Shown in pieces: positions 1 through 32,000 of a DNA stretch of 32,000 bases (within the stretch, counting starts at the first letter, position 1; each line of letters starts with the position of its first letter). The position numbers and the translations under genes were made by a program. Source of the stretch: Candidatus Saccharimonadota bacterium (lineage in GTDB: Bacteria; Patescibacteriota; Gracilibacteria; Absconditabacterales; Absconditicoccaceae); contig OZ246420.1 in the NCBI GenBank assembly GCA_965231145.1, positions 60,001 to 92,000 on the forward strand, read 5' to 3'. A model generated the notes under the pieces. It searched no databases. It was not told where the DNA came from and was given only the letters and a program-made list of their open reading frames with translations.

Positions 1-77
1 CGTAAGCTGTCTTGCCTGTTTCATAGCTCCATGATAGCTTTACTTTATACAAATACAAGAGGAAACGCTTTTGATTT

Positions 78-112
78 TTGCAGCTAGCAACTAGCAATTG
101 GCAACTAGTATG
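78..112. repeat. Word element, family 2 (CTAGCAA / GCAACTAG words), copy D
   Basis: gcagctagcaa at 80..90 equals 13480..13490. tggcaactag at 99..108 equals 22048..22057. Confidence 0.6.
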
Positions 113-559
113 CTACAATTTATCTACTATCTGCTGCCTGCGTTCTGTTGCAATGATAAGTACTTTTGCTATAGTGAGAGTATTTATTGTTTGCAGAAAA
201 CTATGGTGCAAAAAGTGTATGCTGAAGAGGCCGCGGGTATTGATTGTGGGACAAATGCGGAAAAACTGGCCAACGGCCAGTGTACGTTCAATATCTATAA
301 AACCGTGGGAATAAGAGAGCAAAATCAGGAACCAGACGCGAAGGCGTTTATAGAAGATATTTTTTTGTCTGCGACGTTTTTTATTGGTACTGTAGTGGGT
401 GTGGGGCTGATTTATTCAGGTCTTATGTATATCCTTGCAAAAGATGACGGTGCAGCCGGTAAGGCGAAAAACGGTATTAAATGGTCTCTTATCGGACTTG
501 CGCTCGTGATGTTCAGTTACACGATTATTAGGCTCGTGCAGTATATTGCTCAAGGCTAA
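110..559 (+). CDS. Small two-TM pilin-like protein (TrbC/VirB2-type, CPR 'T4SS pilin'-like), paralog 1
   Basis: Track ORF 98..559. The C-terminal half is a TM helix (FFIGTVVGVGLIYSGLMYIL), a short charged loop (AKDDGAAGKAKNG) and a second TM helix (LIGLALVMFSYTII). The ORFs at 3994 and 4483 have the same architecture and loop motif. Start is uncertain: TTG98, ATG110, or ATG203, which lies 28 nt after a TTGCAA-16-TATAGT site. Confidence 0.55.
   Translation: MLQFIYYLLPAFCCNDKYFCYSESIYCLQKTMVQKVYAEEAAGIDCGTNAEKLANGQCTFNIYKTVGIREQNQEPDAKAFIEDIFLSATFFIGTVVGVGLIYSGLMYILAKDDGAAGKAKNGIKWSLIGLALVMFSYTIIRLVQYIAQG
148..175 (+). promoter_or_regulatory. Sigma70-like promoter TTGCAA-16-TATAGT
   Basis: -35 at 148..153 and -10 at 170..175. 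It lies inside the long version of the pilin-1 ORF, 28 nt before ATG 203. Confidence 0.4.
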
Positions 560-570
560 ACGCAGTTCAA

Positions 571-641
571 GGTTCTTAAAGTTCATAAAGTAGAAACAAA
601 TAAGATTTTATGAACTTTTAACTTTATAAACTTTATAAACT
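571..641. repeat. Word-palindrome element, family 1 (GTTCATAAAGTAGAAA / CTTTATAAA words), copy A
   Basis: Perfect 11-bp hairpin aagttcataaa (579..589) / tttatgaactt (607..617). Tandem actttataa x2 at 621..640. The 19-mer 578..596 is the exact reverse complement of 26134..26152. Confidence 0.75.
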
Positions 642-646
642 GTACT

Positions 647-1339
647 ATGTTGTACACAAATATTTCTGCGGATAAGATACAGTTTATTGTCGATGGAAAA
701 GAGACGATTATTGAAAATGGGGAGCTAGAGAAAACGATTTCTCATTTTCTCAATTCACAAATCACAGGTCACAGTCCACAATTACAAAAGGTGTGTATTA
801 TTAATGGACCTGGGTCGTTTACCAATATACGCATTGTGACGCTCGCGTTGAACATGTATAACTTTTTGCATAATAACGAGCTCGATTTCTATTCGATCGA
901 TAAGATAACGCTCTATAAAAAACTGTATCAAAAAAATATTGTTCCTCGCGTGTGTTACATGTTCATTGGACAGAGAAAGAACTGGTGGCGTGTTGATCTT
1001 GAGGATGGTTCTCATGAGCAGATTCGTATAGAAGAGGTGCTGACGAGAGATGGATTTATAGATTATGTGTTTGATACAGATCATTTTCCTGGTCTTGTAG
1101 CGGGAGCTGCGCTTTCAGAGGGACACTTGCTTATTGAAAATATTCTCGATGATCTCTGAGTGACGAACTCACAATGAGGCATGATAAAGCTTTCATGGAA
1201 AGCGGAGCAGCTGGAAGTTACGTATGATAATAAGACAACATATATTTCTCTGGATGATCTTGCTGTCAGCCCGGTAAAGAGCGTAGAAGCGAATTATATG
1301 ATGGAAGCGAATGTGACACTTATCCCTCATAAAAAATAA
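647..1339 (+). CDS. tsaB: tRNA t6A37 biosynthesis protein TsaB/YeaZ-like
   Basis: Track ORF 647..1159 continues in frame through TGA 1157 and TGA 1175 to TAA 1337..1339 (230 aa). INGPGSFTNIRIV matches the GPGSFTG(L/I)R motif of TsaB. Confidence 0.65.
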
Positions 1340-1383
1340 TACATAAAAGATAAAAAATATTTATTTAGCGATATGAAGTAGAA

Positions 1384-1944
1384 ATGAGCGTAAGAAAAAT
1401 TCCCGCTGATGCGAAGAAAGTGTTTGAAAATCAGTTGTTTGTAGCATATGAGAAAGAAACAGAGTTGTTTGATGGGACGACGAAGACATTTGAGTGGGTA
1501 AGAGCATATGATGTGGTAAAGGCAATCTGTGTAGTGGATGGGAAAATTCTTGTGCTCGCAAGTGAGCAGCCATGAACAAGTACATATTATACGATCCCAG
1601 GCGGTATGATTGACAGTGGTGAAGAGCCAGATGCTGCTATAGTGAGAGAAGTGGCAGAAGAGACGGGAATCACATTTAACGAGTTTTTTCCGCTTACGTC
1701 TGTGTCGAGTAATGTAGGGTTGGTTGAATCATATAAGCACTATTATCTGGCTCGTGGTCCGCTCTCATTTGGAGAACAACAGCTTGATGGGGGTGAGCTT
1801 ATTTCGGTAGAATATATTTCTTTTGAAGATTTTATAGAACACGTGAAGCGTGGAGACCTATTCTACGATCTCGGTAATTGGTTTTTGAGAGAGTATGTTG
1901 TGCCTGGAAAGATAGATGAGTTGAAAGAGCTTTTGTTCTCATAG
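1384..1944 (+). CDS. Nudix hydrolase (ADP-ribose pyrophosphatase-like)
   Basis: Track ORFs 1384..1575 and 1606..1944 share one frame and join through TGA 1573..1575. The Nudix box GGMIDSGEEPDAAIVREVAEETGI spans the junction region. Confidence 0.8.
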
Positions 1945-2053
1945 TAAATGGTTATATTTGCTATTATGAAAATCCTCACCCTGATATAGCTCAGGGAGCT
2001 CCTTTACAAAAGGAGCCTTCTATAGAATATTTAGAATATAAAGTTGTGTAACT

Positions 2054-3793
2054 ATGTCATTAGAACTTGCGAACTTATTGTTTCCTCATGTAACGGAGAC
2101 GATTGAGGATCTGAAAAAGCGCTATCCAGCGCGTCCAGAAGGACAGCATGTGACGCGTTTTGCGCCAAGTCCAACAGGCTTTTTGCATATCGGCGGTGTT
2201 TCAACATCGTTTATTGCAGAGAGATTTGTGCATCAAAATAACGCGAAAGGCGTTATGTTTCTTCGTATAGAAGATACCGATCAGGAAAGAGGAATTGAGT
2301 GAGGAATACAGATGATTATTGATGGCTTGAAAGAGTTTCATATTCAAATAGATGAAGGACCAATTGGGAAAAACCAGGAAGATGTTGGTAACTATGGACC
2401 GTATATCCAGTCGCAGCGTAAAGATTTATACCATGCAGTAGCGAAATATTTTGTCGAGCAAGGACTCGCGTATCCATGTTGGATGAGTCCGGAAGAACTG
2501 GATGCCGTAAGAAAACAGCAACAGGATAATAAGCTTATACCTGGTATCTATGGCTCGTACTCAAAGTGGCGCGATGCTTCATTTGATGAGCAGAAAAAAA
2601 TGATAGAGCAAGGTAGCCCTTTTGTTATTCGCTTGCGTTCGCACGGAGATACAAAGAAAAGAGTAACAGTGAAAGATCTTATTAAGGGAGATGTAGAGAC
2701 GCAAGATAATTTTCTCGACGTGGTGCTTATCAAAGCGAAAGACGGCTTGCCGACCTATCATTTTGCGCATCTAGTTGATGATCATTTTATGGGAACGACG
2801 CATGTCATCCGTAGTGATGAGTGGTTCGCAAGCTTGCCGCTTCATCTGCAATTGTTTTCATTTCTCGGTGTAACGCCACCTCACTTCGCACACGTTTCGC
2901 CGCTTCTCAAGCTCGAAAATGGCAATAAGAGAAAGCTTTCTAAGCGTAAAGATAAAGAAGCAGACATTCGTTGGTTCTTTGCAGAAGGTTATCCGGTCGA
3001 TGCGATTATGGAGTTTCTCATGAACATTATCGATCCTTCTTTTGAAGAGCGACAGAAAAATAATCCGGAAAAAACGTATCTCGATTTCGTGTTTAATATC
3101 TCTCATATGAATGAGTCATGAGCTCTCTTCGATCTCGTGAAACTCGACTTTGTGTCGAAAGAGTGGCTCGCGAAGCTTGATAAGCAAACATTTGCTGATA
3201 TGTGTGTAGAGCGAGCAAAAACATATTACGAGTTACGAGTTACGAGTTACGAGTCAGGGGATAAGGGCAAGGGGATAAGGGATAACCCATGACCTATGAC
3301 CTATAACCTCTATGAGTTAATGGTGAAGCATCCTGAGTACACATTTAACGCGCTCAACATTGAACGTTGTACAGAGCTTGATCCAAAAAGATATCATAAG
3401 TTGTCTGATATCGCTGGACAATTGCCCATGTTCTATGATGAAAATTACGATGCGAACTATAGCGAAAAGCCGGCGTATCCTGAGAATATGACGCCGGACA
3501 TCGTCCGTGCGTTTGTAGAAAAATATTGCGCAGAGATGAATCTTGAGCAGGATAAAACGAGTTGGTTTGAACAATTGAAAGAGATAGGAAAAAATATGCC
3601 TGAAGGGATGAGATTTGCGACAGGTAACGCAGAGTTTAAAGAAGGATGATATGTCGGAAAGACAGGAGATCTTGCTATGTTCTTGCGTATTCAACTCTTG
3701 CTTTCGAAGACAACACCAGATCTGTGTGAGACGATGAAGGTGATGGGGAAAGAGAGGGTTATTAATAGACTTAAAAGAGCAATTACGAATTAA
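2054..3793 (+). CDS. gltX: Glutamyl-tRNA synthetase
   Basis: Track ORFs 2054, 2312 and 3296 plus a C-terminal tail share one frame. They join through TGA 2300, 3119, 3290 and 3647 and end at TAA 3791..3793 (579 aa). HIGH motif [16 protein letters not shown]-like KLSKRK, and GluRS core strings LRIEDTD, HLVDD and IRSDEW are present. Confidence 0.9.
3225..3314 (+). repeat. In-frame block of three tandem-word repeats inside gltX
   Basis: (gttacga)x4 at 3225..3255, gggataagg-type words at 3256..3285, and atgaccta-type words at 3286..3314. It translates as [29 protein letters not shown]. The 14-mer attacgagttacga at 3225..3238 recurs at 3796..3809. Confidence 0.7.
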
Positions 3794-3835
3794 TAATTAC
3801 GAGTTACGAATGAAATAGTGAGTATTGTAAATAAG

Positions 3836-3865
3836 AAAAAGCGGACCGGAAACGGCCGCTTTTTA
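3836..3865 (+). terminator. Intrinsic terminator after gltX
   Basis: Stem gcggaccg (3841..3848) / cggccgc (3853..3859), loop gaaa, then TTTTT. Confidence 0.7.
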
Positions 3866-3936
3866 GATATTGTCATTATTGCGAATGCTTTGACGATTAA
3901 GTCAATTGCTGTTGTGCTATAAATAAGCCTATATTT

Positions 3937-3965
3937 TTGCAAAAAATGGCTTTTGGCAGTATAAT
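3937..3965 (+). promoter_or_regulatory. Sigma70-like promoter TTGCAA-17-TATAAT for the pilin 2/3 operon
   Basis: -35 at 3937..3942 and -10 at 3960..3965, 29 nt before ATG 3994. Confidence 0.6.
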
Positions 3966-3993
3966 CTAAGAGTATTATTTCCTTCTTGAAACC

Positions 3994-4470
3994 ATGAAAA
4001 AGATATTATTCCCTATTCTCGGACTTTTGCTCGGACTTTCTACCAGCGCTCATGCGATCGTATTTTTTGATAACACTTCGTCGGTTTACACCAGAAACGA
4101 GCAGGATGCTGTAACAACAAACGATATCTGACCTGGTAATCCGCTCAGAGGAGGTATGGACAATCCCGGAAGAAATATAAGGGGACTCTACTACAATGGG
4201 CCTATTAACACCGTCTATCAGGCGCAAAATCAGACGCTTGGCTACGTACATAATATGCTCAACTGGGTGCTTACTTTGCTTGGCTTAATTGCTTTAGCGT
4301 ATCTTCTCTACTATGGATTTATGATCATTACCGCAGCAGGAGATGACGCAGCGGTGAAGAAGGGACGAGGCGGCATGAGAACATCTGCGATTGCGATTAT
4401 TGGTATTGCAGTGAGCTGGCTTATCGTGAGTTTCATTATCTATCTGATTGATACATTTATTCTTCTCTAA
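3994..4470 (+). CDS. Small two-TM pilin-like protein (TrbC/VirB2-type), paralog 2, with signal peptide
   Basis: ATG 3994 opens a signal peptide MKKILFPILGLLLGLSTSAHA. It is in frame with track ORF 4156..4470 through TGA 4129..4131. The C-terminus is TM (LIALAYLLYYGFMIITA), loop AGDDAAVKKGRGG, TM (IAIIGIAVSWLIV). A TTGCAA-17-TATAAT promoter lies 29 nt upstream. Confidence 0.6.
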
Positions 4471-4482
4471 TACAAAAGTACC

Positions 4483-5016
4483 ATGAAAAACACACTCAAA
4501 ACAAAAGGTATTATCGGATGGATCATCGTCGCGCTTTTGTCGGTGAAGAATATGATCCTCCGCGCGAGCGCCCTCGACATCAGCGTAGGATGGGGAGGCA
4601 TCAACATAGATCTTGGATGAGGAGGCGGATGAGGTGGATATACAAGCGAACCTTTTTACAATGAAATGAGAGGTGCTGGCGCGCCAACATCAGACGCCGG
4701 TATTCTTCTCTCTCAGACAAATCAGCGCGCAAGTCTTCTTGAAAGACTACTTGATGTGTTTGGCATAAATTACGCTGGTGATGGCAAGGCACTTAGTTAT
4801 ATACAAATTATTATTAACTATGTCTTATCGTTCACTGCGTTTATCGCGCTCATCGTGATCATCTATGGTTTTTACATGATGTTCTTCCGTGAGCAGGATA
4901 AGGGCTTTGGACAAGCAAAGAAAACAGTGACAGGAGCGGCTATCGCACTTTTTGTCATCGGTATCTCATGGCTGTTTGTAAACTTCGCGTTCTACGTGTT
5001 TAATCAAGGGTTCTAA
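4483..5016 (+). CDS. Small two-TM pilin-like protein (TrbC/VirB2-type), paralog 3, with signal peptide and Gly8 tract
   Basis: ATG 4483 (MKNTLKTKGIIGWIIVALLSV...ASA) is in frame with track ORF 4666..5016 through TGA 4618 and TGA 4630. The C-terminus is TM (FIALIVIIYGFYMMFF), loop REQDKGFGQAKK, TM (AIALFVIGISWLFV). It starts 13 nt after paralog 2. Confidence 0.6.
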
Positions 5017-5023
5017 AAATAGC

Positions 5024-5090
5024 AGTTAGATTATAGATGTTAGATGTTGGCAAAATAAGGTTGCTATAATCTAAAATCTAACATCTAAGT
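5024..5090. repeat. Word-palindrome element, family 3 (TTAGATTATAGAT / CTAACATCTAA), copy G
   Basis: The left arm ttagattatagatgttagatgtt pairs with the right arm ctataatctaaaatctaacatctaa. The 13-mer 5026..5038 equals 29005..29017. The 11-mer 5078..5088 equals 29037..29047. Confidence 0.75.
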
Positions 5091-5127
5091 GCTGCATATG
5101 TGCTTTATACTTTAGCTTTACAGAACT

Positions 5128-5847
5128 ATGGCTTTTAAGCTGTTCAACTTCGAGAAGGGAAAGATACAGAAGGGAGTGCATGACCAGGTGTTTAACACTG
5201 AGACGATGCTTCCTATTTCTGAGATCAGAGGTGATACGATCGTCCTAAAAGATGGATGACTCAGAGGTGTCATCAGGGTATCAGGTCTCAATCTTGATCT
5301 GAAAAATGCAGATGAGCAGGATGTGGTTATCCAGCAATATAAAAGATTTCTCAATGGTCTGGATTTTCCTATTCAAATACTTGTTCGTAGTACCTATCTC
5401 GACCTGACGCATTATCTTGGATATATGAATGACAATGTGAATATCATTGAAAATGATGTGCTGAAACAGCACGGTCAGCAGTATGTAGATTTTCTTGATA
5501 AAATAAATCTGGCGCAGGGTTTGATCTATGTGAAGGAGTTTTACATAGTTGTTCCGTATTATGCAGATGCGGTATCGGAAGATGAAGCGAATATGAAAAA
5601 GCCCTGGTGGAAAAAGTTTCTTGATGTACTTGAAAGTAAAGATAGCGCAGAAAAGATCGTGGAAAGATATCGTGGATTTGTGAAAAATAGAAAGTTTCTC
5701 GATACAAGATGTTCGCTTATCAAGGAGGGGTTGAGGGGAATGAATATAGATACTGATAGACTCGAACTTACTGATATCGTAGCGCTGCTGTTTAAGTTTT
5801 ATAATCCAACTATGCATAACGATCAGGCGGAACTAACGAACAAATAA
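5128..5847 (+). CDS. Stand-alone VirB4/TrbE-family N-terminal domain protein (no ATPase domain)
   Basis: ATG 5128 is in frame with track ORF 5323..5847 through TGA 5257..5259 (239 aa). ISEIRGDTIVLKDGGLRGVIRVSGLNLDLKNADEQDVVIQQYKRFLNGLDFPIQILVRS...FYIVVPYY follows the N-terminal pattern I recall from Gram-positive/CPR VirB4-type conjugation ATPases (Tn916 Orf16/TcpF type). No Walker A motif is present. The ORF ends at TAA 5845 and no ATPase sequence follows in any frame. Confidence 0.5.
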
Positions 5848-5853
5848 ACTTAA

Positions 5854-5918
5854 AGATCAGAGATCAGAGAGCAAAAAATTAATAAGGTACGTTATTTCAT
5901 TCTGCTCTTTGCTCTTTC
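5854..5918. repeat. Word-palindrome element, family 5 (GATCAGAG / AGAGCAAA words), copy K
   Basis: Tandem agatcag x2, with gagagcaaa (5868..5876) pairing with tttgctctt (5908..5916). The 20-mer 5892..5911 is the exact reverse complement of 12641..12660. Confidence 0.8.
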
Positions 5919-6010
5919 ACCTTTTAGTTTGCCAAGAAAACATTATACATGATAGGTATAATGTTTTTTTTTATTGTGCGCGAGAACTAATGCTGTGAGT
6001 TGCAAGCTTA

Positions 6011-6688
6011 ATGATAGGTCTAACCACGCAATATACGTACTTGTCACCTATTGTTGGTGATGGTTCGTCGTATGTATATGCGCAGCAGCTCGACATCACG
6101 AGTGATGATAGTATCACGAGATATGTTGCGCCAAATGCGCCTCTCAATTTTCTTCGTTACAAGCCAAATGATCTTGTTTCATTGGTCGAATCTCCATTTA
6201 TCCGGGTGCAGTGAGGAGTGTGATTTCTCAGGCGCGAAGCGTTTGATCAACTTTCTGATATGGCTTATCACTTCCATGCGATCTTTAACAAACGTCTTGT
6301 TGTCGTAAGTTCGTATAGAAGCTTTTGACTGCAAAATACATTATTCGCAGGCTATATGGAGACACATGGTCTTGCTGCTGCAGGGTTTTCTGCGCTTCCG
6401 GGACATAGCGAACATCAGCTCTGACTTGCTGCAGATTTGTTCACCGCTAACAGCGCTGATGTGAAAGGATACAATGGTTACTATGACTGGCTTCAAAGAA
6501 ATGCACATAGACGATGATGGATCCAATCCTATCAGAAATGAAGAGAGGTTGATGGATATGTAGTAGAGCCATGGCACTGGCGTTATGTGGGAAGAGAGCT
6601 TGCTACCTTGCTTTATCTGAAACAGATGACTTTTGCAGAGTGGGTAACGAAATATAAGAAGATAGTGATTATTACGAAGAAGTTATAG
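6011..6688 (+). CDS. Peptidase M15 D-alanyl-D-alanine carboxypeptidase (VanY/LdcB-like)
   Basis: One frame reads from ATG 6011 (alternative ATG 5990) through six TGA codons (6212, 6221, 6326, 6422, 6515, 6539) to TAG 6686..6688. Motifs SSYRSF-G-LQ, GHSEHQL-G-LAADL and EPWHWRYVG are the zinc-binding and catalytic signatures of VanY-type M15 peptidases. Confidence 0.8.
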
Positions 6689-6722
6689 AGACTCATATGA
6701 AAAGATGTCAGCATGATCAAAG

Positions 6723-6750
6723 AAACATTGCCAAGTGGCAATGTTTTTGT
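6723..6750 (+). terminator. Intrinsic terminator after the M15 peptidase gene
   Basis: Stem aaacattgcc / ggcaatgttt with loop aagt, followed by a T-run. Confidence 0.7.
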
Positions 6751-6807
6751 TATGTAAAATACTGACGTGAACGGCGCGACGACGGACGACGCATTAACGA
6801 TGAGTCC

Positions 6808-7884
6808 CTATAATGAGGAGATGAAATTTACCTCCGGTTCGATCTCTATTCATAGTTTTTCATAACATTCTTGCTGTATCTTTTCTGCAAATTGCACAAC
6901 TTCTGGTCATGTTGCATTGGCGTAATTAACAAGACAGAGCGCTTGCTCTGGCCGACAGCCGACGTCTCATTCGCGATGTCCGCGATATCAGAGTAGCTGA
7001 TCGATGATCCGACCAGCAGGGATCTTATATTCATTTGGCGATACTTCATAACTGACAGGCGAGAGATCTGGATGACGACGTGCGACTCTTTGTATGAAAG
7101 CATCATATTGCTCTTTATTCAAATAGACGTTCTTAAAAAAGCTGCCGGCTGTTCACACATTTTTAGGATCAGGGAGCTTGCTTGCTCTTATGGCAGCGAC
7201 GACATTTGCCATGTCTTGGGGTGTGGGAGAGCTTATTCACTGCTTGGCTAATTCCTGCTTGATAGCTCCATACTCAACAAGCGGCTTATAACTTTCGCTC
7301 GCGTAGCGCTGCAGGCGAAACGTCACGTCAGTGACGAAAAAAATATCTTTAAATTCATGTTTGAAAATACTGTCGCGATAGCAGAAGGCGCATTGTTCGT
7401 TGGTTAATGAGAGAGACGTGCCGCGGCCCATCTCTACAGATGATATCGCAATTCATCCAACGTTTGCTATAACATCTTTTGCTTCTACGCCATATGCGCC
7501 GATGTTTTGTATAGGTGCAGCTCCGACGCTTCCGGGGATACTGATGAGGTTTTCTAATCAACATAATCATTTATTTATCGTCCACTGGACGAACTCATTT
7601 CGGCTTTCGCCAGCTCAGACCTTCACGTATACGCCATCTTCCGCTTCGCGAATCTCTTTTCAGAGAATATTGTTGCGTATTACTAATCCATGAAATGCTG
7701 GCTCAGTCAAAAGAATATTCGAGCCTCCGCCGAGGAAAAGCTTTTTGCGAGCTGTCGTCCATTCTGGAGTCGTAAGAAGATCAAGAAAATCTTGAGATGT
7801 ATGCACGTCTGCAAAGTGATCTGTTATGCAATCAATATGAAACGTATTGTATGGTAAGAGTGATATATTGGCTTGGATCTGCAT
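6808..7884 (-). CDS. murB: UDP-N-acetylenolpyruvoylglucosamine reductase
   Basis: The track shows only fragments (7660..7884, 7237..7431). The full frame reads through 11 TGA codons to TAG 6808..6810 (358 aa). Recognisable strings: [54 protein letters not shown] and a C-terminal GIEIEPEV. Confidence 0.85.
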
Positions 7885-7985
7885 GAAAAAGAGAGATTTA
7901 TATAAGATATATGAGTACTATATGTAAATAGCCGATAGAAAAAAGTCCTTCTCTTTTGTTTAAAAAGGTGGACTAATATATGAGT

Positions 7986-7999
7986 AGAACGTTCGTTCT
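7986..7999. promoter_or_regulatory. Possible LexA (Cheo-type) box aGAAC-gttc-GTTCt in the murB/recA divergent region
   Basis: GAAC-N4-GTTC at 7987..7998, 115 nt upstream of the recA start. Confidence 0.3.
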
Positions 8000-8113
8000 A
8001 TTAGTAAGATGTTTGACATTATCGTAAGTAAGTTTCTCGTAGACGTTAATGGGGTTGTTTTCGTAAAAAAAGTGACTATGACTACGAACGTTTTATTATT
8101 AATTCTTTTGAAG

Positions 8114-9178
8114 ATGGCAAGTAAGAACCAGGTATTGGATGAAGCAAGAAAGAACATTGAGAAGAAATTTGGAAAGGGAGCGATTATTCGTATGGGTGAC
8201 AGTAGTAATGTATGACTCGTGACGACATTTCATTCGGGATCGTACGTATTAGATCTTATCTTAGGAGGAGGATATCCTGAAGGTCGTGCGATCGAGATCT
8301 ATGGACCAGAATCATCAGGTAAAACTACTATAGCGCTTAATGCTATTGCGCAAATGCAAAAGCGTGGTGAAACATGTGCGTTCATCGATGCGGAGCATGC
8401 ATTGGATCCAGGATATGCGCGTGTGCTTGGTGTAGATACAGAAAACTTATTGCTTTCTCAGCCCGACTATGGTGAGCAAGCACTCGATATTGCAGAAGAG
8501 CTTGCGAAGACAGGAGCCGTAAAACTTATCGTTATCGACTCAGTAGCTGCGCTTGTACCAAGAGCCGAAGTGGAAGGAGACATGGGAGACAGTCATATGG
8601 GTCTTCAGGCTCGTATGATGTCACAATGACTCAGAAAACTCACATCTATCATGGCGAAGACAGGAACGACGATCATCTTTATTAACCAGATTCGTATGAA
8701 GATCGGTGTGATGTTTGGTAATCCTGAGACAACAACAGGTGGTAACGCATTGAAATTCTACGCATCACAAAGACTTGAGATCAGACGTGGTGAAAAGATT
8801 GAAGAAAATAAGGAACTTATCGGATATGCAACAAAGGTAAAGGTAGTAAAAAACAAGATTGCAGCTCCGTTTAGAGCAGCTGAGATACCTATCAGATTTA
8901 AATCAGGTATCGATAAGGGACTTGATGTGATCGAAGCAGCAAGCATCTTAGGACTTATACAGAAGTCAGGAGCATTTTATACTGTTCCAGGCAAGAAGGA
9001 GAAAATCCAAGGTAAAGACAGACTTCTCGAAATGTTTAAGTCTGATGAAAAGCTCTTTAACTCACTCAATACTGATATTCAGAACAAGATCAAAGAAGTT
9101 CGTCTTGGAAAAAATATCATCCCAGAGAAAGCTCTTGAGGAGATAGAAGAGATGGAAGATATGGAAGACGAAGAATAA
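8114..9178 (+). CDS. recA: Recombinase RecA
   Basis: Start ATG 8114 ([25 protein letters not shown]). Track ORFs 8009, 8219 and 8651 share one frame and join through TGA 8216 and TGA 8630. Walker A is [39 protein letters not shown] is near-identical to E. coli RecA. Confidence 0.95.
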
Positions 9179-9181
9179 CAT

Positions 9182-9210
9182 AAAAAACCAGCGTAAAGGC
9201 TGGTTTTTTT
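9182..9210. terminator. Bidirectional intrinsic terminator (recA and the convergent 71-aa ORF)
   Basis: A-run, stem aaccagc / gctggtt with a 6-nt loop, then a T-run at 9204..9210. Confidence 0.75.
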
Positions 9211-9424
9211 AATTCTTTCTGGTAAAGCCAAATTCTGCTATAAGGTTATCCATAAAGAGTATATTAATGGCTTCCGAGATTTGTTTTCTCTGTTGCTCAG
9301 TGCGAGATGCGACCTTGTCTCGTAATGCTGCTTCCTCTTCGTCAAACTCTTTCTCCAATTGAGTGCGTTCTTCATCGCTAAGTGGATGACATCTTCTGAA
9401 AAATTCAAGATCGAGCTCTGTCAT
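9209..9424 (-). CDS. Hypothetical small acidic, coiled-coil-like protein (71 aa)
   Basis: Track ORF with a true TAA stop. It sits between the recA terminator and the murC stop. I recognise no motif. Confidence 0.4.
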   Translation of the reverse strand: MTELDLEFFRRCHPLSDEERTQLEKEFDEEEAALRDKVASRTEQQRKQISEAINILFMDNLIAEFGFTRKN

Positions 9425-9520
9425 GTGTGATGAGAATTATAGTATAAAATCGGGGGATCTTATACCATATTTTTTGGAACCTCCAGTAAGATATAGAAAG
9501 TAGTGTCTGATTTCAACGGA

Positions 9521-11032
9521 TTAGTTTCTTATGAGATAGTCTAAGTTTCCTGCGGTGAACACTGTTACTAGTTCGCTTTCTTTGGCGTTATTCATAATTT
9601 CTTTTACTTCGTTAATGTCTTTGAGGTATTTTGCTCATGTTTGGATAGCTATCTCAAGGCTTACGTCTTCAGCGTTTGTTGCTTGTGTGGTGATCTTATC
9701 TTCAAACTCCTTGAGCAGAACTGCGATGTCTTCTCTGGCTGCGTAGATTGGATAAATGTAGAGCGTATCAAACTGTTTCAACACATGCACCCATTCATCC
9801 CAAAATTCTAATACGCGACGCATCTGATGTGGTTGGACAATCGCCACTATTTTTTTGTCTGCATATTTGTCTCTCATTGCGTGATAGACTGCATTGATTT
9901 CTGTTGGATGATGACCGTAGTCAGTATAGATCAGAGCGCCGTTATCGTTTGTTCTGAGATATTCCATCCTTCTTCGAAGACCGGTGAAACTATTGAGTGC
10001 GGCTATAATTGATTCGTTTGCGCCCAGTTCAAAGTCGGTATAGCCTAAAAGATGTGCAGTAAGTGCATAGACGAGCGATGCGTTTTTCTGATTGTGTTTT
10101 CCAAAAATATGCTGCAGTGAAAGTGGATATGTTTCTATGAGTTCTAGTTTCTTATTGTTCCCTAAATCATAGGTCATGGGTTGCAATTCAGCTCATGGAT
10201 GATAGACGTTTGGAGCCGATGCAGAGTCGTCAACAATGAGCAGCTTCCCATCTGTGTGGATCAATGGCTCAGCAAAGCGATCTATGCCTTTTTCTCCAGC
10301 GATAGCTCGGATGTTCTTTTTTGCTTTGTTTCCGAACTGGTGAAAAGCTTCGAAGTAGATGGCATCGTTTGCGTAGATATCACTGTGGTCCAGTTCGGCA
10401 TTTAATACAAGCGCGTAGTCGACATCGAGATAGAGGAAGTGACGATTGAACTCGTCGGCCTCGATCACGAAGCGATATTTGTTACGGAGGGACTCATCCC
10501 ATTCACTTTGTTTTCCATCGAGGATATAGTCAAAAATCTTTTTGATATCATCTGTTGCTTTGCGATTGAGCCAGTAGTTTTTATTGTCTAACTGTGGAAC
10601 AAGCGCACCAAGAATTCCTAGTCCAAGCTTGCTATCAAGTTGGCTGAGAGTGTAGGTAGCAAGCGCTGTTGTCGTAGACTTTCAGTGAGTTCCTGCAATA
10701 GCAATAGTCTCAAAGTATTTGCTGATTTCTCCCAGAAACTGAAAATAACTCATCGGATAGCGAGCTTTTCTGGTCGATTCTTCGGCCATTTTTTTTGCAT
10801 GAGCGAGCTCCGGGCTTTTGAGTAGTGCATCAGAGTAAATCACAAAATCTGTGCTCTTGATCTCATATTTTCCTTCACCAATAATCACATCATATCATAT
10901 CTTGGCGAGTTCATCAGTAATCTGACTCTGCGCGCCATCAATACAAATAACATTGTCTATTCCAAGATCCTTAAAAAGAAATCCCAGTGAAGAGAGTCCT
11001 GTTCATCCAGCTCATAATAGTACTATGTTCAT
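9521..11032 (-). CDS. murC: UDP-N-acetylmuramate--L-alanine ligase
   Basis: Track ORFs 9635, 10193 and 10682 plus the N-terminus share one frame and join through six TGA codons (11012, 11003, 10895, 10682, 10193, 9635); 503 aa. The N-terminus is MNIVLLGAGGTGLSSL, the Mur-ligase P-loop is IAGTH-G-KSTTTA, and the ligase core strings are GKHNQKNA, FTGLRRRME, YGHHPTEI and VQPHQMRR. Confidence 0.85.
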
Positions 11033-11116
11033 GTCTCAGTTCGTAAAGTATAAAGTTCTCAAAGTTTATAAAGGTTATGGAGGTGTTTTGCAAAGAGAAA
11101 AGCCATAAAAGCCGGA

Positions 11117-11144
11117 TTGACAACCAGATCAAGATTTGTAAAAT
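11117..11144 (+). promoter_or_regulatory. Sigma70-like promoter TTGACA-16-TAAAAT
   Basis: -35 at 11117..11122 and -10 at 11139..11144, 26 nt before ATG 11170. Confidence 0.55.
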
Positions 11145-11169
11145 AGTAATCACACAAATAACAAACTCT

Positions 11170-11487
11170 ATGGAAAAGATATATGAATACCTCCTAACAT
11201 ACTTTGGGATAGCATATGTGCTTCTCTTTGTGTGGCGGTGCCAACAGGTGTACCGTTATTTACAATCATTTCCTTCGTATCTACAGAGAGATTTCACCAT
11301 TGAAGAATTCATTGGGAGAAAAAGGGAGGACGTTTTTTATTGGTGCTTGCCTATCTTACCAGTGGTAGGAAGCGCTATGCTTGGCTTAATAATAGTCTTC
11401 ATCTGGATATTCCTAGTCTATGTTTTTGCAAAACTATTCTGGGATTTCATATCCGGAAAATGGACTTATGGGTCCAAAACAAATTGA
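11170..11487 (+). CDS. Hypothetical small membrane protein (105 aa)
   Basis: ATG 11170 lies 26 nt after a TTGACA-16-TAAAAT promoter. It has two hydrophobic helices and is followed by a GC hairpin with a T-run. The track ORF starts earlier (11077), which would overlap the murC promoter region. Confidence 0.5.
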   Translation: MEKIYEYLLTYFGIAYVLLFVWRCQQVYRYLQSFPSYLQRDFTIEEFIGRKREDVFYWCLPILPVVGSAMLGLIIVFIWIFLVYVFAKLFWDFISGKWTYGSKTN

Positions 11488-11516
11488 AAAAATAGTGAGT
11501 TGATGGATGAGGAGTG

Positions 11517-11543
11517 GGGCCCCGATTGCGGGGCTCTTTTTTT
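11517..11543 (+). terminator. Intrinsic terminator after the small membrane ORF
   Basis: 8-bp GC-rich stem 11517..11524 / 11529..11536 followed by T7. Confidence 0.65.
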
Positions 11544-11546
11544 GTA

Positions 11547-11572
11547 TAAAAAAAGACGCATATGAGCGCGTC
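11547..11572 (-). terminator. Intrinsic terminator after secF
   Basis: On the minus strand: gacgc, 8-nt loop, gcgtc, then a T-run (plus-strand A-run at 11548..11554). Confidence 0.5.
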
Positions 11573-11618
11573 CTCTTTTATAGCTTGCCAACAATAATGT
11601 TGTCCCTATAGTATGGAA

Positions 11619-12572
11619 TTATTTTTTCTTTTGTACGTGTCTGATGATCATGTATGAGAACGGCGCTGCGATGAAAATAGATGAGAGTGTTCCCGCGATG
11701 ATACCCATACCGATGAGGAATGAAAATGATTGCATGATACCAGTACCGAAGACGAACATACAGATGATCACGAGGAATGTTGAAAGAGATGTTCCAAGCG
11801 TTCTTCTCATCGTTTGCCAGATACTATCATCAAAAAGCTTTTCATATGTGAGCTTTCCAGAAGAGATCTGCTGAGCATGGTCTTTGATGTTCTCTCTGAT
11901 ACGGTCAAAGATGATGATCGTGTCGTTGATACTATAACCCATGATAGTCAGGATACCAAGTACGAAGATAGTATCTACCTGAAGCGTTGGATTTGCTGCC
12001 ATGAGAAGTCCATAAGCACCTACTGTGACGGCAACGTCGAAGACGAGAGTACTCAACGTAAGGAATCCAAGTACTACAGGAGAGATGAAATCTCTTACTC
12101 CCATAAATGCAAATGCGATGTAGATGGCGATGAAGAGAAATCAAAGTGCAAGAGCCCAAATTGTACTATTCTTTACATAGTCACCGATGCTAGCTCCGAT
12201 GATAGACTGTTCAAGGATGTCATTTGCATCTTTGATATAACCTCTGCTGATAAGATAAGCCTGGATGTCTTTCCCAAGCTGTGTTACTTTTTCCTGGTTA
12301 TCTACATTGATCTGGAGAAGAATGTTATCGTATCCATCTTTCTCACCAACACTTACGAGAGGATCTTCATAACCTTCTTTCCCAAGAAGATCTTTCACTT
12401 CTTCTGTTACTTGTTCCTGAGGAAGAGAGCCGTCTACCTTGATTTCCATACCTCCAGTAAACTGGATGGAAAGTTTCTGGTATCTAAAGAAGATTCCTGC
12501 TCCGATGATCGTTATAAGTGCAGAGATAGTGAGCCACATAATACTGTTTTTTACAATCGGGAAACGCTTCAT
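11619..12572 (-). CDS. secF: Protein-export membrane protein SecF
   Basis: Track ORFs 12141..12572 and 11619..12104 share one frame and join through TGA 12141 (317 aa). The N-terminal TM is followed by IQFTGGMEIKV. The C-terminal polytopic domain carries GYSINDTIIIFDRIREN, typical of SecD/SecF. Confidence 0.8.
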
Positions 12573-12640
12573 GTTTGCTAAGATTAAATAATGCTAAAGT
12601 GAATTGTTTATTAGATGCAAACAACGCAAAGGTTATAAAT

Positions 12641-12698
12641 CAAAGAGCAGAATGAAATAATATATATGTTAATCTTGCCCTCTGATCTCTGCTCTTTC
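12641..12698. repeat. Word-palindrome element, family 5, copy L (inverted; overlaps the rnc 3' end)
   Basis: caaagagcaga (12641..12651) pairs with tctgctctttc (12688..12698). The right arm and the ctctgatctct word lie inside the last 10 codons of rnc. Confidence 0.8.
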
Positions 12699-13430
12699 GG
12701 TTGTTTGTGTTAAATGCTGGTAAGCAAGCTTAGCGGCTTCGTCCTGCGCCTTCTTCTTGTTGGCGCCGTAGCCGACGGCTATTTCTTTGCCATCGATAAT
12801 CACGCGTGACAGATAAGTGGTGACATTGTTTTTACTATCCTGTTCGTGTGGTTCATCAATATAGATCGGAATATTTTTATGAATTTTTTGTACTTCTTCC
12901 TGAAGCAGGGTTTTATTGCTTTTGACTTGGCCTTTCTGTATCTGTTCAACCTTTATATAGATACAGTTTTTGATCACGTTTTCAACGGCATTTGCGCCAA
13001 GATCAAGGTAAATATAGCCCAAAATCGCTTCCATGCAATCGCACAGGATCGTCTCTTTATTTCTTCCATCATTTTTTAATTCACCGTTACCGAGGATGAT
13101 TACCTGGTCCAGGCCGATTTCTCTGGCCACATCTGCGAGGGTTTCCGCCCTTACCAGGGCGATTTTATAGAGGGTCAGGGTGGATTCTGGCTCAGAAGGA
13201 AAGTTCTTGTAGAGCTGGGTGTTGATAACCGCTCCGAGGATTCCGTCGCCCAAAAACTCTAGTCTTTCATTGTGTCCGATGGGTTCACGAAAATCTGCTG
13301 CATATGATTTATGGACAAAAGCTGTTAAGAGCATCTGTTCGTCTTTGATTTGACTGATATCTAGCCCGAGCGAAGCCAAGAATGTCTTACATTCTTCCAG
13401 CTTACCCGTTACAAAAGGGGGAAAACTCAT
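12669..13430 (-). CDS. rnc: Ribonuclease III
   Basis: Uninterrupted 253-aa ORF. It has the RNase III signature HNERLEFLGDGILG and a C-terminal dsRBD-like segment (GYGANKKKAQDEAAKLAY). Confidence 0.9.
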   Translation of the reverse strand: MSFPPFVTGKLEECKTFLASLGLDISQIKDEQMLLTAFVHKSYAADFREPIGHNERLEFLGDGILGAVINTQLYKNFPSEPESTLTLYKIALVRAETLADVAREIGLDQVIILGNGELKNDGRNKETILCDCMEAILGYIYLDLGANAVENVIKNCIYIKVEQIQKGQVKSNKTLLQEEVQKIHKNIPIYIDEPHEQDSKNNVTTYLSRVIIDGKEIAVGYGANKKKAQDEAAKLAYQHLTQTTERAEIRGQD

Positions 13431-13463
13431 TGGTTATAGTACTAATATGCTAAATGCATCATT

Positions 13464-13525
13464 CAGCAACTAGATGTTAGCAGCTAGCAAGTAGCACTAT
13501 CTGTGCTATCTGCCAATTGCTAAAA
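13464..13525. repeat. Word-palindrome element, family 2, copy E
   Basis: cagcaactagatgttagcagctagcaagtagcac ... gtgctatctgccaattgcta. The agcac/gtgct and tagcaa/ttgcta arms can pair. Confidence 0.6.
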
Positions 13526-13583
13526 TCTATCTGCTTGTAGACATTTTTACTGAAAAGGGAGATTTTTGCAAAAGAAACGAATA

Positions 13584-13611
13584 TTGACAAAGATCTTATT
13601 ATGTATATAAT
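13584..13611 (+). promoter_or_regulatory. Sigma70-like promoter TTGACA-16-TATAAT
   Basis: -35 at 13584..13589 and -10 at 13606..13611, 23 nt before ATG 13634. Confidence 0.65.
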
Positions 13612-13633
13612 CAAAATCTAAAACGCAAATACA

Positions 13634-14128
13634 ATGAAACTTATTACAAAGATTGTGAAAGCTGCGAAGCAGCATCTTCCAGTGTTTCTGGAAAAACATA
13701 AAGATGTGCTTCCTTCCGATAAAAGCGGGGTCTATCTTTATGGTATGATAGTACACATATCAGGCACCCAGTTCTATCAGGAGGAGGCTGAAGGTGCTCT
13801 CATAGGGTTGTTGCCACAGGATAAGGTCGCTGAAAAGATGACCTATGCTGCTGAGAAGGCAATGCGGTTGCTTATAAGGCGCGTAATGGGCTATACGGAA
13901 AGGACAAGCCTGTTTACACAAAGCTATGCTGCTAAACAGTACGGTGGCGCAATATGTGTATTACTGAAAGAAAATGTGTACTGCATTCTCTCGTGCTCTA
14001 ACTTTCCACCGTTCTATGATACTGTCTTTGCTGTAGAAGTGCTGCAACTGGCTGAAGTTATCGACGAGAAGATGGTCGAACTTGTCATGGATGAGGCTCT
14101 TGCAAATGAAAATAACGGCAAGCTCTAA
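13634..14128 (+). CDS. Hypothetical protein (164 aa)
   Basis: Uninterrupted ORF with its own TTGACA-16-TATAAT promoter (13584..13611) and a strong terminator (14148..14177). There is a weak by-eye resemblance of YGGAICVLLKENVYCILSCS...DTVFA to GlcG/DUF336-type proteins. I do not rely on this. Confidence 0.5.
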   Translation: MKLITKIVKAAKQHLPVFLEKHKDVLPSDKSGVYLYGMIVHISGTQFYQEEAEGALIGLLPQDKVAEKMTYAAEKAMRLLIRRVMGYTERTSLFTQSYAAKQYGGAICVLLKENVYCILSCSNFPPFYDTVFAVEVLQLAEVIDEKMVELVMDEALANENNGKL

Positions 14129-14147
14129 AAACCTATTTCTTATACGT

Positions 14148-14177
14148 AAAAGCGCCCTGTATCAGGCGCTTTTTTTG
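14148..14177 (+). terminator. Intrinsic terminator after the 164-aa ORF
   Basis: Stem agcgcc / ggcgct followed by T7. Confidence 0.75.
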
Positions 14178-14221
14178 ATATAAACAATACGCAATAATAC
14201 CTCCCTATAATTCCAACATAT

Positions 14222-14249
14222 AAAAAACGGACGCAATATATTGCGTCCC
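14222..14249 (-). terminator. Intrinsic terminator after nusB
   Basis: Perfect palindrome ggacgcaatatattgcgtcc, followed on the minus strand by a T-run. Confidence 0.7.
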
Positions 14250-14265
14250 TACAAGACGGAAAATA

Positions 14266-14874
14266 TTATTTATTATTTTTCACTTTCTTTGCAGGTTTGT
14301 CGGTAGTCGCGGCAGGTGGGTTTTCTGCATCAAGATCGGCAATGATCTTATGAAGGATTCCATTTACCAGTTTCGGAGTTCCTTCGTCGCCGTACTTCTT
14401 TGCGAGCTCAACCATCTCATTCATGATGATTTCCTTTGGTGTCTTGAGCGTTCTGTATTCCGCATAACCGAGTAGGAAAATTACTCTATCGATCAGATCC
14501 ATATCTTCGTACTTGAAACTTGTTGCGAACTTATTGACGCCGATGGCAATTGCTTCCTTGTATTCATTGTAACTCTTTCCTACGGCATTGATGTACTCAA
14601 AGTCGATTCCTGTTTCTAAGTGCTTCTCAAAGCTGTTTTTTACAATGTACGTAATGTCTTCATCGAAATCGCTATTGGAAAATTGCGCATGAAGATCGGC
14701 TTTGATCTGAGGTCTTGCGTCTTCTTCCTTTTGTGAAAGAACAGAAGCAGGGAGCTTGATATTATTGATCTCGTCGAGCATATGATCGTTATTGACCAGG
14801 TAGTCTGCGATCATTTTCTCATAGAAATAGGTGAGGACTATCTTTCTGGCAACGATACGAGCGGCTATATTCAT
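14266..14874 (-). CDS. nusB: Transcription antitermination factor NusB-like, expanded
   Basis: 202-aa ORF. ARKIVLTYFY at the N-terminus and DRVIFLLGYAEY...P..IIMNEMVELAKKYG....KLVNGILHKI at the C-terminus follow the NusB pattern. It also has a roughly 50-aa internal insertion and a Pro/Lys-rich tail. Confidence 0.65.
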   Translation of the reverse strand: MNIAARIVARKIVLTYFYEKMIADYLVNNDHMLDEINNIKLPASVLSQKEEDARPQIKADLHAQFSNSDFDEDITYIVKNSFEKHLETGIDFEYINAVGKSYNEYKEAIAIGVNKFATSFKYEDMDLIDRVIFLLGYAEYRTLKTPKEIIMNEMVELAKKYGDEGTPKLVNGILHKIIADLDAENPPAATTDKPAKKVKNNK

Positions 14875-14889
14875 CTTATCAATTCGAAG

Positions 14890-14944
14890 TGTTAAATGTT
14901 AAATGCTCAATAATATTGAGAATTGAGCCTTTTGCATTGAGAAT
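14890..14944. repeat. Word element (GTTAAAT x2; ATTGAG x3 with ctcaat/attgag hairpin)
   Basis: gttaaatgttaaatg, then ctcaataatattgagaattgagccttttgcattgagaat. Confidence 0.5.
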
Positions 14945-14995
14945 ATACCATATTATTATAAGAAAAGAGTGGTGAAAAGCAAAAAGTAAATCATA

Positions 14996-15024
14996 TTGAT
15001 AAAAAGGCAAGAGAGTTATATAAT
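14996..15024 (+). promoter_or_regulatory. Sigma70-like promoter TTGATA-17-TATAAT (cassette 1)
   Basis: -35 at 14996..15001 and -10 at 15019..15024, 24 nt before ATG 15048. Confidence 0.6.
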
Positions 15025-15047
15025 CCCATTCTAAAAACAAAAAACGT

Positions 15048-15404
15048 ATGAGTTCATCTATGTTAAAAATTACGACTGGATTTTTATACAAAATACACAG
15101 GATCATTATTTACCTTGTATTTGTTTGCCTCTTTGTGTGGCTTTTAGGGTGTAACTACGGTGCGCATTCTGAAATCCAAGTATTGGTTGCTGCTCCTATT
15201 GTGGCGGCAACGCTATGCTCATTTCTGTCGATTTCCGCCACCAAGTGGAAGGCAGATTTGCTTACTGCCATAGCGATTCTAAGTGTTATTATTGCTGCGG
15301 GTTTTTTGATTATGTTTCACGATTTTTTGTGGGCTGGTTCTATGAGCCTGCTAAGTGTAGTCAGTTACATTATGACTTATCTTGGAGTTTTTTCTTCTAG
15401 GTAA
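15048..15404 (+). CDS. Small 4-TM membrane protein, cassette 1 of 4
   Basis: 118-aa ORF with four hydrophobic segments. It has its own promoter (14996..15024) and terminator (15407..15435). Confidence 0.6.
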   Translation: MSSSMLKITTGFLYKIHRIIIYLVFVCLFVWLLGCNYGAHSEIQVLVAAPIVAATLCSFLSISATKWKADLLTAIAILSVIIAAGFLIMFHDFLWAGSMSLLSVVSYIMTYLGVFSSR

Positions 15405-15406
15405 AT

Positions 15407-15435
15407 AGCGAGAGGAGTATCCCTCGCTTTTTTTG
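15407..15435 (+). terminator. Intrinsic terminator, cassette 1
   Basis: Stem agcgagagg / ccctcgct with loop agtat, then T7. Confidence 0.7.
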
Positions 15436-15463
15436 TTGACAAAACATAGCGTAATCCTACAAT
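15436..15463 (+). promoter_or_regulatory. Sigma70-like promoter TTGACA-16-TACAAT (cassette 2)
   Basis: -35 at 15436..15441 and -10 at 15458..15463, 22 nt before ATG 15485. It begins directly after the T-run of the preceding terminator. Confidence 0.65.
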
Positions 15464-15484
15464 CGAGACTTAAACCAAACGCTT

Positions 15485-15874
15485 ATGACAAAACGTTACA
15501 AAAGTTATCTGAAGCATGCTGCCGTTTGGGTAGCGCTCGTACTATTGGCTGGTTGGATATTTGCTCTTCCTTTGCAGCTTGTCGGCAGCCTTGTTGTTCA
15601 GGTAGCCATTATCATGGCTATATGGAAAATAGATGAACTTGTTGTCACTACTATGCACAATAAGTACAAACAAGAAATTGTGGCTTTTTTCCTTTTAGGA
15701 GTAGGAGTCACTATTTTATTGGGAACTATCGGACTACTCATCTATTTCCGTCCTAAAGTATGGGGAGGTATGATGACCTTAACGGTGCTTACTCCACTTG
15801 TCATTCTTGTTGTAGAATATATTATTGCTATCAAAACGAGTGCTTGGGATGATGGACAATTTGGCCTTGAATAA
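15485..15874 (+). CDS. Small 4-TM membrane protein, cassette 2 of 4
   Basis: 129-aa ORF with four hydrophobic segments. It has its own promoter (15436..15463) and terminator (15886..15911). Confidence 0.6.
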   Translation: MTKRYKSYLKHAAVWVALVLLAGWIFALPLQLVGSLVVQVAIIMAIWKIDELVVTTMHNKYKQEIVAFFLLGVGVTILLGTIGLLIYFRPKVWGGMMTLTVLTPLVILVVEYIIAIKTSAWDDGQFGLE

Positions 15875-15885
15875 GACATGATAAT

Positions 15886-15911
15886 GCGCGCTGTACCAGC
15901 GCGTTTTTTTT
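15886..15911 (+). terminator. Intrinsic terminator, cassette 2
   Basis: Stem cgcgctg / cagcgcg with loop tac, then T8. Confidence 0.75.
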
Positions 15912-15913
15912 AA

Positions 15914-15941
15914 TTGAAAATTATGTGGTCAGCAGTATAAT
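15914..15941 (+). promoter_or_regulatory. Sigma70-like promoter TTGAAA-16-TATAAT (cassette 3)
   Basis: -35 at 15914..15919 and -10 at 15936..15941, 21 nt before ATG 15962. Confidence 0.65.
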
Positions 15942-15961
15942 GATGGTCTAAACAAGTGTGT

Positions 15962-16351
15962 ATGAAACAAAAACTATATTACTTCGGTTATGTCATCGGA
16001 GCTCAGTGTTTATGTGCAATGCCAGTGTATTGGCTGACTAACCCAGGGACGATGGTCGGCTTTTCGATCGTGATGGCGTATATTGCAGCGTGTTTACTGG
16101 GCGATATGTATGTCCTTGAGGGCTTCATGAGAAATAAACTGCTGCGGACTTTATTGTTGGTAGCGGCCGTAATAGTCTTTTTGCCGGGTTGTATACTCAT
16201 GCTGCTAGGAACTTTTATTGTTGCAGTAAGCGAAGGGCTCTATTTTGCTTTATTGGTATTGCTGTGTAGTGTGTTTTATTTTGTCTGGGCGGCAATAATG
16301 CTTCCCAAAAAGATTGGGAACACTATGGAACAAAGTGGAGTGTTTGCGTAA
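15962..16351 (+). CDS. Small 4-TM membrane protein, cassette 3 of 4
   Basis: ATG 15962 (MKQKLYYFGYVIGAQ...). It is a clear paralog of the 16483 ORF: same MKQKL start, shared (F/L)(M/V)RNK(L/I) loop string, same TM spacing. It has its own promoter (15914..15941) and terminator (16405..16431). Confidence 0.65.
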   Translation: MKQKLYYFGYVIGAQCLCAMPVYWLTNPGTMVGFSIVMAYIAACLLGDMYVLEGFMRNKLLRTLLLVAAVIVFLPGCILMLLGTFIVAVSEGLYFALLVLLCSVFYFVWAAIMLPKKIGNTMEQSGVFA

Positions 16352-16404
16352 AATATCTATAACATCAGGACTTTACTATTGGCCGTATGAATTTATGCGA
16401 TGTT

Positions 16405-16431
16405 GAACGGGAGATTTCTTCCGTTTTTTTT
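16405..16431 (+). terminator. Intrinsic terminator, cassette 3
   Basis: Stem aacggga / ttccgtt (with one G-U pair), then T8. Confidence 0.6.
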
Positions 16432-16433
16432 GA

Positions 16434-16461
16434 TTGACAACTACATGTCCAGCAATATAAT
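16434..16461 (+). promoter_or_regulatory. Sigma70-like promoter TTGACA-16-TATAAT (cassette 4)
   Basis: -35 at 16434..16439 and -10 at 16456..16461, 22 nt before ATG 16483. Confidence 0.65.
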
Positions 16462-16482
16462 CGAATCTTAAACAAATAATAC

Positions 16483-16887
16483 ATGAAACAAAAACTATTT
16501 TTCTTCATTGCTGTTATCGTTGCACAGAGTATATGGGGCTTACCATTTTTTCTTACTAAATCACGTGAAGTTGAATGGCTTGCTTCAATGACGTGCTATG
16601 TCCTAGTATGTTTAGGTGGGCATCTCTATGTTATCATAGGACTTGTGCGAAATAAGATAGTAGAGACAGTATTGTCGGTGATATTAGTCGTTTCCTTTCT
16701 AGTATCTGGCCTTATACTACTGGCTATGATGCTTTTGATGGCAAGCAGGTTAGAGTTTTTTATCTTTCCGATTGTATTGCTTTGTGCTCTGTATTTGATT
16801 AATGCAGGACGGACAATACCAAAAGAGCTCGATGCATTTATGGTAAAAAGGCAATGGCTCAAAAACAGCTTATGGTTTAATAGCTGA
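16483..16887 (+). CDS. Small 4-TM membrane protein, cassette 4 of 4
   Basis: 134-aa ORF (MKQKLFFFIAVIVAQ...), paralog of the 15962 ORF. It has its own promoter (16434..16461) and terminator (16904..16931). Confidence 0.65.
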   Translation: MKQKLFFFIAVIVAQSIWGLPFFLTKSREVEWLASMTCYVLVCLGGHLYVIIGLVRNKIVETVLSVILVVSFLVSGLILLAMMLLMASRLEFFIFPIVLLCALYLINAGRTIPKELDAFMVKRQWLKNSLWFNS

Positions 16888-16903
16888 AGTTATGTACTTA
16901 AAT

Positions 16904-16931
16904 ACGGCGATGTTCTATCGCCGTTTTTTTT
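16904..16931 (+). terminator. Intrinsic terminator, cassette 4
   Basis: Stem acggcgat / atcgccgt with loop gttct, then T8. Confidence 0.75.
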
Positions 16932-16933
16932 CA

Positions 16934-16967
16934 TAAAAAAATGGTTGCCGGTAAGCCGGAAACCATT
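16934..16967 (-). terminator. Intrinsic terminator after the 112-aa ORF
   Basis: On the minus strand: aatggtttccgg, loop ctta, ccggcaaccatt, then T7. Confidence 0.7.
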
Positions 16968-16985
16968 GCCCTGTTTGCTATCTTA

Positions 16986-17324
16986 TTAATTTTGCGCTCC
17001 AATAGTACTTACGAGCAGGGTGTCGTCTTCTTGTACTTGTACTATGGTTGTTGGGGCTTTAAACTGTAAAACCGTAAGGAATACTCCAGGTTTTTTAAGT
17101 GTTTGCCATATTTCATTTGTTAACGCATCGGGGTGAATGTGAGTGGTTGCACTCCGAAGTTCTTGTACTTGAGGCGGTACAGAAATCACAGATAATTCAT
17201 CTCCCAGTGTGCCATTAGATGCAAAGTGTGCAACATGCCCGAAAGGCAGTACAGAGGGATCTATTTGTAGTGTGAAAATGATCCCATGATTTTTAAACAA
17301 CTCGTGTGCTTTTGTGTAGTTCAT
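16986..17324 (-). CDS. Hypothetical protein (112 aa)
   Basis: Uninterrupted ORF with a true TAA stop, followed on its own strand by a strong hairpin and T-run (16934..16967). I recognise no motif. Confidence 0.5.
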   Translation of the reverse strand: MNYTKAHELFKNHGIIFTLQIDPSVLPFGHVAHFASNGTLGDELSVISVPPQVQELRSATTHIHPDALTNEIWQTLKKPGVFLTVLQFKAPTTIVQVQEDDTLLVSTIGAQN

Positions 17325-17396
17325 AATTTGCTGTTTTATGTTTTAGCAATGGTAGTTGTTGGGAGCCATAATGCAATATAAAATAATTTTTTATAA

Positions 17397-17418
17397 CAAA
17401 AAACGAGCTCAGAGCCCG
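17397..17418 (-). terminator. Weak intrinsic terminator after rpmF
   Basis: 5-bp stem. It includes a G-U pair that forms only in the minus-strand RNA. A T-run follows. Confidence 0.35.
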
Positions 17419-17448
17419 CTTTTTACCATAAGAAAATAAGAGAGGAGA

Positions 17449-17676
17449 CTATGCGTCGATAGTCTTGCTCTTGTCCTTTGACTTGATCGTGATGATCTGC
17501 TTTCCAGCGTAGAAACCACATGAAGGACATACTCTATGAGTGAGCTTGTACTTCCCGCAGTTTGTACACTTTACCTGCGGATATCTTTCAGTCAATCTTA
17601 CGAGATTGAGTCTGAGCCATGCAGAGTGTCTTACGTGCTTCTTATGTATGGAATTCTTTTTCCTAGGTACTGCCAT
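17449..17676 (-). CDS. rpmF: 50S ribosomal protein L32
   Basis: MAVPRKKNS..KKHVRHS plus the zinc ribbon CTNCGKYKLTHRVCPSCGFYAGK match the bL32 pattern. Confidence 0.85.
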   Translation of the reverse strand: MAVPRKKNSIHKKHVRHSAWLRLNLVRLTERYPQVKCTNCGKYKLTHRVCPSCGFYAGKQIITIKSKDKSKTIDA

Positions 17677-17717
17677 TGTCTATAAACATGGAAACTAAAA
17701 CGTTTACAATTTGGTGA

Positions 17718-17996
17718 TTACGATTGTTTTACTTCAACTACTGTTTTGAGGTATGTTCTACCGTCAAATCTCTTGAAGTTTTTCTTCTTGAAAGAAACGA
17801 TACCATCTTGAAGAGCGTGGATAGAGAAGTCTCTTCCCTTGTAAACACCTTCTCCGCATTCGTACTCATCACCTTTTTGTCTGATGATGATGTTTCCTGC
17901 TACAGCAGGCTGACCACCGAAGATTTTTACTCATCTATACTTTGGCTTCGAGTCTCTGAGGTTTTTGGCCGACCCCGCGGCCTTCTTGTGTGCCAT
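17718..17996 (-). CDS. rpmA: 50S ribosomal protein L27
   Basis: Not in the ORF track because of TGA 17931..17933. The minus-strand translation is [51 protein letters not shown]... (92 aa). The TGA lies on the Gly of the conserved LGVK motif. Confidence 0.9.
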
Positions 17997-18046
17997 TTTA
18001 GGAGTTCTTAAAGTTAAAAACGTATAAAGTCCATAAACAATATGAA

Positions 18047-18086
18047 TAGTAGATACCTGCAATTTGAGTTGCTTAGATGTCTACTA
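18047..18086. repeat. Hairpin with TAGTAGA / TTAGATGT words between rpoC and rpmA
   Basis: tagtaga (18047..18053) pairs with tctacta (18080..18086). The ttagatgt word is shared with family 3. Confidence 0.4.
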
Positions 18087-18121
18087 TCTAATTGCTTATA
18101 GGCTTTTCCGAATGAAATGCT

Positions 18122-18176
18122 AAGAAAGGCTTCTCTCTAAGCCAACTTTCGTTGAAACTTTTGAGAAAAGCCTTTT
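18122..18176 (-). terminator. Long-loop hairpin 3' of rpoC
   Basis: aaaggcttctc pairs with gagaaaagccttt. On the minus strand the hairpin lies about 30 nt after the rpoC stop and is followed by tctt. It is not a canonical terminator. Confidence 0.35.
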
Positions 18177-18205
18177 TAGGACTGTTATGTAGTATAGCAA
18201 TCTTA

Positions 18206-21200
18206 TTACTCATTTCAAGTGATTTCTTCCTGACTTTTTCCTTCGAGTTCTTCAAGTTTTTGTCTGTAGATCTCACCAACTGGGAGGAGACGTCCGATAA
18301 TCACATTTGACTTGAGGTCATTGAGATAGTCGATGCTTCCCTTGAGTGAGTTGTCCACCATCACACGGATTGTTTCCTGAAATGATGCCGCAGACAACCA
18401 GCTGTCAGTCTCTTTTGCAATGTGTGTCAGACCAAGCGCAAGACGCTTTCCTTTCGCACATTGTTTCTTTTGAGCAGCAAGCTCTTCGTTCACTGTTACA
18501 TATTCTTCGTATTTGATCATCGTACCTGGGATGAAACTACTGTCTCCCGCATCTTCAATGAATACCTTAGAGAAGAGCTGTTTCACAATAACTTCCATGT
18601 ACTTGTCATTTACGTCCTGACCTTGAGATGTATATACTTTCTTCACTTCTCTTACGATATACTTCTGCGCTTCAAGGTCTCCTACGATAGCTTTGTACTC
18701 ATCTACGTCGAGTGCGCCAGTAGAGATAACCTGTCCTTTGAGAACAGAAGCTCCTGATTTCACCTTGAGGATTGTACCTCCAGAAAGAGATTTCTTGTAC
18801 TTTTGGATCACACCAACAGTAAGATAGTCTTTGTGTACTTCGAGTACCACACCGTCTTCTTTGAGCTTCAATTTGCTCTTTCCAAGACTTGCATAGTCAT
18901 CTCCTTTCTTTACTTCTTGTCCAACCTTCACAGTCGCCTTATATCCTTCTTTAATAACATATGGCTTTGGTTCTGGATCTCCGATGATTTCCACATCAAC
19001 CTGTTTTCCTGTTTCAGTTGTGATCACTTTTCCATCGAAAGGAGCAACAATAGCGGCTTTCTTCGGCTTTCTTACTTCAAATAATTCTTCTACTCTTCTA
19101 ATACCTTGCGACATGTCGGTTCCTTCGCCTCCGGCTACGTTTTCCGCATGGAATGTACGCATCGTGAGCTGAGTACCTGGCTCACCAATAGATTGTGATG
19201 AGATAATACCAACAGGCATACCAATCTCGACAGGCTTTCTTGTAGAAAGATCCATACCGAAACATTTCTGACATACACCACTGATGACTTTACATGTCAT
19301 AGGAGATCTTACTTTCACCATAGATACATCTGCATCAATAATGAGTTTCACATTTCTCTTGTCGAGGATCTCGCCTTGTTTGATGATTACGTTTCCGTTT
19401 GCATCTGTCGCATCGTGACTCAAAACTCTACCGAAGATGAGATCTTTGTATGGCTCATTTCTGAGTTCTGATTCTTCCTTCGTAAATGCGATATACTCCT
19501 GTGTTCCACAGTCAACTTTTCTCACGATAACTTCTTGTGATGAGTCACAGAGTCTTCTTGTAAGATAACCTGATTCTGCAGTTCTGAGGGCCGTATCCGC
19601 TTTACCTTTACGTGCACCGTGGGCAGCAATAAAGTATTCGATAGGCGAGAATCCTTCTACGAGCGAAGCTTGAATAGGGAGCTCAATAATTTCTCCTGAT
19701 GGAGACTGTACGAGACCTTTCATACCTGACAACTGTGTCATCTGACCCCACGTACCACGCGCTCCAGAGTCAACAAGAGTGTAGGCATTGTTACCTGGCT
19801 TATATGTTTCTTTTACAAGTTTTTCGATCTTTTTTACTACATCTGACCACGTTCTAATGATTAATCTATGTTTTTCATCTTCAGAGACGAATCCCTTAAA
19901 CGCAAAGTTGTAGATTTCATTTACCTTCACATGACCTTCCTTGAGAAGTTCTTCTTTCTCTTTCGGAACCATCATGTCAAACATGTTTACTGTCGTCGCA
20001 GAGATGGTTGCGTATTTAAATCACCGATCTTTGAGCTTGTCTGCTACCTGTACTACAACATCCATTTCGTAGTTGTCATAGATTTCATCAAGGATCTTTT
20101 TAATTCCTTTCTTTGTAATAGTCTCGTTTTTAAATCTAATCTTTTCAGGGAGAAGATCATTGAAGAGAACTCTACCAACAGTTGTATCGATATACTGACC
20201 ATCATGAAGGAATTTAATTTGATGACGGAGATGTACATCTCCGGCGTAGTAACGGCTCTTGACTGCCTCATAGTTCGTGAAGATGCCTGCGTATGTAGGT
20301 GTTTTTGTATAATTGTCTGTGACATAATAGATACCGAGCGTCATATCCTGATGGTGAGTAATAGTTGGCTCACCAGATGATGGTTTCAAGATGTTTTTGT
20401 CTGCTGCGATAAGTTCTTTTGCTTCTTTTTGTGCTTCTTCTGAAAGAGGAAGATGTACTGCCATCTGGTCTCCGTCGAAGTCGGCGTTGAACGATGCACA
20501 CACGAGTGGGTGTAGTCTGATAGTCTTTCCAGGCATAAGTTTGATCTTGAACGCTTCGATAGAAAGTCTATGAAGTGTTGGTGCACGGTTGAGGAGCACA
20601 TATTTATCTTTGATCACTTCTTCAAGAATCTTAAGTGAAATTGGGTTTTCTTCCTTGATAAGTTTTTCTGCCTGTTTTGGAGTATAGACGATCTTTCTTT
20701 CGATAAGTTTTCCGATGATGAAAGGTGTGAACATCTTTACCGCGATGTAGAGAGGGAGTCCACATTCATCGAGTTTGAGCTGAGGTCAAACAGTAATTAC
20801 CGATCTACCTGAGTAGTCCACACGTTTACCAAGTAAGTTCTTTCTGAATATACCTTCCTTACCAGAAAGCATGTCCGTCAGAGATTTAAATACTTTCACT
20901 CCTGAACCTCCCTTAGCAGCACCAGCTTTTTCCCCGACGATAAGATTGTTGATAGATTCCTGGAGGAGTCTGATTTCGTTTTTCTTTACGACATCGGGCA
21001 TGCCAACCTGGATCATTTTCTTCAAACGGATATTACGCATGAGTACGCGTCTATAGAACAGATTCACGTCAGATGATGCAAATCTACCTCCATCGAGCTG
21101 TACAACTGGTCTAAGGTCTGGTGGGATAACTGGAAGGTTTTTAATCACCATCCACTCAGGTTTTACGCCAGAAATATAGAGGTTGATGAGAAGTTTCATA

Positions 21201-22012
21201 AGCTTAAGAGCTTTGTTTTTCGCTTCACCCTTAAATCCACCAAAGTCTTTGATAAGATCTTTGATTTCTTTCTCTACATTTACATTTGAAAGGAGTTTAT
21301 AGATAGCTTCAGAACCAGATTTGAAACTAAGAATATCATCAAATCTCCAGAAAATATTTCTGTAATCACTTTCGAGGATAGTTGCGCTTGTCTTAAGGTT
21401 TGCTACCACAGACTTGATTCTGTTGAACTCTTTTTCAATATTATTCTTGTTGTCTGCGTAAAGCTTTTCTACATCGTTTTTCTTTGTAGAGTTCACAGCT
21501 TCCTCTTTGTAGAGCGCCTCGATCTCTTCAAGCTTTGTCTTGTAGTCCGCCTCAAGTCTTTTGAAAATTTCTTTCTTGTCAGCCTCTGATACGTCGTTGA
21601 TAAGAACATACTTCACGAAGTAGAGAATCTTTTCGATCTCGTTTACTGAGAGATTGAGAAGAAGACCAATCCTTGAAGGAGTAGCTTTGATATACCATAC
21701 GTGGATAACTGGGGCGGCGAGTTCTACATGTCCCATCCTTTCTCTTCTTACTCTCGATGTTGTTACTTCAACACCACAGCGCTCACATACAATTCCCTTA
21801 TATCTCACACCTTTATATTTTCCACATCCACATTCATAGTTCTTCATAGGTCCGAAAATGGCTTCACAAAAAAGCCCTCTGGGTTTTGGCTTCCCAGTTC
21901 TATAGTTGATAGTATCAGGACTATCTACTGAACCGAACGACCATTTTGCGATGTTCTCTGGTGAAGCAAGCGTCACCATCAGTCCATCAAAATGAGATTT
22001 TTCCATATGCAA
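18206..22012 (-). CDS. rpoC: DNA-directed RNA polymerase subunit beta'
   Basis: Track ORFs 20786..22012, 20021..20734 and 18215..19984 share one frame and join through TGA 20786 (GRSVITV-G-PQL) and TGA 20021 (LKDR-G-FKYA). TGA 18215 is also read through, giving ...EEIT-G-NE and TAA 18206..18208. The catalytic NADFDGDQM motif is present; 1268 aa. Confidence 0.95.
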
Positions 22013-22035
22013 TACACACTAATAAACTAAATAGT

Positions 22036-22079
22036 TAGAGTAGCAGATGGCAACTAGCAGAGGCGCTCATAGAGCGCCT
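22036..22079. repeat. Word element, family 2, copy F, plus adjacent GC hairpin
   Basis: tagagtagcagatggcaactagcag, followed by the hairpin aggcgctc-ata-gagcgcct (22061..22079). Confidence 0.55.
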
Positions 22080-22099
22080 TCGGTCTACTAATCACTAAA

Positions 22100-22180
22100 C
22101 ATAGTTCATAAAGTAGAAGGTTTATAAAGTAGAAACATTAAAGTAGTTTTAACTTCATAAACGTTACAAACTTTATACTG
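22100..22180. repeat. Word-palindrome element, family 1, copy B (rpoB-rpoC spacer)
   Basis: gttcataaagtagaag at 22105..22120, followed by gtttataaagtagaaac and attaaagtag, then cttcataaac and aactttatac words. Confidence 0.65.
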
Positions 22181-22185
22181 TTGTG

Positions 22186-25770
<3,585 letters not shown>

Positions 25771-25802
25771 GAAGAGGAGATGAATAAATTAAAATAATAT
25801 GC

Positions 25803-25830
25803 AAAAAATCCCCAAAGGGAGACCCTGTGG
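25803..25830 (-). terminator. Intrinsic terminator after rpmH, upstream of rpoB
   Basis: On the minus strand: ccacaggg, loop tct, ccctttgg, then ggaTTTTTT. Confidence 0.55.
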
Positions 25831-25912
25831 ATTAGTTTTGCCAGCTGCTTGCTAAAATCATGCGCGCGTTATGTAGCATAGAGCAGGAATATAGTGATAT
25901 GGAGGGTAAAAA

Positions 25913-26071
25913 TTACGACTTTTGTTGTACTGTGAGAGCATGTCTTCCTTTTGCTCTTCTTCTTGAGAGAACGGCTCTTCCGGTTCTTGTAAGCATTCTA
26001 GCTCTGAAACCATGTGTTCTCATTCTTTTGAGCCACTGGAGCTTTCTCACTCTATTTAACTTACTTGGCAT
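25913..26071 (-). CDS. rpmH: 50S ribosomal protein L34
   Basis: Too short for the ORF track. The minus-strand translation is [52 protein letters not shown] (52 aa), which matches the bL34 core HGFRARM....GR.VL..RRAKGR..L. Confidence 0.85.
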
Positions 26072-26078
26072 GTGCGAG

Positions 26079-26153
26079 AGTTTATAAAGTTAAAGGTTTA
26101 TAAAGTTTATAAAGTGAAAGATTGTTTATGAACTTTCTACTTTATGAACTTTT
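26079..26153. repeat. Word-palindrome element, family 1, copy C (inverted orientation)
   Basis: tttataaagt words x3, then tttatgaac x2. The segment 26134..26152 is the exact reverse complement of 578..596. Confidence 0.75.
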
Positions 26154-26155
26154 GA

Positions 26156-26725
26156 CTAATGTGTATAAGCTAATACCCCAAGTTCTCTTGCTCTGATGAT
26201 AGCACGTCTTACCTTCTTTTGATGCTTTACTCTGTTTCCCATGAACGCTCTTGGTTTGATATTTCCAAATCTTGTTGTATAGTGTTTCAATAGATTTACA
26301 GCTTTCCAATTGATGTTAGAGATCGTAGCATCATCTTCGAAAAATCCTTTTTTCACTGTAATATTTTTTCCTTTTGCGTCTTTTTCCTGTTCCCATGTTT
26401 TGTTGATCTCAGCATATGAGATAAACTGTTCGCTAGGAGCCATAAGGAAAAACGCAAACCTAATCAAACCTTTCATGATACCAAAAGCCGCCTTAAGAGA
26501 CTGTACCTTGTCGCCAGAAAGTTCAAGGTGATATGAAATGAAGTAAGCCTGCTTAAGCTTAAGCTTTGTAATATCGTGAGTAAGAGTAGTCATACCCATG
26601 TCGTCAGTAGCAATGATCTTTCCTCCGCTGTTCGCGAGGAGCTTCTGAATGTCATTTACGAGTTTTTCATGATCATCCTTGCTGAGCTGAGGCTGTAAAA
26701 GGATAACGAGTTCATAATTTTTCAT
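26156..26725 (-). CDS. rpsF/rpsR: Fused 30S ribosomal proteins S6 (N-terminal) and S18 (C-terminal) in one ORF
   Basis: The single open frame 26156..26764 has no stop of any kind. The likely start is ATG 26725 (MKNYELVILLQPQLS..., bS6-like through ...LIRFAFFLM). The C-terminus VKKGFFEDDATISNINWKAVNLLKHYTTRFGNIKPRAFMGNRVKHQKKVRRAIIRARELGVLAY is bS18-like. Confidence 0.8.
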   Translation of the reverse strand: MKNYELVILLQPQLSKDDHEKLVNDIQKLLANSGGKIIATDDMGMTTLTHDITKLKLKQAYFISYHLELSGDKVQSLKAAFGIMKGLIRFAFFLMAPSEQFISYAEINKTWEQEKDAKGKNITVKKGFFEDDATISNINWKAVNLLKHYTTRFGNIKPRAFMGNRVKHQKKVRRAIIRARELGVLAYTH

Positions 26726-26796
26726 AATACTTACATAAGAAGAATATAAAGGGTGATAGGTCAAATGCCGTAGGCACCATACAACCTTGTTAACAA

Positions 26797-26858
26797 ACAG
26801 ACATAGATTTCTAGATATAGATAGAGGCCCTATGTCTCTATCTCCTGCCTCTGTCTAT
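26797..26858. repeat. Word-palindrome element, family 6 (TTCTAGATA / CTCTGTCTA words), copy M
   Basis: agacatag/ctatgtct, gatagag/ctctatc and cagac/gtctg-type arms can pair. The 9-mers 26809..26817 and 26849..26857 recur reverse-complemented at 30330..30338 and 30299..30307. Confidence 0.65.
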
Positions 26859-26868
26859 TTTTAGTATG

Positions 26869-27678
26869 TTAGATAGCAAATCTCTTATAGTCAGTGATTT
26901 CGAGGTGTCCAGTTACGAACTCCTTTACTTTCTTGCTGTCATCCCAGATAGCAGACTGTTCAAGAAGAACATAGTCAGCAAACTCCTTATCGAGTCTTCC
27001 TGCTACAATCTTTTCGATAATATCTGCTGGCTTTCCAGAACTTGCAAGCTCTGCTGTTATTGCCTCCTTTACTTGAGCGATCTTATCTGCTGGTACATTT
27101 GCCATAGAAAGATATTCAGGATTCATAGCTGCAATCTGTAACGATACATTTTTTGCGATAGCTTCTGCATCAGCGGCAAGACCATTGTAGTAGAGGACTG
27201 CAGCGATCTTGTCTCCAGGATGAGAGTAGACGAAAGCGTTTGCTGTATGAATGAACGCATCAGCAAGCTTTACATTTTCACCGATCTTACCGACAAATTC
27301 ATGTACGAGAGCATTCCAAGATGCCTTAACACCTTCATCTACCTGATCGAGAGATGTAAAGTCTTTTCCGTAAGATTTTACCTCATCAAGAAGCTTGTTA
27401 GTGAGCTCTACGAAAAGATCATTTTTTGCAACAAAGTCTGTTTCACATGCAATCTTGATACCAACAACTCTTTCTCCATCCTTAACAACCTTTACAACAC
27501 CTTCGTGCGTCTCTCTGTCCGCTTTTTTTGCAGCAGCAGCGGCCCCCTTTTTCTTGAGCCACTCCATCGCAGCATCGAAGTCTCCGTTCGCTTCCACGAG
27601 CGCATCTTTACAGTCCTTAAGAGGAGCAAAACTTGTATCTCTGAGTTTCTTCAGAAGATTCATATCTATGTTACTCAT
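26869..27678 (-). CDS. tsf: Translation elongation factor Ts
   Basis: Start ATG 27678 (MSNIDMNLLKKLRDTSFAPLKDCKDALVEANGDFDAAMEWLKKKG is the UBA-like N-terminus of EF-Ts). IACETDFVAKND is the core motif; 269 aa. Confidence 0.9.
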   Translation of the reverse strand: MSNIDMNLLKKLRDTSFAPLKDCKDALVEANGDFDAAMEWLKKKGAAAAAKKADRETHEGVVKVVKDGERVVGIKIACETDFVAKNDLFVELTNKLLDEVKSYGKDFTSLDQVDEGVKASWNALVHEFVGKIGENVKLADAFIHTANAFVYSHPGDKIAAVLYYNGLAADAEAIAKNVSLQIAAMNPEYLSMANVPADKIAQVKEAITAELASSGKPADIIEKIVAGRLDKEFADYVLLEQSAIWDDSKKVKEFVTGHLEITDYKRFAI

Positions 27679-27706
27679 ATGTCTATCAGCGATAGTAACT
27701 AAAAAT

Positions 27707-28171
27707 TTATAATATCTTAGTGTCGTTAGGGCTTGGCGTATCGTTGCTATGCACAGACGTCTCAATGAGTTCTATGCGCAGTGAGAATATATCTACCACC
27801 CATCCACCTAGTCATTCGAACAATGGGAGAAAAACCTTATCTGACTTGAACGAGGTAAATCTTCCATCCCACGCCTGCTGAGCGAATATAACCCACACAA
27901 TCAAAAGGACAAAATAGAAAATGAATGGCAACACTTTTACATACGGAAGTAGTATCAGTATGATAGAAGGTATAAGGAGAAGGAAGAAAATTACCCATCG
28001 TCCCATCGCTTGTTTACAATGGAAAAACTCGTATTTTGTCATCTTTCCTTGCGTCAATGAGATGAGAATGCCCCACAAAACATACATCAGGATGCTCTTT
28101 TTTCTTTCAAGAGCTCCTGGTACGTAGTTTTGTGCTATCAATTGATCAATCTCATTTTGCTCTGCAGCCAT
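27707..28171 (-). CDS. Hypothetical membrane protein inserted between rpsB and tsf
   Basis: Track ORF 27812..28171 ends at TGA 27812. Under table 25 it continues to TAA 27707..27709 (154 aa). It has three hydrophobic helices. Its start lies 4 nt after the rpsB stop and its end 28 nt before the tsf start. There is a loose by-eye resemblance to DUF4870-type proteins only. Confidence 0.5.
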
Positions 28172-28174
28172 ACA

Positions 28175-28837
28175 CTATTTGTTTAGGATATATGAGAGTC
28201 CAAAATCAAGACTCTGGTAACTATCAACGTTTGCAACAACGAGACTGTCCTTATTCCACCGAGTATCAAAATTTGTTGATGCGATAACGATGTTGTCGAG
28301 ACCAATCTTTTCGAGCTCTTTTACGAACTTCATCATAGATTTTCCATCTACAACCACGACGAGATCAGGTCTCTTCTTAAGGTTCTTAACTCCCTTATAT
28401 ATCATTTCTACTTTCTTGAGTTTTCTTTGTTGAGTAAGCTGTTCTTTCTTAGTGAGCTTATGAAAATCCTCACTTTCGATGAAAGATCTAAGCTCGTTCA
28501 TCCCTCTAATTCTTGTAATAAGCGTATCAAAGTTTGTGAGAAATCCAGCAGGAACTTTGTAGTTGAGGTAGTGAAACCCCTCCTTCGTACCCATCTGAGC
28601 TATTTCATCAGCATAGAGACTCTTTTCGCAAATAACGAGAATTTCTTTTCCAGCTTTCTTTGCTTCTTGGAATTTCACCTTTGCTTGTTCCAGTTGTGTT
28701 GCAATCTTATCTGGATCTATGATAACAAGACCATTTTTGATATCAAGCCAAAATGATCTTGTTTTCGTGCTAGCAAGCTTCTTGATGTTTCCAATATGCA
28801 TGTGTGCTTTAAGCACGTCTTGCTTGGTAACAGCCAT
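28175..28837 (-). CDS. rpsB: 30S ribosomal protein S2
   Basis: 220-aa uninterrupted ORF. LKAHMHIGN at the N-terminus and PDLVVVVD...IVIAS follow the uS2 pattern. It lies upstream of tsf, as is typical. Confidence 0.9.
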   Translation of the reverse strand: MAVTKQDVLKAHMHIGNIKKLASTKTRSFWLDIKNGLVIIDPDKIATQLEQAKVKFQEAKKAGKEILVICEKSLYADEIAQMGTKEGFHYLNYKVPAGFLTNFDTLITRIRGMNELRSFIESEDFHKLTKKEQLTQQRKLKKVEMIYKGVKNLKKRPDLVVVVDGKSMMKFVKELEKIGLDNIVIASTNFDTRWNKDSLVVANVDSYQSLDFGLSYILNK

Positions 28838-28871
28838 ACTAAATATACTAAATAAACTAAAAGGTATGTTA

Positions 28872-28932
28872 TCTTAAGACGTAAAACTGAAAACCTAAAA
28901 AAGTTTTGAGTTTAGTCTTGAGCTTTTAGTTC
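28872..28932. repeat. Word-palindrome element, family 4 (AAAACCTAAAA / AGTTTTGAG), copy I
   Basis: aaaacctaaaa at 28890..28900 and agttttgag at 28902..28910. Both recur at 29497..29507 and 29516..29524. Confidence 0.65.
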
Positions 28933-29002
28933 AATAAGTTCAGCAAGGAGCAGAACTCCATTTACGCCGTTCTTACGAACATATTCTATACTTAATCAGT
29001 GC

Positions 29003-29062
29003 AATTAGATTATAGATATGAGATTGTAGCACCTTGCTAACATCTAATATCCAACATCTAAC
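29003..29062. repeat. Word-palindrome element, family 3, copy H
   Basis: ttagattatagatatgagattgtagc ... gctaacatctaatatccaacatctaa, in the same orientation as copy G. Confidence 0.75.
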
Positions 29063-29074
29063 CGCTCGTTAAAA

Positions 29075-29455
29075 TTATTTAAGGTTAACAGTAGCTCCAG
29101 CTTCCTGAAGTTTGTTTTGCATAGTTTCACCTTCTTCCTGTTTTGCGTTTTCCTTGATAACAACAGGAGCTTTTTCTACGAGGTCTTTAGCAGCCTTAAG
29201 GTCGATGTTAAGAAGTTCCTTAACCACCTTGATAACCGCGATCTTCTGCTGACCAGCGTCAGTAAGCTCTACATTTACGCTGTCTTTAGCAGCTCCACCT
29301 TCGTCACCTCCAGCTGAAGCACCACCAGCTACTACCATAGCAGCAGCAGTTACGCCAAATTCTTCTTCGAGTGCAGTTACGAGAGCAGCGAGTTCAACTG
29401 CTGTAAGTTCTTTTACGAGATCAAAGATCTTCTGTGCTTTATCAGTAAGTGTCAT
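29075..29455 (-). CDS. rplL: 50S ribosomal protein L7/L12
   Basis: 126 aa. It has an N-terminal dimerisation helix, an Ala/Gly hinge (AAAMVVAGGASAGGDEGGAA) and a C-terminal domain (KIAVIKVVKELLNIDLKAAKDLVEKAP). Confidence 0.9.
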   Translation of the reverse strand: MTLTDKAQKIFDLVKELTAVELAALVTALEEEFGVTAAAMVVAGGASAGGDEGGAAKDSVNVELTDAGQQKIAVIKVVKELLNIDLKAAKDLVEKAPVVIKENAKQEEGETMQNKLQEAGATVNLK

Positions 29456-29493
29456 TGTTGATTACAAATAATAAGAATAAAAAGGGTTCAAAT

Positions 29494-29545
29494 CTTAAAA
29501 CCTAAAACTTAAATCAGTTTTGAGGTTTTAGTTTTAGGTTAGTTT
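29494..29545. repeat. Word-palindrome element, family 4, copy J (rplJ-rplL spacer)
   Basis: cttaaaacctaaaacttaaa / agttttgaggttttagttttagg forms an imperfect hairpin. Confidence 0.65.
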
Positions 29546-29546
29546 G

Positions 29547-30059
29547 TTAGTTCGTTTCTTTCTTCGCAATAGCGTCGAGAGTTCCAACGAGTTTCTGTAC
29601 TGGATGCTTGAGAAGGAAAAGGAGTTTTCCAACAAGCTCTTCTTTTGAAGGAAGAGTAGCAAGTGCGCTTACATAAGCAGCATCTTTCCACTGTTTGTCG
29701 AACCATCCACCTACGTATTCAAATCCGTACTTCTTTTCAGCCTTTTTAAGAGATTTGATGTACTTTTGTACTTCCTTGAGAGGAGCGAACTCATCTGTCG
29801 TCGAATAGAGTACCACTATAGCACCATCGAGGTCCTTGTGTTCCACCATTTCATACCCTGCATCTGCAAGAGATCTAAGGAAGAGTCTCTTTCTTACGAT
29901 GTTGAGCTTGCCTCCGACATTGTCGAGAGAGATTCTCAATCCGTTAGACTCATTTACTGGGATCCCAGACTGTTTGAGGATAATGACGTTTGTGGCAGAT
30001 GAGAGATCTGTTCCATATCCCTTGATGAGGCTTTTCTTTTGGTCTTTTGAAATTGCCAT
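29547..30059 (-). CDS. rplJ: 50S ribosomal protein L10
   Basis: Start ATG 30059 (MAISKDQKKSLIKGY...), 170 aa, immediately upstream of rplL. The track ORF begins 26 codons earlier at a less plausible start. Confidence 0.85.
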   Translation of the reverse strand: MAISKDQKKSLIKGYGTDLSSATNVIILKQSGIPVNESNGLRISLDNVGGKLNIVRKRLFLRSLADAGYEMVEHKDLDGAIVVLYSTTDEFAPLKEVQKYIKSLKKAEKKYGFEYVGGWFDKQWKDAAYVSALATLPSKEELVGKLLFLLKHPVQKLVGTLDAIAKKETN

Positions 30060-30250
30060 CGTGTGCCCGTCATAATATAAAATAAAAAAATGTCCCTGAG
30101 GAGAGGAACAAGGCATACAAAAAACATTGCAGTGCAATCTTATCTGTAGCCAATTACCTCGGTAGGAGATTGCTCATTAAATCAGCTAGAACGCTGATAC
30201 CTACTGTCTTTGTATAATTGGTAACGATTCGTATTGCTCGAATCACAGAT

Positions 30251-30278
30251 ACTATACTAATTCACTATCTAAATACAA
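30251..30278 (-). promoter_or_regulatory. Possible promoter TTGTAT-16-TATAGT for rplJ-rplL
   Basis: Read on the minus strand, the -35 is at 30278..30273 and the -10 at 30256..30251. This would give a leader of roughly 185 nt. Confidence 0.3.
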
Positions 30279-30296
30279 GAGAAAAAAGACACAAAC

Positions 30297-30347
30297 ACTA
30301 GACAGAGATATAGGTCTTGCCTTGGTCTCTATCTAGAATCTCTGTTT
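30297..30347. repeat. Word-palindrome element, family 6, copy N (inverted)
   Basis: ctagacagaga pairs with tctctatctag (10 of 11). It lies directly 3' of the VirB6-like gene stop. Confidence 0.65.
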
Positions 30348-30348
30348 A

Positions 30349-32000
30349 TTAGCCGGGCTTTTTGGTTTGTAAAAATGGGGTGGTTGTGAGTATGTCGCTC
30401 GTTTTTAACTGCTTTGCGACGAACTCGTTTACTATGGTTGGAGAGATCGACGTTCATTTTTGTACATCGCTATTTACCGCATATGCCATAAATTTACGCA
30501 TTTTTGAGCCAATATCGTTGGTCGCTCAGAGTAGGTTGTTCTTGTTGGCATCAAATTCCTCTTGGGAAATACCAGTTCCTGCAAGTACGAACTCTTTGAA
30601 TTCTTTGCTTTGATTCACGATTGTGCTAAATGAGTCTCTAAAATTCTTACTTTGGGCTGAGATGTTTTTCTGCGAGACTATTTCTCTTATGGTCTGCAGT
30701 ATCTGATTTACTCAGCCAGTCGAAGACTGTAGTAGTTTACTTTGTTCCGTGCGAGAGATGTCATTGTTTGATTCTTCCGATATGTTAAAGAGGTTTTTTG
30801 TGCTCTTCCCAATATCGGTCTTGTAAAAAGATGTTGTTAATCTATTTGTTTGTTCGTCTATTTTGCTATTTGCATATGCTCCGCTGCTGAGAGAACTGAC
30901 AGCATCATTTTTCGTTTTAGTGAGTGATGCAAGCGATGTCAACCCTGTGCCCATAGGTATAATGTTTGAGTTTGCAACGAGTTTCTCAGAAAAAGCGAAG
31001 ACGCTCGTCGCTGCGCTTTTCGTAAATGTCGAGAATGATGCTCCTATCTTGAGGAGCGACCATATGAGTACGACACTGAACCCTGTCACGATAAGATATC
31101 CAATCATACCACCGACAAAGTTACCCATCTCCTTAAACAGGTTTCCATCTATTGTTATCTCTGTTCCTGTTGCCTTATCTTTCAGTGTGGATGTCTTATC
31201 TTTTGAGCTTATTTCAATTTGTTCGATCTGTTTGTTGAATTCGCTTCCTGACTTCTGATCTCCTGGATCTCCGCCGAGTACATAGTAGATACCGATACTT
31301 AATATCATGGCGAGAGAGACAGCGCCTATCATGGCGACTGGCTGAAAAATAAGCGCTAACACATCGCTGAATTTTCAAAATCATATGCTCGTCTTTGCAT
31401 CGCCAAGTTTTTTAATAAATCCAGGTGTCATTTTATCATCAAACGATCGAGCAATCGCCGCAAGCGGCGCGAATGCTATCCGCATTCGTAATCTGAACAT
31501 CCTGATGAAGTTAATAACGATGAGTGCGAACATGGGTACGGTGAACGCGATCAATAGAAACAATTTGATGAAGAGGCCGATGGTGAAGTTTTTCCAGTTT
31601 GATATATCCTGGTTCATGATATCGTAGTCCTGAAACCTGAAAATAGCAGCTCCCATAAAGAGCAGTGGTCCGCTCATGTCATTGAATTTCCCAAACATTT
31701 CTTCGATAGTCTGGCTTCATTCGTGGGTGCTAAAGAGTGGTGCATTTTCTTTGAAACTGACATCTATTCTGACAGGGACAGTGACAGCGAGCTGCATCAT
31801 TTTACTTTTGCTCATGTCTTCCGTCGAGCCTTGGATGAACTGCGTAGGGAAAGCGCCGACTGCTGCAGTAGCGACATTTGAGAGGTCGATGAGTGCTCCC
31901 ATGAGAAACCAACTCATCTGGATCAGCACGCCTGCGAGAAGGTATCTTGGAAGTATCTTTTGTATTTCAAAGGCATCTTTGGTGAAAAATGATTTGAGAA
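30349..32000 (-). CDS. Large polytopic membrane protein, possibly VirB6/TrbL-like (5' end outside window)
   Basis: Track ORFs 31717, 31381 and 30712 share one frame. They join through TGA 31717, 31381, 31375, 30712, 30526 and 30454 to TAA 30349..30351, and the frame is open to the window edge. At least five long hydrophobic helices are followed by a Ser/Thr/Asn-rich soluble tail. The VirB6/TrbL assignment rests on architecture only. Confidence 0.4.

Follow-up and report, generated by a model that had tools for sequence, protein, structure and literature searches.

Dispersed families of word-built palindromic repeats in the intergenic spacers of a Candidatus Saccharimonadota bacterium

What occupies the spacers between the genes of this Candidatus Saccharimonadota bacterium? 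In the stretch of 32,000 nucleotides analysed here (the window), UGA encodes an amino acid: only translation table 25 gives uninterrupted reading frames for rpoC (18206-22006) and rpoB (22186-25770). Its intergenic DNA amounts to 4,009 nt in 31 spacers, about 17 of which contain AT-rich elements of 42-86 nt built from tandem words followed by their inverted complement, so that tandem 7- or 9-nt words make up the stems. According to the original prediction, these are dispersed repeat families and not one-off terminators. Folding was compared with that of 200 dinucleotide shuffles, and 15 of the 17 intergenic candidates were more stable on one or both strands (z -3 to -7), so that the predicted word-palindrome hairpins stand in most cases; hairpins are missing from the copy at 78-136, where there is just a tandem array, and from the gene-internal arrays at 3224-3312. 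The sequences concerned are as follows.

F2a, 78-136, in the spacer separating the divergent thrS and pilin genes: four tandem copies of the heptamer GCAACTA (80-108) and a weak complement, not a stable hairpin; z 0.2/-1.0.
F1a, 562-643: family-1 word palindrome filling the spacer from the stop codon at 559 to the start codon at 647; z -3.2/-4.2.
gltX arrays, 3226-3310, plus strand: three abutting tandem-heptamer arrays without a hairpin; z -0.5.
TTACGAG/TTACGAA array, 3777-3809, plus strand: spans the gltX stop codon; a canonical terminator follows at about 3839-3868.
F3a, 5020-5095: family-3 word palindrome with a TAGAT core and a 2-nt spacer; its stem has 5-6-bp helices with 1-2-nt internal loops between them; z -6.2/-7.0.
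F5a, 5846-5930: family-5 word palindrome, AGATCAG... / ...TGCTCTT.
F1d, 11036-11078: one-armed family-1 array directly 5' of the murC-like start (minus strand); alignment z 7.5.
F5b, 12620-12705: family-5 palindrome; rnc ends in its left arm (minus strand), which contributes ~10 codons and the stop codon; folding z -4.6, minus strand.
F2b, 13465-13536, divergent spacer between rnc and ORF 13634: family-2 word palindrome; z -5.4/-5.9.
nusB-upstream element, 14882-14943: TGTTAAA x2 array and hairpin.
F1e, 18003-18047: one-armed family-1 array directly 5' of the rpmA start (minus strand); alignment z 8.9.
rpoC-rpmA spacer hairpin, 18046-18087: TAGTAGA... / ...TCTACTA; z -4.1/-4.6; partly conserved in the sister genome.
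So-called family-2 copy at 22036, 22032-22096, minus strand, rpoB-rpoC spacer: conserved GC hairpin (22059-22083) with GCAACTAG-type words on its flanks.
F1b, 22099-22183: family-1 palindrome directly 3' of the rpoB stop codon.
F1c, 26072-26157: family-1 palindrome between the stop codon of an rpsF-rpsR fusion (26156) and the rpmH start (26056); z -6.5/-4.7.
F6a, 26797-26864: family-6 palindrome 3' of the tsf stop codon.
Tandem 9-mers, 28836-28861: ATACTAAAT x2.9, adjoining the rpsB start codon; the sister genome has kept them.
F4a, 28877-28918: family-4 hairpin 5' of rpsB, kept at the orthologous sister site; z -3.9.
F3b, 28998-29066: family-3 palindrome 3' of the rplL stop codon; z -6.1, minus strand.
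F4b, 29490-29556: family-4 palindrome in the rplJ-rplL spacer, with its core at 29499-29540; TTTTTATT follows; z -5.2.
F6b, 30293-30347: family-6 palindrome at the stop codon of ORF 30349-32000, followed by TTTTTT, 5' of the rplJ promoter and the L10 leader.

Each arm is a short tandem array whose word combines a conserved 5-nt core with a variable spacer of 2 or 4 nt. The second arm is the array of the first, inverted, and both strands are therefore able to form a stem of 15-30 bp, composed of 5-6-bp helices and small internal loops. In 16 of 18 hairpins the purine-rich arm is the 5' one, the 3' arm being pyrimidine-rich, and in family-1 pairs (AAAGT)n precedes (ACTTT)n by 9 to 0. Sense and antisense folding energies showed no consistent bias (about six stronger, seven weaker) and thus gave no direct indication that the transcribed strand is under selection as RNA, and the spacer dinucleotides of opposite arms did not co-vary. 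No element matched an Rfam covariance model at E ≤ 1, the sole credible match being the L10 leader (30075-30230). Tandem Repeats Finder (TRF) reported 27 arrays in the window, 11 with period 7 and eight with period 9. Near-exact tandem duplications in the intergenic DNA numbered 27 for period 7, against a mean of 5.9 (maximum 12) in dinucleotide shuffles, and eight for period 9, against 0.5 (maximum 2). The same test revealed no enrichment for periods 5, 6, 8 and 10-12, and the period-7 excess was absent from the coding DNA of the window. The words, predicted to span 7-10 nt, are thus enriched as foreseen, but measure 7 or 9 nt only. Heptamer arrays occur at 3.4 per 10 kb in this genome and 4.9 in its sister, compared with 0.77 in other relatives and 0.49 at distant loci. 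The elements are thus genuine, and there are more of them than chance would produce. An assembly artefact as their source was ruled out by identical sequence in the contigs of four sequencing runs.

When local alignments were tested against 300 shuffles, the z values were 8-12 for family-1 pairs, 14.7 for the family-3 pair, 19 (score 40, loops included) for F5a/F5b, 5.7 for F2a-F2b and 5.5 each for the family-4 and family-6 pairs (the latter with 1 of 300 shuffles), values to be read with the proviso that palindromic low-complexity sequence inflates alignment scores and that resemblance among the copies of this genome reaches only about 70-92%. Support is strong for families 1, 3 and 5 and moderate for families 2, 4 and 6. 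Within families the similarity includes the loops and lies far above that of shuffles, and an all-versus-all BLAST of the spacers returned 30 matches with scores of 19-29, compared with shuffled maxima of 14-19. The claim of dispersed families is borne out by these comparisons, as are two exact shared strings, one of 19 nt (578-596 and 26134-26152) and a 20-mer inside 5892-5929 and 12623-12660. A proposed second family at 78, 13464 and 22036 keeps its first two members; the third is the conserved GC hairpin, which matches them weakly (z about 3). Families have 2-5 copies in 48 kb, and family 1 has additional half-copies at 11036-11078 and 18003-18047.

Could such arrays arise by replication error alone? 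Neutral 7- and 9-nt slippage combined with quasi-palindrome template switching would need neither mobility nor function, and shared words would be mutational attractors. The specificity for periods 7 and 9, the differing word number between copies, arrays that seem to begin in local sequence (e.g., the rplJ end), and the existence of one-armed and in-frame coding arrays all fit this idea, as does the over-representation of heptamers among simple sequence repeats of many bacteria, for which earlier work cited in PMC4692102 put forward polymerase slippage. It does not explain, however, similarity over 60-85 nt between loci tens of kb apart, the same families in different slots of the sister genome, the strict 9:0 arm polarity, or a density 4-7-fold above that of related lineages, which presumably possess the same replication machinery. 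We therefore regard neutral error as an improbable account of the elements as a whole.

The elements fill spacers of co-directional gene strings and start directly after stop codons, just as predicted, and they share this position with bidirectional intrinsic terminators (A-tract, GC stem-loop, T-tract). They might accordingly be unusual AT-rich intrinsic terminators or attenuators that evolve in place, with a hairpin tuning the r-protein/rpo super-operon, drift and slippage remodelling its sequence, and families reflecting convergence. The polarity from a purine-rich to a pyrimidine-rich arm is terminator-like: as in bidirectional terminators, the 5' side is purine- or A-rich and the 3' side pyrimidine- or T-rich on both strands, so that, whichever way transcription runs, the RNA-DNA hybrid behind the hairpin would be weak. 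A T-run is mostly missing, as had been claimed, the exceptions being T-rich tails downstream of F6b, F4b and F5a with respect to transcription. One element slot, that of F6b, is taken by a canonical terminator in a more distant relative (L121, RplL 87%), and between the sister genomes the hairpin slot is conserved while its sequence is not. Arm polarity and slot equivalence to the relative's canonical terminator place the elements nearer to terminators than the original prediction had it.

On the other hand, a canonical intrinsic terminator combines a GC-rich stem of at least 5 pairs, a 3-8-nt loop and a T-run, whereas the word palindromes have long, interrupted, AT-rich stems, mostly with no T-run after them. 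A terminator scan of 17300-32000, which holds most elements and the r-protein/rpo string, yielded 10 sites where 9.6 were expected, in agreement with the claim that the elements are not canonical terminators; for 1-18300 it yielded 33 sites compared with 12.3 expected. The scan reported none of the word palindromes, although genuine canonical terminators coexist with them in the window (9182, 14148, 15886, 16405, 16904 and 17431). Several elements lie in divergent promoter spacers (78, 11036, 13465), and others adjoin start codons or sit between rpoB and rpoC, inside essential operons where efficient termination would be harmful. Moreover, distant copies form repeat families, alike over their full length including the loops, which convergence cannot give. 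L121 copes without such elements, its spacers being compact (35-78 nt). An origin as terminators evolving in place is thus unlikely, all the more since elements resembling families 3 and 4 occupy different slots in the two genomes.

This last point emerged from comparison of about 48 kb of readable sequence from this genome with 14 kb from the sister (L203/L205), whose RplL is identical and whose aligned gene stretches are 85-90% identical at the nucleotide level. Seven orthologous spacers with conserved flanks contain a different word family in the sister. A family-3-like element stands in the slot of F2b, other words in that of F1e, a TCACAAT-family palindrome in those of F1b and F6b, a family-4-like element in that of F6a, a TCGAAAATCGA palindrome in that of F3b (L121 has no element there) and a GATAC/GTATC palindrome in that of F4b. 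In addition, the rpmA-rpmF spacer carries a GATAC palindrome of ~60 nt in the sister only, a presence/absence polymorphism of the MITE type. Within the sister's own families, copies from different slots are 86-92% identical, and one and the same repeat opens two of its contigs. Elements are thus gained, lost and exchanged among spacers on the timescale of sister species, while flanking promoters, leaders and GC hairpins are conserved; the hairpin at 22059-22083 even shows a compensatory C:G to U:A change in the sister. The check for mobility at orthologous spacers that accompanied the original prediction therefore gave a positive outcome. The nusB-upstream element is 95% conserved in the sister and is consequently not turning over. 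Exchange of families between sister genomes is behaviour of the REP or MITE kind rather than that of ordinary terminators, and it takes place in operons devoid of canonical terminators. That both genomes fill the same slots could reflect selection for a hairpin at that position and not insertion preference.

One observation counts against the reading of the elements as mobile repeats. Words and architecture of family 1 are also present in standard-code Bacteroidota and Patescibacteria, and this sharing with other phyla is left unaccounted for. Recurrence of the AAAGT core across phyla would suit word arrays that are multi-site platforms for a DNA- or RNA-binding protein, with hairpin potential being secondary; such a protein could be a ring-shaped RNA binder that reads 5-nt cores spaced 7 nt apart, or a nucleoid or transposase-like protein. 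A conserved 5-nt core beside variable spacers that are non-complementary between arms, and one-armed arrays adjoining start codons, are in line with such platforms. Nevertheless, at least 10 different cores in two small genomes would demand as many specificities, families are freely swapped at a given slot, spacings of 7 and 9 bp are off the helical repeat, and no candidate protein was identified. We consider binding platforms very improbable.

Which known system do the elements resemble? Intergenic heptamer repeats are on record from Xanthomonas, (GGGAATC)n, and Nostoc, (GGGGAYT)n, with convergent inverted pairs near the 3' ends of ORFs, alongside the cyanobacterial STRR heptamers (PMC4692102). 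The convergent pairs of Xanthomonas are the closest precedent. Like the elements described here, these repeats have tandem 7-nt units with a conserved core, are enriched between genes (about 90% intergenic), lie near the end of the upstream ORF, mostly between co-oriented genes, and include 70-75 plus/minus convergent pairs per genome that are capable of forming stem-loops; in our case the inverted repeat has the purine-rich arm first. They are transcribed, and their length differs between related species. However, each of those genomes uses one G-rich word, with a proposed G-quadruplex role, whereas at least six AT-rich families and 9-nt units occur here, in a UGA-recoded CPR lineage. Furthermore, 83% of the Xanthomonas repeats hold place and type between species, while here the family in a slot is replaced in the sister and no single genome-wide word is conserved in place.

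REP/BIME and REPIN sequences are likewise short imperfect palindromes, extragenic, usually 3' of genes and inside operons, non-autonomous, with several, sometimes clustered, families per genome. Suggested roles of REP/BIME sequences are mRNA stabilisation, attenuation and protein binding. REPs measure 20-40 nt, are GC-rich and lack tandem words, whereas the present elements are longer, AT-rich and built from words. REP palindromes end in a conserved GTAG or CGTC tetranucleotide (PMC3733652); element ends here share no head motif, GTAG occurring solely inside some family-1 and family-2 words. REPs are also accompanied by a single-copy RAYT gene and are inherited vertically over long periods, in contrast to the turnover of families between the sister genomes, and no Y1 transposase domain was found among Pfam calls for L001/L201 or the window ORFs (~48 kb covered). 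Bacterial MITEs (Correia) are comparable in being small, AT-rich and non-coding, with inverted ends, hairpins, presence/absence polymorphism and a location in transcribed spacers, and BrickBuilt of Porphyromonas gingivalis combines inverted repeats with internal tandem repeats and contains a minisatellite (PMC4596501). A MITE is delimited by defined terminal inverted repeats and target-site duplications and has a parent IS; in the present elements, by contrast, the inverted repeat extends over the full length, with the tandem units as its arms. Neither a transposase nor a target-site duplication nor a conserved terminal motif was found in the sequence covered (~48 kb here, 14 kb in the sister); direct duplications were not visible at the lone filled/empty pair (the rpmA-rpmF spacer) or at slot boundaries, and in the small sample of loci inspected for a parent IS no ORF was bracketed by opposite arms.

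Rickettsia palindromic elements (RPEs), finally, are dispersed palindromic repeats of a reduced genome with possible in-frame genic copies, which invites comparison with the GltX insertion and the rnc tail. RPEs are 100-150-nt palindromes of unique sequence, whereas the 24-amino-acid in-frame insertion in GltX, which is specific to the lineage, is encoded by tandem heptamer arrays without a hairpin (z -0.5). It is no palindromic insertion from a dispersed family, and it has no intergenic family member except the TTACGAG words at 3777-3809. The presence of arrays in coding sequence, in frame in GltX and as the 3' tail of rnc, nevertheless counts in favour of the mobile-repeat reading. The proposed REP/BIME or RPE affinity thus holds for dispersal and mobility, whereas membership is not supported, given the lacking GTAG/CGTC head, a length beyond that of REPs and the word-built structure. 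We found no description of these particular elements in the literature, as anticipated, but related phenomena are on record: besides the Xanthomonas heptamer pairs (PMC4692102), an inverted-repeat survey ranks just one phylum above Gracilibacteria in density (bioRxiv 10.1101/2024.09.29.615628).

On balance, we moderately favour the view that the elements are families of non-coding, hairpin-forming, non-autonomous intergenic repeats, which behave like REP/BIME sequences or MITEs but are built differently. Slipped-strand mispairing would alter the number of words, while whole elements would be copied into, or replaced at, spacers adjacent to stop codons by a trans-acting enzyme or a template-switch process. 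Periodic mismatches would make the palindrome tolerable at the DNA level. In the cell, the elements would be transcribed within operon mRNAs and act as stem-loops, most likely as leaky two-way attenuators or as hairpins that protect or process 3' ends.

Near-exact tandem duplications were counted in the 4,009 nt of intergenic DNA of the window and compared with dinucleotide shuffles. Period 7 was found 27 times against a shuffle mean of 5.9 (maximum 12) and period 9 eight times against 0.5 (maximum 2), with no enrichment at periods 5, 6, 8 and 10-12; coding DNA lacked the period-7 excess. TRF reported 27 short arrays in the window, 11 with period 7 and eight with period 9. The word length of 7-10 nt originally proposed is therefore correct for 7 and 9 nt, but not for 8 and 10 nt. 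In 15 of 17 intergenic candidates, folding beat 200 dinucleotide shuffles (z from -3 to -7), while coding controls averaged -0.5. The stems of 14-30 pairs are composed of 5-6-bp helices, separated by internal loops of 1-2 nt spaced at the word period. Because of these periodic mismatches, most elements escape a strict ungapped palindrome finder, and spacers were not distinguished from coding DNA by raw folding energy in sliding windows. Sense and antisense folding energies, compared with regard to G-U asymmetry, were mixed and showed no consistent bias. The dispersed word palindromes of the original prediction are thus confirmed, folding and tandem-word enrichment both exceeding shuffled sequence. 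The copy at 78-136 (F2a, family 2), taken for a hairpin at first, proved to be a heptamer array with no stable fold.

Each word combines a conserved 5-nt core (AAAGT, TAGAT, CTAGC, AAAAC or AGATC/GCTCT) with a variable spacer of 2 or 4 nt, which accounts for the restriction of the enrichment to periods 7 and 9. Pairing is provided by the cores; between the arms, the spacers neither complement each other nor show co-variation, and the arms may differ in word number. The 5' arm is purine-rich in 16 of 18 hairpins and in all seven independent families, and in family-1 arrays at all loci (AAAGT)n precedes (ACTTT)n, 9 to 0. The same polarity characterizes bidirectional terminators consisting of A-tract, hairpin and T-tract as well as the 'convergent' heptamer pairs of Xanthomonas. 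Among family-1 arrays, the first word is joined to a stop-like triplet 55% of the time (background 34%), a feature on which we do not rely because only 10 of these 46 close a long ORF.

Similarity within families was judged by local-alignment scores relative to 300 shuffles. It was highest for family 5 (z = 19) and family 3 (14.7), followed by family 1 (8-12), while families 4 and 6 and the pair F2a-F2b (78-136 and 13465-13536) reached about 5.5. All-versus-all BLAST of the spacers gave 30 matches scoring 19-29, with shuffled maxima of 14-19. By both measures the proposed word families do recur, and the quoted exact shared strings of 19 and 20 nt are present in the window. Extra one-armed family-1 arrays reside at 11036-11078 and 18003-18047, and further family-4 copies along with TAAAT-word arrays were detected in the flanking 16 kb. 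For families other than family 1, the sister genome was the sole outside match within 1.6 Mb of sequence compared. An Rfam covariance search (E <= 1) yielded no match on any element.

An assembly artefact is ruled out, as the window sequence recurs without any difference in contigs of four sequencing runs; these extend it by 8.4 kb to the left and 7.5 kb to the right. The window has a G+C content of about 40%. Its bacterium uses UGA as a sense codon, with rpoC (18206-22006) and rpoB (22186-25770) being intact under table 25 only, and the nearest named homologues of its GluRS belong to Absconditabacterales, SR1 and Gracilibacteria (about 50% identity). The gene map was drawn from table-25 translations and Pfam scans. 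The first half, mostly on the plus strand, carries pilin-like genes, NUDIX, gltX, VanY, recA and four small membrane paralogues. One long string on the minus strand makes up the second half; it comprises a large membrane protein, the L10 leader (identified with Rfam), rplJ, rplL, rpsB, a membrane protein, tsf, an apparent S6-S18 fusion, rpmH, rpoB, rpoC, rpmA and rpmF. Several features of this map were recorded in their own right:

203-559, 3994-4470 and 4483-5016, plus strand: three small T4SS-pilin-like genes; two match Pfam PF18895, the third has a similar C-terminal hydrophobic segment only
about 7988-7999: GAAC-N4-GTTC palindrome (LexA/Cheo-box type) upstream of recA (start 8114)
15048-16989, plus strand: four paralogous small membrane-protein genes in tandem, with fewer copies in the sister genome; a near-consensus TTGACA-16-TATAAT promoter and a canonical terminator accompany most of them, and these modules are themselves duplicated (15902-16014 versus 16422-16535)
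about 17000-18000: gene orientation turns from mostly plus to minus and GC skew changes sign, as would fit a replication terminus or just coding-strand bias
25921-26056, minus strand: rpmH (L34), a small gene between the family-1 copy F1c and rpoB, in a stretch highly conserved in the sister genome
26156-26725, minus strand: one ORF of 189 aa with both ribosomal S6 and S18 domains, which looks like an rpsF-rpsR fusion

An element or array occupies about 17 of the 31 spacers, and repeat hairpins account for about a third of the intergenic DNA. Co-directional genes flank twelve palindromes, which usually begin 0-12 nt from the stop codon and often reach nearly to the next start. Divergent spacers contain three or four elements, convergent spacers none. 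Genuine terminators with GC stem and T-run are located at convergent spacers and operon ends (9182, 14148, 14248, 15886, 16405, 16904 and 17431). Canonical terminators are enriched in 1-18300 (33 versus 12.3 expected) and not in the r-protein/rpo string (10 versus 9.6); the word palindromes therefore occupy operon-like strings without canonical terminators. The absence of a T-run, which had been noted for the elements, applies to most of them, but T-rich tracts follow F6b (30293-30347), F4b (29490-29556) and F5a (5846-5930). Two GC-richer hairpins are present on the minus strand, one in the rpoB-rpoC spacer (22059-22083) and one after rpoC (18123-18177). Unlike the adjoining word palindromes, both have been preserved in the sister genome, where they show compensatory changes, and a role as functional RNA structures (attenuator or terminator) is probable. 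The family-2 copy that had been placed at 22036 has to be withdrawn from the word palindromes, as it is the first of these two GC hairpins. Inspection by eye revealed no recognisable Shine-Dalgarno sequence upstream of the rplL, rpsB, rpoB, rpoC and tsf starts (e.g., 29456-29475, 28838-28850, 22007-22020); ACTTT-type word arrays were seen directly before several start codons.

Contigs of the sister genome (L203/L204 and L205) were found via exact RplL and L32 proteins. RplL is identical in the two genomes, and aligned gene stretches are 85-90% identical at the nucleotide level. Pairwise alignments show conservation of the coding regions, the rplJ promoter, the L10 leader, the rpoB-rpoC GC hairpin and likewise the terminator-like hairpin after rpoC. 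The mobility suggested for the elements is supported by the orthologous spacers: in seven of them the palindrome of the sister genome is built from different words, and the rpmA-rpmF spacer is filled, by a GATAC palindrome of about 60 nt, in the sister genome only.

Palindromes of the window and their counterparts in the orthologous spacers of the sister genome
13465-13536 (F2b, family 2): family-3-like element
22099-22183 (F1b, family 1): TCACAAT palindrome
26072-26157 (F1c, family 1): ATCGA words
26797-26864 (F6a, family 6): family-4-like element
28998-29066 (F3b, family 3): TCGAAAATCGA palindrome
29490-29556 (F4b, family 4): GATAC/GTATC palindrome
30293-30347 (F6b, family 6): TCACAAT palindrome

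The TCACAAT and GATAC families of the sister genome comprise two copies each in different slots (92% and 86-88% identical), and two of its contigs start with the same repeat. Window copies located in other slots are 72-85% identical to its family-3-like and family-4-like elements. Kept in place are F4a (family 4, 28877-28918), a 9-mer array at 28836 and an element upstream of nusB at 14882. A more distant relative (L121, RplL 87%) has spacers of 35-78 nt without these elements and a canonical terminator at the position of F6b. Other relatives (L140, L147, L148 and L150) carry palindromes of yet other words at rplJ-rplL or rplL-rpsB spacers. Heptamer arrays amount to 3.4 per 10 kb in this genome and 4.9 in the sister genome, compared with 0.77 at other loci with RplL identity of at least 60% and 0.49 at distant loci. 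Slot replacements and array densities therefore indicate a lineage-specific expansion that turns over between slots. At the slot edges, comparison of window and sister spacers revealed neither a target-site duplication nor a common boundary motif, and no transposase, target duplication or terminal motif was found in the small sample covered (about 48 kb of this genome and 14 kb of the sister genome).

Word arrays are also found inside genes. In gltX (2054-3793, plus strand), three abutting heptamer arrays (TTACGAG x4, GGGATAA-like x4 and ACCTATG x3.6) at 3226-3310 encode an in-frame, lineage-specific insertion of 24 aa in GluRS, which is missing from the closest homologues (71% identity); this stretch showed no hairpin fold. 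The last ten or so codons and the stop codon of rnc (RNase III, minus strand) lie within the left arm of F5b (family 5, 12620-12705) at 12669-12705, an element from which RNase III seems to have acquired a new C-terminal tail. The plus-strand ORF 647-1339 contains the tandem heptamers TCACAAA/TCACAGG/TCACAGT/CCACAAT at 757-790, resembling the TCACAAT family of the sister genome (20 nt at 90%).

Overall, the evidence best fits non-autonomous hairpin repeats behaving like REP/BIME sequences or MITEs, because the elements form dispersed families, are placed in spacers, differ in presence and absence and replace one another. Slipped-strand mispairing probably builds them from tandem 7/9-nt words, and their position implies that they would be transcribed within operon mRNAs. 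The REP/BIME likeness originally proposed holds for dispersal, spacer placement and replacement, but it does not extend to size, composition and head motif, in which REP/BIME and REPINs differ from the elements described here; REP/BIME and REPINs are moreover associated with RAYT (PMC3733652). MITEs have defined ends and target duplications, and RPEs are palindromes of unique sequence. The closest description is that of intergenic heptamer repeats in Xanthomonas and Nostoc; Xanthomonas genomes contain 70-75 convergent inverted heptamer pairs each, close to upstream ORF ends. Unlike the present elements, however, those repeats consist of a single G-rich word and keep their place between species (PMC4692102). 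Earlier work cited there reported over-representation of heptamers in bacteria and explained it by polymerase slippage (PMC4692102). A survey of inverted repeats in 118,065 genomes placed Candidatus Gracilibacteria second among phyla for density, the repeats being left uncharacterised (bioRxiv 10.1101/2024.09.29.615628). Our literature search with sequence strings and keywords retrieved no description of these elements or their words. Among other known systems, integron attC sites were rejected in view of the core genes and the absence of R'/R'' cores, DNA uptake sequences in view of too many different words, iterons or operator arrays in view of too many families and the swapping between slots, and CRISPR in view of absent spacers. 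As regards function, polarity and the equivalence of a slot with a terminator suggest that the hairpins may act in leaky two-way attenuation or at 3' ends, and processing by RNase III would be equally possible. HutP/TRAP-like binding to UAG-N4 repeats and the T7 epsilon enhancer (TTAACTTTA) may be mentioned as loose analogies.

Family-1 words have a wider distribution. A scan of a genome collection with the 16-mer AGTTCATAAAGTAGAA returned at least 117 stretches, the source genome not being among the matches listed. About 68 of the 117 matches listed are chance matches in coding DNA, and about 49 show the same architecture. These 49 have a G+C content of 28-54%, 47 of them are intergenic, and long table-11 ORFs accompany all 49, which therefore belong to organisms with the standard code. 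Hosts among the matches listed are Bacteroidota, including the isolate Butyricimonas synergistica DSM 23225 and long-read Saprospiraceae contigs, as well as Ignavibacteria, Omnitrophota and many Patescibacteria. Several matches listed share exact strings of 28-29 nt with window positions 26125-26152. The (C/G)AGTTYATAAAG / AGTAGAAAG vocabulary is common to UGA-recoded Absconditabacterales-like bacteria, several Patescibacteria classes and Bacteroidota, cultured Butyricimonas among them. Long AAAGT-core arrays and palindromes in standard-code hosts were seen in B. synergistica DSM 23225 (L035, 5980-6130) and at L054, L067 and L108 (Saprospiraceae MAG). In Bacteroidota these arrays are mixed with others of GCTGAAT, ATAAACG and CGCAGAG words, and those of Saprospiraceae are mostly one-armed with several repeats per spacer. 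The exact family-1 19-mer had no match in 2.9 million viral contigs; BLAST of the family-1 consensus against plasmids and phages gave none either, with the low-complexity filter on and hence probably uninformative. In an unbiased sample of relatives, family-1 copies were almost absent. Transfer, a conserved trans-acting factor or convergence may underlie this sharing across phyla. That the window represents a local outbreak of a previously unrecognised, phylum-crossing class of word palindromes, with 5-nt cores at 7-/9-nt spacing and the purine-rich arm first, appears rather unlikely to us. If true, it would call for conserved cellular machinery that recognises and propagates the arrays or for interphylum transfer of 60-90-nt non-coding DNA, and the elements would take the place of terminator/attenuator hairpins wherever they fill a spacer. 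In view of the vocabulary common to this genome, Bacteroidota and other Patescibacteria, one may ask what besides descent can lead to identical non-coding words in different phyla.

Although the genomes of candidate-phyla bacteria are tiny and densely packed, repeat hairpins that turn over between sister species make up about one third of the intergenic DNA in this case. To our knowledge, almost nothing has been established about the mobile DNA biology of this lineage, and the elements, if mobile, would provide it with a repeat system. In practical terms, such repeats disrupt short-read assemblies and are usable as strain markers. If they are attenuators or RNA-processing hairpins, they would illustrate how organisms with few regulators adjust the expression of operons. 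Together with the strict polarity of the arms, the construction from 7/9-nt words offers a handle on the long-noted, unexplained excess of heptamers in bacteria.

Follow-up and report, generated by a model that had tools for sequence, protein, structure and literature searches.

A conserved chromosomal pilB-pilC-trsD operon, very probably of a conjugation-derived type IV secretion system, in a code-25 member of the Gracilibacteria

The 32-kb stretch of DNA analysed here (the window) carries three adjacent genes, pilB, pilC and trsD, which very probably constitute a conserved chromosomal operon belonging to a conjugation-derived (MPF-FATA-type) type IV secretion system (T4SS) that serves a host-dependent life. 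The feature is real and belongs to a system of an already known kind, to which no new kind is added. Conjugation-derived T4SSs with pilin arrays and TrsD have been described from the Patescibacteria (Quinonero-Coronel 2025, PMC12102498; Wang 2023, PMC10633639), where the arrays comprise 2-11 genes and relaxases are mostly absent (PMC12102498). Few machines have been shown to be indispensable to patescibacterial epibionts, and the T4SS is one of them: Southlakia epibionticum requires its T4SS and pilin array for epibiotic growth (PMC10633639). Secretion-system subunits have been detected in the proteomes of Gracilibacteria (PMC11452946). The window sharpens three points within this picture: TrsD appears to be the VirB4 N-terminal domain made as a protein of its own, with VirB4 in the split arrangement devoid of that part; trsD of Gracilibacteria is linked genetically to two pilin genes and not to virB4 or prgI, a hint of action on pilins; and a candidate VirB6 comes into view for a class in which published surveys found none.

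The pilin genes and their operon

The open reading frames of the region are open only when TGA is read as sense. At the columns where 75 TrsD genes have their 265 TGA codons, Gly makes up 52% of the residues of the remaining sequences, compared with background frequencies of 4.7% for Gly and 0.4% for Trp. This enrichment assigns TGA to glycine, as in translation table 25. No tRNA, integrase or compositional island was found in the window.

The first gene, pilB (3994..4470, plus strand), encodes a VirB2-like T4SS pilin of 158 aa with one TGA-encoded Gly, recognized through Pfam, NCBIfam and hydropathy. It scores 34.1 bits with Pfam T4SS_pilin (PF18895; gathering threshold 26.6 bits) and E=6.6e-10 with the NCBIfam Mbov_0395 pilin-like conjugal transfer protein, and bears a signal peptide (ending SAHA before IV) and two TM helices joined by the loop AAGDDAAVKKGRGG. 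The second, pilC (4483..5016, plus strand), is a paralog of 177 aa assigned by its similarity to pilB (29% identity over 79 residues, E=3.5e-11) and by the family profile; it has a signal peptide (ending RASA before LD), two TM helices and two TGA-encoded Gly codons, both located within a Gly8 linker. Taken alone pilC reaches only 16.8 bits with PF18895, under the cutoff, but the model is matched by all 18 of 18 family cores, pilC-type orthologs included (E<=0.01, best 2e-11), and a few of these cores also touch the TrbC and CagC models. The best NCBIfam matches of the pilins are to the Mycoplasma ICE pilin-like protein (E=6.6e-10 and 4.6e-4). Hydropathy and inspection give both products the same plan, an N-terminal signal-like segment (with AHA before I and ASA before L), two C-terminal TM helices and a short net-basic loop. 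A third paralog, pilA (203..559, plus strand; about 118 aa), passes the PF18895 cutoff with 28.6 bits and has two C-terminal TM helices with their loop and a conserved Cys pair in its N-terminal part; sequence inspection found no classical signal peptide in it. Its ortholog in the related locus L004 is 117 aa long, 71% identical and likewise placed before tsaB.

An earlier note, made from the sequence of the window, had described two tandem paralogs with this signal peptide, two-TM and basic-loop plan, together with a third copy upstream, as VirB2-like pilins, and both the profiles and the architecture sustain that description. It had begun the third gene at 110 (110..559); the pilin identity stands, but ATG 203 is most likely the true start. 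A promoter-like, TG-extended TTGCAA-16-TATAGT read from the sequence at 148..175 (plus strand) lies 27 nt before this ATG and inside the longer frame.

Linkage of pilB, pilC and trsD is tight across the Gracilibacteria/Absconditabacteria class. In 62 of 72 related loci trsD is immediately preceded by at least two pilin ORFs of the same orientation. Of 79 loci, at least 51 have a pilB-type gene at position -2 and at least 65 a pilC-type gene at position -1. The gaps are short, with medians of 7 nt between pilB and pilC and 23 nt between pilC and trsD. The genes flanking the cassette vary between loci, and in 45 of 72 the next gene after trsD runs in the opposite direction.

Transcription of the window's copy would start behind a gltX terminator-like hairpin with a T-run (3836..3866, plus strand, also reported on the minus strand by the scan; -17.6 kcal/mol, z -4.8), which forms the upstream operon boundary. 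The best promoter match in 3600-7000 is a sigma-70-type TTGCAA-17-TATAAT at 3937..3965 (plus strand; 10 of 12 consensus positions). Promoter-like sites in that interval are no more frequent than in shuffled sequence (8 found, 9.5 +/- 3.4 expected), and the site, which the earlier note had also placed ahead of the pilin genes, is credited because of where it lies: after the gltX hairpin, 28 nt before the pilB ATG, and kept in position in L005 as a homologous TTGAAA-N16-TATACT. It is plausible that this single promoter drives both pilB and pilC. The pilC-trsD spacer, 111 nt long, is occupied by a long hairpin without a U-tract (5020..5094, plus strand; -30.4 kcal/mol, z -6.9) with a -10-like TGCTATAAT box (5062-5070) in its 3' arm, and with such a spacer trsD may be attenuated or have a start of its own. 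The hairpin is a candidate attenuator, mRNA stabiliser or internal promoter. It belongs to a palindromic intergenic repeat that is specific to the lineage, and a second copy, 79% identical, lies at about 28990-29068 on the minus strand; the repeat is found neither in L004, whose spacer is 29 nt, nor in 85 other loci. The operon probably ends at an AT-rich terminator-like hairpin with a T9 run in the gap between trsD and vanY (5934..5978, plus strand; -15.2 kcal/mol, z -3.2).

The two-helix proteins might instead be membrane-resident components, engaged in lipid or cargo handling or serving as a VirB3-like anchor for TrsD, and form no extracellular filament. Gram-positive (MPF-FATA) T4SSs are generally without pili (PMC12102498), and PrgI/VirB3 precedes TrsD in other classes, so that a membrane anchor would be expected at this position. 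No solved pilin was found by sequence search. To our knowledge, no pilus of this type has been shown biochemically in any patescibacterium, and none has ever been purified. Against such a reading, the identification of pilC as PrgI/VirB3 was tried and rejected, for the pilin family aligns to PrgI (PF12666) with an hhalign probability of 0.1%, and no ORF of the window matched the PrgI HMM; the family matches the T4SS_pilin, TrbC and CagC models and has the VirB2 architecture of a cleavable signal followed by a C-terminal helix hairpin. The pilins of relatives are also only about 36% identical to those of the window, compared with 56% for TrsD, a much faster divergence of the sort expected for surface-exposed subunits, and tubular structures at the interface of a patescibacterium with its host have been reported as possible T4SS pili (bioRxiv 10.64898/2026.06.21.733656). 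Purely membrane-resident proteins are an unlikely explanation.

TrsD as a separate VirB4 N-terminal domain

The third gene, trsD (5128..5847, plus strand; 239 aa, one TGA-encoded Gly at a conserved Gly), encodes a stand-alone VirB4 N-terminal-domain protein (TrsD/'TraC-like', PF26593), as indicated by profiles, homologs and fold, and its product is predicted to be a soluble alpha/beta protein. It matches NCBIfam VirB4_plasma with E=1.9e-14 over profile positions 87-233 of 894, at 52 bits compared with a full-length cutoff of 590, and NCBIfam TrsD/TraD (NF041427) with E=1.5e-8 over about 50 residues, at 34.7 bits where the curated cutoff is 200. Nearly all of some 900 homologs are 230-240 aa long and carry PF26593, which is precomputed on 120 of 120 homologs listed, including those 82-83% identical and a 99%-identical fragment; the family comprises 2,418 representative clusters, mostly of stand-alone proteins. 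Its relation to VirB4 is seen in a fused patescibacterial VirB4 (P0238), to residues 3-213 of which the TrsD family profile aligns with 99.6% probability (hhalign) and whose P-loop ATPase domain lies at residues 448-751. In locus L087, the alignment of P0238 with the VirB4 that follows TrsD begins only at residue 226 of P0238, and this VirB4 lacks any TrsD-like part. The top 14 Foldseek matches of the TrsD model (pLDDT 67) are all R388 TrwK/VirB4, though at E values of 0.025 or worse. No P-loop NTPase domain (AAA_10 or P-loop_TraG, Walker A and B) was detected in the trsD ORF or elsewhere in the window, and the ORF is therefore not itself a VirB4. By these alignments TrsD is the VirB4 N-terminal domain encoded as a separate polypeptide, and the earlier note's recognition of a VirB4 N-terminal-domain ORF is confirmed.

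A short VirB4-like ORF could be read as the decayed, truncated virB4 of an integrated conjugative element whose pilin-like genes persist as functionless leftover cargo. The confinement of the VirB4 match to the N-terminal third, at 52 of 590 bits, would suit such a remnant, as would the lack of an ATPase, relaxase or coupling protein nearby. A remnant would not, however, be expected to share its length of about 235 aa with some 900 homologs, nor to hold 44 invariant columns and a mean column identity of 66% across the class. The median identity of TrsD to the window (56%) equals that of GltX (57%) and exceeds that of MurC (40%), the operon is kept in varied chromosomal contexts, the window is free of tRNA, integrase and compositional island, and the stand-alone form prevails throughout the family and has been described in the literature under the name TrsD. 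Decay is effectively refuted already and deserves almost no credence; judged on sequence comparison, TrsD is full-length and conserved at the level of a housekeeping protein.

The remaining parts of the machine lie elsewhere. As the earlier note had stated, the 32-kb window shows no sign of a coupling protein, relaxase or ATPase, and VirB4, VirB3/PrgI and VirD4 were likewise absent from the 32 kb available for this organism, so that completeness of the machine in it is argued from the published class-level survey. The scattered apparatus that the note envisaged is in keeping with the relatives, among whose fetched loci (1.34 Mb in all) no VirB4 ATPase-domain ORF occurs within 10 kb of trsD. 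It also accords with the published pattern, in which TrsD, the most abundant T4SS component of Patescibacteria, has virB4 in its vicinity in all but the Gracilibacteria, whose T4SS genes are scattered and whose VirB3 is rarely near TrsD (PMC12102498).

The neighbouring peptidase and the far-end membrane protein

Downstream of trsD lies vanY (5990..6688, plus strand; 232 aa, 7 TGA-encoded Gly), an M15 D-Ala-D-Ala carboxypeptidase-type peptidoglycan peptidase. Its identity, given already in the earlier note, is secure (Pfam VanY 91.5 bits; Zn and catalytic motifs SEHQLGLAAD and EPWH intact), and alignment with the L004 and L005 orthologs sets its start at ATG 5990 and not 5909. The note had further counted it as the fourth gene of a compact module, in which it could open the cell wall as VirB1-like hydrolases do in other systems. 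The gene does follow trsD directly on the same strand in the window, L004 and L005, and the AT-rich hairpin between the two might permit read-through. Other Patescibacteria have a cell-wall hydrolase after virB4 (3D+CHAP in L087), and S. epibionticum cannot do without the peptidase and lysozyme genes that lie downstream of its virB4 (PMC12102498). The adjacency is nevertheless limited to the closest relatives, L004 and L005 being 2 distinct genomes of about 75, and an opposite-strand gene follows trsD in most loci. A terminator-like hairpin with a T-run divides the two genes in the window and, in analogous form, in L004; vanY has its own terminator (6716-6753; -20.4 kcal/mol, z -4.3), and its neighbours murB and murC provide an ordinary cell-wall context. 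The enzyme is also of the wrong kind, belonging to the DD-carboxypeptidase family and not to the lytic transglycosylases, CHAP or 3D hydrolases seen beside virB4 elsewhere in Patescibacteria. M15 DD-carboxypeptidases trim stem peptides, whereas glycan strands and cross-links are cut by VirB1-type enzymes. A wall-opening role within the module is accordingly improbable: vanY is probably a neighbour and not part of the T4SS set, and the annotation of an M15 peptidase beside trsD as a T4SS component is unwarranted.

At the far end of the window, a polytopic membrane protein is encoded on the minus strand (30349..32000), its frame open to the window edge and its N-terminus cut by it. Homologs are 600-680 aa long and without a Pfam domain, and in relatives the family is one of a tandem paralog pair (887 and 657 aa in L084, upstream of rplJ). 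The earlier note had called this protein VirB6/TrbL-like. Its membrane nature holds, with a polytopic helical architecture predicted from the model, but the label itself is weakly supported. The ORF gave no direct Pfam, NCBIfam or PDB sequence match, to VirB6/TrbL (PF04610) or otherwise; the only tie to TrbL is transitive, through a TrbL-like protein (P0293) to which the family aligns with an hhalign probability of 95% (E=2.8e-8), the TrbL match of P0293 being itself sub-threshold (E=0.0015) and its precomputed label PF19590 not reproduced in our own Pfam search. The best Foldseek match in the PDB is TrwI/VirB6, at E=0.39 and with a model pLDDT of 58. In L044 and L074 a member of the family adjoins the pilin-trsD cassette, and in 12 of 77 loci one is found no more than 10 kb away. 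It is a weakly supported candidate for a highly divergent VirB6/TrbL-like channel subunit, in a class where VirB6 has been reported undetectable (PMC12102498).

Proposed mechanism and known systems

Assembled into a working model, the pilins would be exported by the Sec pathway, cleaved after AHA or ASA and kept waiting in the membrane in hairpin form, the basic loop turned toward the cytoplasm. TrsD would be a membrane-proximal adaptor, by analogy with the VirB4 N-domain and VirB3 in the R388 structure, and would connect the pool of pilins and the inner-membrane components with a VirB4 ATPase whose gene lies at another locus. This ATPase would extract pilins and polymerise them on a VirB6-like platform, for which the far-end membrane protein pair is a candidate, giving a pilus or tube that touches the host cell. 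Through the hairpin at 5020-5094, pilin transcripts would probably outnumber those of trsD, or a second start site would be provided; vanY would be a separate cell-wall housekeeping gene. Given the lack of a linked relaxase or coupling protein, proteins or host-derived macromolecules are the likely cargo, and not conjugative DNA.

A bolder proposal, tentative and perhaps doubtful, is that in code-25 Gracilibacteria/Absconditabacteria TrsD has been rewired from PrgI-TrsD-VirB4 to a fixed pilin-pilin-TrsD operon, where it would act directly on pilins as a docking or dislocation adaptor, with the tandem membrane pair as the 'missing' VirB6. Were this true, it would provide the first function for the most abundant T4SS component of Patescibacteria and, with the pair as VirB6, the scattered T4SS of Gracilibacteria could be reconstructed.

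Among known systems, the Agrobacterium VirB and R388 Trw machines (VirB2, VirB3, VirB4/TrwK, VirB6/TrwI) share the VirB2 pilin architecture, and R388 TrwK/VirB4 chains are the only consistent fold matches of the TrsD model; they differ in being diderm, with an outer-membrane core (VirB7/9/10) that is absent in the window and a single-polypeptide VirB4, and sequence identity in the fold alignments is only 7-17%. The Mycoplasma ICE (Mbov_0395 pilin-like, Mbov_0397 VirB4) supplies the best NCBIfam matches for both the pilins and the TrsD ORF and belongs to a monoderm host, its virB4 being closely preceded by a pilin-like gene, but it is mobile and its N-domain lies within a full-length VirB4 of 894 positions, whereas in the window the N-domain has a gene of its own within a fixed operon on the chromosome. 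The Trs system of the Staphylococcus plasmids pGO1 and pSK41 (TrsC-TrsD-TrsE), prototype of MPF-FATA, similarly has a small, stand-alone TrsD whose homology is to the N-terminal part of VirB4 (TrsE), yet it resides on plasmids and is conjugative, includes a relaxase and a coupling protein and lacks VirB2-like pilins. The chromosomal T4SSs of Patescibacteria, for example that of Southlakia epibionticum ML1 (SEML1_0006-0019), are alike in their tandem PF18895 pilins and TrsD homologue, in their housekeeping context and in the lack of a linked relaxase or coupling protein (PMC10633639; PMC12102498). Saccharimonadia and most other classes, and also L087, keep a single PrgI-TrsD-VirB4-hydrolase cluster; in the lineage of the window, unlike these, trsD is joined to two pilin genes, one of them standing where PrgI would normally be, and the rest of the machine is encoded elsewhere.

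A separately encoded VirB4 N-terminal domain

The 239-amino acid ORF at 5128-5847 (trsD), which the earlier note had read as a VirB4 N-terminal domain, has profile matches to a VirB4 model (positions 87-233 of 894; E=1.9e-14) and to the TrsD/TraD family (E=1.5e-8). A Pfam scan of the ORF returned no match; the 'TraC-like' family PF26593, which was not among the models scanned, is the precomputed Pfam label on 120 of the 120 TrsD homologs listed. Nothing meaningful matched the ORF among PDB sequences either. A truncated virB4 pseudogene can be rejected as an explanation, because the approximately 900 TrsD homologs are of uniform length (nearly all 230-240 amino acids) and the protein is conserved, with 44 invariant columns and a mean column identity of 66% among 25 aligned homologs. 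Its median identity to the window protein is 56%, compared to 57% for GltX, 40% for MurC, 70% for RecA and about 36% for the pilins, placing TrsD at the conservation level of housekeeping proteins.

A TrsD profile built from the retrieved homologs recovered 2,418 clusters from 1.84 billion representatives, and nearly all of the best 150 are proteins of 200-450 amino acids that stand alone. One exception to this form is P0238, a full VirB4 of 797 amino acids bearing a P-loop_TraG/AAA_10 domain at residues 448-751, to which the TrsD profile aligns over residues 3-213 (probability 99.6%, E=2.5e-24). At a related locus, L087, a TrsD gene is followed by a 663-amino acid VirB4 that aligns with P0238 only from residue 226 on (48% identity over 568 residues) and contains no TrsD-like part (probability 0.8%). 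From these two alignments it follows that TrsD is the VirB4 N-terminal domain encoded as its own polypeptide, and the earlier reading of the ORF as a VirB4 N-domain protein is right. The AlphaFold model of TrsD (pLDDT 66.8, pTM 0.55) gives fold matches that are weak but unanimous, the top 14 PDB matches being R388 TrwK/VirB4 chains and the best of them reaching E=0.025, a probability of 0.96 and a query-normalised TM of 0.37. Patescibacteria hold VirB4 both fused (L086 544-2937, encoding P0238 with its TrsD-like N-domain and ATPase) and split (L087 8001-11137, with a TrsD of 378 amino acids), and PrgI lies ahead of the fused and split forms alike.

Calling ORFs with table 11 leaves the region 3937-6688 in fragments, and reading TGA as a sense codon yields long intact genes throughout the window, including gltX, murB, recA, murC, secF, rpoB, rpoC and others. 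The 265 TGA codons in 75 aligned TrsD genes of related genomes occupy columns that are 52% Gly in the remaining sequences, against a background of 4.7% Gly and 0.4% Trp, and the TGA of the window's own trsD falls in a column holding 54 Gly residues. The window therefore uses code 25 (TGA=Gly), an assumption of the earlier note that is confirmed here. Within the same 75 genes (at about 10001-10700 of the related loci), CGA (36 cases) and CGG (4 cases) stand at conserved Trp columns in about 40, for example in L006, L010, L017, L041, L044, L059 and L067; AGA, AGG, CGT and CGC never do. This pattern fits a CGA/CGG-to-Trp reassignment added to code 25 in an Absconditabacterales clade, such as Shulgina and Eddy reportedly described in 2021. 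The window was checked for this recoding and is not affected: its Trp codon is TGG, and CGA in its closest relatives is found at Arg/Lys columns. These relatives are two uncultured 'Patescibacteria group' MAGs (L004 and L005) with TrsD proteins 82-83% identical to that of the window, followed at 50-62% by SR1/Absconditabacterales genomes and genomes labelled 'Peribacteria'. An ICE or island setting was rejected, given zero tRNAs, no integrase and an unremarkable composition.

The pilin-pilin-trsD operon

The tandem genes pilB (3994-4470) and pilC (4483-5016), separated by 12 nt, each encode a signal-like N-terminus (…SAHA/IV and …RASA/LD, respectively) and a C-terminus of two hydrophobic helices with a short, net-basic Gly/Asp/Lys loop between them, and their cores are 29% identical (E=3.5e-11). 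The T4SS_pilin family PF18895 has a gathering score of 26.6 bits, which is exceeded by pilB (34.1 bits) and by the upstream paralog pilA (28.6 bits); pilC by itself scores 16.8 bits, under that threshold. PF18895 is matched by all 18 of the 18 family cores tested, pilC-type orthologs included, and a few of these also touch TrbC/VirB2 and CagC. In NCBIfam, pilB and pilC are grouped with the 'Mbov_0395 pilin-like conjugal transfer protein' of mycoplasma ICEs, and a PDB sequence search with the pilin profile gave no meaningful match. The profile matches and the signal/two-helix architecture bear out the original reading of the two-TM tandem proteins as VirB2-like pilins; the third paralog, placed at 110..559, is likewise a pilin, with its start corrected to 203. 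The order of PrgI and TrsD found elsewhere raised the idea that pilC might be a VirB3/PrgI analogue, which was rejected at an hhalign probability of 0.1% between the pilin family and PrgI.

The preceding gene, gltX, ends in a hairpin and T-run at 3836-3866 (-17.6 kcal/mol, z -4.8). The promoter TTGCAA-17-TATAAT at 3937-3965 is the top promoter match of the region (10/12), where the number of promoter-like matches shows no excess over shuffles, and is credible because it lies 28 nt 5' of the pilB ATG and is conserved in L005.

Table-25 ORFs were called and clustered in 80 genome loci surrounding TrsD homologs. The position immediately before trsD (-1) is taken by a pilC-type gene in at least 65 of 79 loci, and position -2 by a pilB-type gene in at least 51. 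When same-strand pilin ORFs in the 1.6 kb upstream of trsD were counted without filtering, 65 of 72 loci had at least one and 62 had two or more. The three genes are tightly linked as an operon, with a median gap of 7 nt between pilB and pilC and of 23 nt between pilC and trsD. The gene after trsD is on the opposite strand in 45/72 loci, and the flanks of the cassette vary widely (gltX, recA, uvrA, two-component genes and others).

At 111 nt, the pilC-trsD spacer of the window is unusually long relative to the class median. It contains a hairpin at 5020-5094 (+) of -30.4 kcal/mol (z -6.9), without a U-tract and with a TGCTATAAT box in its 3' arm, that may keep trsD expression below that of the pilins or supply a second start site. 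The hairpin is one of two 79% identical copies of a palindromic intergenic element built of TAGATGT heptamers, the other being located at about 28990-29068 (-) (-29.4 kcal/mol, z -5.4). The 3' arm of each copy includes a TGCTAyAAT (-10-like) box, and the two are oriented alike between co-directional genes, pilC to trsD and rplL to rpsB. A 22-base motif of the 3' arm has no match in 85 related loci; the repeat is lineage-specific and may serve as an operator or attenuator, or be a selfish repeat. A hairpin of similar build, composed of AGATCAG heptamers, is found 3' of trsD at 5856-5922 (+).

No VirB4 ATPase-domain ORF was found in 1.34 Mb of fetched related loci. The ATPase is absent locally, in keeping with the scattered layout that had been suggested. 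PrgI/VirB3 directly precedes the TraC-like domain in four of five distant contexts sampled, comprising three stand-alone TrsD genes and the fused P0238. A PrgI/VirB3 HMM from other classes also matches ORFs at E about 1e-7 in four oral SR1 genomes (L042 3901-4368, L043 1021-1488, L047 1916-2383 and L053 3851-4318, all +), 6-9 kb upstream of the cassette, so that some Absconditabacteria keep PrgI loosely linked to it.

Neighbouring genes and the far-end membrane protein

The vanY product is a bona fide M15 peptidase (91.5 bits) with its SxHxxGxAxD and ExxH motifs intact, as first annotated, and ortholog alignment corrects the gene's start to the ATG at 5990. The VirB1-like role once offered for it is unsupported, if not wrong. 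L004 and L005 are the only fetched relatives in which vanY comes directly after trsD; in the window the two genes are separated by an AT-rich hairpin and a run of nine T's (5934-5978; -15.2 kcal/mol, z -3.2), with an analogous hairpin and T-run in the L004 gap; and vanY, which has its own terminator at 6716-6753, adjoins murB and murC. The hydrolase beside virB4 in canonical patescibacterial clusters, as in L087, is of the 3D/CHAP type, not M15. VanY is thus a neighbour rather than a supported part of the secretion gene set.

The far-end ORF at 30349-32000(-), cut by the window edge, does encode a membrane protein; its former label, VirB6/TrbL-like, is weakly supported. Its family (600-680 amino acids) has no Pfam, NCBIfam or PDB sequence match, profile search included. 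In L084, two paralogs of 887 and 657 amino acids stand in tandem upstream of rplJ, syntenic with the window, and the second is the family member. The family profile matches the protein P0293 over 170 columns (probability 95%, E=2.8e-8), the overlapping region of which shows a sub-threshold TrbL/VirB6 match (E=0.0015). The best-ranked PDB structure for a low-confidence model (pLDDT 58) is TrwI/VirB6 (E=0.39, probability 0.69), and three further R388 stalk chains appear in the match list. A VirB6-like assignment is plausible on these profile and model matches. Of 77 loci, 12 have the membrane pair no more than 10 kb from the cassette; in L044 and L074 it is arranged head-to-head with the cassette, along with the membrane protein C2.

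C2 is an unannotated family of about 383 amino acids whose N-terminal part is multi-TM and whose C-terminal part looks SLH-like by eye. It is encoded divergently, about 2.3 kb upstream of trsD and always on the opposite strand, in 32/77 loci (e.g. L044 7624-8823 and L074 7726-8802, both -), and accompanies every candidate VirB6 pair found nearby. The window has no C2 homolog. C2 is possibly a further T4SS or envelope component.

Elsewhere in the window, a single 202-amino acid ORF at 26156-26764 (-) comprises ribosomal proteins S6 and S18 and looks like an rpsF-rpsR fusion; its 207-amino acid ortholog in L084 carries PF01250 and PF01084. An Rfam ribosomal protein L10 leader at 30075-30230 (-), scoring 45.2 bits against a gathering score of 44, lies upstream of rplJ, between it and the membrane-protein gene, so that rplJ itself must begin downstream of the ORF start at 30137. 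The stretch 15048-16989 (+) is a row of four small ORFs for polytopic membrane proteins (118-168 amino acids) without a Pfam match; the third and fourth, at least, are clearly paralogs, with MKQKL… N-termini.

Relation to known type IV secretion systems

By analogy with the R388 structure and VirB biology, the pilins would accumulate as membrane hairpins, and TrsD would form the membrane-proximal, VirB3/pilin-facing part of the motor, recruiting a VirB4 ATPase encoded elsewhere. The pilins would then be extracted and polymerised on a VirB6-like platform, in a machine plausibly serving host interaction rather than conjugation.

In a survey of 3,035 Patescibacteria genomes, most were found to encode a VirB4 belonging to one monophyletic clade within MPF-FATA, with VirB2-like pilins in arrays of 2-11 genes and rare relaxases (Quinonero-Coronel et al. 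2025; PMC12102498). TrsD was the most abundant T4SS component and usually near virB4, Gracilibacteria being a 'notable exception', and VirB6 was 'absent' in Gracilibacteria, 'suggesting extreme sequence divergence' (PMC12102498). The T4SS cluster and pilin array of Southlakia epibionticum are essential by Tn-seq (Wang et al. 2023; PMC10633639), as restated in a 2025 review (PMC12857230). Given this published work, the locus is a member of the T4SS already described in Patescibacteria, to which the present analysis adds the fixed pilin-pilin-trsD operon of this class.

Follow-up and report, generated by a model that had tools for sequence, protein, structure and literature searches.

Flexible or hypervariable genomic islets hold strain-variable, envelope-related genes that are kept diverse by pressure from phages or competitors. 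Small membrane proteins encoded in tandem are likewise known from arrays of immunity genes, which exist for class II bacteriocins and pore-forming colicins and as orphan immunity arrays; self-contained units of promoter, gene and terminator are typical of phage morons. Patescibacteria, among them the Absconditabacterales, combine tiny genomes with a dependence on other cells, and their lineage-specific genes mostly encode uncharacterised small membrane proteins. Here, we analyzed a 32-kb stretch of DNA, hereafter the window, from an uncultured, presumably episymbiotic Patescibacterium (Absconditabacterales/SR1-like) with a genome of ~1.1 Mb, in which TGA is a sense codon for glycine (genetic code 25). 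Between nusB and rpmF, the window holds a variable islet of four plus-strand cassettes and one minus-strand orphan gene, h112 (Table 1). The genes nearby are nusB, rpmF, rpmA, rpoC, rnc and two orphans, h112 itself and the gene for a 164-aa protein. The arrangement of the locus is identical in three sequencing runs (ERR4405439, ERR4405441 and ERR7850080), and Rfam returned no match inside the islet.

Table 1. Features of the rpmF–nusB islet, numbered by position in the window (TM, transmembrane helices)
Feature	Position	Strand	Details
Variable islet	14875..17448		2.6 kb between nusB (14266-14874, -) and rpmF (17449-17676, -)
Cassette 1 promoter	14996..15024	+	TTGATA-17-TATAAT; placed back to back with the conserved region upstream of nusB
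Cassette 1 ORF, P1	15048..15404	+	118 aa, 4 TM
Cassette 1 terminator	15408..15434	+	Hairpin 15408-15427 and T7, -12.0 kcal/mol; T-run abuts the cassette 2 -35 element
Cassette 2 promoter	15436..15463	+	TTGACA-16-TACAAT
Cassette 2 ORF, P2	15485..15874	+	129 aa, 4 TM
Cassette 2 terminator	15886..15912	+	Hairpin 15886-15904 and T8, -12.9 kcal/mol
Cassette 3 promoter	15914..15941	+	TTGAAA-16-TATAAT
Cassette 3 ORF, P3	15962..16351	+	129 aa from ATG, 4 helices (AlphaFold2)
Cassette 3 terminator	16405..16431	+	Hairpin 16405-16426, T8 run, -12.0 kcal/mol
Cassette 4 promoter	16434..16461	+	TTGACA-16-TATAAT (12/12)
Cassette 4 ORF, P4	16483..16887	+	134 aa to in-frame TGA, 4 TM
Cassette 4 terminator	16904..16932	+	Hairpin 16904-16924 and T8, -12.6 kcal/mol
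h112 terminator	16935..16966	-	-13.9 kcal/mol, then T7 on the - strand; convergent with the cassette 4 terminator
h112	16986..17324	-	Orphan soluble protein, 112 aa; inside the variable block

The rpmF–nusB site is a strain-variable genomic islet, in which content differs between conserved core flanks. The number of cassettes, which the earlier note had proposed to compare between strains, does vary: the site holds none in the related genome L049, one in L004, two in L003, at least two in L043/L044, and four in both L045 and the window. In more distant relatives, rpmF and nusB are adjacent; the two genes lie 35–250 nt apart in L005–L008, L010, L013, L018 and L027. The gap is 133 nt in the empty L049, which by RpoC identity is nested inside the cassette-bearing clade and in which no precursor sequence was found at the empty site. 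The islet occurs in a genus-level clade of Absconditabacterales that read UGA as glycine. Where cassettes are present, their content is only partly shared. P1 has an ortholog with an intact ORF in L045 (51% identity), P2 has a partial ortholog in L044 (61%), and P3 has orthologs in L043/L044 (P0002, 70%) and L045 (58%) that keep the length at 129 aa in three lineages. P4 is missing in L043/L044 and L045. Between the window and L045 the junctions lie at equal offsets, yet slots 2 and 3 contain unrelated ORFs; P2 has no counterpart in L045, its equivalent slot being filled by one of these, and P3, in slot 3 of the window, has its ortholog in slot 4 of L045. The gene h112 has an ortholog in L045 (57% identity) and is missing in L043/L044, L003, L004 and L049.

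Within the islet, each unit of ~0.45–0.52 kb follows the same order: the T-run of the previous unit abuts the -35 element, followed by the promoter, the leader, the ORF, and a hairpin with seven or eight T residues. The earlier note had described four self-contained units, each with its own near-consensus promoter and its own hairpin terminator, and at the sequence level this description holds. The four sigma-70-like promoters score 11–12/12 and end 20–23 nt before the ATG, and the terminators combine hairpins of -12.0 to -12.9 kcal/mol with T7–8 runs. Sites scoring at least 11/12 number only six on both strands of the whole 32-kb window; four belong to the cassettes, one precedes the neighboring orphan at 13634, and one precedes the orphan at 11170. 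First-order Markov sequences yielded 0.97 +/- 0.96 such sites, with a maximum of 4. Consensus elements are thus correctly spaced around each ORF, and promoters and terminators occur far above chance; each ORF is most likely transcribed separately. The cassette leaders of ~20 nt are A-rich, carry a CTAAA(A)C word, and are devoid of a Shine-Dalgarno sequence; the native-looking orphan at 13634 shares both the word and the missing Shine-Dalgarno sequence.

This architecture extends to all cassettes of L003, L004, L045 and L044. The intergenic region that holds the cassette 1 promoter is 94–98% identical to that of L045 and alignable in L003 and L004, the cassette 1/2 junction matches its equally placed counterpart in L045 at 75% identity, and the cassette 3 terminator shares 89% identity over 35 nt with an L045 junction. 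The cassette 2 terminator hairpin recurs in L044, and a hairpin orthologous to that of cassette 4 is found after the final cassette of L045 and of L043/L044. The terminators may leak, making read-through transcripts possible. In L045, a variable neighboring slot has a 12/12 promoter followed by the gene for an EamA-like protein of 139 aa.

Judged by their sequences, cassettes 3 and 4 are paralogs, as had been claimed. P3 and P4 are 33% identical (E = 8e-15), and both start with MKQKL(Y/F)(Y/F)F and have an RNK loop. The further claim that their promoter and leader DNA is more alike than their coding DNA was also corroborated: the terminator–promoter–leader DNA is 70–73% identical vs 60% for the coding DNA, with 80% identity over a 40-nt terminator-to-promoter stretch (15902-15941 vs 16422-16461) and a repeat period of 520–521 nt. 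The proposal of repeated duplication of the whole unit therefore stands for cassettes 3 and 4, but it does not carry over to cassettes 1 and 2, which keep the layout while a common ancestry with cassettes 3 and 4 is not demonstrable from sequence (HHalign between the groups was not significant, with a probability of 2.5%). P1 and P2 themselves were not significantly similar by BLAST or HHalign; their weak similarity exceeds only a hydropathy-preserving shuffle control (z = 3.3). By the same control, 16/45 pairs of cassette proteins reached z > 2, forming a network of weak similarity. P1 is linked in this way to the two cassette proteins of L003 (L003_c1 and L003_c2, z = 2.7–3.0), which match the L045 ortholog of P1 at z = 8.

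Divergence within the islet is far greater than in its surroundings. Relative to L045, identity is 82–100% in the flanks and 40–60% inside the islet, the profile changing abruptly at the ATG of cassette 1 and at the 3' end of rpmF; compared with the nearest relative, cassette ORFs are 40–60% identical or unrelated. Between the window and L043, P3 has a dS of 0.70 and a dN/dS of 0.26, and rpmF, rpmA and rpoC have dS values of 0.07–0.20. The synonymous divergence of the cassettes is 3–10 times that of the flanks, and P3 orthologs show dN/dS values of 0.25–0.37; the dS estimates come from 53–130 codons and are partly saturated. The fast protein divergence that had been proposed is hence real in that the proteins outpace their flanks by far, but it is not simply protein evolution. 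Because dS is raised as well and dN/dS is low, the cassettes appear to be alleles that are old or recombined and kept under purifying selection, and the sequence comparisons point to this rather than to runaway positive selection. The cassette ORFs are real genes whose alleles are old or exchanged. Compared with L045, dS is 0.09 for rpmF but 1.2 for nusB, and a recombination boundary therefore lies within the locus. Short patches of 69–89% identity further suggest recombination at the cassette junctions.

The four products are likely small inner-membrane proteins of 118–134 aa, with a predicted N-in/C-in topology. The four hydrophobic helices ascribed to each protein were recovered by a hydropathy scan for P1, P2 and P4; in P3 the scan found three, the first helix falling below the cut-off, and four were obtained only with AlphaFold2 (a low-confidence model from a 3-sequence alignment, pLDDT 55.6). 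The topology of P3 therefore rests on the P3/P4 alignment together with the four predicted helices. In P1, P2 and P4, basic residues cluster at both termini and in the central loop (6–9 K+R inside vs 0–3 outside), making the N-in/C-in orientation likely. A dual-topology pair was rejected, both paralogs, P3 and P4, being N-in.

The earlier note had recognized no known family for the four proteins, and wider searches agreed. P1–P4, h112 and the 164-aa neighbor gave nothing above noise in Pfam, NCBIfam, PHROGs and PADLOC, and the cassette proteins of relatives had no family matches either. A search of 5.8e9 proteins found no homolog of P1 or h112 and returned only the query itself and one ortholog; an exhaustive profile search recovered only P0002, P4 and one spurious repetitive protein. 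Across these 5.8e9 proteins and 1.84e9 representatives, homologs of the cassette proteins are confined to the clade. Searching PDB sequences produced only chance GPCR/ABC transmembrane matches, and Foldseek of the P3 model against the PDB nothing below E = 1; none of the profile and structure searches placed P1–P4 in a housekeeping family. The AlphaFold2 model of h112 (pLDDT 47) was unusable. Mobile elements were covered by IMG/VR scans with P1, P2 and the P3/P4 alignment, tblastn against INPHARED phages and blastn against PLSDB plasmids, all without a match. Among the cassette neighbors no toxin, bacteriocin, export, phage, transposase or defense gene was recognized, and no cognate toxin was found there; called genes within +/-10 kb included no integrase domain, and no att-like repeats were found. 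Holins and CidA/LrgA holin-like proteins were rejected (no Pfam or PHROGs match, no phage genes nearby), as were the described bacteriocin and colicin immunity families (no Pfam or NCBIfam match).

Since TGA is a sense codon here, ORF 4, delimited in Table 1 at an in-frame TGA, formally continues past 134 aa; its code-25 frame is open to a TAA at 16987-16989 (168 aa). The TGA sits just before the cassette's own terminator. Like cassette 4, two further terminal cassettes end in TGA, and four orphan ORFs in the clade end in TGA 17–32 nt upstream of a terminator. Across 28 code-25 loci, a TGA at most 90 nt upstream accompanied 5/10 ORFs entering a hairpin vs 3/27 canonical ORF ends, a difference that is suggestive only. 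The products of TGA-ending cassettes may be extended or non-stop, which would fit poorly with a well-tuned functional gene.

We consider it probable, with ample room for doubt, that the cassettes are real, separately bracketed accessory genes of an islet that changes module by module and that they encode diverse envelope proteins, for which a protective role is the most plausible. Units would be gained, lost and replaced; whole-unit tandem duplication would have generated cassette 4 from cassette 3; and exchange would probably proceed via recombination in the conserved flanks and the semi-conserved terminator–promoter junctions, leaving alleles much older than the surrounding backbone. The products would be non-essential envelope proteins with a diversity maintained by frequency-dependent selection. 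Their most plausible role would be immunity- or exclusion-like protection against membrane-targeting toxins or phages; alternatively, they could be determinants of contact with the host cell. The sequences demonstrate how the units are built, how they vary, that their proteins are orphans and that purifying selection acts on them; separate transcription, membrane topology, junction recombination and these roles, of the kind the earlier note had raised, are inferred.

Some of the same observations could instead indicate that the conserved shells are expression-ready slots in which T-rich sequence yields young hydrophobic proto-genes, de novo or diverged, with little specific function. Every cassette protein is an orphan, several groups share size, topology and shell yet no significant similarity, the slot 2 junction and promoter are conserved between the window and L045 around unrelated ORFs, and the TGA-ending ORFs reading into terminators have an unpolished look. 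T residues are in excess on the coding strand (AT skew -0.12 to -0.17), and yeast offers a described case of transmembrane proteins emerging de novo from thymine-rich sequence (PMC7005711); for bacterial ORFans, the question of origin is not settled (PMC12315717). We nevertheless regard this explanation as unlikely, given the purifying selection on P3 and its constant length, the retention of P1, and the empty site of L049 without precursor sequence. The similarity network among the cassette proteins, moreover, is above chance and therefore favors a single fast-diverging family over repeated birth. Similarly doubtful is the proposal that membrane ORFs are born, swapped and discarded in these slots at a strain-level pace, some with TGA at the functional stop. 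If true, the TGA stops would reflect either a recent arrival from donors with the standard code or a stop-loss still under way, and the locus would illustrate how new genes are taken up or created by a recoded genome.

The proteins might also be small accessory transporters or channels, oligomeric four-TM proteins of the SMR, PACE or half-DMT kind that are too divergent for profiles and export toxic compounds. Their size and layout resemble SMR and PACE, the variable EamA-like slot of L045 is in keeping with such cargo, and P2 has a weak, nearly full-length match to AceI/PACE (NCBIfam NF033663, E = 0.063). At 13.4 bits, however, that match lies far below the cut-off of 180, and P1, P3 and P4 have none; P1–P4 lack a match to SMR (EmrE-like, Pfam PF00893) at E <= 1; and TM1 contains neither D nor E in any of the four, so that the membrane-embedded glutamate of SMR is missing. 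With both paralogs in the same topology and a turnover unusually rapid for transporters, we consider this improbable. We assign the same low credence to relics of phage or other mobile DNA, derived from or shared with standard-code organisms. The units do resemble phage morons in having their own promoter and terminator, the geometry of the four TGA-ending ORFs would be the canonical one only with TGA as a stop, and some predicted Absconditabacteria phages are described as using the standard code (PMC10746230). Against this stand the lack of matches in IMG/VR, INPHARED, PLSDB and PHROGs, the missing integrase and att-like repeats, a cassette G+C of 38–39% that equals the backbone, and the leader features shared with the native-looking orphan at 13634. 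Co-orientation and close spacing of the four ORFs could, lastly, reflect a single read-through operon of housekeeping membrane subunits, or the ORFs could be spurious; either is very hard to credit, as every junction has a strong hairpin with T7–8 followed by a promoter of at least 11/12, dN/dS is below 1, and the genes are replaced in other relatives. Housekeeping subunits were rejected on their absence from the close relative L049.

Whatever their role, the cassettes offer a compact, well-delimited case in which strongly signalled, bracketed genes turn over between close relatives while translation and transcription neighbors stay nearly identical. If the accessory envelope proteins of the favored model act in immunity, phage exclusion or contact with the host, they would be candidate determinants of specificity at the strain level for an uncultured episymbiont. 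With its regular modules, the locus is a practical system for orphan gene origin and exchange, and it is also useful for promoter and terminator function in a code-25, Shine-Dalgarno-poor organism and for the fate of ORFs with reassigned UGA as an apparent stop.

Among known systems, SMR and PACE transporters share the length of ~110–140 aa and the four TM helices; the cassette proteins differ in matching no profile, in lacking a conserved glutamate in TM1, in their predicted separate transcription, and in not being conserved among relatives. Integron cassette arrays likewise consist of co-oriented short single-gene modules with hairpin-forming junctions and module-wise variation in content. 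An integron was rejected: the inverted repeats at the junctions are not attC but intrinsic terminators (8–9 bp GC stem and T7–8), the cassettes have their own promoters, and no intI lies within +/-10 kb. With de novo transmembrane proto-genes (PMC7005711), the cassettes have in common short, TM-rich orphan ORFs on a T-rich strand that fall into groups without detectable similarity, and they are set apart by purifying selection, dedicated promoter–terminator shells and weak similarity links. Immunity arrays resemble the cassettes in that paralogs for small multi-TM proteins stand in tandem, diverge rapidly, differ in their sets from strain to strain and have constitutive promoters of their own; the cassettes bear no sequence relation to any immunity family and their neighborhood is without bacteriocin, toxin or export genes. 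Flexible or hypervariable islets share the conserved flanks, sharp boundaries, variable content, membrane-protein cargo and an allele divergence exceeding that of the backbone. The rpmF–nusB islet differs from these in spanning only 2.6 kb, in its uniform units that each carry a consensus promoter and a terminator, in cassettes whose cargo consists solely of orphan four-TM proteins, and in residing in a code-25 Patescibacterium.

The four consecutive forward-strand cassettes described in the earlier note, each a promoter, a small membrane-protein ORF and a terminator, are real: ORF listing, consensus scan and hairpin energies agree, and the limits of the array are now better defined than from the sequence alone. 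Scanning both strands of the 32-kb window yielded six sites with at least 11/12 consensus positions, against a chance expectation of 0.97 ± 0.96 in sequences simulated under a first-order Markov model fitted to the window; four belong to the cassettes, and the other two lie ahead of orphan genes, one at 13634 and the other, a membrane-protein gene, at 11170. The promoter ends 20–23 nt before the ATG in 4/4 cassettes, and downstream of every ORF come a hairpin (−12.0 to −12.9 kcal/mol) and then T7–T8. Since 0–3 nt separate the T-run from the −35 element that follows, the terminator of one unit doubles as A/T-rich upstream sequence for the promoter of the next. In 5/5 strong promoters of the window, a leader word, (T)CTAAA(A)C, is located 5–7 nt past the −10 element; cassettes of the relatives L003 and L045 have it too. 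Leaders bearing this word lack a Shine-Dalgarno (SD) sequence; it could indicate where transcription starts or serve as an SD-independent initiation signal.

Positions of features, in the window unless a relative is named (cassette ORFs from the ORF listing, cassette promoters from the consensus scan)
Feature	Position	Strand	Detail
Orphan 11170 unit	11117–11583	+	137-aa membrane protein from 11170
Orphan 11170 promoter	11117–11144	+	11/12
Orphan 11170 terminator	11516–11537	+	followed by T7
164-aa orphan unit	13584–14173	+	12/12 promoter, own terminator
nusB	14266–14874
nusB/cassette-1 intergenic region	14875–15047; L045 7171–7342
Inverted repeat	14906–14920		CTCAATAATATTGAG
Putative nusB promoter	~14953–14986	−	TTGCTT-16-TATAAT
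Cassette 1 promoter-like site	14996–15024		TTGATA-17-TATAAT
Cassette 1 ORF	15048–15404	+	118 aa
Cassette 2 promoter-like site	15436–15463		TTGACA-16-TACAAT
Cassette 2 ORF	15485–15874	+	129 aa
Cassette 3 promoter-like site	15914–15941		TTGAAA-16-TATAAT
Cassette 3 ORF	15956/15962–16351	+	129 aa counted from ATG
Cassette 4 promoter-like site	16434–16461		TTGACA-16-TATAAT
Cassette 4 ORF	16483–16887	+	134 aa
Leader words	13617–13624; 15030–15037; 15470–15476; 15948–15954; 16467–16473		(T)CTAAA(A)C
Apparent-TGA-stop regions	16885–16989; 11485–11583; L003 13050–12963 (−); L043 460–552
h112 terminator	16935–16966	−
h112	16986–17324	−	112-aa soluble orphan
rpmF	17449–17676
rpoC	18206–22018	−
rpoB	22186–25788	−
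L10 leader RF00557	30075–30230	−	45.2 bits

The window genome uses code 25, in which TGA is read as Gly. Both rpoC and rpoB are intact only with TGA as a sense codon, and two rpoC TGA codons align with Gly in 8 or 9 of 9 standard-code RpoC sequences; PMC10746230 describes UGA-to-Gly reassignment for Absconditabacteria and Gracilibacteria. Many window genes are fragmented in table-11 ORF lists. The ORF of cassette 4 closes with a TGA (16885–16887) and, with TGA as sense, is formally open through its own terminator and the convergent one of h112, an orphan gene within the islet, to a TAA at 16987–16989. TGA ends occur in 3/5 terminal cassettes (window cassette 4, L003_c2 and the P3-like gene of L043/L044, where the TGA stands at the exact position of the TAA in the window and L045), and before the terminator in 0/7 internal cassettes. 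In these three and the orphan at 11170, the apparent stop lies 17–32 nt ahead of a strong terminator (17–30 nt in the three cassettes); the TGA-ended orphan ORFs extend ~30 codons more under code 25, across the hairpin. With UGA read as Gly, such ends imply extended or non-stop products; the alternatives are that stops were lost recently or that the ORFs descend from standard-code DNA, and PMC10746230 assigns the standard code to some predicted phages of these lineages. A small terminator survey testing this pattern across 28 loci was suggestive, short of decisive.

The closest genomes to the window, whose contig spans 1.1 Mb, are Patescibacteria/Absconditabacterales MAGs; RpoC is 97% identical to that of the window in L045 (a Logan contig), 90% in L049 (a JGI contig), 89% in L003 (JAGOPC01) and 86% in L004 (JAUIDC01). 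In eight more distant Absconditabacterales and Gracilibacteria (L005–L008, L010, L013, L018, L027), nusB comes straight after rpmF, at a distance of 35–250 nt. In the window the two genes are 2574 nt apart, and the stretch holds h112 as well as the four cassettes, which run on the opposite strand. The earlier note had proposed comparing copy number between strains, and it ranges from none in L049 (gap 133 nt) to four in L045 and the window. L004 has one cassette (145 aa, without significant similarity) and L003 two, both P1-like; L043/L044 have at least two, one P2-like (61%) and one P3-like (70%), with rpmF next, and P4 and h112 are absent. The four cassettes of L045 encode a P1-like protein (51%), two ORFs without detectable similarity and a P3-like protein (58%), accompanied by an h112 ortholog (57%) confined to this relative. 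By RpoC identity, cassette-free L049 is nested within the cassette-bearing clade, and units have thus been lost or gained repeatedly at this site. Every cassette of every relative is built identically: hairpin and T-run, TTGACA-like −35, 16–17 nt, −10, CTAAA(A)C leader, no Shine-Dalgarno sequence, and a 113–145-aa ORF with four TM segments. Three independent sequencing runs contain exactly the arrangement of the window, and the proteins are identical. The cassette set is accessory, modular and strain-specific.

Aligning the window with L045 gave 82–90% identity in nusB, 94–98% in the nusB/cassette-1 intergenic region and 94–100% in rpmF, and 40–60% from the cassette 1 ATG to the rpmF 3′ end, with identity rising locally to 78% at junction 1/2 and to 75% at the terminal terminator. 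Junction modules sit at equal offsets in the two islets (2574 and 2572 nt; blastn); slots 2 and 3 are filled by unrelated ORFs, the ortholog of P3 occupies slot 3 in the window and slot 4 in L045, and two non-corresponding junctions share a 35-nt terminator/−35 stretch at 89% identity. By the Nei-Gojobori method, P3 of the window and L043 differ by dN 0.18 and dS 0.70 (dN/dS 0.26), against dS 0.07–0.20 and dN/dS ≤ 0.07 for rpmF, rpmA and the rpoC 3′ end. The dN/dS values indicate purifying selection on the cassette genes, and hence real genes; the cassette dS relative to the flanks indicates alleles much older than the flanks or imported by recombination. Toward L045, dS is 0.09 for rpmF and 1.2 for nusB, so the two sides of the islet do not share one history: a recombination breakpoint falls within it or immediately beside it. 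The observed pattern fits balancing or frequency-dependent selection that maintains diversity in the islet; simple acceleration under positive selection does not agree with it. Of the proposal that unit duplication was followed by fast protein divergence, the duplication finds support in the cassette 3/4 repeats; the raised dS and the P3 dN/dS indicate that the divergence is not simply a matter of fast protein change.

A hydropathy scan found four hydrophobic segments each in P1, P2 and P4 and three in P3, whose first helix (residues 5–25) falls under the cut-off; a low-confidence AlphaFold2 (AF2) model of P3 has helices at 2–25, 31–55, 59–90 and 93–124. Basic residues of P1, P2 and P4 cluster at the N terminus, central loop and C terminus (K+R = 6–9, vs 0–3 on other segments). 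P3 and P4 are paralogs by sequence, as the earlier note held (33% identity over 122 residues, E = 8e-15), and their DNA is indeed closer at the junctions (70–73%) than in the coding part (60%); direct repeats with a period of 520–521 nt span terminator, promoter and 5′ coding part. BLAST and HHalign support two groups only, P1-like (P1, L045_c1, L003_c1, L003_c2) and P3-like (P3, P4, L043, L045_c4). Cassettes 1 and 2 had been taken for diverged copies; they share the layout, and P1–P2 reaches z = 3.3 in a shuffle control that permutes residues inside 12-residue blocks, preserving the hydropathy profile, with no significant BLAST match. In this control z exceeds 2 in 16/45 cassette-protein pairs (4.1 for L045_c2–L003_c2, 4.6 for L003_c1–L003_c2), weak evidence that the proteins may form a single, rapidly diverging superfamily.

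The islet cargo consists of new protein families. In line with the earlier note, the cassette proteins match no family model in Pfam, NCBIfam, PHROGs or PADLOC and no solved structure by sequence search, and the P3 model has no Foldseek match below E = 1. A search of 5.8 billion proteins returned the queries and one ortholog only; when 1.84 billion representatives were searched exhaustively with an HMM, the only matches were P0002 (the L043/L044 ortholog of P3), P4 and one spurious repeat protein, leaving no further detectable P3/P4 paralogs genome-wide. Holins were rejected (no match, lysis context absent), as was a dual-topology P3/P4 pair, both paralogs being predicted N-in.

Orphan genes also occur nearby. 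Among the loci compared, the 11170 unit was found in this strain only. Between rnc and nusB lies the 164-aa soluble orphan, with an ortholog in L004 (43% identity); L045 carries a 185-aa secreted and a 139-aa EamA-like protein there, and L049 two larger genes (374 and 332 aa), making rnc–nusB a second variable slot of the conserved backbone. Convergent with cassette 4 in the variable block, h112 returned no homologs or families, and its AF2 model was unusable. The nusB/cassette-1 intergenic region is conserved above both flanking genes and contains the putative nusB promoter; cassette-free L049 (4868–5000) retains this part, followed directly by the rpmF terminator. The perfect inverted repeat, which may be an operator or RNA hairpin, lies inside a 47-nt insert of the nusB 5′ region common to the window and L045 only. 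The sole Rfam match in the window, the ribosomal protein L10 leader, scores just over gathering.

Taken together, the locus is an islet in a code-25 Absconditabacterales genome, modular and variable between strains, whose cassettes encode orphan four-helix membrane proteins. Each unit is predicted to be transcribed from its own near-consensus promoter, to stop at its own hairpin and, through a short A-rich leader, to be translated into a four-helix inner-membrane protein. On the likeliest reading the products would act at the envelope, where interaction may favour differing from neighbours; they are candidates for conferring immunity to membrane-targeting toxins, for excluding phages or for making contact with the host cell of a presumably episymbiotic bacterium. 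Judged from sequence, an immunity or interaction role is plausible; the cognate toxin or bacteriocin that the earlier note suggested looking for was not found among the genes neighbouring the locus.

A read-through operon or spurious ORFs would be very hard to reconcile with a promoter and terminator in every unit and with purifying selection. Divergent small transporters are improbable; SMR and PACE were rejected (no profile match, TM1 without glutamate). Moron-like relics of mobile DNA are equally improbable; no relative turned up in IMG/VR, INPHARED or PLSDB. Integron cassettes were rejected (junctions are terminators, every unit has a promoter, no integrase within ±10 kb). A nursery of de novo genes within conserved expression shells, which would accommodate unrelated ORFs between like junctions, is somewhat less improbable, though still unlikely. 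Flexible genomic islets and tandem immunity-like arrays are a known kind, which the modular, strain-variable islet resembles; it differs in carrying new protein families.
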